58,063 bases of DNA from positions 1-58,063 of IMG/VR virus record IMGVR_UViG_3300013094_000055, one strand, 5' to 3'. The translations under genes were made by a program, and so were the position numbers. Within the stretch, counting starts at the first letter, position 1, and each line of letters starts with the position of its first letter. Of the stretch, positions 1 to 58,063 are shown piece by piece. The notes under the pieces were generated by a model. The model had not been told where the DNA came from. It did no database searches and saw nothing but the letters and a program-made list of their open reading frames with translations. Origin of the DNA: a virus. Lineage: Duplodnaviria > Caudoviricetes.

Positions 1-1443
1 GCCTACAGTGGTGTATATGTCTCCACCTGTCAAATAGTTGTTCATCATAATTGGGTCTTCGGACATAGCCGCAATTACTCGAGGTTCAATCTGGGAGTAG
101 TCAGCAACAATTAACTTGTGACCTTCAGGAGCAGTGAACACGTTACGAATCAAAGTTCCGTAATCCTTCTCTGGAGGAAGCTTCTTGTTAGGTGCAGGCA
201 AGTTTTGAAGGTTAGGGTTACGACTAGAGAAACGGCCAGTCTCCGCACCCCATTGAACAAAGTCTCCGTAAATGCGCCCGTTGATTAGAAGGCTTTCCTT
301 CTCCTCAGTCTTTGTCTTTCCGTTAACAGTCTTTACCACCTCACCTCCAAGGTAAGGGATAACGTAAGTGCTCATAAGCTTATTCATATCTGCGTATTCA
401 AGAAGCTTACCTACAAGCTCATCGGTCTCACGGTATGGCTCTAGGGCGTCAAAAGAAACCGAGTAGTCACTATAGGTCAGGTCTCCTTCATTCTTAAGAC
501 CTTTTCCTGTGAGGATCAAGGGCTTAAGGCCTCGACACCCCTCTGATACAGGCCCGTATAGAAGATATTGCTTCTCTGGGTTGGAGTTCATGTTAAACAC
601 ACGACCCGCAATACGGTAGATATCAGACTTAATCTCTTCAATTTCTAAAGTAAAACGCTCATACAGGCTCTTTAAGTCTTCCATATCTATAGGTGCGCCT
701 GTCAGCTTCATATCGCAAAGAACACGCAAGACATCCATCTCGAGATTCATTACCTGATCAACGTCAGCTGCGGTCAGCTTAGGCACAAGGTCTTTCCATA
801 GAAGGAACGTGTACTTGGCATCAAGATAAGCGTATTTAGCAACCTCGCTAAAGGAGTACATCTCGACCATGTGACCAATGCCTTTGACCATGCTATAGCC
901 GAACTCACGTTGCAAGCAGTCATCTAGACCTAACTTACCTGCGTTCTTGTTGTTGTATAGAAAAGACGCCATCAAGGTGTCAAAGTAAGGGCCTACAGGA
1001 ACTTCCCCGTAGTACTTAGTTACGGAGCATAGATCGAACACTAAGTTGTGGCCGATAGTAAGGATGTCCTCGTTAAAAAGTAAAGGCTTTAATGCCGCAA
1101 AAACTTCTGCTGGAAATAATTGGATAGGGGCTGAGCCAAAGTGTTTGATGGCCTTCTTCTTATCCCTAGAATAATCTAACTCGCGTGCTGGGAGACCTGC
1201 GGCTACGCGCTTTTCTCCTTGACCTGTAAGAGGGTAGGTCTCTTCGATGAACTCGCCGTGTGGATGACCCATAGGTATAACATCTCCGCGGCCATGAGTT
1301 GCAAAGCTTATCCAGAGCACCTCGTTAACTGCTGGCACACCTCGACGGTCACCTACAGTTTCAACGTCAAATGCAAAAGCATCTTGCTGGAGGTAATACT
1401 CAACCATCTCAGCTAATTGTTCTTTAGTTGTAATAATGTTCAA
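1..1443 (-). CDS. polA: DNA polymerase I (family A) with 3'-5' exonuclease domain; C-terminus runs off the window
   Basis: Not in the ORF track; segments translated by hand from TTG at 1443 (MNIITTKEQLAEMVEYYLQQDAFAFDVETVG). Exo motifs FDVET, GHNLVFD, YAYLDA; polymerase motifs ETGRFSSRNPNLQN and ADYSQIEPR; same frame at position 1. Confidence 0.95.
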   Translation of the reverse strand, partial: MNIITTKEQLAEMVEYYLQQDAFAFDVETVGDRRGVPAVNEVLWISFATHGRGDVIPMGHPHGEFIEETYPLTGQGEKRVAAGLPARELDYSRDKKKAIKHFGSAPIQLFPAEVFAALKPLLFNEDILTIGHNLVFDLCSVTKYYGEVPVGPYFDTLMASFLYNNKNAGKLGLDDCLQREFGYSMVKGIGHMVEMYSFSEVAKYAYLDAKYTFLLWKDLVPKLTAADVDQVMNLEMDVLRVLCDMKLTGAPIDMEDLKSLYERFTLEIEEIKSDIYRIAGRVFNMNSNPEKQYLLYGPVSEGCRGLKPLILTGKGLKNEGDLTYSDYSVSFDALEPYRETDELVGKLLEYADMNKLMSTYVIPYLGGEVVKTVNGKTKTEEKESLLINGRIYGDFVQWGAETGRFSSRNPNLQNLPAPNKKLPPEKDYGTLIRNVFTAPEGHKLIVADYSQIEPRVIAAMSEDPIMMNNYLTGGDIYTTVG

Positions 1444-1464
1444 AGTGTGTCCCAATGATAGAGC

Positions 1465-1498
1465 TGGAGGGTTGACACCAGGGGTGGGCAACCCTCCA
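1465..1498 (-). promoter_or_regulatory. GC-rich stem-loop between SSB and DNA polymerase genes
   Basis: TGGAGGGTTG (1465-1474) and CAACCCTCCA (1489-1498) form a perfect 10-bp inverted repeat; no U-tract. Confidence 0.55.
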
Positions 1499-1515
1499 AC
1501 AGTTAACGTGTTTAC

Positions 1516-2184
1516 TTACATAAGAGAACGAGCGACTGCTTCCAACTCTTCTACTGTGTGCTCTTTAATATCAGCACGTGTAAAAGGTTTCATTGTTGCG
1601 ATGAGCGCTTCAATCTCATCAACGTTATTGATGCCCCAATCTTCTGCAAGATCACGAGGCTTAACTGAGTTGATGTTGTAAACGGTTTGCTGCATCTTAC
1701 CTGTACGGCTTAGAGACCAGTAGTTCTTGGTCAATGGGCCTTGAGGTGAAAAATGAGCAGCGTGTAAGGACTTAAACAAACGAGGAGATGCGGTAAGAAT
1801 CTGACGTTGTGGTCCTCCCGGAGCACTCAGATTAACAACGCTAAAAGCCTTCTTCTCTTCAGGCTTGCTGCCGAGCAAAGTAATAAGAGGATCGTTAGGT
1901 CCTGTGGACACGTAGGAACGACGACCTGTAGTTACTTGGCTAAGGAAATGTTGCTTGTAAACTGCAAATGGACCGTCTGGATCCAAGAACTTTACAATTT
2001 GATGTTCGCCATCTACGAACTTAAAGTCTTTTGGAAATTCGCTATTAGAAACAGCTGGAGCTGCAGCGTCCCAACCAGACTTGATAGAAGATGATGTTGC
2101 TTGAGCTGGACGATCTGTGATCGAAGCAGCTGAGTTTGAGAACTCATCGTTCTCTACTACGTATTCGCCTTGATTAATTGCCAT
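1516..2184 (-). CDS. Probable single-stranded DNA-binding protein (phage gp32-like)
   Basis: VKFLDPDGPFAVYKQHF and YWSLSRTG motifs of phage SSBs; next to polymerase; start moved to ATG 2184 (AAAGGA upstream; avoids overlap). Confidence 0.6.
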   Translation of the reverse strand: MAINQGEYVVENDEFSNSAASITDRPAQATSSSIKSGWDAAAPAVSNSEFPKDFKFVDGEHQIVKFLDPDGPFAVYKQHFLSQVTTGRRSYVSTGPNDPLITLLGSKPEEKKAFSVVNLSAPGGPQRQILTASPRLFKSLHAAHFSPQGPLTKNYWSLSRTGKMQQTVYNINSVKPRDLAEDWGINNVDEIEALIATMKPFTRADIKEHTVEELEAVARSLM

Positions 2185-2210
2185 GTTTGCATATCCTTTT
2201 GTCATAGTGT

Positions 2211-2678
2211 TTATTTGGTTTCTTCTGCTCGGATTTGACTCCAAGCCTCGGCAATCTCGTTACTAAGCTGCCGGTGCATTGGCCATTCTATACGTTTTAA
2301 GTACAGAACGCCAGTTGAATCGAACAGCTGGATCACCTTTTCCACCATAGCCCGGCTGTAAAGCCTGCGACCTTGATGGTCTTCCCCGTTAACATCTTTT
2401 TTAGCGGGAAGCCTATATGGGGAGGCTGGTAGGTAGCCTTCCTTTATCCATGTACGGATAGTTATTACGGGACGACCTAAGGCGGCAGCAAGTGCGCCAA
2501 TAGTAAACATCTCTACGTCTTTACCGTTAGGTAGAGTCTTTATATACGGCTTAGAATCCCAAGAGGTGTCTAGTTCAATCTCTGGTTTCTTAGGCTCTAT
2601 ATTCTTACGCTTACGCTTACTTCCCGGATAGTAATCATCTAGGTCAGCAAAGGTTGAGTCAATTAGATCATCGTTCAC
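2211..2678 (-). CDS. MerR-like helix-turn-helix DNA-binding protein
   Basis: MFTIGALAAALGRPVITIRTWIKEGYLP...RRLYS fits the MerR winged HTH pattern. Confidence 0.8.
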   Translation of the reverse strand: MNDDLIDSTFADLDDYYPGSKRKRKNIEPKKPEIELDTSWDSKPYIKTLPNGKDVEMFTIGALAAALGRPVITIRTWIKEGYLPASPYRLPAKKDVNGEDHQGRRLYSRAMVEKVIQLFDSTGVLYLKRIEWPMHRQLSNEIAEAWSQIRAEETK

Positions 2679-3057
2679 TTGTGTCTACCAATAGTGCGTA
2701 GCTTACTTTAGCTGGGAACATGGAGTCAATATCTTCTTCTGTTAAATGGCCGTTGTAAAACGCAGTCATAATAGCGTCTTCGTCAATTACTGGAACCATT
2801 TTCATGCAAGCGCCTTTAATGCCTTTTTTAGTGAGGATTAATTCAGCCTGTGCTACGTCTAATGTCTTAGACACACGGCGTTGACGAGTAAGGCGAACGT
2901 CACCAACAGACATAATCCTATGTCCGTTTTCATTAGGTTCAAGCTCGTCTACTGCCTCAGAGATGCGAGACTTCAATTCATTTTGACGAGAGGTAAGAGT
3001 TGTTATCTGGTCTTTGATAGCAACGTATTGGGCTACCGTACGATCTAAATCTTCCAT
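2668..3057 (-). CDS. Hypothetical protein with N-terminal coiled coil
   Basis: 129-aa ORF, AAGGGGG SD, promoter upstream. Confidence 0.7.
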   Translation of the reverse strand: MEDLDRTVAQYVAIKDQITTLTSRQNELKSRISEAVDELEPNENGHRIMSVGDVRLTRQRRVSKTLDVAQAELILTKKGIKGACMKMVPVIDEDAIMTAFYNGHLTEEDIDSMFPAKVSYALLVDTSER

Positions 3058-3085
3058 TTGTTCCCCCTTGGTGGTTAGGGGGACA

Positions 3086-3114
3086 AACTTAGTACGGGTT
3101 TAGTTGCTTGTCAA
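3086..3114 (-). promoter_or_regulatory. Sigma70-type promoter for the 3057/MerR/SSB/pol operon
   Basis: TTGACA (3114-3109), 17-nt spacer, TAAGTT (3091-3086). Confidence 0.8.
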
Positions 3115-3246
3115 GTAATTCTCAAGCGCTTTAATAATCACGCTTGTTACTGTGACTCCCTCTTTACCTGCCTTGACCTGTACGGCTTTCCATAGGTCAT
3201 CAGGTACGCGGATAGTGCGCGTTGGGGTCTTAGGTGCGTTAGGCAT
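3100..3246 (-). CDS. Ribbon-helix-helix DNA-binding protein (48 aa), probably leaderless
   Basis: Not in track; MPNAPKTPTRTIRVPDDLWKAVQVKAGKEGVTVTSVIIKALENYLTSN is a typical RHH pattern; TAGAAT 6 nt before ATG. Confidence 0.85.
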   Translation of the reverse strand: MPNAPKTPTRTIRVPDDLWKAVQVKAGKEGVTVTSVIIKALENYLTSN

Positions 3247-3255
3247 CCGTATATT

Positions 3256-4845
3256 CTATACGCTCGTACCCTCTAAAAACTGCTTTAAACTGCCTATACT
3301 CATATCAATTCCGTCTTCTGAGTCTATTCCTTCACCATCCATAACAGCATCTGCCACAGAGGTCTTGAACTGCAGAGCCTCCCATTGGCGTTCTTCTACA
3401 GACCCGCCGATAAGAATGTCCTGAATAACAATGGTCTCCCATGTGGATGAGGCACGCTTTATTCGCCCGTTACGTTGAAGCGCAGCACCACTAGACCAAG
3501 GCAGGTCATAGTTAACCAAAAGATTAGCTGCTGGGAGGTCAACTCCGTAACCACCCGCATCACTGCTAATGAGAACGCGAATATTACTGTCAGTGTTGAA
3601 GGCAACTTTGTTATCCTCTTTTGTCTTAGCATCCATTTTTCCTGAGTACAAACGGCATTGATCTTTACCGAGAGCCTCAGATATCATGTCTAGCATGTCT
3701 ACGTAAGTAGCAAATATAACTACTTTGTTCGCCTCATCTTGTTCCAAAAAGTCTTTAACATACTGTACAAGATAATCCAGCTTAGGTGAAGAGTTAACCC
3801 CGTCAAGATCGCCAGACTCAACAAGCGTATTGGCATAACCAGACCCTTCTCCTCCTAGCTCTAAGAACTTCTTAGAACTCGTCCTTAACAATTCTGGGTG
3901 AGAGCAAAGCATTTTAAGGCAAGTAACCTTAGACATAATACGGCCACGAATCTCGTCCTCTGGCCCTCCTCGACGTGATTCTAATCCGTAGTGTGCGTTT
4001 ATGTTAAACGTAGAACCAAACAAAACTTTAGCGTTCTCTAGTTCTTCTAAGATGTCGTTGGTAATCTTTGTGTAAAGCCTTGAGGTTTTTCTATCAAAGG
4101 TAACATAGACAGGATCTTTATGAATAGAATCTGGAAGATATGGTGCTACATCAGGATCCTTTTGAGCTTTGCGTACAGAAGCGTCTTTCATCTTCTCGTG
4201 TAGAGTAGTTAGGTTTTTGTAGCGTTCTACACCACCCCAAGCATTTCGTACGATGAAAGTCTTATCAAAGATATCAAAACGCCCTAGAACATTTCGGTCT
4301 ACAAACTCCATGATTGAGTAAAGCTCTTCAGGTTTTCCATTTTCAATAGGAGTTCCTGTTAAAGCAAAACGATATGGAGAATCATTTAGTTTCTTTGTTG
4401 AGCGTGAGCGCTTAGACTTAAAAGATTTAATCGCGGTAGCCTCGTCGAGAACTACAAATCCCCTAGGTAGTTTATGGACGAACTTCCAGTCATTGACGAT
4501 CTGCTCATAATTGAGAATAATGTAGTCAACTCGGGAGTTTTGCCAATCAAGAGCTTCTGCGTATTGCTCTTCTCTTTTCTTTGGCGTCCCATCAATAACC
4601 AAAGCGCGTGAAGTACCATTAGTAAATTTCTCAATCTGATTAGCCCATTGATATTTCAATGAAGATAAGCAAATGATAAGGCCTGGCTCTGTAACTTTGT
4701 TCTCATCCATCAGCCTTTCAATAGCTGCGATGGTTAGCACAGTCTTACCTAGGCCTAGGTCGTAGGCTACTAACATGCGGCCTTCTTGGCACATGCGGTC
4801 TACCGCCTCAGGCTGATAAGGAAGAAGGGTTCCTTTGAAAGTCAT
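3256..4845 (-). CDS. SNF2-family (SF2) helicase
   Basis: LLPYQ, DLGLGKT, LDEAT, ALTGTPIEN, GGYGVDL, QRNGRIKR motifs. Confidence 0.93.
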   Translation of the reverse strand: MTFKGTLLPYQPEAVDRMCQEGRMLVAYDLGLGKTVLTIAAIERLMDENKVTEPGLIICLSSLKYQWANQIEKFTNGTSRALVIDGTPKKREEQYAEALDWQNSRVDYIILNYEQIVNDWKFVHKLPRGFVVLDEATAIKSFKSKRSRSTKKLNDSPYRFALTGTPIENGKPEELYSIMEFVDRNVLGRFDIFDKTFIVRNAWGGVERYKNLTTLHEKMKDASVRKAQKDPDVAPYLPDSIHKDPVYVTFDRKTSRLYTKITNDILEELENAKVLFGSTFNINAHYGLESRRGGPEDEIRGRIMSKVTCLKMLCSHPELLRTSSKKFLELGGEGSGYANTLVESGDLDGVNSSPKLDYLVQYVKDFLEQDEANKVVIFATYVDMLDMISEALGKDQCRLYSGKMDAKTKEDNKVAFNTDSNIRVLISSDAGGYGVDLPAANLLVNYDLPWSSGAALQRNGRIKRASSTWETIVIQDILIGGSVEERQWEALQFKTSVADAVMDGEGIDSEDGIDMSIGSLKQFLEGTSV

Positions 4846-5375
4846 ACAAGAATAGTATCCATATGAGTCTTAACTTCAACAGCTAGGTACTCTAGGGTGC
4901 CATTGTTATTAATGATGCGGTCGAAGTCCCAGTTAGAGAGTTGAGACTCTGATACATGAGAGTTAATTGGCCCTACACCCTCGCGCTCAATACGCCAGAC
5001 TTCACCAAAGATCTGCTTAACCATGACAGCCTCGTTCTCAAACCGAACATCTGTAATAACGTAGTTCTTATCTACGTCGTACATTTTCTGTAGAGCGGCT
5101 ACAACCCAGATGTGGTCATCTATAATGACTCGTGCACCTAGTCCTAGGTCTTGCAGTAGGCGGCGAACCTCTGGACGTGCTTTAGCCAGCTCCCAACCAA
5201 ACTCTTGAACATGTTCGTTTAAGCGGTAACCGTCTTCAAGTATTGGGTTCATCTTAATCAGAAGGTCTTTAATAGCATCGGCAAATGCCACGCGCTCATA
5301 CCCGTAATTCTCAATAAGGATCTTAGCTACAGTGTCCTTACCGCTTTGAGCATAGCCGCTTAGTCCGATGATCAT
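4842..5375 (-). CDS. Deoxynucleoside monophosphate kinase
   Basis: IIGLSGYAQSGKDT P-loop, FADAIK, RRLLQDLG, ITDVRFENE, HVSE. Confidence 0.9.
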   Translation of the reverse strand: MIIGLSGYAQSGKDTVAKILIENYGYERVAFADAIKDLLIKMNPILEDGYRLNEHVQEFGWELAKARPEVRRLLQDLGLGARVIIDDHIWVVAALQKMYDVDKNYVITDVRFENEAVMVKQIFGEVWRIEREGVGPINSHVSESQLSNWDFDRIINNNGTLEYLAVEVKTHMDTILV

Positions 5376-6292
5376 ACGATTGCCTTCTCTCTGTGAACTG
5401 AATGTTTAGCCTTATTGATGCAGTCTAACACCTCAGACTTACTCATAGCTCCAACGTCTTTTACGTCTAGATCTCCGTAGTTGAGGAACTTGCACTCTAC
5501 ACCCATTTCACGGGCCTTGTAAAGTAGAGACATAGAAGAGGCGCGACCAGCATCGTCGTTATCCATAGCAAAGATAATGCGGTCAGCCCCGCGAATGATG
5601 TTAAATTGAACCTCAGAGACCATGGCCCCAAAGGTGGAGACCCCTCCAAGGATACCTATAGAGCTTAGGCGAACCACGTCTAAAGGAGATTCGACGACGA
5701 TCATCTCTCCGCCACGGTAAAACTCGTAGCCGAACAGTGCGTTACTCTTCTTAACTCCTGAAGGCACATTCTTGAAGTAACGGCGATCAAACCCCTTTTC
5801 CTGCCAACCTAACAGCTTATTGTTAATAGGATCTCGTATTACAGTTATCCAATTCTTGTTACGATCATCCCAAAGAACCCCGTGAGCATAGCAAGAAGTT
5901 GCGGTCAATCCACGAGCTGTAAGGGCGTACTCTGGAACCTCTGTAAAGGCGCTGAGCATAGACTCACTCATAATAACTGGGTCTTCAATTACAGGTTTCT
6001 TTTCTCTTATAACCCTGTTGAACCTAGCGGATAGAGCAGAAACATTAGAGTTAGACTCTGTTGGCGCAGCTCCTGTGATGTAGGTTACCAAAGAGTATAG
6101 GTTGCCCTTCCAACCACAAGAAAAACAGATGAATGCAGTTGAGTCTGCGTTGATCCAAAAGGAAGGGTTATGGTCTATATGACCTGTGCGAGATTCATGG
6201 GCAGCACAGTAAGTGTTTATCTCATAACCGCGAGAGTCAATTACCTCAAGACCAAGAGCAGATAAGTTCTCTTCCATCTCCTCGACTGTCAT
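5372..6292 (-). CDS. DNA primase (Zn finger + TOPRIM)
   Basis: CAAH...DHNPSF...CFSC zinc finger; VVESPLD and AMDNDDAG TOPRIM motifs. Confidence 0.9.
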   Translation of the reverse strand: MTVEEMEENLSALGLEVIDSRGYEINTYCAAHESRTGHIDHNPSFWINADSTAFICFSCGWKGNLYSLVTYITGAAPTESNSNVSALSARFNRVIREKKPVIEDPVIMSESMLSAFTEVPEYALTARGLTATSCYAHGVLWDDRNKNWITVIRDPINNKLLGWQEKGFDRRYFKNVPSGVKKSNALFGYEFYRGGEMIVVESPLDVVRLSSIGILGGVSTFGAMVSEVQFNIIRGADRIIFAMDNDDAGRASSMSLLYKAREMGVECKFLNYGDLDVKDVGAMSKSEVLDCINKAKHSVHREKAIV

Positions 6293-7518
6293 AGGTCGTC
6301 GTTATCCATCTCACGGAATGCGCCAGTGTTCCAATCCCACATAAGAGACACTTCACTTAACCCACCGTTACGGCTGGCAATAACGCGTAATAAACGGGTG
6401 TCTTCAATGTTCTCATCTTCACGCTGTAAGCCAAATATAACGTCTGCGTCTTGGTGGAAGGATGAAGAGTAACCAATAGAGTCAGCGCTAACCTGACCCT
6501 TCTTCATCTTCCATGTAAGAGCCTGAGTTGAGATGACAATGGGCTTCTTAACCTTTTGAGCCAAACGCTTTAGGGAACGGGTAATACTGGTAATAGCCTG
6601 AGGCGTTCCTTGATCAAAACCGGACTCGTCAATCATCAAGTAAGTACCGTCAATAAAGATAATATCTGGATCTTTAGCTTGGATCTTGCTGGCGACTGCG
6701 CTAACAGTTTGTCCTTGAGCTGAGTCAACTAGCCAGAACTTATCTTCCATGTTGGCAATGCTATCTGAGATCTTCATAAGACGTGATTCTTCTTCTTGGG
6801 TCAGAGTTCCAGTCATCAGGCGCTTGTGAGAGATGCGAGCACGCATAGCCATGTAACGGCTGCTCTGCTCTGAGTTGCTCATCTCAAAGGACATGAACAT
6901 AGGAGTCTTACCTGCTAAGTGACAGTTGATAGCAATCTGCAAGGCAAGAGTTGACTTACCAGTCTTAGGCGGAGCAACGATAACAATTAGCTGGCCGGGC
7001 TGTAATCCAGATGTTGCGTCATCCATAGTCTTAAAGCCTGTAGGCAAACCTAGTAGTCCCGGGTTACCCTTACGAAATTCGTATTCTTTTTTAGCGCGAC
7101 GAGCAGCCTCTGTAATTTCCATGTCGTTGGAACGATTTAACCCTTGCTCTTCAAGGGTGATGATTCCCATCTCCATACGACGTAAAGCAGTTTCGTGCTC
7201 AGGCACTTCTTTGTCTAAAGCCTTAATAGCATCGCCTACTGTGTTAACGATAGTGATCTTGCGGCGATCTTCTAGTAGACGATCTAGAAAGTATTGAGGA
7301 CTGTCTTGGACTGGAAGAAGTTCGTAGGTAGGAAAGTTCTCGTTAATTACTTCGAGACTTGGGCACTCTTGATAGTTAGCAAAGTGATTATGTAAAAAGC
7401 GAAACAGCTTTTTATCAAACGCGTCAGCAAACCACTCTTCATTCACACCTTGTTCAAGAATGAAACCTAGATCGCGATCTTCAATAACTTTACTTAGTAA
7501 CTTTGCTTCATTGTTCAT
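6289..7518 (-). CDS. dnaB: DnaB-like replicative helicase
   Basis: GLQPGQLIVIVAPPKTGKST Walker A, SFEMS, IIFIDG Walker B, QDAD, SRNG. Confidence 0.92.
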   Translation of the reverse strand: MNNEAKLLSKVIEDRDLGFILEQGVNEEWFADAFDKKLFRFLHNHFANYQECPSLEVINENFPTYELLPVQDSPQYFLDRLLEDRRKITIVNTVGDAIKALDKEVPEHETALRRMEMGIITLEEQGLNRSNDMEITEAARRAKKEYEFRKGNPGLLGLPTGFKTMDDATSGLQPGQLIVIVAPPKTGKSTLALQIAINCHLAGKTPMFMSFEMSNSEQSSRYMAMRARISHKRLMTGTLTQEEESRLMKISDSIANMEDKFWLVDSAQGQTVSAVASKIQAKDPDIIFIDGTYLMIDESGFDQGTPQAITSITRSLKRLAQKVKKPIVISTQALTWKMKKGQVSADSIGYSSSFHQDADVIFGLQREDENIEDTRLLRVIASRNGGLSEVSLMWDWNTGAFREMDNDDL

Positions 7519-7922
7519 AGTCCGTTTATATCCATTCCCCAGTGTCCGTATCGTAATAGTCTATCAGGGCTGTCTAACACACCTATAACTTCTGGGCGGT
7601 AAGGCAGCTCTTTAACTAACTCAGAGACCGAACTATATGCCGTGAAGTATCTAAATGGATTAGTACCCATGTTGTCAAGCATCTCATTCAATACAAATAG
7701 CTGCTGCTCATCCATATTAAATGAGGCCATCTCAAGAGTTATACCCTTGCGAGTGGTAAATATATAAAGATAACTAAGGATCTCCCTTTTAATCTTTTTT
7801 TCTACATGCGGTACAGGAATAACCTTGAACCGCTTTTTGACAATGAGCTCCGATAATAAGAATACGTCTGTTGTTACAACTATTCTTTTGGGGAGCTCAT
7901 TACTGATGTCCCCGTTTTTCAT
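7515..7922 (-). CDS. Hypothetical protein
   Basis: 135-aa ORF tightly coupled to its neighbours. Confidence 0.7.
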   Translation of the reverse strand: MKNGDISNELPKRIVVTTDVFLLSELIVKKRFKVIPVPHVEKKIKREILSYLYIFTTRKGITLEMASFNMDEQQLFVLNEMLDNMGTNPFRYFTAYSSVSELVKELPYRPEVIGVLDSPDRLLRYGHWGMDINGL

Positions 7923-8237
7923 TTAATAGACCTCTATTTTTCCAAACCTAATTACGAACTCTCGAAAGTCCTGATTGGAACGCTTAGCCTTATCTGTGTC
8001 TTCTTCGGTAGCGCGACTAGAGATCTCTAGTGGGTAGTGCCCTTTATTGCTATCAATACGGGCGTTAACAAACTTAGTGTGCTTACAGACAGAACGTGCA
8101 CGATAGCCAGGGCATGTGCAGAAGAGATCCCCAGATTCGTTAGAAGAGACCTCGTAGATGCCTGGGCCAGGATTCTGTGTTTGACTTAAAAATACCTGTA
8201 CTAGGCGTAGATCGCTCACGTTATTCTCTTTCTTCAC
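7923..8237 (-). CDS. SWIM zinc-finger protein
   Basis: CTCPGYRARSVCKH matches the CxC-xn-CxH SWIM motif. Confidence 0.8.
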   Translation of the reverse strand: MKKENNVSDLRLVQVFLSQTQNPGPGIYEVSSNESGDLFCTCPGYRARSVCKHTKFVNARIDSNKGHYPLEISSRATEEDTDKAKRSNQDFREFVIRFGKIEVY

Positions 8238-8971
8238 TTTCGTAGGTCACCTTTGTCTGACTCAATTGGAAGGTAGGTAAAAGCTTCATTAGCAAAGCTC
8301 TCTGTAGCATCTCCGTATAGTGCTGCCCAATCCTTCCTCTCTACGTTTGTGGTAATAATGGTAGGCAATCCGTTGTTAAAACGGGTCCTCAACACGTGGT
8401 GCAACATGTGCTTTTGCCAGCCACTAAGAGTTGCGTGCTCTTTTCCTACGTCGTCAATGATCAGTACACGAATATTGTAAGCATCGTTTGGGCAGTCACC
8501 TAAGATGCCTTGGTATATAACCTCTTGATCCTCTGTAGGGCCATCCATCATGGCGCCTTTTAGGTCAAGCAAATCATTGAATGTTGTGAAGTAGCAAGGG
8601 CGAATAAGTACTCGACCATCTTTAACGTCTAGTTGCTCTAAAGAGAAACTAAGCATGATGTCTTGAATGATTGATAAGGCTAGCGTTGTTTTTCCTTGAC
8701 CTGGTGTTCCCCAGAACATAAGACCTTTACCGCAACCGGGAGCACCATTAGCACGAATGACAGCGCCTTTGCCAAGAGCGGCTAACCACTTACGAGTAGT
8801 GGATATAACACTCTCGGGAGTATCTACGCAGTCATCTAGCGTCCAACCAATACGTCCAGATGGAACACTTGCCATTTGAATCCAAGTGCGGCGTCGCGCC
8901 TTAACGTCTTCTAGCTTAAACATTATCCAACCATTCCTGAGACTTAAGGGCTTCTTCCTTAATAACCTCAA
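8234..8971 (-). CDS. DnaC/IstB-like AAA+ helicase loader (likely start ATG 8923)
   Basis: GLMFWGTPGQGKT, LIIDDVGKE, LRTRFNNGLPTIITTN. Confidence 0.88.
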   Translation of the reverse strand: MRLLRKKPLSLRNGWIMFKLEDVKARRRTWIQMASVPSGRIGWTLDDCVDTPESVISTTRKWLAALGKGAVIRANGAPGCGKGLMFWGTPGQGKTTLALSIIQDIMLSFSLEQLDVKDGRVLIRPCYFTTFNDLLDLKGAMMDGPTEDQEVIYQGILGDCPNDAYNIRVLIIDDVGKEHATLSGWQKHMLHHVLRTRFNNGLPTIITTNVERKDWAALYGDATESFANEAFTYLPIESDKGDLRK

Positions 8972-9734
8972 TGTTGTCTTGCGCCTGTAACATACTTGAG
9001 ACTTCTAGATAAAGCGAACCGAACTCGATAATAAAGCGTTTCCACACGAGCTCAGGGTTATTAAGCTTCTTATCGTGCTTGATCTTATCGAAGAACCGCT
9101 CCATCATTAAACGCTCAATAGCGCCGTCAGTGTTGTACTCCTTGCGCTTGTTGTCAAGTGCGTACCTAAAACGACTGCGGGTAACTTCCCATGGAGCAAT
9201 GTGCCAAAGGCGGTGCATCTGCTCAGCAAACTCGAAAGTAGAGTCGGTGGATGTCCATGAATCAGCATTAGTTACATCACGGCGAGCCATACGTTCGGAA
9301 CGGCGCTTCTCGTGAAGGTCAAGCTTCTCCCGATGCTTGGCAGCCTGATGCTTGCGCCGAGCCTCTTCCCGCTCTTCTTCACTATCGTAATACTCCACGC
9401 TCTCCTCCTCCCGCGAACCCCGTTCGCTATTCGGTTTATAGTTAATAGAATAAGTACTTAGTAATAAGTTACTATTCAGCTGAGTCTGCAATGTGTGCAT
9501 ACGGGTTTCCAGTAGCCGGATACCCGCAGACGTAATCTGTAGGTTAGAGATGATCCTGCCGTTTTTCATCTTGTTGGTCACCGTCTCAATCAACCCCTCC
9601 CTACGAAGAAGGGTCAACGAGCTTTGGATAGCCTCACGTCCTTCACCCAGTACCTTAGAAAGCCCTACAGCCCCGCCATGGGACGGGCGCATAGCAATCT
9701 CCTCTAGGATACCTATAGCTCGGGCTGTGATCAC
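8916..9734 (-). CDS. Putative replication initiator (N-terminal winged HTH)
   Basis: EGREAIQSSLTLLRREGLI HTH; directly upstream of the DnaC-like loader (lambda O/P-like order); internal AT-rich tract. Confidence 0.6.
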   Translation of the reverse strand: MITARAIGILEEIAMRPSHGGAVGLSKVLGEGREAIQSSLTLLRREGLIETVTNKMKNGRIISNLQITSAGIRLLETRMHTLQTQLNSNLLLSTYSINYKPNSERGSREEESVEYYDSEEEREEARRKHQAAKHREKLDLHEKRRSERMARRDVTNADSWTSTDSTFEFAEQMHRLWHIAPWEVTRSRFRYALDNKRKEYNTDGAIERLMMERFFDKIKHDKKLNNPELVWKRFIIEFGSLYLEVSSMLQAQDNIEVIKEEALKSQEWLDNV

Positions 9735-10366
9735 TTCCTAGGGGCCTTCTTGGACTTTTTAGAGGCATTTAACTCGGCTACCACAGCCTTGGCAATTAGC
9801 TTTGCTATTGCTTCTAGCCCTAGGTACACCTCTTCGTACAGTTCGTCCTCTTCGTCCGGCTCTTCCTGCTCTTCCTCTTCCTCAAACTCATCCTCTTCTT
9901 CAGGAGACTCTTCGGCTTCTGGGACAGCGATAGGCTTATCGGCTTTAATGTCTTCAGAGGCAGTAAGGGCGTTTAAGCCGTCAGTTAGGTCTAAGCACTT
10001 GATACCAGATTCCTTGGCATAGGCAAGCGCATTGAGGCAGTCTTTATCCTCATCATCCCAAAGAAGGAAGATGCTGTCTTTATCAGAGGATAGAGTTTCT
10101 ATAGCTAACTTGATTGGGTCATCGCTTTGGGTGACGCTGCAGGATGGTAGGCCCGGAGCATCATCCACTGTGTTTATTGCAATGATGTCAATGTCTTTAT
10201 CTTTTGCAAGCTGGGCTGCAAACATCTGACCTTGACTTGGCCTCTTATCAAAAGCTAGAACTAGAACGTTCTTAGACTTTTTAGAGTAGAAGTAGTCTTC
10301 CATAAGCGCTTCTAGATTAGCGCGACTGGTATTTCCATTACCAGCTACTAGAACATAGTTGTCCAT
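9731..10366 (-). CDS. Rossmann-like (possibly SLOG/YspA-related) protein with acidic tail
   Basis: VLVAGNG, LLWDD, YAKESGI pattern; poly-Glu/Asp segment. Confidence 0.5.
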   Translation of the reverse strand: MDNYVLVAGNGNTSRANLEALMEDYFYSKKSKNVLVLAFDKRPSQGQMFAAQLAKDKDIDIIAINTVDDAPGLPSCSVTQSDDPIKLAIETLSSDKDSIFLLWDDEDKDCLNALAYAKESGIKCLDLTDGLNALTASEDIKADKPIAVPEAEESPEEEDEFEEEEEQEEPDEEDELYEEVYLGLEAIAKLIAKAVVAELNASKKSKKAPRK

Positions 10367-10422
10367 TAGGACCTCCTCGTTAGGGGAGGCCTACACTATC
10401 ACAAGTCTTTGGGGGGTTGCTA

Positions 10423-13362
10423 CTAGGTCTGTGGTTGTGACAAGAACACGGCGGCTGTTTGACCAGAAAGCAGCGCCCCTTGAACTATGCCTTCTACTAA
10501 ACGAGCCTTAGTGTTGTAGTAGTTCTTGTAGAAGTGGCTGCGTCCGGCATTTATATTTCCGTTTTCCCAGCTAAAGTCGTTGACAAAACCCGGACCGCCA
10601 GAGCCGTCAAAGTATGTCTGTAGTATTCCCGATTTTTCGAATAGAGCTTTATCAAAGTAAACAACGTTTCCTGATGTAGTTGTCCATGAGACTTTTACAG
10701 TAGCGTAGGCAGCGTTAGATGGTGCAATGTCAGTTACATATGGTCGAACCCATGAACCAACGGGGGCAGAAACAGGAGATCCTGTAGATGTGCTTATAAC
10801 AGTATTGGTGATGTCGTACCAGGTTATAGACGCTGTAAGAGATTCTGTTGCAGTTAGGGCTTGAGCGTATGTGCTCCAAATATAAGAGCTATTTGGATAG
10901 TAGATCGGTGTCTGTTGAGATGTAGTAGAGCCGTTCCAAGAAGAGAGCGCGGCCGAAGTTCCAGTTGCAGTTACCGCAAGTTGATGACCTGCGCTATACG
11001 CAGAACCGGATGACAAAACTGAAGATTGGTTAATGCTGCTAGATACAGAGAAAGTAAACCCTGTATAAGTAGTTCCATTGCTTGGAAGAACAACTCCTGT
11101 AATAACGCGGTATCCAAGATAGTTAGCTGCCGTAACCCCAGTGCCAGATACAGACGCGATGTATACAGTGCTGCCTACTTGAAGTGTGTGCGGCTCACTT
11201 AGAGTTACGGTTACTACTCCTGCTGCAATTGCGGTATTGGTAATTGTGTAGCTGGTTGTAGTTGGTTCAGGTAGCAAAGCCACTGATGGGGACGCAGAAG
11301 ATACAAGAGAGTTTGAAGCGTTTGTTGAATACCAGTTAGATGTTGACGCATAGTGCGGGTTAAGCAACTCATTAATGCGTGTAGCTCTAAAAGTAATATG
11401 TATGTTTCTTGCTTCATCAAATACGCTTGGAGTTGCGCCAGAGGAAGTTAACTCAAATTGACAAGCATCAAAGAAATGGTGTTCGTTTGACGCGCTTCCC
11501 GCAGTACTTGCTATAGACATTCCAGGAGCAGCATAGTAAGCAGTAGAAGGTGCTTGAGCTGTTACGTAAGGGCGTACACCGGATGAAAATGTAGCTGTGT
11601 TATCAGACACTGCAGTTCCAGAAGATGAACTGATATATGCGCCTGTGCGAGTAAACCATTTAACAATAGGAGTTACGTTTCTAGCTGTTCCGGAGTAACC
11701 ATAGGCTGCGTAGAAGCTCCATGTGTAGTAGCTACCGCCTTTTACAGGGATACCTTGTGTTACTGGGGACGCATCCCCGCAGTAAGCTGTGATTGTTTGA
11801 GAGCTAGATGAAAGATTATAAAAAGCAAGTATGCCTGAGTTTTTATTTGGCCATAAAGTGGAATAACTTCCATTTAGTGTGCCATTAGCATCAAACACAG
11901 CAGGGGATGGGTACGGGGAAACTGTTCCATATACGCCTAACGACGTGTTATACCCAGTACTTAATAGGATATTCGATTGAGTTAACGCAAAGCTGATAGT
12001 TGTTGCTGTTATAGCTGTAATTTGAACAGGCGTAGATCCCGTATTCAATGAAGGGTACGGAAGATTAGAAACGGTAATAGAGTTTCCTACGTCGTACATG
12101 TGAATGTACTGAACTACCGACCCCGTCACAGCTGTAGTTGCTGCAGACGCTGTAGCAACAGTAAATGAGATTGTATTTGATGTTACTGCTGTTACAGTTT
12201 GATGGCCGTTGTAGGCAGTGCCGACATTAGATACTGTTATATCTACGCCTACAGGGATATTGTGGTTAAACGAGGTCACTACGGTAGCCACGTAACTTGT
12301 AATAGACGCGCTTGTTACAGTGTAAATTGGGTTTGTAGTTTGAAGGTTAAGAGTTACTACGTTAGAAGTTAATGACAAACTAGCAATATTAAATGTATCT
12401 AGTTGATCGTAGTCTGCTGTTCCGTCCAAAGATCCCCAGTGGCCAGGTCCTTCTTCAAACGAAGAGTCATTATAGTCAAGCATCAAATTGACACCTGTCT
12501 TCAATCCAACTACTGATGGGTTAGGCGCCTCAGTGGTTGTTGCTGCTACAGGTACGTATTGGTTGTTGGGTCCTAATACAAACGTGACTTCTGGCACTGG
12601 GTTCGGGATAGCCCATCCTGTGAAATCTTCTAAGAACCCGATTAATCCTTGTTTTGATCCGCGTTGCTTTGTTAGGATAACGCTATCTCGAAGAAGAATT
12701 CGATTTTGCTGAAGCCCGATGGCAGCTTCATAATTTTGACCAAATTGATTCAGCATAGACGGGATTAGCTGACCGCTAACTTGCGTAACATCGTAGCGGT
12801 GTATTAATGACTCAGTTAGCGTTTGATCCCAGTCAAGTTGAAATGCAAAGTTATTTAAGAACTGCTGAAGGAGCGGATTATCCCAATCAGTCGTAGGTGT
12901 GTACGGAGTAGATACTTTGTAAATATCTGGCAGGTAAGAGTACAGCTTTGATGAGTTGTTGAAGTCCTTTACAGACAAGCCGATAACGTTTCCGGCGTTA
13001 GTCCATGTATATTGTGTAGTGTTGAATAGGTAGATCGAATAGTAGTAAAATGCGCCTTGTTGTAAGCCAGTATCTATGAATGACACCGAAGCATGTCCGT
13101 CGTTAACTGCTGTGTATACTTGAACTCCATCATACGAGTTAACCGGAAACCCGTAAGCGTTTCTTACCAAAACTAAGTTAGACCAAAGGCCGCTAGGGTT
13201 AGACCATTGAAGAGTTACAGTGCCATAGTTACTGTAACCACTGGAGGCTCCTACTGGAACAACAGCGCCAGGCGTAGCCGTAAAAGGAAGAACGCTTAAC
13301 TTTAACGGGTTATTGGCTCCGTAGTAAGATTCATCATAGTAGTCGTATCCGTAGCGTGCCAT
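10423..13362 (-). CDS. Large baseplate wedge/fibre-attachment protein (P2 gpI-like core with CBM-like and beta-barrel repeats)
   Basis: LYSYLPDIY...LQQFL...RGSKQGL gpI-like core; follows baseplate J; two CBM-like repeats (WFTRTGAYISSSSG, WYDITNTVISTSTG). Confidence 0.7.
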   Translation of the reverse strand: MARYGYDYYDESYYGANNPLKLSVLPFTATPGAVVPVGASSGYSNYGTVTLQWSNPSGLWSNLVLVRNAYGFPVNSYDGVQVYTAVNDGHASVSFIDTGLQQGAFYYYSIYLFNTTQYTWTNAGNVIGLSVKDFNNSSKLYSYLPDIYKVSTPYTPTTDWDNPLLQQFLNNFAFQLDWDQTLTESLIHRYDVTQVSGQLIPSMLNQFGQNYEAAIGLQQNRILLRDSVILTKQRGSKQGLIGFLEDFTGWAIPNPVPEVTFVLGPNNQYVPVAATTTEAPNPSVVGLKTGVNLMLDYNDSSFEEGPGHWGSLDGTADYDQLDTFNIASLSLTSNVVTLNLQTTNPIYTVTSASITSYVATVVTSFNHNIPVGVDITVSNVGTAYNGHQTVTAVTSNTISFTVATASAATTAVTGSVVQYIHMYDVGNSITVSNLPYPSLNTGSTPVQITAITATTISFALTQSNILLSTGYNTSLGVYGTVSPYPSPAVFDANGTLNGSYSTLWPNKNSGILAFYNLSSSSQTITAYCGDASPVTQGIPVKGGSYYTWSFYAAYGYSGTARNVTPIVKWFTRTGAYISSSSGTAVSDNTATFSSGVRPYVTAQAPSTAYYAAPGMSIASTAGSASNEHHFFDACQFELTSSGATPSVFDEARNIHITFRATRINELLNPHYASTSNWYSTNASNSLVSSASPSVALLPEPTTTSYTITNTAIAAGVVTVTLSEPHTLQVGSTVYIASVSGTGVTAANYLGYRVITGVVLPSNGTTYTGFTFSVSSSINQSSVLSSGSAYSAGHQLAVTATGTSAALSSWNGSTTSQQTPIYYPNSSYIWSTYAQALTATESLTASITWYDITNTVISTSTGSPVSAPVGSWVRPYVTDIAPSNAAYATVKVSWTTTSGNVVYFDKALFEKSGILQTYFDGSGGPGFVNDFSWENGNINAGRSHFYKNYYNTKARLVEGIVQGALLSGQTAAVFLSQPQT

Positions 13363-13364
13363 GA

Positions 13365-15194
13365 TTAGCTGTTAATTCCTCCGCTAGCGTTGATAAAGAC
13401 AGTTCCCATACCAGTAACAGTATTGCTCTGTATGTTGCTTAAGAAGGTAGATAAGCTAGTAGATGTTAGTAGCGTAGCTCCAGCCGCAGATATTTCACTT
13501 ATTGTAGGGATTTCATTTATCGCACACACAACGTCGTTAACTGTAAGTGCCGCAGCAATAGGCCCTGAAACAGGTGTTGAAGATACGTTACCTGAGATTA
13601 AAGCATATGAGAATGTTGTAGACGTTACCGCAGTTACAACATAAGTTCCATTAAATATAGTTAACCCGGTACCAGCTACCCCGTTGACAAGCACTGTTTG
13701 ACCTACAGACAAGCTGTGTGTTCCTACAGTCAAAGTTGCCACGTTAGAGGTCAATGCCACGTTTGTTACAGCGTAGGCTTGAGCCTTATCCGCACGCACA
13801 AACATCTGAATTTGTTGTGTTGCAATTCCTTCTACAGATGCGATTGCGTTGTAGACATTTGACACAGATACAGTGTCATTAAACGTAACATTGTCAATAT
13901 AGAACAAGTTATTAATGGCAGTTGTTACGTTAGAAACGACTGAGGACTGCGTATATTGTGGGTTAACTGTAATGCTAACCATCAAATAAGCGCCAATGTA
14001 AGTAGGAGGTTGATAAACCACAGTTGTATTTGCTGGCGCTTTATCCACCAAGTATAGGTTTACAGTTGAAGTTACGTTGTTGAAAACAGAACTTGGAGTG
14101 TAGTTGTCTGAGGCCACTCCAGGGTCACCGGATGGGCAAACATAAAGAGTTACTGCAGAGTAAACGTTTGCGTTTGCTATAGCTTTTGAGACACCATTTA
14201 CCTGAACAGCTAAGTTAGCATAGTCAGCTAATGAGACTGCGCGGTTAACTGAACGGATACTTAGTGGAGCGTTTACTCGAATAGAGTCGGTAGATTCCGC
14301 GTCAGCTCCGCCTGTAGCAGCGGTAGAGTCATTTATTACAGTAATTCCTACAGGGATTTGAGAAAGTCCAGGCCAGTAAGTAATGTACTTAATTGTGCTA
14401 GTTGCCACGTTTCCAATAACGCCTCCGCCAACTCTATAAGTTACATAGATAGGCGATCCTGTAGGCGGGATTCGCCCAGCTACGTTATCTCCAAATTGAA
14501 TGTAAGTAACGTTGTTTGCATCAGTTGTCACTGAGTACACTGCGGCGTCTCCGGAGTAGTCAATTAGGTATCCTACCTGTTGGTAAGCAACTCCATTAAT
14601 TGTTACGCTTGAAATGCTAATCACAGAAGGGTTAGACAGGGCGTATGTTTGATAAGGTGTTCCTGTAGAGGACGTGGTCACTTCTTCGTTAGCCACTGTA
14701 TAGCCTTGAGTAGCGGATACTGTTGCGTTTGTTCCAGGCTGCAAAGTAAGTGGAGCTGAGGTTTCAAATATAATTTGAGATGTTGTAGAGTTAGCTACGG
14801 CTGAAGTAGCGATCTGTGTAAGAGCGGGCACAGTTACTACGCCGTTAACAACACCTACAGAATTTACTGATGAGCTGTTAGAGTTAGTAAACTTAACTGT
14901 AACTGTTGCTGCTTTTGCGTTTGTAGGTGTATAACCAATTAGGCTAGCCAACTGAAGGACGGTAGAGCGCTGTGTTGCCGTATTAATAAGGGCTTCATTA
15001 GCGGATACATCAATGTAATAATTGAGAATATCTCCCATGTAGGCAAACAGTTCTAGTAGGGCAATTCCAAAGTCGGCTGGGTCACGGTTGGTCCAATAAG
15101 GCGCAATATTTGGAATAAGGTTTGTCATATCCGTTAGGATCGACGAATAATCCCGAGATGTGTAGTCAATAGACGGCACGTAATTAGTAGACAC
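13365..15194 (-). CDS. Baseplate J-like wedge protein
   Basis: IDYTSRDY, DFGIALLELFAY, FGDNVAGRIP, GGADAES, RAVSLADY; start moved to GTG 15194 (GGAGG). Confidence 0.9.
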   Translation of the reverse strand: MSTNYVPSIDYTSRDYSSILTDMTNLIPNIAPYWTNRDPADFGIALLELFAYMGDILNYYIDVSANEALINTATQRSTVLQLASLIGYTPTNAKAATVTVKFTNSNSSSVNSVGVVNGVVTVPALTQIATSAVANSTTSQIIFETSAPLTLQPGTNATVSATQGYTVANEEVTTSSTGTPYQTYALSNPSVISISSVTINGVAYQQVGYLIDYSGDAAVYSVTTDANNVTYIQFGDNVAGRIPPTGSPIYVTYRVGGGVIGNVATSTIKYITYWPGLSQIPVGITVINDSTAATGGADAESTDSIRVNAPLSIRSVNRAVSLADYANLAVQVNGVSKAIANANVYSAVTLYVCPSGDPGVASDNYTPSSVFNNVTSTVNLYLVDKAPANTTVVYQPPTYIGAYLMVSITVNPQYTQSSVVSNVTTAINNLFYIDNVTFNDTVSVSNVYNAIASVEGIATQQIQMFVRADKAQAYAVTNVALTSNVATLTVGTHSLSVGQTVLVNGVAGTGLTIFNGTYVVTAVTSTTFSYALISGNVSSTPVSGPIAAALTVNDVVCAINEIPTISEISAAGATLLTSTSLSTFLSNIQSNTVTGMGTVFINASGGINS

Positions 15195-15603
15195 TTGGGA
15201 CCTCCGTAATGATATTTCCAGTCTTGTCAAGTATAGCAGTGCGTACCGACACAGTTACTGGGGTAGTTGATGGGCCGTAGTTATAAGATACGGTTATTAC
15301 CATTGAATTGCTGTCTACATCCAAGCTTGTATCAACACTTAGAAGGTTCAAATAAGGAAGCCACTCAGAGAATCCAAGTTGAACATACTGCTCGACAACA
15401 GTCGGCACAGACGCCATGTTCTCAAACACAAGGGCTCGGGCGTTTGTTCCATAGGTCGGGCGCATAACACGCTCTCCTAGAAGGGTCATAAGGGTAATAA
15501 CAACCCTGTCTTGAACCATCTTCTTCTCGTCTGTAGTTGTTGATACAGCCCCGTTAACGTCAAAACTAAACGGCAAAGATATTGCTTTTGGCGTAACACT
15601 CAT
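15184..15603 (-). CDS. Baseplate wedge protein, gp25/gpW-like
   Basis: LMTLLGERVMRPTYG motif. Confidence 0.9.
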   Translation of the reverse strand: MSVTPKAISLPFSFDVNGAVSTTTDEKKMVQDRVVITLMTLLGERVMRPTYGTNARALVFENMASVPTVVEQYVQLGFSEWLPYLNLLSVDTSLDVDSNSMVITVSYNYGPSTTPVTVSVRTAILDKTGNIITEVPSVY

Positions 15604-16109
15604 AGTTCAACTCCTAACCAGACCGGGTAATTTGGATCTCCAGCAATAAACATAACCCAAACTTTTTGCCCAATATTAGGGACTAAGCGGTGAGGCGTAT
15701 GCTCTAACGTACTTGTTGCGTCATTAAAAGCTGTGCCCGATGAGTCATTCCACAGGTTAGTAGTATTAACGGTTGTTACATGCGGGTGCGTCAGGTTGCT
15801 AGCACCAGTCTTTGCTACAACAGTTAACGCTGGCACAGTGCCCCCGCCCGTACCGCCAGAAACCCCTGTAGGAGTTGTTGTTAGTAGAGCTGCAATTTGA
15901 GCCGCTGTATGCGGCTGATGATCTGGATGGTTAGAGTTGTCTGTAACAGGTAGGCAGGGCTTAGCCCAATCTGTTTCCGCGACCCCCACGAGTTGAGGAA
16001 TCTGAAGCTTTATTTTATTCTGCCCATCTGGGTCTTGGTTATTGGTGCAAACACCCTCGTATATGCCGTAAAACCGCTTATCGTAAGTAGTGCCGTTATC
16101 GTCGGTCAT
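15600..16109 (-). CDS. Baseplate spike, gp5/gpV OB-fold
   Basis: YEGVCTNNQDPDGQNKIKLQIP...WAKPC...PNIGQKVWVMFIAGDPNYPVWLG. Confidence 0.85.
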   Translation of the reverse strand: MTDDNGTTYDKRFYGIYEGVCTNNQDPDGQNKIKLQIPQLVGVAETDWAKPCLPVTDNSNHPDHQPHTAAQIAALLTTTPTGVSGGTGGGTVPALTVVAKTGASNLTHPHVTTVNTTNLWNDSSGTAFNDATSTLEHTPHRLVPNIGQKVWVMFIAGDPNYPVWLGVEL

Positions 16110-17440
16110 ACAATGCTCCTAGAAATTTTACTTAACTGAGGGTTACTTTGAGTGCTTGTGCTGGTTGTAGGCTGAGTTATAGGGTCTAATGATAGCGTTC
16201 CTGTAACCCACACAGGAGAAGAAGTATTTGGTTTCTGCCTGTTAGTGGCTAAACCAAAGCTTGAAGATGACTGAGGGCCAATGTTAGGAGAAGTTACTTT
16301 TAGCTTAGTAGTCGGAAGGGTAGCTGTTTGACGAACACCGGGCACAATAGTTCTTATACCGCCCAGAGTTGGATACGAAACGGTCTGTCCGTCTGTCCAT
16401 TGAACAGCGCTTCCTAAAGAGTCTGTGCCCAAATACAAGATAGTTGTATAGCGTTGTATGTTACGTGTTTCTTCAACAACTTTATGTTCTGTGCCAAGAA
16501 TTGTCCAATACCCAGAGTATTGAGAGCCAACACCGCTCAAGTAGATAGGTAGATCTGGACGTAGACTTGCGTTACCAATAACCTCGGCTGTTGCTCTGTA
16601 TGGGAATATGTTTCTATTCTCCGCCGCCTCTGCTTCGTACTTAGCTGTTGAGGCATCTGATGCAACTACATGGGTAGCAAACCTATCAAAGAACTCAGGT
16701 TTAGAGTTGCTCTTTGTGCTCTTTGCCCTTATCTGTTGCGTTATTGACATGGCTTGTTTGCTGTTTTTATCAACACCGCCGATAGCAATTGCACCCTTTT
16801 TATCCCCTTCATATTCAAGGGTCTCTGAGATAACAGGTTCAAAGGAGTAGATTGTTGATCCTTGTGGGCTTGCTGGCCCGTTCATTACATACACCGGAGC
16901 TTCTGAGCGACGGGTAGTGTACTCATAAAGCATAGGTTGAAAATAAATCTCTGTGTTTTCTGTTCTTAACGAGTACCCACATTGTTTTGCTAAACGCACC
17001 ATAAGCTGCCAATCTGTATGCCCAGCTTGTGTTACTTGTGGGTAGATGCGTGGGTGCGGAACGGTAAAGGCTACAAAGTTATTTTTCTTTGCTATCTGTT
17101 GGATAATGCCATCAGCAGATAGGCCTTTATATACATGCTGAGACTCGTTTTTCATCACCATAGACGCGCCCACAGCAACAACCTCTGTCATATTAATTGC
17201 TGGGCTTCTACTTACATTGATATGGTGAACATACCCGTAAAACTGTTTAACGTTTTTTGCAGACCCTAATGTGAAAGTTACAGGTGACCCAGCTTCTACA
17301 GCTTCGTATGCAACGCCCCAGTCCCTAAACTTAATAGAAGCAATCTCATGTTCATACCTGTTTTGTTGCAGAGTTAAGCTATAAACAAGCTTAGGGGCTA
17401 GAGATGTGTTAGGAAAAGATACATATATGTAATTAAACAC
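16106..17440 (-). CDS. Baseplate hub (gpD/gp27-like)
   Basis: QAGHTDWQLMVRLAKQCG, GNASLRP, YSGYW; synteny. Confidence 0.8.
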   Translation of the reverse strand: MFNYIYVSFPNTSLAPKLVYSLTLQQNRYEHEIASIKFRDWGVAYEAVEAGSPVTFTLGSAKNVKQFYGYVHHINVSRSPAINMTEVVAVGASMVMKNESQHVYKGLSADGIIQQIAKKNNFVAFTVPHPRIYPQVTQAGHTDWQLMVRLAKQCGYSLRTENTEIYFQPMLYEYTTRRSEAPVYVMNGPASPQGSTIYSFEPVISETLEYEGDKKGAIAIGGVDKNSKQAMSITQQIRAKSTKSNSKPEFFDRFATHVVASDASTAKYEAEAAENRNIFPYRATAEVIGNASLRPDLPIYLSGVGSQYSGYWTILGTEHKVVEETRNIQRYTTILYLGTDSLGSAVQWTDGQTVSYPTLGGIRTIVPGVRQTATLPTTKLKVTSPNIGPQSSSSFGLATNRQKPNTSSPVWVTGTLSLDPITQPTTSTSTQSNPQLSKISRSIV

Positions 17441-17714
17441 TAGGTATCCTTAATACAGTTCCTGGAGCAATGTTAGTAAAATCTGAGATTACAGGGTTTG
17501 CCATAACTATAATCCACCAATGTCCTGGATTTGAATAGTAGATATTTGCTATGGTGTCTAGGCGTTCACCTTCTGTATAAGTATGCGTCCTGTAATTAAG
17601 CACAGAAAAAGGTTGGATAGTGTTAAAGACAATTGGGTACGACGGCCCATTTAACTCTGTAGAAACGTAATCAACAGTGGCGTACTCATATCTAGAGCCC
17701 TTATATATTGACAT
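17433..17714 (-). CDS. LysM/gpX-like baseplate protein
   Basis: GERLDTIANIYYSNPGHWWIIVMANP...GTVLRIP. Confidence 0.85.
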   Translation of the reverse strand: MSIYKGSRYEYATVDYVSTELNGPSYPIVFNTIQPFSVLNYRTHTYTEGERLDTIANIYYSNPGHWWIIVMANPVISDFTNIAPGTVLRIPSV

Positions 17715-18898
17715 TATTGACCTCCAGAAGTTAATGTAGTCTGTGAGAAACCGTACATGGTTACTTGAATCTCTGTGTGTAGAGGAATCATGTCTTGAGT
17801 AAATATTGTGTGGTTTACTGACAGGCTATCGATCCAACCAACATACGATAGGTTGTGAATTCCAGGGCCAAATTGAATTGCTATAGGGGTTGGTTGTAGG
17901 AAGGCAACGTCTGCTGTCTTTTTGCCTAAAGCGTTTGTCCAAAATGTAGAAGATGTCCCAGCTGATCCAGCGGCTCCAGAGCCGTTAAGCATTCTATAAA
18001 TGTATTCAATGTCAGCCATAGTACCTAGCTTTAAAAGGTCTTGTATCTGACCAGTTATATCTTCTGGGTTATCGGGCTTTGCATACCCAACTGCTCCGCC
18101 TTTGTAATAATCTGTTAGAGCATTTAACTTAGCCTTAGAGATTGCAGACGGCGTAAACCCAATAAACGTTCCATCTACAGAGCCAAGATCAGTTAAAGAA
18201 TTTAAGCCAGCGGCGCACGCAAAGTCGTTAACTCTATCAATTACAATAGTAAAAGAAATTGTTTCAAAGGCACTAAATAGCCCAGCTAACCCAGAAAAAG
18301 CATCAGTGGCGTTTGGTGTTACGTTAACATTTCTTTGTTGTGATGTCTGAATGCTTGTAGGGTTCCACAAGAATTGAAATCCCCAATTGTAGTCATATGC
18401 TGTAGTAGCAGGCGTTGACTCTGTAGAAGGGGCATTAGGCACTAATGTGCTTCCTCTTGCTCCCCTTACACTGTGTAAATTAGGGTTTGATATGGTTAGA
18501 CCGCCAGCGTAGGGGTCTGTAGTAGTAGCAGGCGTTGCAAGCTCTGAGTTTGTATTAATAGACTGATAGCACCACATACGAGTGAGACGAAGACCAAGAT
18601 CATTGGACGCGCTGCTTGCAGGAATTGTTGTGTCACTAGCTGGAAGAACCTGTTTAGGTGTTACTGGTCGACTCCATGAATGAGGGGGCAGGTTAAACTT
18701 CATCTTGTCTGGTGTTTTATTTGGTTGAGGTGTAGAGTTAATTGTTGTGTTTAAACCGGGAAGAAGCGGTTGGGTAGAGGTTGTAAGAGGGTTGTTACCC
18801 AAAATTCCTATTGAAAATGGGTCAGTAATAACTGCTCCGTTTGATGCCGGTGAACTCGTTGATGAGGTCGCGCCTTTGTTAGAAACGATACCGCTCAT
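17714..18898 (-). CDS. Tail tube initiator-like protein
   Basis: FQFLWNPTSI and GWIDSLSVNHTIFTQDMIP; between tape measure and LysM genes. Confidence 0.65.
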   Translation of the reverse strand: MSGIVSNKGATSSTSSPASNGAVITDPFSIGILGNNPLTTSTQPLLPGLNTTINSTPQPNKTPDKMKFNLPPHSWSRPVTPKQVLPASDTTIPASSASNDLGLRLTRMWCYQSINTNSELATPATTTDPYAGGLTISNPNLHSVRGARGSTLVPNAPSTESTPATTAYDYNWGFQFLWNPTSIQTSQQRNVNVTPNATDAFSGLAGLFSAFETISFTIVIDRVNDFACAAGLNSLTDLGSVDGTFIGFTPSAISKAKLNALTDYYKGGAVGYAKPDNPEDITGQIQDLLKLGTMADIEYIYRMLNGSGAAGSAGTSSTFWTNALGKKTADVAFLQPTPIAIQFGPGIHNLSYVGWIDSLSVNHTIFTQDMIPLHTEIQVTMYGFSQTTLTSGGQ

Positions 18899-18899
18899 G

Positions 18900-20978
18900 T
18901 TAGCTCTTTCCTATTGACGCTGTAGGGTTTTTAATAAGTGTTTTTACTTGGTTAACAATAGACGCTGTATCTGTAATTCCATTGAACTGAAATGTAAGTC
19001 CACCGTAGTTAATGTCTCCAGATCCACCACCACTTTGAGCTCTCATAGAATCCGCTATAGCATTGAGGTCAGCTGCTCCAGCAGCTGCTCCAGCAGGTGT
19101 TCCACTAGATGCAACTGAGTTTTGAGAAGACGAAGATCCGCCCTGATAATGGTTAGCGTCCCAAGAAGAGGACTGCATTAGCTTCAAGAAGTTAGAGGTA
19201 GACGTTCCACCACCAGTAAGCGCTTTAGTGATATCCGTATAACCTCTAGAAGCTGCGCCCTGTCCGGTTAGTGTTGCAACGGTCGCATTAACACCTTGTT
19301 GCCAAGACGTGTAGGCTTGTACTCCACTGCCAGCTTTACCCGTGTTGTAGTTAGTAGAGCCAGAAGATTGGTAAGACGTGTTAAGGGGATTGTACTTAGC
19401 GGTGTTGCTCCAGTTACCGCCCTCCTTACCTTCCCAATAAACTAGGTCTTGGATTGCTTGAGCTGTAGGTGTTCCACCCAGCCCAGTAATAACTGCCTTA
19501 GCAAAATCCTCTTGTGTAAACCCAGAAGCTCCGCCAGCACTAGTAGGGCCTCCGGTTTTACGGTTTAAACCTAAAGAGTGGTTAGGGATAATAGTCCCAT
19601 CAGTTTTAGGCAAGAACAGTTCTGGGCCTTCTTCACCAACAATGTAAGGGGTCTTACCGTCACCCATAGGGCCTGAGCTAATTGCAGGTCCTCCGCTAGC
19701 TAAACCAAAGATGCTAAGAATTTTACTGATTGATGAGCTTATTGCCATCACTGGTCCACCAATAATTCCTTGGTTTGCAGCATTTAAAGAGCCTACTCCG
19801 CCAGTAACCCTGTCGATATATGTAGCAAATTTATCCACAGCGTTGTTGAACTTTGTGCTTGCATCGTATCCACCAGAAATTTGTCCAGACTGATCTACAG
19901 TTAAGTTTGTCTGGTTTGCTGTTTGCTCACCGATATTGGCAGCTGTCTGTGAAAGCACTCCGGCTTGTACTAGCTGCTGTTTACCAATGGAATTTAACTC
20001 AGCTCCACCAAATTGAGCTTTTGCCAAAAGCATGTTAGCAGTCATTTGAATCATTGTTGGGTCTCCGTTAAAGAGGCCGCTCAACATGTTATAAATTCCG
20101 TTACCGGGCATCAATGAGATCTGGAAAGACTTCTTATCCATACCTTTTCCGCCGTTTTGCTTCTTTAAAAAGTTCCAGATTTGGTCCACTACTTGATCCA
20201 TAGGAAGTAAAGAACCATTAGGGCTGCGAAGATTTATGCCGATTGCACGGGCCATGTTTACCGTAGACGGCGCATTAAGCGTTCCTCCTATGGCTTGAGT
20301 TGCTCCTGCAATACCTAGTCCAGGAGTATAAAGAGAGGCGGTAGATGCTCCCTGAAGAACTTGATTAAAGTTAGTGGCGCCACTAAGACCTGTGTCGTTA
20401 GCTACAGCAAGCGCTCTTGTAGAGTCCATAGCATCTGTAGCTAGACCATTATGCGCTAAAGACTTTTCTAAAGCTTTTACGTTTGCCGATTGGCTTTGTA
20501 GGTTACCGCCAAAGCCACCTTGCCCGTAAAACGCTGATCTAACTGTCAGCAGATCCTGCATTACTGCAGTAGGTACTCCCGGCATCAAACCGCTTGCCTC
20601 TAGCCCAGAGTTAAAAGCTCCAGACGCAGCAACATACTTTTGGAACCCATTATTTACAGAGGATATCTGGTTTCTAAAACCGCCTCCGCCAGTGGACCCC
20701 TCCTTACCTCCGCCTCCGCCACCGCTTTCGGATACCTTTCCGTTTGAGGCAACAATGTTTCCGTTACCAGCGCCTCCACTGCTAATAGGGTTACCCTTAG
20801 CGTCTACTAGTTGAGGAAGCTTTACAGAGTTTAAAGATCTAACAAGTTTATCTACAGCAGGCTGCAACGTATTAGTTATTATGTTGCTTAAGCCAAGAAT
20901 GTCCTGCTTGATGTTGGTAATGGATAGGGAGATATTGCCGCCCCCGCCGAGGCCAAGTCCGACTTTGCTGTCATCCAT
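18900..20978 (-). CDS. Tape measure protein with C-terminal lysozyme-like domain
   Basis: Ala/Gly-rich helical; PYIVGEEGPELFLP; EGG...YNPLNT...VQAYTSWQQG; ATG 20978 has AGGAGG 8 nt upstream. Confidence 0.8.
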   Translation of the reverse strand: MDDSKVGLGLGGGGNISLSITNIKQDILGLSNIITNTLQPAVDKLVRSLNSVKLPQLVDAKGNPISSGGAGNGNIVASNGKVSESGGGGGGKEGSTGGGGFRNQISSVNNGFQKYVAASGAFNSGLEASGLMPGVPTAVMQDLLTVRSAFYGQGGFGGNLQSQSANVKALEKSLAHNGLATDAMDSTRALAVANDTGLSGATNFNQVLQGASTASLYTPGLGIAGATQAIGGTLNAPSTVNMARAIGINLRSPNGSLLPMDQVVDQIWNFLKKQNGGKGMDKKSFQISLMPGNGIYNMLSGLFNGDPTMIQMTANMLLAKAQFGGAELNSIGKQQLVQAGVLSQTAANIGEQTANQTNLTVDQSGQISGGYDASTKFNNAVDKFATYIDRVTGGVGSLNAANQGIIGGPVMAISSSISKILSIFGLASGGPAISSGPMGDGKTPYIVGEEGPELFLPKTDGTIIPNHSLGLNRKTGGPTSAGGASGFTQEDFAKAVITGLGGTPTAQAIQDLVYWEGKEGGNWSNTAKYNPLNTSYQSSGSTNYNTGKAGSGVQAYTSWQQGVNATVATLTGQGAASRGYTDITKALTGGGTSTSNFLKLMQSSSWDANHYQGGSSSSQNSVASSGTPAGAAAGAADLNAIADSMRAQSGGGSGDINYGGLTFQFNGITDTASIVNQVKTLIKNPTASIGKS

Positions 20979-20980
20979 GG

Positions 20981-21136
20981 TCAATACCTCCTATTCCTTC
21001 TTGCTCTTTCAATCCAGTTTTGACGTTCTCTAAACGACATAGACTTAATGTCGGCTAAAGTCCATCCAGTAAAAGTCCTAGTTAGGAACTCATACTGGTC
21101 TAACAAATGCTCATAATCTTCATCTCTATATACGAA
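20981..21136 (-). CDS. Tail-chaperone extension ORF (gpT/gp51-like, 51 codons), probably reached by +1 frameshift
   Basis: Not in track; FVYRDEDYEHLLDQYEFLTRTFTGWTLADIKSMSFRERQNWIERARRNRRY fills the chaperone-TMP gap; no ATG or SD at its 5' end. Confidence 0.75.
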   Translation of the reverse strand, partial: FVYRDEDYEHLLDQYEFLTRTFTGWTLADIKSMSFRERQNWIERARRNRRY

Positions 21137-21917
21137 ACAAATCAACAAGACTTAGTGGTAGAGACATAGACTCACCACATGCCTTGCAGTTCTTGCTCAC
21201 CTCCCCAAGGCGTGGGCCTGGGTTCCTTGATAAGATCTCTTCAACAAGCTTTGAGCGGTCACCGATACCTAGAGATAACACGGTGTACGCCCCTACAGAA
21301 GGCTCGTTGTTTACAGACAAAACGCAAGAGGTAAGCAACATAGTGTTGATCTCGGCAGACGTTTTGTCAGCGTTTTCCAAAAGCTTGCGCTGGACTACTC
21401 CGGTAGGAAGAGTCAGCGTTACATATCCTTTTTTTGTTTCTACAGTCCAAGTGCGATCGTTAATAGGATCATCCAGTTTATGGACTGGGATGTCCTCAGT
21501 AAGATTTACCGTTGCAACCTGCTCTGTTAAACAACTCTGACAAGTGAGTTTAAAGTCAACAGTCTCTCCAAAAGTAACCTTGCGGATACCTATAAGAGCT
21601 GCGTCCCTATCACCAGAGAGCATCTCATCTAGATCTTCTTTGGTAGCCTCACGACGACCAACTTTTACTAGACCGCGCTGTAGCAATACGTTAAGAGCTT
21701 TACCTGTAGTAGAAGCTTTAGCAATTGCTTCCTCGTCTACACCGGTCAACTCGCGCACCTCTACAGTTGTCACTAGTTCGTTGTTGTCGATAAACCCTCC
21801 TGGAAGGCTTACTTCTGGACCTAAAGGAACCCGAGTAGTTACTGTCTCCTCGGGCTCCTTCATAGCCTGTTCTGCGAACTTATTGATTAACTCTTGGTTT
21901 GTTATTACTTCTGCCAC
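21126..21917 (-). CDS. Tail assembly chaperone / T4 gp26-like hub assembly protein
   Basis: VRELTGVDEE, GDRD, two CxxC motifs (CQSC, CKAC); between tube and TMP. Confidence 0.8.
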   Translation of the reverse strand: MAEVITNQELINKFAEQAMKEPEETVTTRVPLGPEVSLPGGFIDNNELVTTVEVRELTGVDEEAIAKASTTGKALNVLLQRGLVKVGRREATKEDLDEMLSGDRDAALIGIRKVTFGETVDFKLTCQSCLTEQVATVNLTEDIPVHKLDDPINDRTWTVETKKGYVTLTLPTGVVQRKLLENADKTSAEINTMLLTSCVLSVNNEPSVGAYTVLSLGIGDRSKLVEEILSRNPGPRLGEVSKNCKACGESMSLPLSLVDLFRI

Positions 21918-21956
21918 GTTTTATTCTCCTAAATAAGTTATATCGTTAATTGTACC

Positions 21957-22667
21957 TTAGCTAATTGCGTAGTTAGTGCGGCCTCCGCCAGCTGATCCCA
22001 CTTGACCTGTTGTAGAACCGGTTGTGCTTGATCCTGCCTTAAGAGGTTTGCCATTAGCGTCAGTGAATGAAACGCTGAGACCTTCATGAACTAGCTGCAT
22101 TGTTTCAAACATCAATGCTCCGTTAGTAGCATCTAGGTCTGAGTAGCTTAGGCTTGTGATCCATGCGTTATACACGTTGAAGACCATCTGAGGGTAGTCA
22201 TTAGCTACATCTGTATTTGGATGGTTGTTAACGTAGATAGCGATGTTTACACGGAAGCCGGAGCCTGTAGACCCTGAACCTCCCGGATTAAGTCCTGTTC
22301 CAGCTGACGCTGCAAATAAACCGCGCATCCATGAAATAGCTTGATCGTTACCGAAGATTGTTCCACGGGTGAACGTAATTGGTTGGAAGGTGGTCATTCC
22401 AGGAATCTGGTGGACAGTGGTGTTGAATCCACCTTCACGGTAGGTGATGTTCTGTGTCTGGATAGCCAGACCAGAGATAGTTGAGAAACCGCCAACCCAT
22501 CCAGTTGAGATGCCCTTTACAGGCATAGATGTCTGGTTTGTAGCGCTCTTGATGCGTTGATCAAAAAACCCATCATTACCAGCTGATGTGAAGACTGCCT
22601 TGAACCTAAACGTGCGTAAAGGATCTGTGGCCAGACTTGAGTTGTAGGTACTTAGGTTAGTTGCCAT
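21957..22667 (-). CDS. Tail tube protein (T4 gp19-like)
   Basis: DPLRTFRF, GFSTISGL, YREGG, PITFTRG, NAW, ETMQLVHEG. Confidence 0.92.
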   Translation of the reverse strand: MATNLSTYNSSLATDPLRTFRFKAVFTSAGNDGFFDQRIKSATNQTSMPVKGISTGWVGGFSTISGLAIQTQNITYREGGFNTTVHQIPGMTTFQPITFTRGTIFGNDQAISWMRGLFAASAGTGLNPGGSGSTGSGFRVNIAIYVNNHPNTDVANDYPQMVFNVYNAWITSLSYSDLDATNGALMFETMQLVHEGLSVSFTDANGKPLKAGSSTTGSTTGQVGSAGGGRTNYAIS

Positions 22668-22682
22668 TATTTACTTTCCTCC

Positions 22683-24524
22683 TTAGGAAACAGTAACGGT
22701 GGTACCACCGCTGTACTGGCCGATATTAAGGACAACGAACTCAGCTGGGCGTTGTAGAGCAACACCTACCTGAATGTTTACGTATCCGTTGTCGATTGTG
22801 GTTGGGGTATTGATTGTGCTATCGCAGACTACAAAGAAAGCGGCATCTGGAGACGCACCTGTAAGTCCGCCTTGAGACCAGAATGTAGTCAAGAAGCCTG
22901 TGATAGTTGATGTGATCAACGACCATAGGTTTTGATCATTTGGCTCAAAGACAGCAAATTGAGTTAGATCACGAAGTGACTTCTCAATGTAGGTTAGTGA
23001 GCGACGTACTGGAACGTAACGATCTACATATCCTGGCTTCAGTGTGCGGGCGCCCATAACAACAATGCCAGAACCTGCAACATACTTGATTGCGTTAACA
23101 GGAGGTACTGAGCTATTCAATGAGTCCAAGTTAGCATTGCTTAGAGGAGGGACTGCAACTGCTCCGGCAATACGTGTCTGTAAACCAGCAGGGGCTTTGA
23201 AGACTCCGCGAGCAGCATCCGTCGCTCCATAGATACCGGCCATAGCCGCACCAGCTCCTACAACAAGTGTCTGACCCTTTGCAGAACCTACAGTAACTGT
23301 TGGGTCAGCGATTGTAAGTGATGGGTAATAAACAGCTGCTTGAGAAGTTGTTTGGTAAGTAGCCGCTTGTGTAAGCTGAGCTGAAGCAGTGGAAGTGTAG
23401 TTATCGCTAAGTGTTGCTTGTCCAGACTGTGCTGGGTAAGCATCGATAATAACAAATACATCGTTTAGACGGGTTGAACCTGTAGCGTAGGTGATTGCTG
23501 CGTTAACGGTTGCTGTATCTGTAGCTCCAGGAATGTTCAAAGTCAAAGACTGTGGGATTGTGTCATACAGGCTTAGAGCTGTTGAGTAGATAGAAGCTGT
23601 TGCGGCAGCAGGAGCAGCAGACGTTCCGTCTGAACCACCGCTCAAAGATACGCTCAGGATAGGAGCTGCGGCAAGACCAGCACCACTTGGGTTACGTGTA
23701 ATGCCTGTTGATGTTGATCCTAAATCAACGACTGTGATGTAGTTAGATGCTGCGTTAATTACTGTAAGAGCATAACGAGGGTCTGAAGCAGTCATAGAAA
23801 TTGCTGTCCATTGTTCAACAACGTTAGCTGAAGATGTTCCGTTGTAGTATACAGTTAGATCAAAGTAGTTACTTTGACCAGTAGCTGTAGCGGACGCCCC
23901 TGTTACTGCAGTTCCGGTTGCAGCGTTAGACACAGTGAACTGTGTTGGAGAAGCGGAAGCGATGATCACGTTTGTTAGGTTAAACGCGCTTGTTGAAAGG
24001 CCAGCAATAGTTACAGCCTGTCCTACTGAGAACACGTTGTTCGCTGTGTATGTAATAACCCCACCGGCAGCAGAAGCCGCAGTTACAGTAGCTGTAGAGG
24101 CTCCGCTTGTAGATGCCGTGATGCTTACGTTAATGTTGCTGCCCCATGTACCTGGGCTAACAGCGCTTATCTTCAAGGTAGGCTGTGCTGATCCGGAGGC
24201 ACCATCATTGAATGAGCGAGTAGCTGTAGAGGAGCTTACAGTTCCATTGAACACGCGAGTTACGTAAGCTGATTGACCACCATTTGCAAAGTACATGTAA
24301 AGAGCAAGTGGTAGGTTGTTTGGGTTAGATGTTACTGAAGTGTTGTTCCAACTACCAAACAAAGTTGTGTATTGTCCCCATGAGGTGACTAGTGTTGGAG
24401 TAAGAGGACCACGGTCGTTAGCTCCAAGAAAAGCAGCAATCGTGTTGGTTGACGAACCAGCCACTGATTGAATAGGGTTTAGCGTTTCCTGAACGTACAC
24501 CCCAGGTCGGTTATAAGTTGCCAT
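22683..24524 (-). CDS. Tail sheath protein
   Basis: RPGVYVQE, RGVFKAPAG, GARTL, YVPVRR, VFEPND, RPAEFV. Confidence 0.95.
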   Translation of the reverse strand: MATYNRPGVYVQETLNPIQSVAGSSTNTIAAFLGANDRGPLTPTLVTSWGQYTTLFGSWNNTSVTSNPNNLPLALYMYFANGGQSAYVTRVFNGTVSSSTATRSFNDGASGSAQPTLKISAVSPGTWGSNINVSITASTSGASTATVTAASAAGGVITYTANNVFSVGQAVTIAGLSTSAFNLTNVIIASASPTQFTVSNAATGTAVTGASATATGQSNYFDLTVYYNGTSSANVVEQWTAISMTASDPRYALTVINAASNYITVVDLGSTSTGITRNPSGAGLAAAPILSVSLSGGSDGTSAAPAAATASIYSTALSLYDTIPQSLTLNIPGATDTATVNAAITYATGSTRLNDVFVIIDAYPAQSGQATLSDNYTSTASAQLTQAATYQTTSQAAVYYPSLTIADPTVTVGSAKGQTLVVGAGAAMAGIYGATDAARGVFKAPAGLQTRIAGAVAVPPLSNANLDSLNSSVPPVNAIKYVAGSGIVVMGARTLKPGYVDRYVPVRRSLTYIEKSLRDLTQFAVFEPNDQNLWSLITSTITGFLTTFWSQGGLTGASPDAAFFVVCDSTINTPTTIDNGYVNIQVGVALQRPAEFVVLNIGQYSGGTTVTVS

Positions 24525-24548
24525 TATTACTTTATCTCCTTAGTGATT

Positions 24549-25190
24549 TTACGGATTAACGTTTGGTGGTACAGGTGTTAGTGTGGACGGGATGGACGAT
24601 GTAGTAGCGTTGATATCCACGTAGTCAACAAGAGGTGTGGCAGCGACTTGAGCAGGTGTCATCTCGCTTACAACTCTTACTGAAAGTACGTTTCTTAAAA
24701 GACGACGATTACCGGTTTCGCTAGCAACGGCGTCTCTTTTTACAAATCCATCAAGGAACATAGAACGAACACTGTTCTCTGTGCCTAAAGCATTAGGTAC
24801 TGTTAGGTACCCATACTTTGATGGAAACTTATTTAGTAGCTGGTAGATGATCGCGCGGTCATGGCGCGGATTACGTGAGTAAGACGTGATCTGATACACA
24901 AGGTCATATGCAACAGGGATATTGTATGAGTAACCATAACCAGCTTGAGATGCGATAGTTCCTTGGTAGTCGCTATCTACCAACGTTCCTGCGGTTTGAC
25001 GCTCTTGCGCCTGCAAGATATCAATAAGGTCAATTGTAATAAATGGAAAGCTTTGATCACGGATTTCAAGGTCAGGGTAACCAAACCATACCTTTACAGG
25101 GCGGCTGGCATTAGAGTCGTCTGAAACTGTTATCCCGCTGAGAAGAGTTTTTAACGCCAAGTCTTCGGCTACAATAAACCCATTACCCAT
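24549..25190 (-). CDS. Tail completion/terminator protein
   Basis: Directly upstream of sheath; VWFGYPD...FPFITID...DLVYQITSYSR. Confidence 0.6.
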   Translation of the reverse strand: MGNGFIVAEDLALKTLLSGITVSDDSNASRPVKVWFGYPDLEIRDQSFPFITIDLIDILQAQERQTAGTLVDSDYQGTIASQAGYGYSYNIPVAYDLVYQITSYSRNPRHDRAIIYQLLNKFPSKYGYLTVPNALGTENSVRSMFLDGFVKRDAVASETGNRRLLRNVLSVRVVSEMTPAQVAATPLVDYVDINATTSSIPSTLTPVPPNVNP

Positions 25191-25519
25191 TAGAGCACCT
25201 CAGCAATCATTCCAGGGATGGCCGTGTATAAAGCGCCTTGAAGCTTAGAGTTACAGCGGTATAGAAAAGCTCGAATAGATGTGTTTGCAATCCCAAACTC
25301 TGGGCCGTATTCAAGATCATCGATCTCTTCTTTTAAAGCCTCTGAATACTCAATGGCAAGTGTGGTGTCTTCTTTTGAGACCACGGTCATTCCTTCAATT
25401 ACGTGGGAAGGCCAACCAGAAAGCTTGGCAAGCTCACGAAGGTCCTTTGTAAAGACAGGAGCTAGTGAGGTTGAGATATTGCGCGCTACGGCGTCTAGGT
25501 TATTTTTTCCTGAGTACAC
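25190..25519 (-). CDS. Hypothetical neck-region protein (likely GTG start 25519)
   Basis: Track ORF 25190-25555; AGGTG lies 7 nt before GTG 25519. Confidence 0.6.
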   Translation of the reverse strand: MYSGKNNLDAVARNISTSLAPVFTKDLRELAKLSGWPSHVIEGMTVVSKEDTTLAIEYSEALKEEIDDLEYGPEFGIANTSIRAFLYRCNSKLQGALYTAIPGMIAEVL

Positions 25520-25652
25520 TCTTGAACACCTGTGCCTCATAGTAGACGTCACCAATTTGCTTTAGTAAGTCTTCCCGGACATCAGGTATATTGCTGACGA
25601 TGGCTCTAGCGAATTCAACGCTAGATGCAGCATCAATCTTTTTACCAGACAT
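25500..25652 (-). CDS. Small hypothetical protein (50 aa)
   Basis: Not in track; MSGKKIDAASSVEFARAIVSNIPDVREDLLKQIGDVYYEAQVFKSVLRKK with AAGGAG SD. Confidence 0.7.
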   Translation of the reverse strand: MSGKKIDAASSVEFARAIVSNIPDVREDLLKQIGDVYYEAQVFKSVLRKK

Positions 25653-25723
25653 GGCAATCTCCTTCAGGAGGCAGTGTACTTCGCAAGGGTGAGTCTAGTC
25701 CCGCATGGAACTTATATAAGGAT

Positions 25724-25750
25724 AAACGAAAGGCCACCTTTCGGTGGCCT
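25724..25750 (-). terminator. Intrinsic terminator
   Basis: AGGCCACC-GAAA-GGTGGCCT followed by TTCGTTT. Confidence 0.8.
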
Positions 25751-25756
25751 AAGCGC

Positions 25757-25978
25757 TTACTTCTTTTTGACCTTCTTGGCCAAAGCCTTGTCCATCTTTG
25801 CGTCTTCCTTAGCAGACGGCTTCTTCTTATCCATCTTCTTATCTGCCTTTTCAAAGGCAGCTTTTTGCTTAGGGGTCATACCCTTCATGACCTTGGCGTC
25901 TTGCTTCTTGTCAGCAGCTTTACCTTTGCCGTACCCAGCTTCGCCTTTTTTCTTACCGCATCCGCATGACATGCACAT
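25757..25978 (-). CDS. Small Lys-rich protein with N-terminal CxxCxC
   Basis: MCMSCGCGKKK...; TAATG coupling. Confidence 0.75.
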   Translation of the reverse strand: MCMSCGCGKKKGEAGYGKGKAADKKQDAKVMKGMTPKQKAAFEKADKKMDKKKPSAKEDAKMDKALAKKVKKK

Positions 25979-26166
25979 TACTTTTTCTTTCCCATCTTCT
26001 TAGGGGCAGCCTTGCCTTTGTGGGCCATGGCTTCCATCTTCTTTACTCCGTACTTTTTGATGCCTGCAGCAGCAGCAACTGCAGCAGGGTTCTTAGCTCC
26101 GCCCTTGGCAGCCTCTGCTTCGACCTTCTTAAAGCGTGAGCCTGAGCCTAGTTTAGCCTTTGTCAT
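25978..26166 (-). CDS. Small Lys/Ala-rich basic protein
   Basis: 62 aa; AAGGAG SD; coupled to the next gene. Confidence 0.75.
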   Translation of the reverse strand: MTKAKLGSGSRFKKVEAEAAKGGAKNPAAVAAAAGIKKYGVKKMEAMAHKGKAAPKKMGKKK

Positions 26167-26290
26167 ACTTCTTCTCCTTCTTAACCTTTTTAGGTAATTT
26201 ACCTTTAGGGGTTTCTTTTTGCCATTGACGTGCCATCTGAGGATGGGTAGCCCACATCCATTTTTCTTGAACGCGAGACTTAAACGGCAT
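26153..26290 (-). CDS. Small basic protein (45 aa)
   Basis: Not in track; MPFKSRVQEKWMWATHPQMARQWQKETPKGKLPKKVKKEKKYDKG; ATG overlaps the upstream stop (TAATG). Confidence 0.8.
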   Translation of the reverse strand: MPFKSRVQEKWMWATHPQMARQWQKETPKGKLPKKVKKEKKYDKG

Positions 26291-26784
26291 TATCCGACGT
26301 TATAGATGGTTATGTTAGCTGATGGAGATGCTGGACGGGTTGGGTTTGTGCCAGCTGCCGTAGCAATCAGTGCCATACCTGATGCACCAGACCACCAGTG
26401 AAATTGGATATAGTCCCCAGCAACAACTGAAATAGGGGATTCAATATTTGCTAATACTTGTGAATTCTGAGCACTAGCTGTGGTAAAAGTAAAAGCAGAA
26501 GCAGGAACCTGAACACCGTTTTTAGAGAACCAGGTTGTGATGTTGTAGTTACTTGCTCCACCCGTAAAGTTAAACTGACCTAAAAAGTTAAGGTTGTAGG
26601 TGCCAGGTACAGCAAAAACAATCTTGCTAGTATCTGAACCAAGAGCCATTCCTTTACTTAAGTTTGTTGTGTCCCAAGTAATTAAATTATCTGAGGTGGT
26701 TCCACCACTAGCTTGGTTTGTACTTCTAGCAAAGTTACCGTAGTAAAGAATAGCTGCGGGAGATAATGATTTCTTTACGCTCAT
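26290..26784 (-). CDS. C1q/TNF-like (BclA C-terminal-like) beta-sandwich protein
   Basis: ITWDT...KIVFAVPGTYNLNF...AGDYIQF pattern. Confidence 0.6.
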   Translation of the reverse strand: MSVKKSLSPAAILYYGNFARSTNQASGGTTSDNLITWDTTNLSKGMALGSDTSKIVFAVPGTYNLNFLGQFNFTGGASNYNITTWFSKNGVQVPASAFTFTTASAQNSQVLANIESPISVVAGDYIQFHWWSGASGMALIATAAGTNPTRPASPSANITIYNVG

Positions 26785-27092
26785 GCTGTTGTCACCAACA
26801 ATACTGCTACGTTAGAAGAGCCGCTTGAGATTGCCCACACACTTTCATTTCCTCCAAGGAGGTCAATTGAAACAGAGGCCCCTGGTACTAAAGAGACGCC
26901 ATAGTTTGAAGAGGTAACTACAGAGTCACCAATGTATACGGTAGCAGCGGTGTCTACGTTTTCAACGTATACGGTGGCTGATTGCCAAGTGTAATTTTTT
27001 TCACCAGTTACTGGGTCTGTAATTATTGCGTTTGGGTTTAAGTCAACAGCTGTTGAACTGTTAAGTGCAACTGTTGCATGAGATAGTGCCAT
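26781..27092 (-). CDS. Small beta-sandwich virion protein
   Basis: VYVENVD..VYIGDSVVTSSNYG..L.PG; ATGA coupling. Confidence 0.65.
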   Translation of the reverse strand: MALSHATVALNSSTAVDLNPNAIITDPVTGEKNYTWQSATVYVENVDTAATVYIGDSVVTSSNYGVSLVPGASVSIDLLGGNESVWAISSGSSNVAVLLVTTA

Positions 27093-27100
27093 GGGTCTCC

Positions 27101-27631
27101 TTAGTTGGCGTACTGCTGGAACTGTGGGTCGTTGACCATTTCTTCAGGCATAACCTGGATACAGTCAATAGCCAGCAACGTGTACTGTTCAGAAATAATA
27201 CCGCGTTGCTGTACCAAATATGGCCTGTACACTTCGCCTTTCCATACCACTCGGCTCTTGTCCTGCTGGCCGAGAGACTGAATCTGGCTTTCTAGCGTAG
27301 GGTCAATATTGTTTAGGTCATCAATGTTTAAGGTTAGATGTAGCTCGTCTGACTTATAGAAACCTGCTTCAGATGTCTTTGCACTACCCGCAGCGATTAC
27401 GGCTCTCACTACAGGGATCGTGTACGGCCCGTACCATTTGCGTCCTCCCCCAGATGTGGTCACACCGTCACCTACATCATAGATTGGGTCGATGGCTGTA
27501 TCAGCAGAATCAAAGAACCACCACTGAGCCGTGGTTCCCACAGGGTTACGTAGCTCAGTATTGATGCCGTCTCTAATAGTCAGAGACTCAAAGCTGGAGT
27601 CAAATCGACCTTCTTGAGTATATCCGCGCAT
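27101..27631 (-). CDS. Putative head closure (stopper) protein
   Basis: Synteny upstream of tail completion genes; RVVWKGEVYRP; AATAAT 6 nt before ATG. Confidence 0.55.
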   Translation of the reverse strand: MRGYTQEGRFDSSFESLTIRDGINTELRNPVGTTAQWWFFDSADTAIDPIYDVGDGVTTSGGGRKWYGPYTIPVVRAVIAAGSAKTSEAGFYKSDELHLTLNIDDLNNIDPTLESQIQSLGQQDKSRVVWKGEVYRPYLVQQRGIISEQYTLLAIDCIQVMPEEMVNDPQFQQYAN

Positions 27632-27645
27632 AGACTTATTATTCC

Positions 27646-28086
27646 CTACTCAGCGTCTTTTGTAAGGTGTTCTGCAGCGGCCTCAGTACCGGACTTTCTG
27701 TATCTGAAAGTTTCCCAAAGGGGCGTTGGAATGGCGTGGATACCGTACAGAGTTCTGTGGTGAGCAGTACAGAGAACTTCTAGGTTTCCTGGGCTTTCAA
27801 TCCACTCTTGAAACTCTTCATCTGAGGCAAATTGAACCCCAAAAGCCTCTTCAACTCTCTTAGGGTCCATGTTGTTAACCTGAGAGAACTCTATATGAGA
27901 GTGGTGAAGCTCTGGGGTGCCTGAGCAAAGGTCATCATTAATGACGCACTTCCAAAGCCCTTGCTTTTTGAGCCGGGCCTTGGCTTGATTGAAAAGGTGG
28001 TAGTGAGGATCGCTTTCACGAGGCTCATGCTCTGGGGTAGATACTGCTAGAGATAGGTTTAATTTGTCTTTATGAGCGTCGGTCAA
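27646..28086 (-). CDS. HNH-like nuclease-fold protein
   Basis: C..C...ELHH...NLEVLCTAHH...GIH. Confidence 0.7.
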   Translation of the reverse strand: MTDAHKDKLNLSLAVSTPEHEPRESDPHYHLFNQAKARLKKQGLWKCVINDDLCSGTPELHHSHIEFSQVNNMDPKRVEEAFGVQFASDEEFQEWIESPGNLEVLCTAHHRTLYGIHAIPTPLWETFRYRKSGTEAAAEHLTKDAE

Positions 28087-28144
28087 AGCGGCTCCTTAGA
28101 TAGATACGTATCTAGTATCTAGAAATAAACCTACTTTGTCAGTG

Positions 28145-29122
28145 TCAACGGTTGTATTCAGGGGGTATATAGTAATCCTGATACGGTCCGAACTTAGGGT
28201 GGACCCTAGAGTACTTGTAGAACCTATCAACTTTTGCTTTATTAGCTGGGTCGTTAACGAAGCTGAAGTAGGATTTTCGTACCTCAGATACAAAGTCTTT
28301 AATGTTTAACTTCTTAGGGTTTGCTCCGCTGTATCTAAAACTTACTGACCGCACATCTTGATTTACATCTTGAATATACATGTGAGAGATAGGAAGAGCT
28401 TGGTTAGGAAATACTAGGGAGTAACCGGCGTCTAATAGGTTCATTGTCTGGATTATCTCTTCTTCCCAAAAGATAATATTTCTAGGAAGGCTCTCTATCT
28501 CAAGAAATTTTTTATTAGAGAAGGCGAACTGCGCGTTAAACTTAACGCAAGGAAGATATAGCTCTTCCCTCGCATTAGGCCCTTCCATAAGGGAGAAGTC
28601 TAGCCAGCTGGGTAAGTTGCCGTCAAACCTAAACTCATAAATAAACATAGGGTATTTAGCGTGCTTTAAATGCCCAAAATGCCCTCGAACATCTGCGTCA
28701 TCGTGCATGTAAGGGGGAAGGTAAGCGGTTAATATTGTCTTGTCGTTCCCAGTTTCTTTTAGAGCACCTGCATATAGGTTAAGTAGATTAGTGTCCCATC
28801 CCTTATCAAATTTAGTATGGGAGTCAACTTGAAGTATATAATCTTCATCATTATAAAAAGACAAAGCGGCATGGCGACCAAATCCGATACTAGGCTCATA
28901 CTCTCCATGCAAAAAACGCCGCAAAGACACTTGCGGGTATCCGTTTAAAGGTAGGATCTCTTCTTCATAGAACTTATCTTGATCAAATCTATCATCAAGT
29001 ACATCCATAAATACCACACCAATTGAAAGCTCATTAGGGTTATCCGCATTCTTGATTGCCTCTTTAACTGTGTAAGGAAGCTGACGATCGTACATGCTAG
29101 GTATCGCAATATAAATAGACAT
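28145..29122 (-). CDS. Glycosyltransferase resembling GT60 (Skp1-type polypeptide GlcNAc transferase)
   Basis: IYIAIPSMYD, ADNP, YNDEDYILQVDSHTKFDKGWD (DSH motif), ILTAYLP, FWEEE, HMY. Confidence 0.8.
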   Translation of the reverse strand: MSIYIAIPSMYDRQLPYTVKEAIKNADNPNELSIGVVFMDVLDDRFDQDKFYEEEILPLNGYPQVSLRRFLHGEYEPSIGFGRHAALSFYNDEDYILQVDSHTKFDKGWDTNLLNLYAGALKETGNDKTILTAYLPPYMHDDADVRGHFGHLKHAKYPMFIYEFRFDGNLPSWLDFSLMEGPNAREELYLPCVKFNAQFAFSNKKFLEIESLPRNIIFWEEEIIQTMNLLDAGYSLVFPNQALPISHMYIQDVNQDVRSVSFRYSGANPKKLNIKDFVSEVRKSYFSFVNDPANKAKVDRFYKYSRVHPKFGPYQDYYIPPEYNR

Positions 29123-29286
29123 TAAGACTCTATCTCAGTAAAGGTAGGGTTGCTCAAGAATAAAGACGCCAACCGAGGGCTAGTAACTTGAAACTTTTCA
29201 AAAACTTTTCCATCTACAACAATTCCTATTGTGATTGGTTTAGATGATATTTTAGGAGTAGCCTTTTCCTCTTTGTTTTTACTCAT
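29122..29286 (-). CDS. Small hypothetical protein (54 aa)
   Basis: Not in track; MSKNKEEK...GIVVDGKVFEKFQVTSPRLASLFLSNPTFTEIES; coupled at both ends (ATGA, TAATG). Confidence 0.75.
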   Translation of the reverse strand: MSKNKEEKATPKISSKPITIGIVVDGKVFEKFQVTSPRLASLFLSNPTFTEIES

Positions 29287-29963
29287 GAGTAGTCCTTATT
29301 TTTACGCCACAGCTTACGATAAACGCCCTCACTCATACGGGTTTTTGCAGCCTGCTTAACTAGTTTTTCTGTTGCATTCCAGTCCTGAGCATAGGCCCAG
29401 CTATCCCGCTTAATAGGAATAATCTGAGCATATGGAGTTCCGGCAGGAATTACTCCTTCAAACCCTTTCTTAATAAAGAAAGGAATGTTACCCCACGCAC
29501 TGTACTCATCAGTATCTACAATGGCGGACATAGTTGTAAATGGAAGATCAAACCTATTTAGTGGGTGAGTGACCAATGTGCTGTACCCTTTTGGCGTTTT
29601 CCATCCCCAGCGACCTGACCAGATTAAGTGGTTATGCTCATGACCGGCAGGTCGTGGCATAGTGTGCCCCGATAGTCCTTTACGCTCTCCTACAAATACT
29701 TCTTTAGATTCCCATTCAATCTTTAGGTTTCCTTCTTCGTCCCTTGATACGTAGAGATCTTCTTGAGTTACTAGGGCGTATCCAGAGATCATAGCGTCAA
29801 GAAATGGGGCGCATGTCTTTAGACCAGGCATTTGTTCATTACGGTCTGTCTTGTAATAGCGTTCAGCGTGTGTGTACCACTCAGGTATTAAACTCTTAAT
29901 CGGCGCTGGTCGCTTAAACCCTTTATGCAAACCCGCATCGGGAATGAATTTAATGATCCTCAT
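29283..29963 (-). CDS. Conserved phage protein (KTCAPFLDAM family; possible dUTPase-like beta-clip C-terminus)
   Basis: IPEWY, KTCAPFLDAMISGY, KTPKGYS...HPLNR, IPAGTPYAQIIPIKRDSW. Confidence 0.65.
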   Translation of the reverse strand: MRIIKFIPDAGLHKGFKRPAPIKSLIPEWYTHAERYYKTDRNEQMPGLKTCAPFLDAMISGYALVTQEDLYVSRDEEGNLKIEWESKEVFVGERKGLSGHTMPRPAGHEHNHLIWSGRWGWKTPKGYSTLVTHPLNRFDLPFTTMSAIVDTDEYSAWGNIPFFIKKGFEGVIPAGTPYAQIIPIKRDSWAYAQDWNATEKLVKQAAKTRMSEGVYRKLWRKNKDYS

Positions 29964-29977
29964 ATATGCTCCAGTTT

Positions 29978-31756
29978 TTAGTTAGTTACGGTAGCGTAAA
30001 ACGGTCCAATCGAGTTGCCTTGATTTTGAGTCGAAGGTGTAAGAATAATACCATGCAAGTTACCTGTAGGGGTTATGGTTCCGCTCGAAGCAGTTCCTAG
30101 AGAGCTATTAAAAGCCCCATCGCTGTACCCAGTGGCTGTGGCATTGGACCCATGGACCACTACCTTTAAAGAGTTAATTATTGAAGACACTGCGGTGGAG
30201 GCTATAGTAGAAACGGTTCCAGCCACTGATCGGTAAAGGTTTAAATAATATTGTGTATAAGAAGTTGAAACTGGTGCAGGGTTCTCATACGCTGTGTAGC
30301 TATAGTAGTAGTAGCTGGTGCCACCACCGCTTACGTAGTACTGATAGCTGTAAGTGTATGAGCCATAGCGGGCGTAGTAGTTGGTGCCATTAGTCGTGGC
30401 ATAACCAATAAGTCCATACCCTGTGCCTGATCCGTTAAAAGGACCTGCAGTATACGGAGCTGTGTAGTGAGCGCCAGTTCCTGAAGCAGTGTACGGATAG
30501 TTATATGCGTAGGTATACCCGTCTGTCTCTTCTCCTACAGCTGCCCACCAGTTATTAGAGTCTTGAATCATGAAGGCAATACCAGACCCTAGCGATACTG
30601 TGGTCGCCTCAACAGTGACAAGTGGGCTACCCAGATCAACTGCCGCTATGGAATCATTGCCAGGTGAATCGTTGGTTACTGCCGTTCCATTATTGGCAAA
30701 CCAAGTTCCCTTAATAGCCTGCCACAAGGTTCCAGATGAAGATGTTCCCAATGAGCCTGAGGTAGATCGATTAAAGTTATCGTTTACAGATGGCAATGGG
30801 ATAACCGCATTAGAGGCAGCAGAAGTGGTGGTTCCTTCAGCGTTTGTTGCGCTTACTGTAAATGTATAAGAGGTTCCTGCCGCAAAGGCTCCAGTAACGG
30901 TAAAGTAAGTAGAGTATTGTGTAACTGTTAGGGCAATCGATGGCGAAGATACTACAGAGTATCCGGTTATAGAAGACCCGTTAGGCGATGCGGCTGTGTA
31001 AGGTATATTTACCGAAGTAAAGCTGTTAATGGTTACGGTGCCAAGAACAGGTGCTGAAGGTGCGCATACCGCTTGAATATAAACGGCAGGGGATACCCCT
31101 TGATTTTTATTTGCCGTAGAGGTTCCATTAGCATTAGTAGCCGTGACGCCGTACGTATTTTCTGAACCTGGGTTTTCTGTTATAACAATAGGGCTAGACG
31201 TTCCTGTAGCCGAGTGGTTAGTAACATTATAAGAGGTAATTGTGTACAGTTGTATAGGGCTTCCGCCAGAATTAGAAGGGGGAACAAACTGAACTGAGAC
31301 TTTAACTGGCCCATAAGCCTGTCCTGGAGCAACTGTAGCCGTAGGAGGCGAGGCGTCGTAAGAAAAAAGGTCTGGAGCATCAGGGACTGTTGTAGCCAAA
31401 ACTGAATTAGATGGCGCAGATGGCGCAGAAGAACCCGTAGAGTTAGACGAAGTTACTGTATATGTGTAGGAGATGTTAGAAGATAGGCCTGTAATAGTTA
31501 TAGGGCTCGATGAACCGCTAGCCGTATACGATCCAGGGTTTGATGTTACAGTGTAGCTAGTTGCAGCCCCACCAACAACAGCTGGAGTAAAAGATACTAT
31601 AGCGGCACCGTTGTTAAAAGCCCTATTGAGCCCCACATCTAAAGCGGATACTCCTGTAGGTGACCCCGGAACATCTGGGATAGGGGTGTTGCCCGCGTTA
31701 GCATCACGGTACTTATTTCTATTTAGAGTGTTAAGTCTGCTGGCTTTCTTAATCAC
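29978..31756 (-). CDS. Fibre/adhesin with three FN3-like repeats and a C-terminal lectin-like domain
   Basis: Repeated P..P...V.F.P...GG....YTVT...Y...V.ATNA.G; DNFNR domain start; Tyr-rich insert. Confidence 0.8.
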   Translation of the reverse strand: MIKKASRLNTLNRNKYRDANAGNTPIPDVPGSPTGVSALDVGLNRAFNNGAAIVSFTPAVVGGAATSYTVTSNPGSYTASGSSSPITITGLSSNISYTYTVTSSNSTGSSAPSAPSNSVLATTVPDAPDLFSYDASPPTATVAPGQAYGPVKVSVQFVPPSNSGGSPIQLYTITSYNVTNHSATGTSSPIVITENPGSENTYGVTATNANGTSTANKNQGVSPAVYIQAVCAPSAPVLGTVTINSFTSVNIPYTAASPNGSSITGYSVVSSPSIALTVTQYSTYFTVTGAFAAGTSYTFTVSATNAEGTTTSAASNAVIPLPSVNDNFNRSTSGSLGTSSSGTLWQAIKGTWFANNGTAVTNDSPGNDSIAAVDLGSPLVTVEATTVSLGSGIAFMIQDSNNWWAAVGEETDGYTYAYNYPYTASGTGAHYTAPYTAGPFNGSGTGYGLIGYATTNGTNYYARYGSYTYSYQYYVSGGGTSYYYYSYTAYENPAPVSTSYTQYYLNLYRSVAGTVSTIASTAVSSIINSLKVVVHGSNATATGYSDGAFNSSLGTASSGTITPTGNLHGIILTPSTQNQGNSIGPFYATVTN

Positions 31757-31768
31757 GACTTAATCTCC

Positions 31769-31843
31769 TTAATTGTTTTTAGCTTGAGCATCCTCATATG
31801 TCTGACCAGCCGTGCCAGATGTGCTGGCTTTAGTGGCTGACAT
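31769..31843 (-). CDS. 24-aa mini-ORF similar to the N-terminus of the next gene
   Basis: MSATKASTSGTAGQTYEDAQAKNN*; ATG overlaps the upstream stop (TAATG). Confidence 0.55.
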   Translation of the reverse strand: MSATKASTSGTAGQTYEDAQAKNN

Positions 31844-32178
31844 TAAGCGATCTCGCTACCGTACGCATGAAATGATAGTGTAGAGCTAGAGGCAAAGACA
31901 CGAATAGTCGCACCATGCTCAAGAGTGACGCCAAGAGTAAGGAACGTTGTGTCGTTGGCGTTAACTGTAGCTCCATATACAAGCCAGTTAGGTCCAGAGG
32001 AAGAAGCTGTGCCGTTTGGCCAAACAGCAATGCGGTAGGTTGCTGGGGAAGCAGCCTGATTACAGATGGCAATAGTAGACACTACAGCCACTGCAGTGCT
32101 TCCGCTAGGGGTGTACAGTGTTGTCTCTGTGCTAGCTGCAGGGTTTGACTGCCCTAAAACTTTATAGGTGGTTGCCAT
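31843..32178 (-). CDS. Small beta-sandwich virion/fibre adaptor protein
   Basis: MATTYKVLGQSNP...VSTIAICN...FHAYGSEIA; AAGGAG SD. Confidence 0.7.
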   Translation of the reverse strand: MATTYKVLGQSNPAASTETTLYTPSGSTAVAVVSTIAICNQAASPATYRIAVWPNGTASSSGPNWLVYGATVNANDTTFLTLGVTLEHGATIRVFASSSTLSFHAYGSEIA

Positions 32179-32201
32179 GATGCTCCTTCGTTATGTACTA
32201 A

Positions 32202-33266
32202 CTATACCTCGGTAGAGGGTTTTTGTAGGGCTTTATAAAAGCCTAAGTTCTCTACAAGCCTAAAATCTGAAGGATTTATCTCAACAGCCTTAGACCCGTA
32301 CATAACAGCTAGCTCAGTCTCCCCTAAGTTAAACGCAGATAATGACGCCAAATCATATGGCAGTTCTCCCCAGGCAAAGGACTCACAAAGATAATCAAGA
32401 GGTTTTTCTTTTATTTCTAAAGCCTTTTTCGCATAGTAAAGGACGTTTTTCCAATCCTCTAACTCATAGTAGTACTGTGCTATCTCCACAATTACTTCTC
32501 TACGGCCAGGAGATTCCCTTTCAGCTTTTAACATCCATTTAAGTCGTTCAACACCTGTTTCTATTTTTGCAAGATACCGCATAGATGCGGCGCGCTCAGG
32601 CGCCCATACTGCTTTCGGCAGGCCTAGGTGGCGAAGGAATTCCGGTTTAGCTTGCTTGTATAGTCCGTAGTTAAACAGCTCACGTGCATAGTAAAAAGCT
32701 ATGCGGTCATCGTCGGGATTTTCTACAGCAGACTGTGCCAATAAAGGCAAGTACTGACCTCTGGACTTTGTATCATCCGCGTGGTGGTGAATCTCTAAAC
32801 CAACTGTTTCAGTAGTCTCTTGAACCCTGTCATTAATCAACACTTCATGCACGGGGTGCTTCCAACGATATCCGTGACGTGCATGGATTTTATCGCCTTG
32901 ATATTGAAGGCCCGGGCTTCCGTCCGGGTTCCAGTTCCATGTGTATGTGTACCGAGGACGGGTAGCAGTGGCTTTTTCTAGATGCTCACGCCATCCTGGC
33001 TGTAGTTGCTCGTCCATATCAAGAGCAACGCAGTAATCAATATCTGCTGGTAAAACGGCAAGAGAAGCGTTTCTAGCGTCGTCAAATCTCCAAGGATGAA
33101 CGCTGATGTTTACGACATGTATGCCTAAAGATGAAGCAAGCTCTACAGTTTTATCTGTAGAGCCTGTATCTGCAATAAGTAAGTAGTCCGCTTCTTTAGC
33201 GGAGTTGTACCAACTCTCTACAAACTGTTCTTCATTTAGAGCAATCGTATAGACTGCTATCTTCAT
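32202..33266 (-). CDS. GT2-family glycosyltransferase with C-terminal TPR repeats
   Basis: IALNEE, DTGSTD, WRFDDARN, LDMDE, HPVHE, then TPR-like helices. Confidence 0.92.
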   Translation of the reverse strand: MKIAVYTIALNEEQFVESWYNSAKEADYLLIADTGSTDKTVELASSLGIHVVNISVHPWRFDDARNASLAVLPADIDYCVALDMDEQLQPGWREHLEKATATRPRYTYTWNWNPDGSPGLQYQGDKIHARHGYRWKHPVHEVLINDRVQETTETVGLEIHHHADDTKSRGQYLPLLAQSAVENPDDDRIAFYYARELFNYGLYKQAKPEFLRHLGLPKAVWAPERAASMRYLAKIETGVERLKWMLKAERESPGRREVIVEIAQYYYELEDWKNVLYYAKKALEIKEKPLDYLCESFAWGELPYDLASLSAFNLGETELAVMYGSKAVEINPSDFRLVENLGFYKALQKPSTEV

Positions 33267-33571
33267 TAGTGTGTGTGATCTGGGTTCTGTTGTGGCATCA
33301 TGCGGCTCATAGTAAAGCTGAGCGCTTGATTGAGTTCCATTTGATAAATAGCATCAAGGACGTCTTGAGCACCGCGCTTGACATCCATCATGCTTGAAGC
33401 ACGCTCGATATCAAACTGCATATGGATATCTGAAGCGGCTACGTACGTGCCGTCTTCACGCTTAAGAACTACAAAAGCAGTTTCGTACTTCTCTGGGGCA
33501 GGTGCTTGAGTTTGATCGTCTGCAGGTGTTTCTGAAACAACTTCTGCGTCTTCAATTGGTGAATCGGTCAT
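33266..33571 (-). CDS. Hypothetical protein
   Basis: 101-aa ORF, AAGGA SD, coupled to the GT2 gene. Confidence 0.7.
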   Translation of the reverse strand: MTDSPIEDAEVVSETPADDQTQAPAPEKYETAFVVLKREDGTYVAASDIHMQFDIERASSMMDVKRGAQDVLDAIYQMELNQALSFTMSRMMPQQNPDHTH

Positions 33572-33579
33572 AGTAGTCC

Positions 33580-33843
33580 TTAGTTAGTAGTTGATGTGTA
33601 TGCAGCGTAGTCCGTATCGAACTGTGGGTCAAGCTGTGTAAAGTCTACTAGACCTTCAATAACATCTGGTCGAAGACCCGCCAAGTCTGAAGGTGTCCAT
33701 TCACCAGCAGCTTCATACTTGTACATATTTGAGTAGCCGTTAAGTTCGTACTTAATTTCAATCGTCAACGCTTTGATCTTTCCCTTATCGTCAGGAAGTG
33801 CAGCCAAGCTGTTGACTGTCTTTGTTGCTTCTGATGCGCTCAT
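33580..33843 (-). CDS. Hypothetical protein (possible fibre chaperone)
   Basis: 87-aa ORF in operon. Confidence 0.65.
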   Translation of the reverse strand: MSASEATKTVNSLAALPDDKGKIKALTIEIKYELNGYSNMYKYEAAGEWTPSDLAGLRPDVIEGLVDFTQLDPQFDTDYAAYTSTTN

Positions 33844-33846
33844 TGA

Positions 33847-34170
33847 TTATCCTTGAGGTGTAGTTGGGCCAGTAGGTGCTGTAGGCGCTGCAGCAGGAGG
33901 TGTCCCGCCATCAGCTGGTGGAGGTGTAACTGTAACAGGCTGTTGTGGATTTACAGGGGTTACAGGGGCAGGAGTTACAGGAGGAACAGTGGTGGGGTCA
34001 AAGGGCTTAAAGCTCTCACCATCAACCTTAGGCATTTGTACCGGGGTAGGGCTCACATGCTCATGCTCATACCCAACAATATTGCCTTGTGGGTCTTTCA
34101 TCTCAAAACGCTTATAGTTTGGGTCTGGGCTGTCAACTTCTGTGCGCGTTAGCTCGCTGTAGTCCATCAT
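33847..34170 (-). CDS. Hypothetical protein with Pro/Thr-rich C-terminus
   Basis: AAGGAG SD; TATACT upstream. Confidence 0.7.
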   Translation of the reverse strand: MMDYSELTRTEVDSPDPNYKRFEMKDPQGNIVGYEHEHVSPTPVQMPKVDGESFKPFDPTTVPPVTPAPVTPVNPQQPVTVTPPPADGGTPPAAAPTAPTGPTTPQG

Positions 34171-34205
34171 TATCTCCTTCGTAAGAGTGTAAGTATACCT
34201 GAATA

Positions 34206-35105
34206 TTAAGTTAGAACAGTGATTATTGCGTAACCGGCTCCAGAGTTTACCCCAGTTTCTCCGCCGTACGCCGTGATGTAGTTAGAGTTTATATAGCCAG
34301 AGCCTCCGCCAGCCCCGCCATTTCCACGGCCGTCAATGCCAGAAGCTCCGCCTCCTCCACCCCCAAACCAACCACCGCCACCACCCGGGCCTGTGTAGTT
34401 GTACTGAGAATAGGCGCCGCTATCGTTTCCTCCAGTACCACCTTGACCAGCGGAGCCGTTACCTGCGTTTCCACTACCTCCAGAACCTGGATAGCCTCCG
34501 GTACCCCCAGCAGAGTCTGTGCCAGGGCCGCCAAAACCGCCGTAGCCTGACATAGCACCAGGTGTTCCTGGAGAGACAATATTGGTGCCTGAATAGCTGT
34601 TATTTAGAAAAGCGGCTAAGAACCCGCCTCCTCCACCATCTCCTCCCGGAGATCCAGCTGTAATAGCGACGTTCTTTGTTCCTGAGCCGCCGCCACCGCC
34701 AGCAATTAGAATCACATTACCAAAGGAAGTTCCACCGACGCGTACGTCAGTCATTCCTCCTCCTCCTGCGCCCACCTTGTTTTGACCTGAGTTTAATCCT
34801 CCGTTACCTCCACCATTCCAACCAGCTGTTGCTGTGTTGCTTTGGTTTTGGTTTCCTCCTTGACCTCCGCAAGAGATGTACAGAGTAGTGCCGTGTGAAA
34901 CTGAATAAGTTCCATAGGTATACCCGCCGTAGCCAGGGGTTTCTGAAGTCACGCCTCCAGCAGCGCCCCACAACTCAATCTTCATAGTGTTGATGTTCGA
35001 GGTTACAAATGTTACTTGTGAACCTGTGTAGTTAAATCTAATTGTATCGCCCTTGCTATAGCTGCCCGGAACCGTAGGGAATGTATACGCCGTCATATTG
35101 CCCAC
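34206..35105 (-). CDS. Glycine-rich (polyglycine-II bundle) adhesin-like protein
   Basis: ELWGAAGG, GWNGGG, GGGGMTDVR, LIAGGGGG, GGGGGWFGGG. Confidence 0.75.
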   Translation of the reverse strand: MGNMTAYTFPTVPGSYSKGDTIRFNYTGSQVTFVTSNINTMKIELWGAAGGVTSETPGYGGYTYGTYSVSHGTTLYISCGGQGGNQNQSNTATAGWNGGGNGGLNSGQNKVGAGGGGMTDVRVGGTSFGNVILIAGGGGGSGTKNVAITAGSPGGDGGGGGFLAAFLNNSYSGTNIVSPGTPGAMSGYGGFGGPGTDSAGGTGGYPGSGGSGNAGNGSAGQGGTGGNDSGAYSQYNYTGPGGGGGWFGGGGGGASGIDGRGNGGAGGGSGYINSNYITAYGGETGVNSGAGYAIITVLT

Positions 35106-35908
35106 CTTACAATAACTATTCCAGAACCGCCTGTGTTAGTACCGCTTCCACCACCGCCACCGTTTCCAGTATTAGCGTTTCCTCCAGTGGCTGAACTTGA
35201 AGTGTAAGACCCATAGCCTTTTCCTTGAGTGCCTTTAGCACCACCAGAAGCTTGGCCGCTTCCTCCATCTTGTCCTCCGCCACCAGCGCCCATCATAATT
35301 CCGTAAATATATTTTCCTAAACCACCTGAACCAGCAAAGTAGTTTCCTTGAAAACTGTTTCCTGGGTGACCTGCTTCGTTAAACCCGCCACCGCCAGAAC
35401 CTCCACCATAACTGTAACCATCATATCCGTAACCGCCGTTGTTGCCCTGACCGCTTGTTCCAGTTCCCTGTGAACCAACTACAGAGCTACCATAGTTACT
35501 TCCACCACCAGAGCCACCATTTGAAGCGCCCTGTGAAGCCCCGCCTCCCGCTCCACCGCCAACAGCGGTAAAGAGAGAGCCAAAAGAAGAGTTGCTTCCC
35601 GAAACACCGTTTCCTGAACCGCCTGCACCAACTGTGACTGCGTAAGAACCTTGGGTTAAGTTGTAAGAGTTTTGTACGATGACTCCACCGCCTCCACCAC
35701 CACCCCCGCTAGAGCTCCCTCCTGCTCCACCGCCAGCTACAACAACGATGTCTGTAGTACCGCCCACGGATACGTTAAAAGAACCATTGCCAGTAAAGAC
35801 AGCATATGCGTGGTCACCATAACGTGTAATTGAATACGAACCTGTAGCGGTAGCCGTAAACTTAGTGGGTATTACAAACCCCAACACAGAGTGGGATACG
35901 GCACTCAT
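35093..35908 (-). CDS. Glycine-rich fibre-tip protein
   Basis: VVVAGGGAGG, VTVGAGG, GSGIVIVR signature. Confidence 0.75.
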   Translation of the reverse strand: MSAVSHSVLGFVIPTKFTATATGSYSITRYGDHAYAVFTGNGSFNVSVGGTTDIVVVAGGGAGGSSSGGGGGGGGVIVQNSYNLTQGSYAVTVGAGGSGNGVSGSNSSFGSLFTAVGGGAGGGASQGASNGGSGGGSNYGSSVVGSQGTGTSGQGNNGGYGYDGYSYGGGSGGGGFNEAGHPGNSFQGNYFAGSGGLGKYIYGIMMGAGGGGQDGGSGQASGGAKGTQGKGYGSYTSSSATGGNANTGNGGGGGSGTNTGGSGIVIVRWAI

Positions 35909-36447
35909 TAAGAAAGCCCATTACCTGAGATAAACCACGTAGTTGAGGCGACTTTAATTGCTGTTGCAATACCGTACGGAGCAAGCGTTCTAGCCCCTGT
36001 TGTACCAACACCAGCAAGGTACATTGTGTCTGAGCAAGTAACGCTTGCAGTTGTAGAGCTACTAGCGATAAAGGTAATCACTGTTCCTAGAGGGTAAGCT
36101 ACAGAAGAGTTAGAGGGGATGGTAACTGTAGGGGCAGCATTAGTTAAATAAATGTGGGAGCCCTCATCAGCATAAGTTGTTGTATACGTGCTGCCTGATT
36201 GCGCGTCTTGAGGGATACCAATAAAACCTAATCCATTAGCTGTTGTAGCTGAGGTTGCAGTGTTAGCTGTTGTTGGAGTAGAGCCGGTTGGACCAGTCGC
36301 TCCTTGAGGGCCTGTTGGACCAGTAGGGCCAGTCGGAGATGCTGCACTACGAACTAGCGCCCACTCCGAACCGTCCCACGACCATGTGTTATTGCCATAG
36401 GTATAGGTCTGGTTAGTTGTCGGTGAAGAGGGAAAACTGATAGCCAT
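35908..36447 (-). CDS. Collagen-linker fibre adaptor (paralog of 37957-38649)
   Basis: MAISFPSSP...WSWDG..W, short Gly-X-Y run, conserved C-terminal beta domain. Confidence 0.75.
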   Translation of the reverse strand: MAISFPSSPTTNQTYTYGNNTWSWDGSEWALVRSAASPTGPTGPTGPQGATGPTGSTPTTANTATSATTANGLGFIGIPQDAQSGSTYTTTYADEGSHIYLTNAAPTVTIPSNSSVAYPLGTVITFIASSSTTASVTCSDTMYLAGVGTTGARTLAPYGIATAIKVASTTWFISGNGLS

Positions 36448-36480
36448 TTTATGTCCTTTACGGATTAGGTGTTTTTAATT

Positions 36481-37071
36481 TTAGCCTATTTGGTCTAAAG
36501 AGGTCTCAGTGTCTAAGATAAAGGTTTGACCAGCTTCTTTAATGCCATGTTCCCCTACTTCAATTACACCCATCTGCCTTAAAGCTTCTAAGTTAGATGC
36601 CTGAGACGCGCTTCCACTTAAAGCCTCAAGGACAGACTGACGCTTCAAGCGCTTGTCCCAATAGTCTGGTTGAGCCTCCTCTATTTCAGCTCTTGTGTAT
36701 TTCTTTGAAAAACTGTGGTATATCTTAATTAAATGGTTTAATTCTCTAGCAATACCTAGAGCATTATTTTTAACTCTATCCATTTCAAACATCTTTATCT
36801 GCGCGTCAATGGCATCAATTTCATCATTAGTGGCCAATAGGCGTTGAATTTGAATTTCTTTTTTCTGTATGTCGAAGCTTAGAAGCTTTGCGTTGTAGTA
36901 CAAAGAATCAATTTCTAAAAGGCATTGAACGTAGCGCATTTCTTCTGTGTCATGTTGGTTTATAACAAACTTTTCAAGTTGAAACTTAGAACGTGATTGA
37001 GTGATTTCTTCAATCTCATCTAATATATTTTTAGACACTGACGACATAGCTGTTGTTAATTCTTTACGCAT
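36481..37071 (-). CDS. Coiled-coil hypothetical protein (possible chaperone of the upstream propeller)
   Basis: Helical and charged; overlaps the propeller gene. Confidence 0.65.
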   Translation of the reverse strand: MRKELTTAMSSVSKNILDEIEEITQSRSKFQLEKFVINQHDTEEMRYVQCLLEIDSLYYNAKLLSFDIQKKEIQIQRLLATNDEIDAIDAQIKMFEMDRVKNNALGIARELNHLIKIYHSFSKKYTRAEIEEAQPDYWDKRLKRQSVLEALSGSASQASNLEALRQMGVIEVGEHGIKEAGQTFILDTETSLDQIG

Positions 37072-37960
37072 TTTGTGAAAGACTCACCCCAAGCTCAAAT
37101 GTTCCATTAGTATTAGATATGTTTGAAGTGGTATCTGTAGAGTATAAACGCTTCTCATAGACATAATCTTTAGCATAGTATCCCGCAGTATTAGCGTCAG
37201 AGAATGCGGTGACAGTGTTTCCACTGCTTAAGGTAACGCTTTGAGATAAACTACTGCTTGTTTCAGTTGAGTAACTAAACTTGTACTCGGTATCAGGACT
37301 ATTGTTTTTATAATATCCGCTAGAGTTACTTGACAGTCCTGTGCTTGACGTCATATTGGTTGCCGTAGTTGCGGACACACTTGAAGACGTGTCTGTTGAA
37401 AAAACATATTTTTGAATTACGTTACTTCCGCCGCTACCATTATACCCAGGAGTTAAGTATGCACTTGTAGACCGTCTAGTCATATTTCCCCCGTATTGGT
37501 TGTAACCAGTTGAGCCCCAAGGATACGTTGAAGTATTGGTAGTAGTGTCTGTAGAAAAACTTATTTTAATTACTGGCATAATAGTGCTGGTACCTGATAT
37601 TGGGTAACCTCCTGCCTGAAACCCATTTGCATAAGAAGCGAACTGGTACGAACCATCTGCTTGCTGAGTTTTACTAGAAAGAGTAGAGGCACTAAGGGTG
37701 GAAAAGGGCATCTTTTTAATAGAGTCTTGACCTGAGTTTGGTCCACCGGCCCAGTAACCTGCCACACCTAAGTTGCTGAATCCCGTTCCTGGATTTTGAC
37801 CAGGAGGATTGCTTGAAACGGAACTGTTGCTTACTGTAGCTGCTGTATCTGCCGCGTATGAGTATTGGGAAAACGTACCGCCTTGGGCTATGGAAAACCC
37901 ATATCGTGGAAGAAGGTGCGCAGATTTAGAGGAGCTAATAACCCCAATAAACCAACTCAC
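37064..37960 (-). CDS. Beta-propeller (Kelch-like) fibre-tip protein
   Basis: About six repeats of GY..GG...I.K..FSTDT. Confidence 0.7.
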   Translation of the reverse strand: MSWFIGVISSSKSAHLLPRYGFSIAQGGTFSQYSYAADTAATVSNSSVSSNPPGQNPGTGFSNLGVAGYWAGGPNSGQDSIKKMPFSTLSASTLSSKTQQADGSYQFASYANGFQAGGYPISGTSTIMPVIKISFSTDTTTNTSTYPWGSTGYNQYGGNMTRRSTSAYLTPGYNGSGGSNVIQKYVFSTDTSSSVSATTATNMTSSTGLSSNSSGYYKNNSPDTEYKFSYSTETSSSLSQSVTLSSGNTVTAFSDANTAGYYAKDYVYEKRLYSTDTTSNISNTNGTFELGVSLSQNA

Positions 37961-38649
37961 AATATATCACCTACAACTGTCCAGCTATTTGCTGCTGTTT
38001 TTATAAGGCTAGCTGAGCTATATCGAGTTCTAATAGTTGGCGCCGACGCAGTTATCGCGTTTGATACGACTGTTGTTGTTCCGGGCGTTGTTGCTTGAAT
38101 TGTTGTTTGCCCTGATCCAGTCTGAATAACTGTAATAAACGCTCCAACAGAGAACGTAGCAGAGGCATCTGTTGGTATGTAAAGAGTGTTTGATGAAGAG
38201 CTTGTCATAGAGATTACTGCTTTTGAGTCAGAAGCGACAAGCGTGTAAGAGGTACCGCTTTGGGCGTTTACAGAAAACACGCCTCCATCAGCTCCAGTTG
38301 GACCTGTTACAGTAGAAGCCGCTCCAGTAGGACCAGTTGCTCCCGTTGGTCCTGTAGGACCTGTTGGGCCGGCTGCTCCAGCTCCAATCTCAACCCATTG
38401 AGTACCGTAGTAAATAAACTCCGAACCAGTGTTGGTGTTGAACCATGCTTGACCTTGAACAGGGTTTGCAGGTTGAGTTGCTGAAGCGGTATACAAGTTA
38501 GGTGCAGATGAGCCAGTTGGTCCCGTAGGCCCAGTAAAAATCTGAGCCGACGAGTACGTGTTCCACTTGCTACCATCCCATTGGAAGGTAGTGTTTCCAG
38601 CTACAAAGAGTTGGTTAAGTGTTGGGGACGCTGGGAATGAGATAGCCAT
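37957..38649 (-). CDS. Collagen-linker fibre adaptor
   Basis: MAISFPASP...FQWDGSKW, two GPT runs flanking a GQAWFNT...WVEI module. Confidence 0.75.
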   Translation of the reverse strand: MAISFPASPTLNQLFVAGNTTFQWDGSKWNTYSSAQIFTGPTGPTGSSAPNLYTASATQPANPVQGQAWFNTNTGSEFIYYGTQWVEIGAGAAGPTGPTGPTGATGPTGAASTVTGPTGADGGVFSVNAQSGTSYTLVASDSKAVISMTSSSSNTLYIPTDASATFSVGAFITVIQTGSGQTTIQATTPGTTTVVSNAITASAPTIRTRYSSASLIKTAANSWTVVGDIL

Positions 38650-38650
38650 A

Positions 38651-41600
38651 TTATGCCTGCGATTCTGACCAAGACATACGACCAGTGATTCCGTAAGGCT
38701 GTGCTGCGCCGATACCAGTGGTATCGATTACCTTTGCGGCCAAGGTCAGGATGTCTGGACCATTTGGATAAGTGAAGTCACCGCCAAGGATGCTGTTACC
38801 CATATCAGTGATTCCAGAGAGTGGGAAGGCGTTAGTGTTAGACAAACGACGACCCGTAGTCTGGTCAACCGAACCACCCGATGCACGGAAGGAGTAGAGG
38901 TTAAGTCCTCCAGCAACCGTATCACCAGCGTTGTGTGCAATGTACTGGGAAAGCGAAGGCTTTCCTACAGTTTGCCACCCTACGTTACTCAAACCAGGGT
39001 TAAGAATCATGTAGATGGTTGAGTCGTGCGTAGTGGTGATTTCAGCTTCGTTCAAGTGCAGTTGCATACGGTTGATGATTTCACGAGCACCGAGTGCGCC
39101 TGTCAAGTTAGAGTCAACCGAAGGTGCAAGACGGATACTGATAAGAGGAAGCAAAGCAGTACCGATATTGATAGTGCTTACTGTAGCACCGGCAGTGATA
39201 ACTGTTCCTGAATTGAAGCTTGCATATGAGTTTGGATAGTAGTATCCAGACTGCAAATAGATATACACAAGAACAGAAGTTCCTGAGTACTCTGTATAGG
39301 CAACTGTCTGCGCTCCGTTAAGTTGGTTATCTGCTGAGTAGAGAGGTGTTCCTGATGGGAACTTGGACGCATCCTGTGCATTAAATGTAAGAACGTCATA
39401 CCAGTCATACGTACGCTTGTATGAGTTATACGAGTAGGTAACGGATGAGCTTGCTGTTAAAGTAGCTGTATTTGATTGACCGTTGGTAAACGTCAAGTTA
39501 TTTGACGGAGCAGTAATCAAGTAAGCCTTATCAGGGTCAAAGTTACCATCCATGATAACCGAGGTACCCCAGTGGTACAGGCTTGGTACGTACGTTGGGT
39601 TTGGACCATTTTCAATCTCATAACGAGCAGGCAAGTTACCTGAGCGCATGTAGGCAATATCCTGCAAGTTGTTATGGATAAACTCGTGAACATAACGGAT
39701 GTGTCCGTATTGGTCTTTGAAACCAAAACGAATCTTACCTGCGCCGTACCAAGAGTAATCTAGGTAAATCATCTGCATCTTGTTGATGTTAAGAACGTAA
39801 CCAGTAGGCCCAGTTCCATCACAGTGGTCGATGCTCCATTGGCTTTGAGGAACACGAGTATCAATAGTCTTGGAGATGATTACGTTTGAGGCAGAAACAC
39901 CCTTGTATTGTGGCTGTACAACAATCTGACTAGAGCTGTTTACAGCAACTACTCGATATGTTCCTCCACGAATAACAACCTTATCTCCGATAACAAGCTG
40001 TCCAGAGAAGTTGCTGTTTGTTCCGTTAACTACTCCGCTTCCGTTAACCACTTGCGCAGTTCCTGAAAGCTGTTGGGTAGAGGAGCGACGAACTGCCCAT
40101 AGAACAGAACCGTCGTACTCAAGGAAGAAACCGTTCTGGAAGTCATACATACCTACACGTGTGTACGACCCGCTGTACCCCTGAACGTTAAACTCAATCA
40201 AACCACTAGGGGTTGATGAGGTAGGCAGGGATGTGGTGTTAAACGTAAACGTGTATTGGTCGATAATTACGTTTACACTCTGAGCACCGTTGTACGCGTT
40301 ATCACCTGAACCCGATACCAAGATAGAGTTTCCGGCAGACAAGCGGTGTGGGTAACGGGTGGTTGCTATAGCAACATATCCAGAGAATGTCAACGTGATG
40401 CTTGACAAGGTTACAGAGTTTGTCAGAACAATCTGAGTAGAAGATGTGACTGACTGAACATACGTTCCGGTAGGGACACCTGTTCCTGTTACTTTTTGTC
40501 CAGGATAGATGCTGGTGTTGGAAGAAGCAAGAGTGACTGTTGCTGAAGCTGAAGCCGTTCCGACAGCAGTTGTTGTTGTTGTTGTGGATAGGTTGAGGGT
40601 GTTAAAACTGACTGGAGGGTTGAAGTTAATACCAGCAGACGTCTGAATACCCTTACCAGGTTGGTAACGGAAGTACTTACGAGTCTGACGAACTGTTTGA
40701 GAGTTCGGAGCCGTACCAGCGGTAAGCTGAATACCGCCATCGTAAGGGCGGTGAATAGCGAAACCATCTGGGCGTACGTAGAACTTTGTAGAGAAGAAGT
40801 AGTTTGCACCGCTCTGCGTAAAACCTACAGCACCAGTAATAATAAGATTCTGGTCATCTGTGATACTCGCTACTTGGTAGTAGTATAGAGTTCCAGGGGC
40901 TCCTGCAGAACCATTTTGTTTAACAATAAAGGTGTCGCCTACCTTAAAGTAACGGCGAAACAGGGTGTTAGAATCTCCAACAATAAGGTTGCTTCCAGCA
41001 GTAACAGTAACTGTTCCAGCAGCAACGCTTGTTCCAGCAACTAGGTTGTACTGAATTAAGTGGGTTCCAGTACCTGCCGAGATGCTAATAAGCTGCTTAG
41101 AAGTAGCGTTTAGATAGCTAGTTGCGAAGCCAACATAGTGGTCATCTTGGATATATAGGTAGTATGTAGTTCCATTTGTTAGACCAGAGATGTTAGCGTT
41201 ACCGTTATTTAGGTAAGTAATCTTTGCGCCCATGCTGAAGTAATGGCCATTAGGAATCTTAATAAGGTTATTAGAAACCGTAGTGGCATCAGCGTTAATC
41301 GTGTCTACAGGTGCTTGGAATGGAAGCGCGAGAGTAAAACTGTTAGTAGATGGTGTGGATGTTACTGAATAAGTTCCATCTAGAGCACCAGCTAGACCAC
41401 TTTGCTTAAGGATAATGTTTGGTGTACCCGTGCTTGTGAACTGATAGTTAAACTGCTTATTTTGGTCTTGCAAGCCAAAGCGGTTAGCGTTGTAGAGTGT
41501 TATGTACGCAGGGTTCGCTGTGGTCAATGTTGGGTATGAAAACGATGACGCAAATGAAGACACAGCGTTTGTCATAAATGTGTACAGAGTTGACGGGCTA

Positions 41601-44242
41601 AATGACGCACCAGCCTGTAGGTTGAACACGGTATCGAACTTCAAATAGCGGTAGTTGTTACCTGAGTTGTTATATGGGTAAGAGTAACCAAAGTACGCAT
41701 CTTGGTAGGCATACCAGCTGTTGCCGCCAGCTCCTTGGTTATTCCAGCTGTTTTTCCAGAACACGCCTTGAACGTGAACAAAGCCTGGAACACCACTAAT
41801 TCCGTCACGAATCTGATAGCCGTAGCTGAGGTACCAGTCACCAGTAACGTTAATGTTGAAGTAGTTGCTGTAATAATCTGGGTAGTAAGCCCATGAAACA
41901 TAAGAATATAGACGAAAATCGTTGTAGGCTCCTGAGTTTTGAGCCGTGTATAGAACGCTATAGTGAGGAACTGATTGGTTTGAAGACCAAGGGGTACCTG
42001 CTTGGCTAAATCCTTCACCTTGAAGAGCGGTTCCCGCAGCGTGGTCGCTTGGAATAGCAGACCAGTTCCAGTTACTGCCGTAATTGCTTGTACCGAGGGA
42101 GGTCTGACCGTCGTACATGTAGTCGCCTTGGTAGTAGAACTGGTACATCGCACCTTGACCACTAGGGTTATTTGTATAAATAGGGTAAGCACTGTTCTGC
42201 TGACCATTAAGGGTAATGTTTGCAACAGAGGATGAGTTAGCTGTCAACTGAGCGTTAAGAGCGGCGTTCCAAATGTTCCAAGCAGTTCCTAGGTTTCCAC
42301 CAGAAAGAGATGGGTTGATGGTAATTGAGCCCGATTGAACAGATGGAAGGGCGGCTCCAGTTCCAGATACGGATAGATAAACTCGCTCTCCACCTGAGTA
42401 GCCGTGGTTCAAAGAGTAGATGGTGTTAGCTGTTGGGTTTGCTTGTGTACCCGTAAAGCTGTATGTTCCAGCTCCTTGAGAGAAGCGAATGGCAGCACCA
42501 CTGTTCGAGCTATAGCCGTAAGGGGCAGTATAGTTGTTACCGCTAGGGCTGTATAGAAGTTGGAAGCGGTTGGCGTTAACCACGTTGATAGTGGAGCTGA
42601 CGTTGTTAGTAAGATACGCATTTGGGTATGAGTAAGAGCCAAATGGGTCATACTGAATATATGGGAAAATCTGAGGAGCTGACCCAGAAGAAAGCGTGTA
42701 AGTTACGCTAGAGCCTTGAACTAACCCATGGTTAGGGTAGTAGAAAGTGTCGGCTTCAGCGTCATCTGTAAGGAACATAACAAAGACGTTACCGCTACCA
42801 AGGTAGTAAGAATAATAGCCGTAGTAATCTTGGTAAGAGTTGTCTCCGTAGCTGCGGATAACTCCGTCACCGTAAGACCATAGGTTATATGTTTGATAGG
42901 TTGAGTAAGAGTTCTTATAGCGGTCAAAGTTTTCAATGAAGTTCCACTCAGTCGGATAATTGTTCGACTCGTTCATAGTAAAGTTGCCGTTTTGGCTTGT
43001 GCTGTAGAACGGGTAGCTCACGCTTGATGGAAGGTAGTAGCCTGTTGGGCTGAACGTAATCTTGTAACGAGGACCTTGGTTACCTAGGCCGTACCAGTAA
43101 GAGCTGCCATTGTTTGGGTTAGTCGATGTGCTAGCAACACCGTTTCCGCTCTTCAAATCCCAACCAGAGCCCGAACCTGTCCACTCAGCAGTTGTGTAAA
43201 AATCTGTCTCATAGCTGTAACTATACTTGGTTAGATAGTACGCTTCATAGCAGAGGTGCAACTTATGTCGACCATAGTTGTATGTTCCAGCCCCTGTAAA
43301 GGTGATAGGAGACCCGTTAAACGATGAACTGAGTTGGAAGCCGGCGGTTGTTGGGTTCTGAACATAATAAACTTGGAAACGTTGCAGTCCACCAATTTGA
43401 GTATCTCCTGAAGAAGGGACATACACAAGCGTGTCGTTAGCCTTAAGGTTGCTGTTAGGCCAAAGAATACGACTTCCAGAAACGTCGACGTTTGTAGCGT
43501 TGAACTTAAAGAAATAAGTAGATGTGACTTGCTCAGTTTCAAATAGGCTACTAACAGCAGAGAATGTGGTTGTTAGTGTTTGACGAGAGTCAACATAAGG
43601 GTTTCCATCAGGCGCTGTTGCAGAGGTGCTTGTGATAGTAATCTGCTTTGTGCCAATGGTGTTTACAGCATAGAAGTTGGAGTTAACCGCAAATCCATGG
43701 ACTGATGGGGTTGTAATAAGAATGGTTGATGGGTTGTTTCCATCTGTAGTAACTCCAACAGATGGGTCATAAGGAACGTTAGAGCCAGCGTAGAACTGGC
43801 CCGGAGTAATAGACGTGTAGATAGTGCTAATATCGCCTGTGTAGGTAGAGTTATACGTGGCTTTGTATGTGAATGATGTTGAGTTCGGTACAGCTTGGAT
43901 TAGGAATTGACCCTCAGCAGTAATGTAGGCTAGGCCACGAACGTCGATAGGTGAGCCTTGAACTAAGCCGTGAGGTGCGTTAGTATTCACAACAATAACG
44001 TTAGAGCCAACGGTTGATTGAACCGAGGATACTCCGCTAAGGATTGAGTCAGAGTCGGATACATAGAAAGAAGGAATGTTGTTAGAAAGTTCGAGGGTTT
44101 CCCACTTAGTTGTCTGTAGACCATACTCAAAGTCGGTATCAATCATCGCCTGAGGCGTGGATACACGTAGCTTATGTACTGGATCTAGAAGCGCTTCTTC
44201 AGGAGTGAAGTTTGCACTAAAGTTGGACAAATATTGGGTCAT
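38651..44242 (-). CDS. Giant (1863 aa) multidomain virion/adhesin protein
   Basis: Ser/Thr/Tyr-rich beta protein; LRVSTPQ...RQTRKYFRYQPGKG...WYGAGKIRFG core with many inserted repeats. Confidence 0.75.
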   Translation of the reverse strand: MTQYLSNFSANFTPEEALLDPVHKLRVSTPQAMIDTDFEYGLQTTKWETLELSNNIPSFYVSDSDSILSGVSSVQSTVGSNVIVVNTNAPHGLVQGSPIDVRGLAYITAEGQFLIQAVPNSTSFTYKATYNSTYTGDISTIYTSITPGQFYAGSNVPYDPSVGVTTDGNNPSTILITTPSVHGFAVNSNFYAVNTIGTKQITITSTSATAPDGNPYVDSRQTLTTTFSAVSSLFETEQVTSTYFFKFNATNVDVSGSRILWPNSNLKANDTLVYVPSSGDTQIGGLQRFQVYYVQNPTTAGFQLSSSFNGSPITFTGAGTYNYGRHKLHLCYEAYYLTKYSYSYETDFYTTAEWTGSGSGWDLKSGNGVASTSTNPNNGSSYWYGLGNQGPRYKITFSPTGYYLPSSVSYPFYSTSQNGNFTMNESNNYPTEWNFIENFDRYKNSYSTYQTYNLWSYGDGVIRSYGDNSYQDYYGYYSYYLGSGNVFVMFLTDDAEADTFYYPNHGLVQGSSVTYTLSSGSAPQIFPYIQYDPFGSYSYPNAYLTNNVSSTINVVNANRFQLLYSPSGNNYTAPYGYSSNSGAAIRFSQGAGTYSFTGTQANPTANTIYSLNHGYSGGERVYLSVSGTGAALPSVQSGSITINPSLSGGNLGTAWNIWNAALNAQLTANSSSVANITLNGQQNSAYPIYTNNPSGQGAMYQFYYQGDYMYDGQTSLGTSNYGSNWNWSAIPSDHAAGTALQGEGFSQAGTPWSSNQSVPHYSVLYTAQNSGAYNDFRLYSYVSWAYYPDYYSNYFNINVTGDWYLSYGYQIRDGISGVPGFVHVQGVFWKNSWNNQGAGGNSWYAYQDAYFGYSYPYNNSGNNYRYLKFDTVFNLQAGASFSPSTLYTFMTNAVSSFASSFSYPTLTTANPAYITLYNANRFGLQDQNKQFNYQFTSTGTPNIILKQSGLAGALDGTYSVTSTPSTNSFTLALPFQAPVDTINADATTVSNNLIKIPNGHYFSMGAKITYLNNGNANISGLTNGTTYYLYIQDDHYVGFATSYLNATSKQLISISAGTGTHLIQYNLVAGTSVAAGTVTVTAGSNLIVGDSNTLFRRYFKVGDTFIVKQNGSAGAPGTLYYYQVASITDDQNLIITGAVGFTQSGANYFFSTKFYVRPDGFAIHRPYDGGIQLTAGTAPNSQTVRQTRKYFRYQPGKGIQTSAGINFNPPVSFNTLNLSTTTTTTAVGTASASATVTLASSNTSIYPGQKVTGTGVPTGTYVQSVTSSTQIVLTNSVTLSSITLTFSGYVAIATTRYPHRLSAGNSILVSGSGDNAYNGAQSVNVIIDQYTFTFNTTSLPTSSTPSGLIEFNVQGYSGSYTRVGMYDFQNGFFLEYDGSVLWAVRRSSTQQLSGTAQVVNGSGVVNGTNSNFSGQLVIGDKVVIRGGTYRVVAVNSSSQIVVQPQYKGVSASNVIISKTIDTRVPQSQWSIDHCDGTGPTGYVLNINKMQMIYLDYSWYGAGKIRFGFKDQYGHIRYVHEFIHNNLQDIAYMRSGNLPARYEIENGPNPTYVPSLYHWGTSVIMDGNFDPDKAYLITAPSNNLTFTNGQSNTATLTASSSVTYSYNSYKRTYDWYDVLTFNAQDASKFPSGTPLYSADNQLNGAQTVAYTEYSGTSVLVYIYLQSGYYYPNSYASFNSGTVITAGATVSTINIGTALLPLISIRLAPSVDSNLTGALGAREIINRMQLHLNEAEITTTHDSTIYMILNPGLSNVGWQTVGKPSLSQYIAHNAGDTVAGGLNLYSFRASGGSVDQTTGRRLSNTNAFPLSGITDMGNSILGGDFTYPNGPDILTLAAKVIDTTGIGAAQPYGITGRMSWSESQA

Positions 44243-45561
44243 TACATTACCTTCCAGCCATATGTGCTACTGATGTATGTGAGTACAATTGTAGCGTAGT
44301 TAACGTTTAAAACTAGGTTTTGTGACGCACCTGAGATATTGTTTGCCGAAGTAATCGTTAATGGATTAGCAACCCATGTTCCAAATACATCAACAAAAGT
44401 AACTGTGTTTCCTACTGATGGGGTTGACGGCAAAGTGACCGTAAACGAACCGGCAGTTGTGTTTGCAATGATTGCGTCATTATTACTTGCCGTGTACGCC
44501 GAGGTTTCTGTAACCCAGTTCTGGATACTTCCTCCACCGCCACCGCCAGATACCTCTACCCACGCACTTGAGTAGTAAATGTATAGAGCGTCTACAGCCG
44601 AGTCATACCAAAGCGCTCCCGCAGTTGTTGTTGCTGGAGCAGTATCTGAAATGTAGATATTTGAACCAGTAGCACCCGCAGGACCGGTTGGACCGGTAGC
44701 GCCTTGCGGACCCGTTGGTCCCGGCACTGTACTTACTGCACCCGTAGGTCCTGTTGGCCCAGTAGCACCGTTTTGGCCAGTCGCTCCAGTTGGACCAGTC
44801 GCTCCAATAGGGCCAGTCGGACCTGTTGGGCCTTGCGCCCCTGTAGGACCTGTCGCGCCTATCTGACCTTGGTTTCCAGCTAAAGAAACATTCCAAGTAC
44901 CAGAGACAGTTCCACTACCTGAAGAAGTGTCGACGTTTATAGATACAGACCATGTAGGGTTAGTGAATGTTATGCTGTTGATAACACCTTCAATGTACTT
45001 GGTTATATCTGTTTGTAGAGCAACGCGAACACGGTTACCTACTGCATATGCTCCAACACCAGGGTTTCCGTTATATAGGAACGTGACTCCTGTGTAACCA
45101 CTTGCAGGGAAACCAATTCCGCCAAAGTATGTTACGTTGGCATAACCAATACCAGTTGGACCTGTTGCTCCTGTTGGCCCAGTTGGACCTGTTGCTCCTG
45201 TTGGCCCAGTTGGACCTGTCGGTCCTTGAATTCCCTGAGGTCCTTGAAGACCAGTAGGGCCTGTGGCACCTGTCGGTCCAGTAGGGCCGGTGGCCCCTTG
45301 AGGACCTGTTGGCCCAGTTGCTCCCTGCGGACCAGTCGGTCCAGTAGAGCCTGTAGGACCAGTAGGTCCTTGCGGACCAGTAGGACCTGTTGGTCCGATA
45401 GGTCCTGATGAATAGGCTAATGCAGTCCATGTGTGAACGCCATCACCGACTTTGAACTTTCCTGTGTCAGTCTCAAGTCCAAGCTCACCAATAGCAAGAG
45501 TAGGGTTGGCAGACGTCCAGTTGGCGGCGGTATCACGCCTAAATTGGATTTGAATAGCCAT
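44242..45561 (-). CDS. Collagen-like fibre with Mtd-N-like N-terminus
   Basis: [11 protein letters not shown]...[17 protein letters not shown]; two long Gly-X-Y (GPT/GAT/GPQ) blocks. Confidence 0.85.
45152..45219. repeat. 27-bp tandem repeat (about 2.5 copies) in the collagen region
   Basis: CCAGTTGGACCTGTTGCTCCTGTTGGC twice exactly, plus a 14-nt partial copy. Confidence 0.9.
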
Positions 45562-45575
45562 GTTAGTATTCTACC

Positions 45576-46340
45576 TTATCCTGTCGCTGTGCCTGCGTTA
45601 ATAGAAGTAATTCCTCCATAAACTGAAGTAGCACTTCCGCCATCTAACTCAATAAGTGCGTATCCAGCAGCTCCTGTTGGGCCTGTTGCTCCGGTAGCTC
45701 CTGTTGGTCCAGTGCTTCCAGGACCTGTTGTTAGAAGTACCGCAGAGAAGTTAGTTCCTTCTCCTTCAGAGTTTCCATTTTGAAGAGACTGTGTTGTTAC
45801 TGAAGACCAAGCACTGCAGTCAATATAGTCAGTACTTCCGTTTAAATAAACGGCTCTTCCACCAGATATAAAGTAACCGTTACTGGGGTCCGGGGTTCTA
45901 ACAAGTATTAATTCAGCGGTACCGTTTTTACGAATCTGTACGGTGCTCTGGTTTGTTGTATTTAAGCTAGTCCACCACGTATTGATGCTTAGATAGTAGT
46001 ACCCAGCAATGTTTGGCTGAAAGCGGTGAGTAGTATTGTTAAACCAACTTTGAGGGTCAGCAAGTGATGTGAACGCAATAACTGTATCCGTAGAAGCAGA
46101 TGTTAAAGCTTGGTTAGTGGTTAAGACCGCCTCTACAACATAGTTAGATGGGGTTAACCCAGCGGTTGGTCCAGTAGGCCCTGTAGGACCTTGAGTACCT
46201 GTGCTTGATACCCAGCCAGCGGCTGTATAGACGCGAACAGCGCCAAGTGTAGTGTTGTAGTAAACGTCACCTATGTTGGCGTTACCAGGGTCACTGGCTT
46301 CACTAACAAGATTAAGAGGTGTTAGGTATTTACGCGACAC
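45576..46340 (-). CDS. Fibre protein: collagen / C1q-like domain / collagen
   Basis: GPT runs flank FQPNIAGYY...YLNGSTDYI; ends in ELDGG motif. Confidence 0.75.
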   Translation of the reverse strand: MSRKYLTPLNLVSEASDPGNANIGDVYYNTTLGAVRVYTAAGWVSSTGTQGPTGPTGPTAGLTPSNYVVEAVLTTNQALTSASTDTVIAFTSLADPQSWFNNTTHRFQPNIAGYYYLSINTWWTSLNTTNQSTVQIRKNGTAELILVRTPDPSNGYFISGGRAVYLNGSTDYIDCSAWSSVTTQSLQNGNSEGEGTNFSAVLLTTGPGSTGPTGATGATGPTGAAGYALIELDGGSATSVYGGITSINAGTATG

Positions 46341-46350
46341 CTAAGCCTCC

Positions 46351-47937
46351 TTATGCGTGGACTACGACTCGGATTTGGTTTGTTGTAGGAGCGGTTGCAA
46401 AAGCTACAGTAATTGTATTTGTAGTCGAATGCGTGATATCTGCTTCGTACTCAACATAGGTTGCTGTGTCGTAGATCGCTACTATAACGTCTTGTGTTCC
46501 GAGGTTGTGGGTTACTGTAAATGATGTTGCTGAGTTATTACCGATTGTTGTTGCGTACTTGCGAACAACTAGCGTGGTATCGATAGCAACGTTGTTAGTG
46601 TTAACAACGATACCTGTACCGGCGCCAACGTAGAGGCCTGTTGAGTCTGTAACCAAACCTGATGTTGTAGCGAGCTTAATTAAGATACCTGAAGAGCTGG
46701 TGGTTAAGCCGCCTGTGCTCGTAGGGTTGATGCTAAGACCAGAAGATGTAGTTGTAAGACCTGATGTTGAAGGTAGAAGAATCGAAGCGCCAGTTCCGCT
46801 TGCTTGCAAACCACCTGTTGAGATTGGATTGAAGGCAATTGAAGCTCCGCTGATAGTGATGCCGTTACCGGCTGTGTACTCGCCAGCAGCTGAGAACTGT
46901 GTCCAGGTGGAAGCTCCGGCAGAGTATGCTGTGATAATCCAGCCCTGAGTTGCGTAGGTTCCCTCTTCTACAAATACGAATGTGCCTTCTTTAAGGCTTG
47001 TATCTTCAAGGTTTGTAGAGGCAACTAGAAGTTGAGTTGACGAGTTATATGTATAGATACCGTTTTGCGTGGCTGTTGCCTGGTTCTTTACAAGGATGCG
47101 GTCGCCGTTGTTAAGAGCAACTCCGCTAAGAGAAGTTAAAGTTGCAGAGAGCGTAAGAGAAGTACTTGTTGCTGTGCGTACAGATCCAAGAACATAAAGG
47201 CCCTCAGCAACTGAATCAACATATCCTTTTGTTGCAGCATCTGTTGCAGATGTTGGTGTTCCAAGATTTGTGATCTTATAGGTGTTGAGAGAAACGTTGG
47301 CAACAGGGGCGCCAAATGTATCAAGAGTAAAGTCAGCTGGAGTAAATCCGTGAGAGTGGTCAGATGCGCTTGCTGTAGAAGCAGAGCCTGCTGCACCTGT
47401 TGTAGAGGTGATTGCTGTAGGTGTTAAAGCACCAAGTGAAGGTGTTCCGTGTGAGTGGTCAGAACGAGCAACTGTTGAGGCAGAACCTGAGGTCGATGTT
47501 TGACCATAAGAGGTTCCGGTTACTACTGTTCCAAAGCCAGGACCTGCGTGGGTGTGATCTGCGCGAGCAAAGTTAGTCGATGTTCCATCAGCGCTTGAAG
47601 CTGTAATAGAGATAGAGGTTGATTGACCTGAACCGAAGTTGTCAACCTGCTGCCAAGTAGAACCGTTGGAGTAGTAGATTAAGAAGTTGTCGGTTGCATA
47701 ATAAAATGTTCCAGCAGCAACTGCGTTAGCTAGTGGGCGGGAAGATAGTGTTCCTGCACTGATTCCACCAGCAAGTGCCCATGCTGTGCCGTTATATATG
47801 TATAGGCCGTTGAGCGAAGTGTCGTAGTAAATCTGACCTACGACAGGAGAAGAAGGAGCCGTCGCAAGGTTCTGAATACGAGCATTTTGAAGCTCAAGCT
47901 TATTCAGATTGATAGGGGTTAAGAAACTACGTGCCAT
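46351..47937 (-). CDS. Long fibre/whisker protein
   Basis: Three DHxH motifs, DAATKGYVD, GDRILVKNQ, GL-type spiral repeats, C-terminal THNLG domain. Confidence 0.8.
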   Translation of the reverse strand: MARSFLTPINLNKLELQNARIQNLATAPSSPVVGQIYYDTSLNGLYIYNGTAWALAGGISAGTLSSRPLANAVAAGTFYYATDNFLIYYSNGSTWQQVDNFGSGQSTSISITASSADGTSTNFARADHTHAGPGFGTVVTGTSYGQTSTSGSASTVARSDHSHGTPSLGALTPTAITSTTGAAGSASTASASDHSHGFTPADFTLDTFGAPVANVSLNTYKITNLGTPTSATDAATKGYVDSVAEGLYVLGSVRTATSTSLTLSATLTSLSGVALNNGDRILVKNQATATQNGIYTYNSSTQLLVASTNLEDTSLKEGTFVFVEEGTYATQGWIITAYSAGASTWTQFSAAGEYTAGNGITISGASIAFNPISTGGLQASGTGASILLPSTSGLTTTSSGLSINPTSTGGLTTSSSGILIKLATTSGLVTDSTGLYVGAGTGIVVNTNNVAIDTTLVVRKYATTIGNNSATSFTVTHNLGTQDVIVAIYDTATYVEYEADITHSTTNTITVAFATAPTTNQIRVVVHA

Positions 47938-47950
47938 TTACTATTTCTCC

Positions 47951-48253
47951 TTACGAGAGGTATGCGTTTCCACTAAAAGCTGAGTTAAATGTGACCGTAA
48001 GGTGCCGCGAATCAGTATACGAAATTTCTCCTTCTACAATGTTACCAGCAGAATCTTGAACTGTAACGTTAGGGTAGAAGTCTAAATTATGATTTATTAC
48101 CCAGCTGGATGCTGGGGTATTTTGTACGAAATGGTAGGCCACTAAAGGAGCGTTAAGAGCACCAGCATAGATGTTAGTTACATTTGCAGGAGCGGGCGTT
48201 GTTGGTGTTACTGTAACGACAACGGGTTGATCAGAAGGATATACGTAAGTCAT
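47951..48253 (-). CDS. Small virion protein with HNL domain
   Basis: WVINHNL..PNVTV.D, similar to the C-terminus of 46351-47937. Confidence 0.7.
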   Translation of the reverse strand: MTYVYPSDQPVVVTVTPTTPAPANVTNIYAGALNAPLVAYHFVQNTPASSWVINHNLDFYPNVTVQDSAGNIVEGEISYTDSRHLTVTFNSAFSGNAYLS

Positions 48254-49335
48254 TACCAGCTACCGTCCAATGCTCCTGATGAATCTGTAACTGATTGCTG
48301 AACAAAGACTTGACCGCGCAGGTAGGTTTGTGCGAAGCCTGGTTGAGACGGGTTGGTAGTAAGTAGGTCCCAGAACCCTCTAACAGGTAAGTATTGTGTG
48401 TCTGAAGGGTCTAAGGACAGTTGAATTATTCCGTTAGGCCCATCTACGATACTGATAGTAAACGTCGCGTACAAAGAGGGTGCGTTAGGGTAAGTTCTAA
48501 TTTGAGCCGTAAATTCAAGGTTTGAAACGTCAAATGGGAATGTAAATTCTTGAGACCAAGAGTTGCCCTGGTAAATAAGCAGGTCGTATACCCCAGCTGT
48601 TTCTGGAAGAGGTGAGCGGCCAGTAAGATCGTTTGTAATGTACACGCGCTCTGGAACTCGTGAGTCGTCGATCTCTTGACCCATGTAGATAGGTACATAA
48701 CGGTTTGTTGTACGAGAGGTTCTGATGAGAGTTCCCATCTCAATACGCCATAGTCCTACGTTGAGCTGTGAGCAGAGCATACGATACTGCTCCCAACGCT
48801 GCTGAATAATAGAAGTTAGCTGGCTATATCGTTGGGCACGCGGGATGTGCACTCCATCAGGGGCAGTGATATCAATATCAAATGCGGCGTCTGTGGCAAG
48901 TGCCCATAGGCCCTCAATAGTCGCAAGAATAGCTAGCGGGTACTCCTCAACAGGAGGGATCATTGCAAGAGTCACTACGCTGCCAAAAGCATCTGTTCTG
49001 TTATTCGTATGCTGAGCAACAGCGTCATTAACAAAATTTGTTATCTCTGAGTCAAGAAAGTATCTATCTTGCAGCCCTTGAATAGTTATTGCTGAGTTGG
49101 CTGCAGGAGCTGTAGCAAAGGTAACAATGCCTGTATCAGGCTCTAAAGAGTATCCAGATGGGTAAAGTACTGGAGATCCGTTAACTGTGATGTACAGATT
49201 GGTGAGCTCGATAGGTTTGATTCCTGTTGGAAATGCTTTAGTAACCCCATCGCCAGTAGCGGTGAAGGTAAAGTTCTTTTGCAGATCACCTAGCTCTAGA
49301 CGAACTCTAGAGAGTATGTCAGAAAGAACAGCCAC
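48253..49335 (-). CDS. Head-to-tail adaptor / neck protein
   Basis: RVRLELGD N-terminal helix; follows capsid genes; extra C-terminal beta domain. Confidence 0.7.
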   Translation of the reverse strand: MAVLSDILSRVRLELGDLQKNFTFTATGDGVTKAFPTGIKPIELTNLYITVNGSPVLYPSGYSLEPDTGIVTFATAPAANSAITIQGLQDRYFLDSEITNFVNDAVAQHTNNRTDAFGSVVTLAMIPPVEEYPLAILATIEGLWALATDAAFDIDITAPDGVHIPRAQRYSQLTSIIQQRWEQYRMLCSQLNVGLWRIEMGTLIRTSRTTNRYVPIYMGQEIDDSRVPERVYITNDLTGRSPLPETAGVYDLLIYQGNSWSQEFTFPFDVSNLEFTAQIRTYPNAPSLYATFTISIVDGPNGIIQLSLDPSDTQYLPVRGFWDLLTTNPSQPGFAQTYLRGQVFVQQSVTDSSGALDGSW

Positions 49336-49395
49336 AAAAACTCCCTACGTTACGGTATGTCTAATCATGTCAATAAAAATTAAAAAAGTCTGTAT

Positions 49396-49429
49396 AAACG
49401 AAGAAGGCGCCCTTAAAGGCGCCCACTTC
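49396..49429 (-). terminator. Intrinsic terminator
   Basis: GGGCGCC-TTTAAG-GGCGCCT then TCTTCGTTT. Confidence 0.65.
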
Positions 49430-49443
49430 TAAACAGGTTATTA

Positions 49444-49812
49444 TTAAATAACGCCTGCTAGGTAGCCTTTTTCCTTAAGGTGATTGGCTACATGCCGAGT
49501 AACGTTGTACTTCTGTCCAGCCTTAAAGCTGTAGTTGTTTCCGTGCCCTAGAGTCATGTTCTCAATATCTTGGACTACGCGGATTTCTACAGTCTCTTCA
49601 TCTGGATTAGCTACTGTAATAGCGTTATCAACAATTACTTCTTGACGTCCTGGCTTGGTAGCATCAATGACGTTTGATTCAAGATCAATCTTCGCCTGAG
49701 CTGTTGCCATAGACATCTTGTTCGCTGCGTCTTGTTGAGCTTCAAGAGCTTGCTCTTGTAGCTGTTCGCGCATGCGACCTGTTACATCAGTGGGTTTTGA
49801 CTTTGCTGCCAT
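49444..49812 (-). CDS. Hypothetical capsid-associated protein
   Basis: Follows MCP; AGGAG SD. Confidence 0.7.
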   Translation of the reverse strand: MAAKSKPTDVTGRMREQLQEQALEAQQDAANKMSMATAQAKIDLESNVIDATKPGRQEVIVDNAITVANPDEETVEIRVVQDIENMTLGHGNNYSFKAGQKYNVTRHVANHLKEKGYLAGVI

Positions 49813-49839
49813 TAGATTCTCCTATTTAATGTCTCGGTT

Positions 49840-49870
49840 AAAATAAGGCGGGGCCGAAGCCCCGCCCTTT
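49840..49870 (-). terminator. Intrinsic terminator after the major capsid gene
   Basis: GGGCGGGGC-TTCG-GCCCCGCCT then TATTTT (cUUCGg loop). Confidence 0.9.
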
Positions 49871-49883
49871 AAGCTGGGTGTTA

Positions 49884-50954
49884 TTAGTTGGTTTCTGCAA
49901 TAACAACAGACTGGTCTGTGATAAGGCCAAGTCCGAAGATTGAGTACCAAGCAAGCGCGTGCTCACGACCGAAGTCCAAGATACCGCCATCGCGGAGCTC
50001 GACTGGGAGTGAGATAGCGTGACCGAATGCGTTATCTCCAATGAAGATAGCTGAGTAGCGGTCAGATGAACCGTTACCGGTTAGTGTTGCAGGGGTTGTG
50101 TAACCTCCGCCAGGTACGACTGTTGGGTTAGCAACAGCAGTATCAGTTGTGTAACCAGCACCAGCACCACCAGGAACTTTGAGAACCTGTGTTGTCTCAA
50201 TGAAGACTGTGTCGTACAAACGACCGATCTCACCGAGCATGAAGTTTCCTGGAGCAGCGTACTTTGTAACTTCGATGAACTCAGGCATATCACGAAGACG
50301 ACGTGATTGGTGAGGGTGAACGAATGCTACGTATGTCTCGCCCAAGCGTGGGATGTTCTTGGTTGCCAATGTCTCGGCAGCATCCTTAATTGTACGAGGT
50401 GTGAGGTATGAGGCACCTGTAAGTGTTGCACGTGAGGTTGCTTCTGTACCGTATGCGTACCAGCTGTTAACAGCTGTTACGTTTGAGCGATCTTCACCGT
50501 AGATGGTTGAAGAAGCTGAGTAGAGTGTGTCGCGTGAGAGCTGATCAAGGTAGATAGCCATGTTACGACCAAGAAGACGTGAAGCCGAAGCCATTACGTC
50601 ATCAAATGAAGCGTTCAAAAGAAGCTCAGAAACAGCAAGAGCGTAACCATGCTCTGTTACTGTGATTGAGAACTGTTGAGCTGTAAGTGCGTTTGTCTGC
50701 ATACGAACACCTTCGACGAGCGGTGAAGCAAAGCCGAGGTTGTTGTAACGCATGAAGTTGATCTGAAGACCAGGAGCAACTCCTAGTTCAGTCTTCTTTA
50801 CTGCAAACTGTTCAAAACGAAGAATTGGCATTGCCTGGAACAAGATTTCCTTGGACCAAATCGTTTGAATGGCTTGAGTAAGTTGGGTGTTTGTACCCGA
50901 ATAGGCTGTTGGTGAGGCGGCGAGATTGCCGGTACCTGTGATACCTGATGCCAT
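49884..50954 (-). CDS. Major capsid protein (N4-gp56 family)
   Basis: LRFEQFA, PLVEGV, YVAFVHP, GEIGRL, DFGRE..LAWY. Confidence 0.92.
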   Translation of the reverse strand: MASGITGTGNLAASPTAYSGTNTQLTQAIQTIWSKEILFQAMPILRFEQFAVKKTELGVAPGLQINFMRYNNLGFASPLVEGVRMQTNALTAQQFSITVTEHGYALAVSELLLNASFDDVMASASRLLGRNMAIYLDQLSRDTLYSASSTIYGEDRSNVTAVNSWYAYGTEATSRATLTGASYLTPRTIKDAAETLATKNIPRLGETYVAFVHPHQSRRLRDMPEFIEVTKYAAPGNFMLGEIGRLYDTVFIETTQVLKVPGGAGAGYTTDTAVANPTVVPGGGYTTPATLTGNGSSDRYSAIFIGDNAFGHAISLPVELRDGGILDFGREHALAWYSIFGLGLITDQSVVIAETN

Positions 50955-50997
50955 TTAACTTGACTCCTTATAAGTAGTTTTTTTAGGGTTGGGGGGT

Positions 50998-51792
50998 TTA
51001 GCCGAGAAGCCCTGAAGACTTGCCGCGAGCACGATCACTCATCAGCTTGTCTCGATACTTTGCGTACTCGTTTACCGACATGGCCTGGATGTCCGCGGCC
51101 GTGAACTGACGTGATTCCATGTTGCTTTCCAAAGGTCCAGCTGTTGGTGCATTTGTGCTAGCACCGCGCATTTCCTTGCGTGCATTCTGCATAGCAGACT
51201 GCGCCGATTCAAGGATACGTTCTGAGCGGGCTTTCAATCCTTCTACACTTGCTTGAATCTCTTCACGGGTATTACCCTGAATAAGATCAAGAAGGTCTGG
51301 AATGATAGCTTCGCGTTCTTGCTCTACTAACTGCTGACGATAAGCCTGCAAATCTGCAAACGTACGTTCCTTCTCCAGAAGAGCGAAGGCGTGTTCGCGT
51401 TCCTGACGCTCACGCTCCAACTGCTCTTGCAATTCGCGAGTCTTTAGTTCGACTAGACCTTTTGCGTCTAGTTCCTCTTCCAACTTTGCGCGCTGTTTAG
51501 CCTCTTCATCAGCGGCTTCAGCGGCCTTGCGAGCTGCTTTTTCTTCTTTTTCCTTTGAGAGAAGCGCTACTTGTTCCTTCAATCGTTCGATCTCTGGGTA
51601 CAACTTGTCCTTCTCTTGAGAACGAACACGGGCTAGATCCTCATCAGTATAAAACTTTTGAGTCCTAGTCGTTTCAGTCTCTAGTCCAATTGTTGTAGCA
51701 GCAGGCGCGTCAACGCCCGACACATTTACGACTGGAGCGGTGTTGGCTTCAGCTTCAAAAGCATCTGCCATTTGTTGTGCAGTTTCTGACAT
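50998..51792 (-). CDS. Capsid scaffolding protein
   Basis: Acidic coiled coil upstream of MCP; ends in IQAMSVNEYAKYR. Confidence 0.85.
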   Translation of the reverse strand: MSETAQQMADAFEAEANTAPVVNVSGVDAPAATTIGLETETTRTQKFYTDEDLARVRSQEKDKLYPEIERLKEQVALLSKEKEEKAARKAAEAADEEAKQRAKLEEELDAKGLVELKTRELQEQLERERQEREHAFALLEKERTFADLQAYRQQLVEQEREAIIPDLLDLIQGNTREEIQASVEGLKARSERILESAQSAMQNARKEMRGASTNAPTAGPLESNMESRQFTAADIQAMSVNEYAKYRDKLMSDRARGKSSGLLG

Positions 51793-51900
51793 GCTTATAT
51801 CCTTTTATCCTAGGGGTCGTTTTCCGATGTGAGAGCTCATATGACCTAACGTGTACTTCTATTTTCTCGTTACGCTACGAAATTGTCAGTGCAAAGCACT

Positions 51901-53622
51901 TTATTTTTCGTAGTCTTCCGGCACCCTCCTCTGTGGGAGTTTTGTACCGTAAGCATTAGTTACCAGCTTCGTACGGAGGCCTTGCTCTCCGAGTTGAGCT
52001 GCGATTGTCGCATCGTCCATAACTATTGGAGACGATGGGGTATTAGGGATCTGTTCACCATTAGGGCCAGATGAAGTCATAGGTTGAGCAGATCCACCTT
52101 CACCGCCAGGTATAGCGCCAGTAATGGCTGCAATATCCTGATCGATCTGTGTTTGTATAAGCTTGAGTGCGCCATCAGCAATGGCATCGTCTTGAAGCTC
52201 TTGACGTATTTCTGTGAGCTTCTCTGCTGGGAATTCCTCACCAAGAGTACGAAGTGCGCCTTCCTTAGACTCAAGCCCAAGAGATAGCTTTGACTGGATC
52301 TCGTTGAGCGCGATCAGGCGGTCAAGAGGCAGAGGCTGTGGAAAGTGAATGTAAGACTGATAAGTGATTGGGTCATTAAAGTCTAGTTGTGCAAGCTGAC
52401 CTTCTTTAAGAGGTACGGTGCTTGCATTTGGATCCCAAGTGAACTTCTCTGGCTCTTTAAGGGCAAGGTTCAAAAGGATAAGCTCATTAACGCGTTGTAG
52501 CCCGTGCGCATATTGAATAATCTTCTGGTGGTAGCGGTTCATCAAAGGCTGGAACTGGATGCTAAGAGCTACGCCAGATGTGTTGGATACAGGTTGTGCC
52601 TGTCCTAGCGCGGTCTCAGGAACACCAACCATTTCGTGCATGGACTTCTTTAGAAGCGCCATGAACTCCATAGCACCCTTTAGGCCTTGTGCTCCACCTT
52701 CGAGGTTTTCCACTTTAGCATCTTTAGGCAAACCGCCCCATACTTTGTTTGCGCCTTTTTCGAGCTGAGACGCTTTGGCGCCAATGATGACTGTAACCGG
52801 AGCAGCATGGTAATTAACAATGTCGGCAATGTCAGTAGCAGTTTCGTTATAAGCCCGGTTAATGTTAATAATATCGTTGCAATCAGATAGACCCCAAGGA
52901 GAACCAGAGATACGCACGTTAGGTATATGTATAACAGGGATAACGCCAAGCGGATTAGGGCGCGAGTCAATAAGTTCGTCATTGATGTATTCCTCGATTA
53001 CGTCGTCTGTCAAGATTTCCGTATAAGTGAATACTTGACGTGTTCCTTCTAGTGATGTGCCCCAGAAACGGTACTTTAGCTTAAACCGAATTAGGCGCTC
53101 ACGATCGTGTGGGTGAAACTCTGGGAATGCAAAAGACGAGTTCAGGGGAAGAATACGAACTCGTCCTGGGTGTTCACGTCCAGCTGGGTCTCTATAAGGT
53201 TCTTCATAAGCAACCTTAATAAAGCAGTCTCCAGATACTGAGCCCTGTTGACCAATTTCCCAAAGTACTGTCGCTTTGTTGTTATCTACTTCCCAGACTC
53301 TTTCAAGAAGGTCAGGGACAATTGCTTCTGTTTCTTTAGGGCTACGGAAGTTAACACCCTTACCGAATGTGAAGTTAATGATGAAATCTGTAAAAGCGCG
53401 GTAATAGTTAAGTGCCATTTGGGTCTCGCCTGTTTGACGGCGATAAGACCAGTGGTGGCCCAGATACATAGCCCAGTTAAGGCTATAACGGTTTAGTCGT
53501 GGACCGTGTACTTCAAACTCTTCATCCGCTAGTTCTACTAATCCCAGCGGGGAGATGGAGATGGTTAGATCGGAAGACGCTGCACGATAACTCGGAGGCG
53601 AGAAATCAATAGAGCTCACCAA
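51901..53622 (-). CDS. Portal protein (SPP1 gp6-like)
   Basis: NPLGVIPVIHIPN, WGLSD, SGVAL; between terminase and scaffold. Confidence 0.9.
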   Translation of the reverse strand: MVSSIDFSPPSYRAASSDLTISISPLGLVELADEEFEVHGPRLNRYSLNWAMYLGHHWSYRRQTGETQMALNYYRAFTDFIINFTFGKGVNFRSPKETEAIVPDLLERVWEVDNNKATVLWEIGQQGSVSGDCFIKVAYEEPYRDPAGREHPGRVRILPLNSSFAFPEFHPHDRERLIRFKLKYRFWGTSLEGTRQVFTYTEILTDDVIEEYINDELIDSRPNPLGVIPVIHIPNVRISGSPWGLSDCNDIININRAYNETATDIADIVNYHAAPVTVIIGAKASQLEKGANKVWGGLPKDAKVENLEGGAQGLKGAMEFMALLKKSMHEMVGVPETALGQAQPVSNTSGVALSIQFQPLMNRYHQKIIQYAHGLQRVNELILLNLALKEPEKFTWDPNASTVPLKEGQLAQLDFNDPITYQSYIHFPQPLPLDRLIALNEIQSKLSLGLESKEGALRTLGEEFPAEKLTEIRQELQDDAIADGALKLIQTQIDQDIAAITGAIPGGEGGSAQPMTSSGPNGEQIPNTPSSPIVMDDATIAAQLGEQGLRTKLVTNAYGTKLPQRRVPEDYEK

Positions 53623-53688
53623 TCACCTCTTTCCCTGTAGTTGTATAAGGGTACTGCTAAATGTCGATAAATCTTTAAAGCGACACGC

Positions 53689-53997
53689 TTACTTGAAACG
53701 CTCACCTTTGATTAAGTTCTTGCCAACAGGCTTTGTTACTTTTTTCTTTTGCTGCTCTTCTTTTTTCTCTTGAGCTTCATGCACATAGTCTCTGAAACGA
53801 GGGTCTACTTCTTTTTTGGATTTAACAAACTGACCGCCCATTTGGACGTATCTAGCGTGAACCCAGTGCGCAGCAGCTGGAGATGGATAGGTACGGAACT
53901 TGGAGCGCGCTTGCGCAGTCAACATGTTCCAGAGCTTTGGGTTAGCAGGCTCCTGCGTAGGGGTCTCTTTAACCTCTTTACCTGAGATGAGTGCCAT
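53689..53997 (-). CDS. Basic hypothetical protein
   Basis: PANPKLW...YPSPAAAHWV...Y..MGG.F. Confidence 0.7.
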   Translation of the reverse strand: MALISGKEVKETPTQEPANPKLWNMLTAQARSKFRTYPSPAAAHWVHARYVQMGGQFVKSKKEVDPRFRDYVHEAQEKKEEQQKKKVTKPVGKNLIKGERFK

Positions 53998-54008
53998 AGT
54001 TAATCCCT

Positions 54009-54040
54009 AAAACCCCGCCAATCCCGAAGGACGGCGGGGA
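54009..54040 (-). terminator. Intrinsic terminator
   Basis: CCCCGCC-GTCC-TTCG-GGATT-GGCGGGG then TTTT. Confidence 0.85.
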
Positions 54041-54056
54041 GCTAGATTTAGGAAAC

Positions 54057-54455
54057 TTAGTCCTGGACTACAGCTGCGTTGTGTGGGAACTGATGGGAGC
54101 CATTGCGCATTACTTCTTCAATGCGGTTATCTCCGTGATCAGCAAAACCACCCGCTGCAAACTCAGAAAGATGTGATGGAGCTTCTACCCAAGCAGCAGA
54201 ACCAACGTGAGCACGCTCACGCATTGTCTCTTCTGGAAGCTTCTCAAATACGTTCTGGTTACGGTTTGGACGACCTGCTGCAGGCTCATAGCCCTGCATA
54301 GCGCCCTTTGAGAATTCGTTTGGAACGTCTGTGTCTGTTGCGATTCCCTCTTCAAAACGAAGAGGTCCGCGTTGTCCTGCAGAAGCTGGGGAAACTTTAC
54401 GGTCGTAAACGTTACCTGGACGCTCTGGGAACTTTGGATCTGGTGCAATTGCCAT
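54057..54455 (-). CDS. Hypothetical protein, probably structural
   Basis: Start moved to ATG 54455 (AGGAG); RGPLRFEEGIATDTDVP; has its own promoter and terminator. Confidence 0.7.
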   Translation of the reverse strand: MAIAPDPKFPERPGNVYDRKVSPASAGQRGPLRFEEGIATDTDVPNEFSKGAMQGYEPAAGRPNRNQNVFEKLPEETMRERAHVGSAAWVEAPSHLSEFAAGGFADHGDNRIEEVMRNGSHQFPHNAAVVQD

Positions 54456-54531
54456 TGTATAACTCCTTATAGGTTTGAGGTACCTCATAGAAAAGTGTGC
54501 TACATAAATGCCGTACAGTCAGCGTAAAGTC

Positions 54532-56109
54532 TTAACGGAAAAACGGAGAGCTGCTAACTTCTACAGATGGCATCGTTAAATCCATGGTTAGTGACACAGC
54601 AATAGCTAGGCTGTCTGCAAAGTCATCATGCGCATGAGCTTCGTCTGGAGCTTTAGCTAAGAAGTTAGGGCCAGTAAACTTGGTTTCTAGGTCAGTCATC
54701 TGCTGGTAAAAGCGCTTCCACGTACGAAGACGGCGGGTTTTAGCGTGGGCTGGCCATCCGATCATACGGCGGTCAATTAGGGCTTTTAGGTGCTTCCAAC
54801 GCTTAGACTGCTCAGGTTGGCTACTGCCTAGAGAGTGAACCTCTGACTTTGGTAGAAGGAGCTTTAACCGCTGAGCTACTGCATCACCAACACCATTTGC
54901 GTCAACTCCAACAGCGATAACGTCGTAACTCTGTAAGAAGGTTACGATCTGGAAGTATTGATCTTCCCAGTCATCTCCTTGGATCTCAAGCCAGTTAAGG
55001 ATGCGGTGGTCGTAATAACCAAATTCATCTGGACGATCCCAGTCAACCCAGACCACAGTTACTACGGTTGAGTCAAGTTTACGAGCTGGGTCAATGCCAA
55101 CTACAACTGGAGAGCGGTGCCAAGCTTTTACAATCTCCTGAGAGGTATCGCCCAGCTCATCCATAAGAGTTGATGTAACGAACATACCGCGTTCAAGAAG
55201 CCACTTGCAGTTGTAAGACATCTGGAATTCATCTGAGTCCTCGCCTACACGAAGCATCTCTTTCTTGATGAACTTTCCGTAGTTTTCGTTGTACTTTGCT
55301 ACGTCTCGGTAGTCCCATTGGAAGTGGTTCTGTCGGCTAGTTCTAGCTGTTTGACGCCGCTCATTTAACTTAATTGAACGGTAAAAGTTATTCTTGTGTG
55401 TTGTCGGCGTACCTGTCTTAACCATAGTACCTGAGTAGTAAGCTAACATAGGTGAGATAGATTTAGATACTACAAAGTCATCCGCCTCTTGACACTCGTC
55501 AATAACGATTAGATGGAACGACTTAGATTCGATCTTAGCTCTTGGGTTAGCGGTCATCATCATGAGGCTACTGCCTGAGTTTTTAAGTTTGATCTGTCGT
55601 GTGACTCCCGGCACTTTTCCAAGGCTATCGTCGATCTCAGGGTCACCTAGGATCTCTTGAGCTTTTTCAGAGGTTAGGCGGTTAATTGTTCTACCAAATA
55701 GAGTTTCAACCTGGCCCTCAACTGGAGCAAACATGCCGATCCAAATGCCGTCTTTAAATTGCCCTAGAAGGTCCGGATACATCTTTGCTAGGCGAGGAAG
55801 TAAAACCATCAAAGTAGCTACTGTGTTGGCAATTGTCTCTGACTTACCTGACTGACGAGCCGCGAGAGCGGTAATTTCTTCACCGTCATTAATGATTACA
55901 GACTCGATGATGCGTCTAGCTAGAGGCATTTGATAGGGGTGAAGCTCGTGTCCAACCAGCGCTGTCTGGAATTGGATACAGCGATCTACAAGCTTTTTGA
56001 CAAACTCTTTAGAGAGTTCATCCAGTTCTTCGACCTCTTCTTCTGGAGCAAGGTCTTCAGATTCTTCCGGATAGAACTCGTCGTCTTCTTCGTCTAATAA
56101 TTGATCCAT
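54532..56109 (-). CDS. terL: Terminase large subunit
   Basis: ARQSGKS Walker A, IVIDECQ Walker B, TGTP, VGIDPA, VDANGVG, HDDFADS. Confidence 0.95.
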   Translation of the reverse strand: MDQLLDEEDDEFYPEESEDLAPEEEVEELDELSKEFVKKLVDRCIQFQTALVGHELHPYQMPLARRIIESVIINDGEEITALAARQSGKSETIANTVATLMVLLPRLAKMYPDLLGQFKDGIWIGMFAPVEGQVETLFGRTINRLTSEKAQEILGDPEIDDSLGKVPGVTRQIKLKNSGSSLMMMTANPRAKIESKSFHLIVIDECQEADDFVVSKSISPMLAYYSGTMVKTGTPTTHKNNFYRSIKLNERRQTARTSRQNHFQWDYRDVAKYNENYGKFIKKEMLRVGEDSDEFQMSYNCKWLLERGMFVTSTLMDELGDTSQEIVKAWHRSPVVVGIDPARKLDSTVVTVVWVDWDRPDEFGYYDHRILNWLEIQGDDWEDQYFQIVTFLQSYDVIAVGVDANGVGDAVAQRLKLLLPKSEVHSLGSSQPEQSKRWKHLKALIDRRMIGWPAHAKTRRLRTWKRFYQQMTDLETKFTGPNFLAKAPDEAHAHDDFADSLAIAVSLTMDLTMPSVEVSSSPFFR

Positions 56110-56130
56110 ATACGCCTATTTTAGATTGAA

Positions 56131-56160
56131 ACAAAAAGTCTGGGTTATTAAACCCAGACC
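56131..56160 (-). terminator. Intrinsic terminator
   Basis: GTCTGGGTT-TAAT-AACCCAGAC then TTTTTGT. Confidence 0.9.
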
Positions 56161-56195
56161 CTTTGCTGCCGCCACGGGGGAGAGGAAGAGAGGCA
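56131..56195 (-). ncRNA. Candidate small RNA with CU-rich loop
   Basis: TACACT -10 at 56205-56200, non-coding CU tract, then a terminator. Confidence 0.45.
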
Positions 56196-56227
56196 CCTAA
56201 GTGTAACACAAATGTCGATAAATATAT

Positions 56228-56470
56228 TTATCGGCGTGTCATACGACTGTGCAGCTGATCAATAACTGCGTGCAAGGCCTCGGCTCCATTTAACGCTTCA
56301 TCTAAATAAACTTGCTCACGACTCTTCTGATATAGAGATAGGCAGCGCCCTACGTCGTAAATAGCGTTGTCAATCCACATCTCCAACTCACCTGTTGGAA
56401 TCTTGGCAACTCGAGTAGCGACTTTTTGTGAAAAGGGTTTAATCCAGATCTCTTTAGTTTTGCGGAACAT
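56228..56470 (-). CDS. Hypothetical helical protein
   Basis: 80-aa ORF in operon. Confidence 0.65.
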   Translation of the reverse strand: MFRKTKEIWIKPFSQKVATRVAKIPTGELEMWIDNAIYDVGRCLSLYQKSREQVYLDEALNGAEALHAVIDQLHSRMTRR

Positions 56471-56744
56471 TGAGGCCCTTATTATGGTCTACTACCCGTG
56501 ACTTAAGCGCTTTAACTAAGATCTCATCGATCTCATCATCTGTAAGCCATTCTGGATGGTCTACATCTTTAAACAAGATGCCTGCGTAAAAACCGGGCTT
56601 TGTAAAAGGAACCCTAAATACTAAGCAGCGGCCGTGACGATAAGGCATGTCTGTTTCGCGCGTAGTGCCGACCTCTACGATTGGTAGAAAGTTACGGTGG
56701 TAGTACTTAAGCTTTCCTACATATAGTGGTCCGAATGTCTTCAC
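56454..56744 (-). CDS. Hypothetical protein
   Basis: 96-aa ORF; AAGGAG SD. Confidence 0.65.
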   Translation of the reverse strand: MKTFGPLYVGKLKYYHRNFLPIVEVGTTRETDMPYRHGRCLVFRVPFTKPGFYAGILFKDVDHPEWLTDDEIDEILVKALKSRVVDHNKGLNVPQN

Positions 56745-56747
56745 CTG

Positions 56748-57215
56748 CTACTCCTTAAATAAGTCGGCAGCTTTCCAGTTAGTTAGCTTACCTTTTTGAA
56801 TCTTTGACGCAGACGCAGCTGTGTCGCTTATACGGGCAAGTGTACCAGCAGACAGATTTATAAGCTGAGCTGGGCCGTGGGATGAGCATGCGTCCTCTAG
56901 GGTAGGTAGGTAGTCATTGGTTGATGGGCTGTTCTTAAGCCCTAACCAGACGTCAGTAGAAACGTCATTGTATTGGTGCCAGTGGTTTGTTCTAAATACG
57001 ATATAAACCACTTTTGTATTTGGGTTATAAGCAATGGTTAAGGCCCTAGGCCTGGAAGGCTTTTGAGTAGGGGCTGTCCTAGTTTCCGAACCAACATTTG
57101 ATACATCATTTGGGACTTGGATATCAAGTTGCATTTGATCATCAAGGCCCCCATGTACAGCCAAGGACTCCTTGAAGTTCTCCGCCATCTGATCTTTAAG
57201 ACTTTTGCGTGCCAT
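56748..57215 (-). CDS. KTSC-domain-like protein
   Basis: IAYNPNTKVVYIVFR...QYNDVS..VW..L..SPS fits the KTSC pattern. Confidence 0.7.
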   Translation of the reverse strand: MARKSLKDQMAENFKESLAVHGGLDDQMQLDIQVPNDVSNVGSETRTAPTQKPSRPRALTIAYNPNTKVVYIVFRTNHWHQYNDVSTDVWLGLKNSPSTNDYLPTLEDACSSHGPAQLINLSAGTLARISDTAASASKIQKGKLTNWKAADLFKE

Positions 57216-57472
57216 TATTCCTCACAAACGTGGTCGTCAGTCTCAGTTTCTAATACCCTGACTAGGCATTCCGAGCACCTTAAGTAGCGAGGAGGCTTGT
57301 AGTTGTTTTGAGCAGTTCCTCCTAGCGGGATGTCTCCTCCGTACTCAGATGTGTCGTAGTTAGTGACAATCTCAGGCTCGTCAAAAAGCTCTCTAGGGAA
57401 AGGGCCTTTAGGATCCGTTACTGAAGTGGGTAGAGGGTGAACCTGCTTAGCCTGATGCCTAATTATTCTCAT
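57215..57472 (-). CDS. Small Zn-finger-like protein
   Basis: CSEC...HVC at C-terminus. Confidence 0.65.
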   Translation of the reverse strand: MRIIRHQAKQVHPLPTSVTDPKGPFPRELFDEPEIVTNYDTSEYGGDIPLGGTAQNNYKPPRYLRCSECLVRVLETETDDHVCEE

Positions 57473-57746
57473 CTACTGGCGCTTCTGTTGCAGTAGGTGC
57501 AGCCTTTTTCTTAGATACCTTTTTTAACTCTGCTTCTGTTTTATCAATAATCTTCTGCATGTCTTCATCGATTTGCTCTAAAGAACGTTCAACGTTCTTA
57601 TGAACAGTCGTAAGAAGAGGGAAATGACCAGCAATTGCTCGCTCATTTAACCAGTGTGGCAAGCAGTTACCGCAATAGTGGGCGGGGCTTACTCCGGGCT
57701 CTATATGGCTGTATACAGCCTCATTAGAACAGTTATCGCACTTCAT
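57459..57746 (-). CDS. Small Zn-finger protein
   Basis: CDNC...CGNC; AGGAGG SD; extended -10 TGcTATACT upstream. Confidence 0.7.
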   Translation of the reverse strand: MKCDNCSNEAVYSHIEPGVSPAHYCGNCLPHWLNERAIAGHFPLLTTVHKNVERSLEQIDEDMQKIIDKTEAELKKVSKKKAAPTATEAPVDENN

Positions 57747-57776
57747 ATAATCCTCCTAGATACTGCCCCAGTATAG

Positions 57777-57803
57777 CAAAAGAGCGCCCCAAAGGGCGCT
57801 CTT
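57777..57803 (-). terminator. Intrinsic terminator
   Basis: AAGAGCGCCC-TTTG-GGGCGCTCTT then TT. Confidence 0.85.
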
Positions 57804-57816
57804 CTGGTGTGACTAC

Positions 57817-58062
57817 TTACTTAGCTACTGAAGCAGCAGCATCTACGGCAGCCTTAGCGACTACCTTTTGAGCGTCTGCAACAGCAGATGCTGCTACAGT
57901 CTGGAGAGCGGCTGTGGTTGCTGCGTTTAGGTGCTCTTCTTTAGCAAGCTTTGCTACAGCACCGCGTGGGTTAAGCTTTGCAACGACTGGCGCAATTACG
58001 CCAATTAATGCTGCCCATAGTGTGGTGTGGATGTTATGGTGGCCTTCATGCCACAAAACAAC
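57817..58062 (-). CDS. Holin-like membrane protein; 5' end outside the window
   Basis: Frame open to the window edge; hydrophobic LWAALIGVIAPVV followed by LNP. Confidence 0.45.
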   Translation of the reverse strand, partial: VVLWHEGHHNIHTTLWAALIGVIAPVVAKLNPRGAVAKLAKEEHLNAATTAALQTVAASAVADAQKVVAKAAVDAAASVAK

Positions 58063-58063
58063 C

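Follow-up and report, generated by a model that had tools for sequence, protein, structure and literature searches.

The fibre-gene island and its flanks

The window is the whole 58,063-nt stretch of viral DNA analysed here (IMGVR_UViG_3300013094_000055), a contig that covers an estimated 61% of the genome of an uncultured myovirus. A swap-prone fibre block of ~20 kb stands in it directly after a neck protein with a predicted fibre-docking collar domain. This island occupies 27646-48253, with all genes on the minus strand, and also contains accessory genes (Table 1). Genes are referred to below by their lower coordinate. The span 29978-48253 first delimited for the island includes neither the anchor gene (48253-49335) nor the genes at the far end of the island (27646-29963).

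Table 1. Features of the fibre-gene island and its flanking genes
Position	Strand	Length (aa)	Feature
48631-49335	-		Head-to-tail adaptor domain, residues 1-235 of the 360-aa protein 48253-49335
48283-48606	-		C-terminal Ig domain of adaptor, residues 244-351; p132/LtfC-like collar domain
47951-48253	-	100	Short Pro/Val-rich N-terminal strand; CTD-B (residues 28-100)
46351-47937	-	528	Fibre; N30 plug (MARSFLTPINL + YYDT..W module); core residues 203-386; C-terminal CTD-B residues 441-528
45576-46340	-	254	N30 plug; C1q-like core residues 62-203; collagen stretch; DGG-containing tail
44242-45561	-	439	Stalk; Mtd_N; collagen repeats; YIYY..W module; TSP4 AD/XD1- and gp9-like C-domain residues 309-438
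38651-44242	-	1863	Distal protein; cyanomyovirus 'virion structural protein' family
37957-38649	-	230	Fibre; MAISFP-type N-terminus; collagen repeats; CTD-A knob residues 120-230 (37960-38292)
37064-37960	-	298	Repeat protein; N-terminal plug A MSWFIGVISSS at 37925-37960
36481-37071	-	196	Overlaps preceding gene by 8 nt
35908-36447	-	179	Fibre; MAISFP-type N-terminus; collagen repeats; diverged CTD-A residues 75-179
35093-35908	-	271	Gly-rich tip candidate
34206-35105	-	~295	Gly-rich; ALK/LTK glycine-rich domain
27646-33266	-		Region of accessory genes within the island
32202-33266	-		GT2+TPR glycosyltransferase (accessory)
31843-32178	-	111	Small beta-rich protein; recurs upstream of FN3 protein
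29978-31756	-	592	FN3-repeat protein (PF00041, 1.4e-11); distinct C-terminal domain
29283-29963	-	226	phrog_7084 protein (accessory)
28145-29122	-		GlcNAc-type glycosyltransferase (accessory)
27646-28086	-		HNH endonuclease (accessory)
27101-27631	-	176	Downstream boundary; LuckySocke gp83 homologue (E 3.9e-23); putative neck (stopper or head-closure) protein

The original prediction placed the island between a head-to-tail adaptor and a head-closure gene, and the adaptor side of this placement holds. The two flanking genes are homologues of gp82 and gp83, which are adjacent in the Streptomyces phage LuckySocke, and the gp82 homologue 48253 (38% identity, E 2.7e-40) is an adaptor by fold. In VIA-align comparisons with its AF2 model (pLDDT 90.8), the adaptor domain matched the DT57C neck 8hqo_P (Z 10.5, rmsd 1.6, 69 aligned), the T5 portal complex 9ilp_a (Z 10.4) and T4 gp13/gp14 9lu4_A (Z 9.4, 111 aligned over residues 1..201). 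On the other side, gene 27101 has at least 130 relatives in IMG/VR and no match in Pfam, PHROGs or PDB, and head-closure families appeared for it as sub-threshold Atlas leads only.

The adaptor carries a C-terminal Ig domain that LuckySocke gp82 lacks. By VIA-align, this domain matched DT57C 8hqz_T (Z 12.1, rmsd 2.6, 106 aligned) and T5 p132 7qg9_L (Z 12.0), with generic Ig domains at 8.6 or below. It also matched phrog_1084 (3.4e-18) and, under the cut-off, Pfam LtfC (7.4e-4). Furthermore, free-standing relatives of the domain are homologous to T5 p132 at profile level, as one of them (L195:2189-2530) matches phrog_3304, 'L-shaped tail fiber protein assembly' (1.1e-16).

Modular architecture of the fibre genes

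Paralogous parts recur along the island as had been proposed. The N-termini MARSFLTPINL of 46351 and MSRKYLTPLNL of 45576 are related (blastp E 4.8e-4), and a G..(W/Y)(Y/F).T...Y....W module is present in 46351, 45576, 44242 and 37957 (pairwise E 1.8e-4 to 7e-4). The MAISFP.SP...W.WDG..W N-termini of 37957 and 35908 are 65% identical over 29 aa (E 3e-4), and the paired C-terminal domains of these two fibres reach a Smith-Waterman score of 115 (z 9.0) that none of 300 shuffles attained. A different gene stands directly behind each paired domain, with a GTGA overlap (-4) after 37957 and a TAATG overlap (-1) after 35908.

Gene 47951 is joined to the adaptor gene by a TAATG overlap, and the same overlap joins 44242 to the gene of the 1863-aa protein. 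The core of 45576 matches Pfam C1q under the cut-off (3.8e-4), and its DGG tail is followed by an Mtd_N gene (44242; PF18454, 6e-15), likewise in the relatives L019 and L025. Besides collagen repeats (PF01391, 4.9e-21), 44242 matches the N-terminus of HylP-type hyaluronidase in PDB (E 2.9e-17). Its C-terminal domain had been called gp34-like; this identity was rejected, since the domain matches residues 46-174 of CBA120 TSP4-N (E 1.7e-9) and T4 gp9 (E 0.025) in PDB. The 1863-aa protein belongs to phrog_5838 (1.8e-162), with tblastn matches in S-PM2, Syn1, S-RSM4, podovirus ctQRb9 and DSL-LC01. An Mtd_N gene lies directly upstream of its homologue in 13 of the 21 loci that have one; elsewhere this place is taken by a MAISFP-type stalk (L105, L106), a 374-aa tail fibre (ctQRb9) or a 183-aa stalk (DSL-LC01).

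A gene fusion supports a serial chain of the first five genes. The first gene after the adaptor in the relative L022 encodes a 1949-aa protein in which the cores of three successive genes of the window follow in window order: the core of 46351 (Smith-Waterman z 6.5, score reached by 0/500 shuffles), 45576 (42.6% identical to residues 903-1087, E 2e-35) and the Mtd_N and collagen parts of 44242 (E 1e-26). CTD-B is absent from this protein.

The CTD-A knob of 37957 (AF2 model, pLDDT 92.9) is of the T4 gp9 / CBA120 TSP4-XD1 type. Its best structural match is the Pa223 capsid-spike knob 9ny6_C (Z 13.4, rmsd 3.0, 106 aligned), and residues 79-180 of CBA120 TSP4-N (XD1) give Z 9.6. The gene behind it, 37064, has one database homologue (P0271, 30% identity) and, alone among the 60 proteins of the window, shows the plug-A motif in its strict form. 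The propeller proposed for this protein is tentative, its sole support being an ESM Atlas lead in which one neighbouring cluster has a Kelch family in 22% of its members. Two Gly-rich genes follow 35908, namely 35093 (PF21722, 3.6e-9; phrog_2295, 1.3e-27), whose N-terminus is a weak plug-A variant only, and 34206 (PF12810, 1.9e-14), which likely starts in an ATGA overlap. Finally, gene 31843 is spaced 86 nt from the FN3 gene 29978, an arrangement kept in 7 related loci. Homologues of 29978 stand directly behind CTD-A fibres in relatives, and 106-aa homologues of 31843 directly behind CTD-A genes in L117 and L148.

Adjacency of sockets and plugs across IMG/VR

Each C-terminal socket had been proposed to capture the N-terminus of the next product, and adjacent co-occurrence of socket and plug types across genomes had been set as a check. 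It proved positive for two socket types, CTD-A and CTD-B. CTD-A has at least 396 relatives in IMG/VR and stands at the C-terminal end, with a tail of 0-3 aa, in 111 of 111 matches. Among the genes after it, 72 of 91 distinct ones start within -4..+2 nt, distinct meaning de-duplicated on the first 35-40 residues only, and the loci are interrelated, so that this and the following counts are of non-independent events. The strict plug-A motif M-P-I-L-G-x-I-A-S-S opens 35 of these 72 products and a looser pattern 38, against 4/512 and 9/512 control ORFs, respectively; a further 21 are N30 proteins of 83-86 aa and 13 are other. Within plug A, G6 never varies and S10 hardly ever, and the bodies that follow are unrelated. 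The bodies found behind the same CTD-A socket and 10-residue plug are FN3, Gly-rich, ~185-aa and ~290-aa ones, in agreement with the predicted swapping of tips as cassettes.

A string of CTD-A, N30, Mtd_N and plug-A modules also stands after the tape-measure and distal-tail genes of siphovirus-like contigs (L118, L122, L162), and the modules therefore tell nothing about the place of attachment. It would suit an arrangement in which each product attaches alone, most likely at the baseplate, with the knobs as receptor-binding ends and the gene order reflecting co-expression and shared ancestry. The best fold match of CTD-A points the same way: Pa223 gp52 is a trimeric capsid spike, a fibre anchored by its N-terminus on the capsid three-fold axes, with nothing bound to its knob (10.1101/2025.06.11.659172). 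Moreover, LuckySocke has a 'tailspike' annotated at the equivalent place, and a 979-aa protein (10423-13362) that adjoins baseplate J, a homologue of the LuckySocke 'minor tail protein' gp100, might provide places to dock, which makes baseplate attachment of some units possible. However, independent fibres leave unexplained why an N-terminus of 10 residues is common to unrelated proteins only when they stand behind CTD-A, why a p132-like domain is fused to the adaptor and why the L022 fusion is collinear. We regard them as unlikely.

The genes right after the knobs might instead encode assembly factors and not virion tips. Phage lambda Tfa and T4 gp38/gp57 are factors of this kind, which bind transiently to the fibre tip. 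The immediate, translationally coupled position behind the knobs would fit such a role, as would a conserved N-terminus with a variable remainder, and 36481 matches a family without assigned function (phrog_1409, 6.3e-11). The bodies, however, measure 130-824 aa and include FN3 arrays, Gly-rich ALK-like domains and repeat domains; this adhesin-like look counts against chaperones, and in T2/S16-type phages the Gly-rich gp38 is a virion adhesin in its own right. Such a role appears improbable.

For small CTD-B proteins, the conserved neighbourhood extends to both sides. The upstream neighbour matches the adaptor/Ig profile (domain E ≤1e-3) in 39 of 56 distinct cases, comprising 16 adaptor-Ig fusions and 23 free-standing Ig proteins, and another 13 start with MAV.YNT.IDQGADW and belong to the same family by eye only. 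The Ig and small CTD-B genes meet at -1 or -4 nt. Downstream, all but one of 56 distinct genes start within -11..+25 nt, and the N30 pattern is seen in 44 of the 55 (control ORFs, 3/338). The recurring order is thus a collar Ig, a small CTD-B protein and a fibre starting with MARKFL.

The same CTD-B proteins raise the question of head fibres, in which 47951 and 46351 would decorate the capsid and the chain would project from its surface instead of the neck. The CTD-B profile matches residues 163-242 of PDB 9nx3_A, 'Capsid decoration protein' (E 5.9e-12), 46351 matches phrog_2647 (8.4e-51), labelled 'head decoration', and the core of 46351 is homologous to proteins of Phrappuccino and cyanophage PSS2 annotated as head or capsid decoration. 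Additionally, podovirus-like contigs place the triad between terminase and portal genes. On the other hand, the literature search gave neither the source phage of 9nx3 nor its capsid-touching domain, and the RefSeq 'head decoration' labels may stem from the PHROG label. Phrappuccino gp70 is found among neck genes, with the tail sheath gene three genes further on, and in the lineage of the window the domain encoded immediately upstream of the small CTD-B gene belongs to the adaptor. Head fibres are considered unlikely as well.

Proposed organisation and comparison with known systems

On balance, we lean towards an island for several virion fibres, each specified by more than one gene and put together head-to-tail from modules that can be exchanged. 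There is good support for fibres that are serial and cassette-swappable. Beyond the observed folds, homologies, gene couplings, cross-genome adjacency and gene fusion, we infer that neighbouring products physically bind at every junction, that the first chain sits at the neck and that receptors are bound. Each fibre gene would begin with one of three types of N-terminal anchor, N30 (M[AS]R[KS][FY]L... + YYDT..W module), Mtd_N or MAISFP-type, and many would carry a trimeric knob at the C-terminus (CTD-B or CTD-A/XD1-like); the protein from the following gene, which is translationally coupled, may dock there via its own conserved N-terminus. The first unit would run from the adaptor-fused p132-like Ig collar through 47951, 46351, 45576 and 44242 to the distal protein of 1863 aa. 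Since the domain that would provide its first docking site belongs to the head-to-tail adaptor, this unit is most likely attached at the neck; neck anchoring is plausible for this chain only, given the p132-like Ig on the adaptor and the conserved order of Ig, small CTD-B protein and N30 fibre. A second unit (37957, 37064) and a third (35908, 35093, 34206) would be short collagen-like stalks with swappable distal proteins, and a fourth would pair the small protein 31843 with the FN3 protein 29978. Of the collar-anchored, branched tree originally predicted, the serial chain thus stands for the first five genes, together with its probable collar anchoring; a single branched tree is not supported, as nothing places the docking of the two MAISFP-type fibres or of the 31843/29978 pair, and neither is the predicted set of about five receptor-binding tips.

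This plug-and-socket code would be a variation on the multi-part fibres of a few model phages. In the T-even long tail fibre (gp34-35-36-37) the gene order equals the physical order, and in T2/S16-type phages the gene of the Gly-rich gp38 adhesin stands directly after the fibre it caps. The island would share both traits, but none of its products proved homologous to gp34-37, and gp9 was the sole match in T4. CBA120 TSP1-4 and G7C gp66/gp63.1, branched tailspike complexes with T4 gp10-like XD domains, likewise join several receptor-binding proteins via small trimeric beta domains; XD1 is described there as a probable spacer and XD2 and XD3 as the known docking domains (PMC8825819). The domain matched here, by sequence for 44242 and by fold for CTD-A, is XD1 and not the proven docking domains. 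Moreover, it forms the C-terminal end of fibres in the island, whereas in CBA120/G7C it lies at the N-terminus of the anchor tailspike and attachment is at the baseplate.

In T5, the side fibres are attached by a dodecamer of p132, probably through ~50 residues at the N-terminus of pb1 (PMC10038345). The Ig domain of the window resembles T5/DT57C p132 (LtfC) in fold (Z 12) and presumably in role, the anchoring of fibres through their N-terminal residues. However, p132 occurs as a separate protein and encircles the distal tail tube in a siphovirus, whereas here the domain is the C-terminus of an adaptor in a myovirus, which would put the collar at the neck.

Multi-gene neck fibres are already known from the Anabaena myophage A-1(L). 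There, gp82, gp81 and gp80, encoded in one operon, form neck fibres on the neck protein gp5; N-terminal beta-hairpins of one trimer bind the previous C-terminal trimer, and the distal bead bears a carbohydrate-binding module (PMC10966104). The likeness would lie in a myovirus with neck-anchored fibres built from the products of several genes of one operon joined in series. The A-1(L) anchor is a separate pentadecameric neck protein, whereas the anchor here would be an Ig domain fused to the adaptor, presumably a dodecamer. Furthermore, A-1(L) repeats one bead ~14 times, whereas every link differs in the island and the set is hypervariable among relatives.

Genome setting of the fibre island

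The contig is estimated to be 61% complete and represents the structural half of a myovirus, with every gene on the minus strand. Streptomyces phages LuckySocke and BRock have major capsid proteins 72% identical to that of the window, against 44% for Bacillus phage BCD7. Metagenomes are rich in this lineage, with 1173 homologues of the head-to-tail adaptor (E <= 0.001), and the gene at the downstream boundary of the fibre island has at least 130 relatives in IMG/VR. LuckySocke gp82 and gp83 are direct neighbours; in the window, their homologues (the adaptor, E 2.7e-40, and the downstream boundary gene, E 3.9e-23, respectively) are separated by 20.6 kb. An insert at this place is present in every related contig spanning the region, its content varying from contig to contig, and megablast against 50,697 phage records returned no nucleotide match to the island. 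The downstream boundary gene itself matched nothing in PHROGs, Pfam or the PDB (by sequence and by profile), and its ESM Atlas neighbours Phage_HCP, head closure knob and H_T_join_2, scoring a sub-threshold 0.86-0.88, serve only as leads to its proposed head-closure identity.

Behind baseplate J lies one large 979-aa protein with an N-terminus homologous to the LuckySocke 'minor tail protein' gp100; beyond it come two small ORFs, after which the replication genes begin. This protein shares some 55 aa with baseplate J, in the C-terminal portion of the latter (43% identity, E 0.007). Additionally, between the neck and tail genes lie some 730 bp without any minus-strand ORF of at least 90 aa, where only plus-strand ORFs of 109-114 aa occur.

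Coordinates of the features discussed (window positions, unless a related contig is named by its L-number)
Feature	Coordinates	Strand
Large terminase	54532-56109	-
Portal	51901-53622	-
Scaffold	50998-51792	-
Major capsid protein (MCP)	49884-50954	-
Gene between MCP and adaptor	49444-49812	-
Adaptor with C-terminal Ig domain	48253-49335	-
Small CTD-B protein	47951-48253	-
Long CTD-B protein	46351-47937	-
Mtd_N fibre	44242-45561	-
First CTD-A protein	37957-38649	-
Gene after first CTD-A protein	37064-37960	-
Second CTD-A protein	35908-36447	-
Gene after second CTD-A protein	35093-35908	-
Three small ORFs	33266-34170	-
GT2+TPR glycosyltransferase	32202-33266	-
226-aa protein	29283-29963	-
GlcNAc-type transferase	28145-29122	-
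HNH endonuclease	27646-28086	-
Downstream boundary gene	27101-27631	-
Stretch between neck and tail genes	25556-26289	
Sheath	22683-24524	-
Tube	21957-22667	-
Baseplate J	13365-15230	-
979-aa protein	10423-13362	-
Cys-rich first gene	L012:11090-12370	
Cys-rich first gene	L022:11090-16939	
Cys-rich first gene	L232:2570-2992	
Cys-rich first gene	L238:2576-2956	
Halogenase-like gene	L081:6957-8513	
Halogenase-like gene, phage DSL-LC01	L002:25678-27249	

A head-to-tail adaptor with a fused collar-type Ig domain

The adaptor gene follows the major capsid gene at a distance of one gene and precedes the tail genes, the usual position of head-to-tail adaptors. An AlphaFold2 model based on an alignment of 65 homologues (A1) reached a pLDDT of 90.8. 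The N-terminal part of the model resembles the solved adaptors of DT57C (8hqo_P, Z 10.5, rmsd 1.6 over 69 aligned residues), T5 (9ilp_a, Z 10.4) and LME-1 (Z 9.6), and a match to T4 gp13/gp14 (9lu4_A, Z 9.4) aligns 111 residues within residues 1-201. As modelled, the protein thus shares the fold of solved head-to-tail adaptors of the T4 gp13 and T5/DT57C neck type.

Residues 244-351 form an Ig domain, which matches DT57C 8hqz_T (Z 12.1) and T5 p132 (Z 12.0). Generic Ig domains reach a Z of 8.6 at most, so the domain is closer to p132, and the Foldseek match has an E of 7.6e-9. The Pfam LtfC family (PF23926) scores 20.5 bits on the adaptor, under the cut-off of 27, while some close homologues carry a precomputed match to it. 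Furthermore, a free-standing relative of the Ig domain matches phrog_3304, 'L-shaped tail fiber protein assembly', at 1.1e-16. The domain is absent from LuckySocke gp82, whose match spans residues 4-230 only. In T5, a p132 dodecamer is described as the collar that carries the three side fibres, the attachment probably being made by some 50 residues at the N-terminus of pb1 (PMC10038345). T5 p132/LtfC is a free-standing protein ringing the distal tail tube, whereas the window domain forms the C-terminal end of the adaptor itself.

The Ig domain, the CTD-B knob and N30 fibres

The two genes following the adaptor encode proteins with a common C-terminal domain, CTD-B (alignment A5), which has at least 421 relatives in IMG/VR. 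Small CTD-B proteins (92-140 aa) are followed by another gene within -11 to +25 nt in 55 of 56 distinct cases. That gene fits the pattern used for the fibre N-terminus N30 (M[AS]R[KS][FY]L and a YYDT..W module) in 44/55 cases, most of the others being visible variants, against 3/338 control ORFs. On the upstream side, an adaptor-Ig fusion or a free-standing Ig protein was detected by profile in 39/56 cases, and 13 more were assigned to the adaptor/Ig family by eye only. Behind long N30 fibres that carry CTD-B at their end, the next gene encodes a second N30 protein (16 of 45 close cases) or is, in podovirus-like contigs, the portal gene.

The order Ig domain, small CTD-B protein, N30 fibre is kept across two virion types, and in the window lineage the first element of this triad is part of the neck adaptor. 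Together, these two features are the main argument that the fibre would be anchored at the neck. Several observations count against such a model. The CTD-B profile matches residues 163-242 of PDB 9nx3_A, a 'Capsid decoration protein' (E 5.9e-12), which therefore has a homologous C-terminal domain; the source phage of this entry was not found in the literature searched, including the P7-1 paper. The core of the long CTD-B protein likewise resembles proteins annotated 'head decoration', but its copy in Phrappuccino sits among neck genes, three genes before the sheath.

Two further observations concern these genes. The podovirus-like contigs L195, L199 and L237 (about 40 kb) carry the triad with a free-standing p132-like Ig protein between the large terminase and portal genes. 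Moreover, the first gene after the adaptor often opens with a Cys-rich stretch (C..C.....C.C) ahead of a Pro/Val-rich strand, and this stretch could be a metal-binding knuckle.

The CTD-A knob and its candidate partner N-terminus

A second C-terminal knob, CTD-A, is common to two further island proteins. Its model (alignment A3, pLDDT 92.9) found its best structural match across the PDB in the capsid-spike knob of Pa223 (Z 13.4), followed by the baseplate cup of Klebsiella phage KP1 (Z 11.1), residues 79-180 of CBA120 TSP4-N (7rej_A, Z 9.6), the tailspike of Acinetobacter phage Solidus (Z 9.4) and a shorter TSP4-N construct (7rfv_A, Z 9.1). The sixth match is 6o38_A (Z 8.5), the CpaA metalloprotease (PMC8825819); StcE reaches Z 7.2 and all later matches 5.7 or less. 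These matches place CTD-A among the connector or knob domains of phage fibres, a fold that does not in itself prove docking. By the numbering of PMC8825819, the matched TSP4 range is XD1, viewed by its authors as a probable spacer, with docking done by XD2 and XD3. The PDB searches with CTD-A and with the Mtd_N fibre gave no match to the XD2/XD3 jelly-roll ranges (two island domains were modelled), and the CTD-A profile has no sequence match in the PDB. In CBA120 TSP4/TSP2 and G7C gp66, the XD domains stand at the N-terminus of a baseplate-anchored tailspike, whereas CTD-A is the extreme C-terminus in 111/111 matches. No mutual relation among CTD-A, CTD-B and the 111-aa product of 31843-32178 was detected by profile-profile comparison (hhalign probability 0.4%).

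An IMG/VR scan with the CTD-A alignment returned at least 396 relatives, of which the best 80 loci were analysed. The following gene starts -4 to +2 nt from the stop codon for 72 of 91 distinct downstream genes. The strict N-terminal motif M-P-I-[IL]-G-x-[IV]-[AS]-S, here called plug A, opens 35 of these 72 (38 by a looser pattern), compared with 4 (9 by the looser pattern) of 512 other distinct ORFs of the same loci, the adjacency counts, those for CTD-B included, being drawn from related contigs and not independent events. Some of the control ORFs look like true cases behind an undetected CTD-A. A further 21 of the 72 are N30 proteins of 83-86 aa, and among the 13 others several have a visibly degenerate plug A. 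The bodies behind plug A are unrelated to one another and include FN3 arrays, Gly-rich VVAGGGG domains, a family of about 185 aa and one of about 290 aa. The check originally proposed, whether C-terminal sockets and N-terminal plugs recur as adjacent pairs across genomes, is positive both here and for the small CTD-B proteins with N30; the sequence repeats from which it started are all present and exceed chance.

Within the window, the strict motif occurs in 1 of 60 proteins (MSWFIGVISSS), the one whose start overlaps the stop codon of the first CTD-A gene (GTGA). The gene after the second CTD-A protein has a weak variant only. Among relatives of the window, and also in Actinomycetia phage DSL-LC01, the gene following CTD-A codes for an FN3 protein or for a protein of 307 aa that carries the annotation photosystem II assembly factor. 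A complex prediction of the CTD-A trimer (A3) with three copies of the first 45 residues of the strict-motif protein (A4) scored 0.00 against a mark of 0.32; the controls were not folded, and the result counts neither for nor against binding.

The strict-motif protein had been expected to be a propeller tip. It has one database homologue, and the Kelch family accounts for 22% of the members of one ESM Atlas neighbour cluster, a lead only. The Gly-rich tip candidates match PF21722 (3.6e-9) and PF12810 (1.9e-14), and have a glycine-rich domain, as do fibre-tip adhesins of the T2/S16 gp38 type. Low-complexity cores were also seen in a 299-aa protein after a CTD-A fibre in L173, with a long run of GC.GYGC-type Cys repeats, and in a 164-aa tip protein of L153, with long poly-Thr/Pro tracts. 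Podovirus proteins of 298-312 aa beside CTD-A fibres in L114, L148 and L174 seemed adaptor-like by eye and were rejected; they gave no match to the A1 profile.

A proposed serial fibre ending in a giant protein

In the related contig L022, the adaptor is directly followed by a gene for a protein of 1949 aa. This product combines a region like the core of the long CTD-B protein (SW z 6.5), the C1q-like core of the protein encoded at 45576-46340 (42.6% identity, E 2e-35) and the Mtd_N and collagen parts of the Mtd_N fibre (E 1e-26). The three regions follow the window gene order with collagen-like repeats between them, and CTD-B is absent. Such a fusion is as expected if the separate products form one fibre in which knob/plug pairs serve as non-covalent joints.

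The Mtd_N fibre carries PF18454 at 55.3 bits (cut-off 26.3). Its C-terminal domain, earlier labelled gp34-like, instead matches residues 46-174 of CBA120 TSP4-N (E 1.7e-9) and T4 gp9. An Mtd_N fibre gene follows that of a short, DGG-tailed N30 protein in the window relatives L019, L025, L191 and L227, and also in the siphovirus-like loci L118, L122 and L162. In these three loci, a tape-measure gene, a Dit-sized gene, a 337-aa CTD-A protein, an N30 protein, an Mtd_N/CTD-A fibre and a plug-A tip follow one another, joined by -1 or -4 overlaps. This use of the same modules at siphovirus tail tips also counts against the neck-anchoring model.

For the putative neck fibre of the window lineage, the proposed end is a 1863-aa protein without a sequence match in the PDB, whose family comprises virion proteins of marine T4-like cyanophages. 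A short stalk gene lies directly upstream of its homologue in relatives and in an unrelated podovirus; it also precedes the giant protein of DSL-LC01, which is split in two there.

A possible portable docking code

The knob-to-N-terminus joints along the chain are proposed, from sequence, to be sites of binding. Taken as a whole, the data tentatively suggest a portable docking code in uncultured myo-, sipho- and podovirus-like phages, which would allow the exchange of receptor-binding tips by single genes, although we consider this complete reading somewhat less probable than its failure. Its pairings would be a p132-like Ig domain with a Pro/Val-rich N-terminal strand, the CTD-B knob with N30, and the CTD-A/XD1-like knob with M-P-I-L-G-x-I-A-S-S. 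In the myovirus lineage of the window, which is abundant, the code would have moved onto the head-to-tail adaptor, so that the neck, and not only the baseplate, would bear a long hypervariable host-recognition fibre ending in the giant protein. The single branched tree that had been envisaged is not supported, since none of the data point to an attachment site for the two MAISFP-type fibres or for the 31843/29978 pair.

Anabaena phage A-1(L) already provides a documented case of serial multi-gene fibres at a myovirus neck (PMC10966104), an Ig collar anchoring fibres is known from T5 (PMC10038345), and branched complexes on gp10-like domains are known from CBA120 (PMC8825819). In the literature searched, no description was found of a collar domain fused to an adaptor or of the spread of knob/N-terminus pairings over many uncultured phages; the two recurrent pairings, including the M-P-I-L-G-x-I-A-S-S tag, were not found described by searches that were not aimed at the motif. 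The adaptor-fused collar would, after A-1(L), give myoviruses a second, structurally distinct example of multi-component neck fibres. Should the pairings prove to be real binding rules, they would provide a sequence-readable grammar for which fibre genes belong together, applicable to thousands of uncultured phage contigs, and would explain host-range shifts by single-gene swaps. They also point to short peptide tags by which distal proteins may attach to the fibre.

Accessory genes of the fibre islands

The island contains a GT2+TPR glycosyltransferase, 64% identical to one in the DSL-LC01 fibre island and located directly before the gp83-like gene in many relatives, as well as a second, GlcNAc-type transferase; fibre glycosylation is a possible role for both. 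Three small ORFs without family matches (87-107 aa), one with a Pro/Thr/Ala-rich tail, separate the Gly-rich genes from the glycosyltransferase. The HNH endonuclease between the island and the downstream boundary gene is found only in the closest relatives (L027-L039, L044). Most relatives have the 226-aa protein (phrog_7084) in their islands, occasionally two or three times, and a gene for a tryptophan-halogenase-like flavoenzyme lies within the fibre islands of L081 and DSL-LC01.

Follow-up and report, generated by a model that had tools for sequence, protein, structure and literature searches.

What lies between the terminase gene of an uncultured phage and the gene upstream of it, and could this short stretch give rise to an RNA with a role of its own? 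The question is posed by a 58,063-nt IMG/VR virus record (estimated completeness about 61%), which was analysed as a whole and is called the window in the following. A sequence-only reading had picked out a -10 box, a CU tract, a strong terminator and a further TAAAAT belonging to the gene for the terminase large subunit (TerL), all of which are indeed present on the minus strand directly upstream of TerL (Table 1). Together they fill the 118-nt gap between an 80-aa gene and TerL in the order P1 box, tract, hairpin and P2 box, with five bases between the -10 box of P1 and the tract GCCUCUCUUCCUCUCCCCC. A perfect 18-nt palindrome, CGATAAATATATTTATCG (window 56216-56233), surfaced at the upstream edge as a reverse self-match; it overlaps the stop of the 80-aa gene and the TTATCGAC motif, and its form is not kept in relatives.

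Table 1. Coordinates of the unit and of the genes discussed, as positions in the window.
Feature	Position	Strand	Remarks
80-aa gene, upstream of the unit	56228..56470	-	function unassigned; stop TAA at 56230-56228
Operator-like motif TTATCGAC	56214..56221	-	TTGTCGACAA palindrome in relatives; centre about 24 nt before the predicted start
P1, extended -10 TGT TACACT	56200..56208	-	hexamer TACACT at 56205-56200; no recognisable -35
19-nt pyrimidine-only tract GCCUCUCUUCCUCUCCCCC	56176..56194	-	predicted 5' end of the RNA; GUG next
GUG GC GGC junction	56168..56175	-	CCGUG kept; GGC at 56170-56168 closes the tract with the 5' GCC
Intrinsic terminator hairpin	56130..56167	-	17-bp extended hairpin, GC-rich core, U-rich tail to about 56129
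P2, -10-like box TAAAAT	56118..56123	-	TAnACT in relatives; 8 nt before the TerL ATG (56109)
TerL (terminase large subunit)	54532..56109	-	PHROG 2 at 1.3e-32; Pfam Terminase_6N + Terminase_6C
Portal gene	51901-53622	-	Pfam/PHROG scans

The window is a phage with contractile-tail genes. All of its sizeable ORFs lie on the minus strand and no tRNA genes were found in it; Pfam and PHROG scans recognised, besides the portal protein and a TerL of the ordinary T4 type (Pfam), a tail sheath, tube and baseplate, a DnaB-like helicase, a primase and an SNF2 helicase. Pfam collagen-repeat and glycine-rich domains also occur among the window proteins, not mapped to an ORF, and a region at about 34200-35900 (minus strand) stands out by raised GC (0.51), a strong skew and G-rich glycine-coding repeats. 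TerL and the portal gene are separated by a 143-aa and a 102-aa gene. In the 143-aa ORF, the second ATG (54455-54488, minus strand) lies behind TAAGGAG and is the probable start, the first ATG as listed being without such a signal. A second terminator-like hairpin, CCCCGCC ... GGCGGGG followed by TTTT (54009-54039, minus strand), sits between the two genes, so that TerL and the 143-aa gene may form a short transcription unit of their own.

The nearest cultured TerL is that of Streptomyces phage BRock (55% identity), and a blastn search with 801 nt gave no DNA-level match among cultured phages. Close TerL relatives are also found in three metagenome-assembled genome (MAG) bins labelled Saccharimonadales, Nanopelagicaceae and Armatimonadota (loci L200, L201 and L202); because these labels fall in three phyla, the assignment of phage contigs to hosts by MAG bin is unreliable. 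An actinobacterial host is our working guess, a frame that rests on the 55% TerL identity to a Streptomyces phage and on one of the three discordant bins. As for habitat, a 1-kb stretch with the unit is contained in whole or in part in 15 lake or freshwater sequencing runs of DNA type, and no RNA runs containing it are listed. The TerL relatives that carry the unit include complete-rated genomes of 98 and 100 kb.

How widely the unit occurs was followed through TerL. A TerL-based scan of IMG/VR yielded 594 relatives in 599 candidate stretches, the best 80 of which were kept (TerL 86-93% identical at the protein level). The search used a covariance model made from 54 distinct copies of the unit; as these were taken from the same TerL loci, the model's scores measure distribution and not independent detection. 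In the window the model has one strong match (79.9 bits; the next on the sense strand reaches 8.3 bits), and each of the five whole relatives' records likewise holds one, always upstream of TerL. Within the best 80 of the 594 relatives the unit is present in 79 TerL loci, once in each and at 44.8-84.8 bits, the exception (L011) being a locus with just 123 nt before its TerL match. The sequence-only reading had allowed that the stretch might be a mere 3' untranslated region without conservation; what was found is an anatomy conserved across relatives.

Outside this group the unit is lacking in Streptomyces phage BRock and in the two farther relatives that could be assessed, at 78% TerL identity. 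In relatives lacking it the upstream gene adjoins or overlaps TerL, as does the counterpart of the 80-aa gene in L200 and L201. Since farther relatives have no gap between the upstream gene and TerL, the unit is an insertion that characterises one clade. This history raises the question of whether the inserted piece is merely an insulator cassette devoid of RNA function, in which the upstream operon would stop at the hairpin and transcription of TerL would begin anew at P2, the tract and the P1-like box being kept for regulator binding, promoter-proximal DNA properties or stability of a 3' untranslated region. An insertion into a formerly gapless junction would have needed to carry both a terminator and a restart promoter, and the terminator lies 60 nt past the stop of the 80-aa gene and therefore also ends, and serves, the transcript of that gene. 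A spacer would not be expected to have the tract as its best-conserved part, above the terminator and both promoters, nor does the insulator account fit with the -10-type conservation of P1 or with a natural variant, discussed below, that needs P1 as a promoter. We hold this explanation to be quite unlikely; if it were true, the unit would still be a clean terminator-plus-restart cassette inserted into a formerly continuous operon.

The ranking of the parts by conservation comes from 56 distinct relatives, in which mean identity is 84.5% in the tract segment (GCC..GGCA), 76% in the terminator, 72% in the P2 region and 68% in the P1 region, against 40% at the four-fold degenerate sites of TerL in the same relatives; alignment of such short sequences somewhat inflates the identity figures, and the contrast with the four-fold sites is large. 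The tract varies between 13 and 18 nt in relatives in steps that are not multiples of 3, and peptide coding is therefore ruled out. Altogether, the comparison indicates a non-coding unit under strong purifying selection, which is strongest on the tract.

The unit is new to the databases searched. An exact 27-mer gave 0 matches in IMG/VR, and a degenerate pattern met at least 119 stretches there, in which true units are mixed with chance matches in GC-rich contigs. An Infernal-type search of Rfam 15, suggested by the sequence-only reading, matched no family at gathering level anywhere in the window, and up to E 10 returned two matches at chance level (E 1.3 and 6). Look-alikes in potential hosts were sought among 151 genomes of the order to which the Nanopelagicaceae-labelled bin belongs; 13 of these gave weak matches (at most 29.5 bits), mostly terminators. 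Two such look-alikes, L214 1501-1569 (minus strand) and L216 (genomes G100 and G133; 29.2 and 25.2 bits), lie between convergent genes, immediately behind the stop of a gene for a 181-aa membrane protein; in both, a small hairpin whose loop is CUACUCUCCGUG precedes a CCUGGG...CCCAGG terminator. They may be due to chance, or possibly represent the type of host terminator from which the phage unit derives.

Both ends of the putative RNA gene are marked by signals that relatives keep. The TANNNT box of P1 is present in 53 of 55 distinct relatives, with T, A and T nearly invariant, lies 6-7 nt before GCC in 47 of these 53, and is preceded by TGn in 32. A P2 box could be located in 52 of 54 distinct sequences, and in 51 its distance to the ATG is 6-10 nt; its T, A and T are invariant and its A and C nearly so, and the two misses are cases in which the ATG call was placed directly on the box. 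P1 and P2 thus both carry the predicted -10 hexamer of a housekeeping-sigma promoter. A consensus scan found no -35 hexamer at 16-18 nt for either; instead of a -35, 38 of the 55 distinct relatives have the palindromic core TTGTCGACAA centred near -24 of P1. A Shine-Dalgarno-like triplet precedes the TerL ATG in 47 of 54 sequences, and in five of the 54 there is no AGG, GGA, GAG or GGG between the P2 box and the ATG, the box standing 6 nt from the ATG in three of those five. An RNA reading through from P1 would be untranslatable in these five types, and TerL therefore needs its own start; in our reading, translation there would require an mRNA whose 5' end coincides with or adjoins the AUG, hence a near-leaderless TerL transcript.

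The palindrome upstream of P1 has a counterpart. A TTATCGAC-type motif at 53670-53663, upstream of the portal gene, has the same spacing to a -10, as it does in many relatives. In the window and in two complete relatives the palindrome (TTGTCGACAA / TTATCGAC) stands 8-10 nt before TANNNT, in the window at 53648-53670 and at 56200-56221 (both minus strand). In the complete relative G001 the minus-strand sites are 92429-92450, 95007-95027 and 22626-22648, the last of these being an additional, third site on the coding strand. All three records searched (the window and two complete relatives) have the motif upstream of both the unit and the portal gene. TTRTCGAC with up to one mismatch is not enriched in the window (66 sites, 67.6 expected), and the combination TTRTCGAC-N6-10-TANNNT occurs twice there against twice in a backwards control, 4 against 2 times in G001 and 2 against 0 in G002; only the positions of the motif are telling, not its raw counts. 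These operator-like sites look like a small set of co-regulated promoters with a dimeric regulator. In several relatives, extra ATTTRTC half-sites lie about one helical turn upstream. BRock also has, upstream of TerL (L083 2330-2375), a TGTCAAC followed after 7 nt by TAGAAT, separated from the upstream genes by a reverse-strand gene; the layout resembles the TGTCGAC-N8-TANNNT of P1, and neither pyrimidine tract nor terminator accompanies it.

The 3' end of the RNA would be set by the hairpin. Its core stem, GUCUGGGUU/AACCCAGAC, carries a UAAU loop and is extended beyond the GC-rich part by A-U pairs, since the first bases of the U tract UUUUUGUUU (56137-56129) pair with an upstream A tract. 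In relatives, 95.4% of 698 cells keep the pairing, a value that none of 500 shuffles reached (87.5% in shuffles); 8 of 13 pairs show compensatory changes, sliding the 3' partners lowers pairing to at most 56%, and by RNAalifold 11 of 16 pairs carry such changes. The TTT that follows the stem is conserved, the U tract being weakened to UAGUUUU in a sublineage with tRNA genes. A covarying GC-rich hairpin with a U-rich tract behind it is what an intrinsic terminator is predicted to look like. A simple consensus scan of the window listed neither the P1 promoter nor this terminator, the latter probably because the T run is absorbed into the extended stem.

Compensatory changes of this kind also bear on whether the element works as DNA, namely as a pac signal, a triplex-prone purine/pyrimidine tract or a recombination boundary near the terminase gene. 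The unit does adjoin TerL at a module boundary and contains a near-mirror homopyrimidine run, whose mirror symmetry is not kept in relatives. A DNA site has no need of hairpin pairs preserved by compensation, of strand specificity and promoter-like boxes, or of tRNA genes inserted in the same transcriptional orientation, and we regard it as highly improbable.

Those tRNA genes belong to a natural variant. The sublineage of L054-57, L103, L116 and L144 retains the tract and the hairpin but has a degraded U tract, and a tRNA-Thr(TGT) starts 1-2 nt past the tail of the hairpin; the order is hairpin, tRNA-Thr(TGT), tRNA-Asn(GTT), TAAACT box and TerL (L054 2617-2843). Because there is no room for another promoter, the tRNAs must come from P1 through the hairpin. 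The variant argues, as the best indirect evidence at hand, for P1 as a working promoter of RNA genes and for the RNA itself as the product, and processing of the tRNAs would release the small RNA as a separate molecule in this sublineage.

The variant also shows that transcription does not have to end at the hairpin in every case, and this leaves room for the idea of a cis-acting leader of the late genes. P1 would then be a late promoter, with most of its transcripts ending at the terminator, and regulated read-through, by means of a phage antiterminator or an RNA-borne signal in the tract, would feed TerL and the genes downstream, the short RNA being a by-product. Parallels are known: in lambda, the promoter pR' is closely followed, ahead of the late genes, by the 6S RNA and the terminator tR', Q acts by antitermination and the sRNA StxS derives from this region, and HK022 has its put RNAs. 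The position of the unit directly ahead of packaging and structural genes would suit such a leader, as would the operator-like motif common to P1 and the portal promoter, the need of polymerase from P1 to pass the hairpin in the tRNA sublineage, and the Shine-Dalgarno-like triplet of the 47 sequences, which only a read-through RNA would carry. Set against this are the P2 -10 box, invariant at its key positions, and the five sequence types without a Shine-Dalgarno sequence, in which read-through RNA could not be translated. RNAalifold found no alternative antiterminator pairing in the alignment of relatives, merely about 30 nt precede the terminator, and no antiterminator gene was recognised among the matches listed, in a window that covers about 61% of the genome and most of whose proteins are of unassigned function. 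The unit resembles the lambda region in having a promoter closely followed by a terminator before the late genes, which would give a short terminated RNA that may itself act as an sRNA; the lambda late genes have no promoter of their own and need read-through, whereas a conserved -10 box lies here between the terminator and TerL. With this P2 box, and with lineages lacking a Shine-Dalgarno sequence, a late leader of lambda type, on which late genes depend for read-through, does not appear to describe the unit. A cis-acting role in general seems to us unlikely, if deserving of attention.

If the product is a stand-alone RNA, its exposed part should be the tract. The predicted 68-nt RNA folds at -27.9 kcal/mol, compared with -15.6 +/- 2.6 for shuffles (z -4.8; 0 of 200 shuffles as low), and leaves the tract unpaired. 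Across distinct relatives the tract is about 93% pyrimidine; constant are its start GCCUC (ACCUC in four sequences), the near-exclusive use of C and U, and its end CCGU. Such a stretch is predicted to be the conserved unpaired seed of a base-pairing sRNA, and a promoter and terminator of its own, both predicted from sequence and conserved, flank this non-coding RNA.

The tract had been described as a loop closed by UGCC/GGCA. A closing helix exists, and it has 3 bp (GCC/GGC), not 4: the U before GCC is a C in several relatives while the A stays, and this U probably lies upstream of the transcription start. Most copies have GCC/GGC; 4 of 54 distinct copies, of two sequence types, have ACC/GGU, another 2 of the 54 have GCC/GGU, and in L145 the closing GGC is displaced. 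These pairs were counted by eye and by script, as MAFFT misplaced the 5' GCC in alignments A2 and A3 and GUGGUGGC contains a GGU other than the pairing one. Compensatory change in the 3-bp helix is suggestive but thin.

With which partner might the tract pair? The sequence-only reading had proposed the portal leader, and in the window the duplex is real, at -18.3 kcal/mol the second best of 66 translation-initiation regions (shuffled portal leaders -9.85 +/- 3.2; 1.6% of 500 pair as well). The portal leader pairs about as well with the anti-Shine-Dalgarno tail motif of 16S rRNA (-17.5) and is simply a long Shine-Dalgarno sequence. In relatives the pairing is much weaker on average and does not co-vary: over 38 distinct phage pairs the tract gives -12.66 kcal/mol with its own portal leader and -12.85 with those of other phages, and 80% of permutations are as good. 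Own pairs being no better than mixed ones, an anti-Shine-Dalgarno mechanism aimed at the portal gene is not supported by the comparison and stands as an idea, not a finding.

The GA-rich 5' region of TerL, which codes for an acidic tail, shows at most a weak trend towards an own-pair advantage (own -15.95, mixed -15.63; permutation fraction 0.064), with a mean percentile of 0.17 relative to windows further downstream. In a duplex scan over the whole window the strongest partners were not leaders but G-rich glycine-coding repeats of the 34200-35900 type, duplexes that are probably meaningless, and the pyrimidine word with up to 3 mismatches occurs twice in the window (1.26 expected). As a pairing partner the tract is promiscuous, since nearly every purine run can form a duplex with it; among the phage sequences compared, the portal leader and the TerL 5' region, a conserved or co-varying target was not found.

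That no specific mRNA target emerged could mean that the tract titrates a C/U-binding protein (Rho, S1, a cold-shock or a KH-domain protein) instead of pairing with mRNA. Composition, pyrimidine-only with variable length and order, is indeed kept more than the exact word, which suits a protein site, or a generic partner, more than a single particular mRNA. Composition alone offers no explanation for the exact conservation of the CCGUG and GCC/GGC flanks, and no candidate protein was identified; we consider a protein decoy improbable. Something of a long shot is a phage-made C/U decoy, an abundant and unstructured strand similar to the anti-Shine-Dalgarno end of the ribosome, which would sequester leaders rich in purines or a C/U-binding factor of the host, for instance Rho. 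If it were true, expression would tilt to leaderless phage messages, for example the TerL mRNA from the adjoining promoter.

The packaging-related RNA that had been offered as a second possibility is without support. The pRNA of phi29 measures 120-174 nt, has complementary inter-molecular loops and works with a small ATPase; the two are alike in being phage non-coding RNAs with a link to packaging, and the present unit accompanies a T4-type TerL and not a small ATPase. Its predicted RNA of about 65 nt has a single hairpin, the UAAU loop of which finds nothing to pair with, and lacks phi29-like loops; it was rejected as a packaging RNA of this type.

Of the original proposal of a trans-acting small RNA, then, the conserved anatomy of a stand-alone small-RNA unit holds, and the portal anti-Shine-Dalgarno target does not. 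From the observed anatomy, the single copy, the covarying terminator and the purifying selection strongest on the tract, we infer the firing of P1 and P2, the transcript ends, an action in trans and the kind of partner. From P1, transcription would begin on the G of GCC or beside it (about 56194), and the intrinsic terminator would end it near 56130. The resulting RNA of about 65 nt would consist of an unstructured 5' pyrimidine tract of about 19 nt, loosely closed by the 3-bp GCC/GGC helix, and a long stable 3' hairpin, while P2 would separately transcribe TerL into a leaderless or nearly leaderless mRNA. The working part would be the exposed tract, most likely pairing with a purine-rich partner in a chaperone-free manner, like the loops of the actinobacterial 6C sRNA. 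The unit is probably a small-RNA gene of a widespread clade of roughly 100-kb uncultured freshwater lake phages with contractile-tail genes; that it gives a stand-alone small RNA acting via its exposed pyrimidine tract is the account we tentatively lean towards, at slightly less than an even bet.

We see the value of the unit in its compactness as a candidate from comparative sequence analysis: in about 65 nt and a single copy it unites a promoter, a seed-like tract and a terminator, each with its own selection signature, and the natural variant fused to tRNA genes adds to this. It could offer a tractable entry to the roles of late-expressed phage RNAs in hosts without Hfq, and the covariance model is ready for annotating the genomes of uncultured lake phages.

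Several known systems invite comparison. The unit resembles a phage moron, a self-contained module of promoter, gene and terminator, in being self-contained and inserted between genes that are adjacent in relatives; it differs in that its cargo is an RNA, not a protein gene, and in adding a restart promoter for the downstream gene. RsaE/RoxS of Firmicutes share pyrimidine-rich unpaired sequence with it. These sRNAs have several short C-rich loop motifs that pair with Shine-Dalgarno sequences of conserved metabolic targets, whereas the unit has a single long C/U tract, for which the phage sequences yielded no conserved target. Most of the small RNAs known to be encoded by phages come from enterobacterial prophages.

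Abundant non-coding RNAs of actinophages have been described as well, such as the Pleft RNA of L5, D29 and StarStuff (PMC5712189) and nc_1-3 of Rhodococcus phage WC1 (PMC10986025). As far as these accounts describe them, they are like the unit phage-encoded, promoter-proximal, non-coding and free of an assigned function. They were found by RNA-seq. The L5 RNA is presented as an early transcript of about 500 nt lacking a canonical terminator (PMC5712189). The unit would give an RNA of about 65 nt, ends in a canonical terminator and has been seen as sequence only, and the comparison is not made at the level of sequence. To our knowledge, none of the abundant actinophage RNAs seen by RNA-seq has been given a mechanism.

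In mechanism, the nearest analogue may be the 6C sRNA of Actinobacteria, whose C-rich single strands are reported to pair with purine- or G-rich mRNA sites without Hfq or ProQ (PMC6486639). The unit is not a member of this Rfam family, having no covariance-model match at gathering level or up to E 10, and as 6C is described there the two differ in layout: the C-rich runs of 6C lie in the loops of stable stem-loops and the gene is chromosomal, whereas the phage-borne unit has one 5' C/U tract with a 3-bp closure. What they have in common is a short RNA with an exposed C-rich strand and, if our working guess holds, the phylum of the host.
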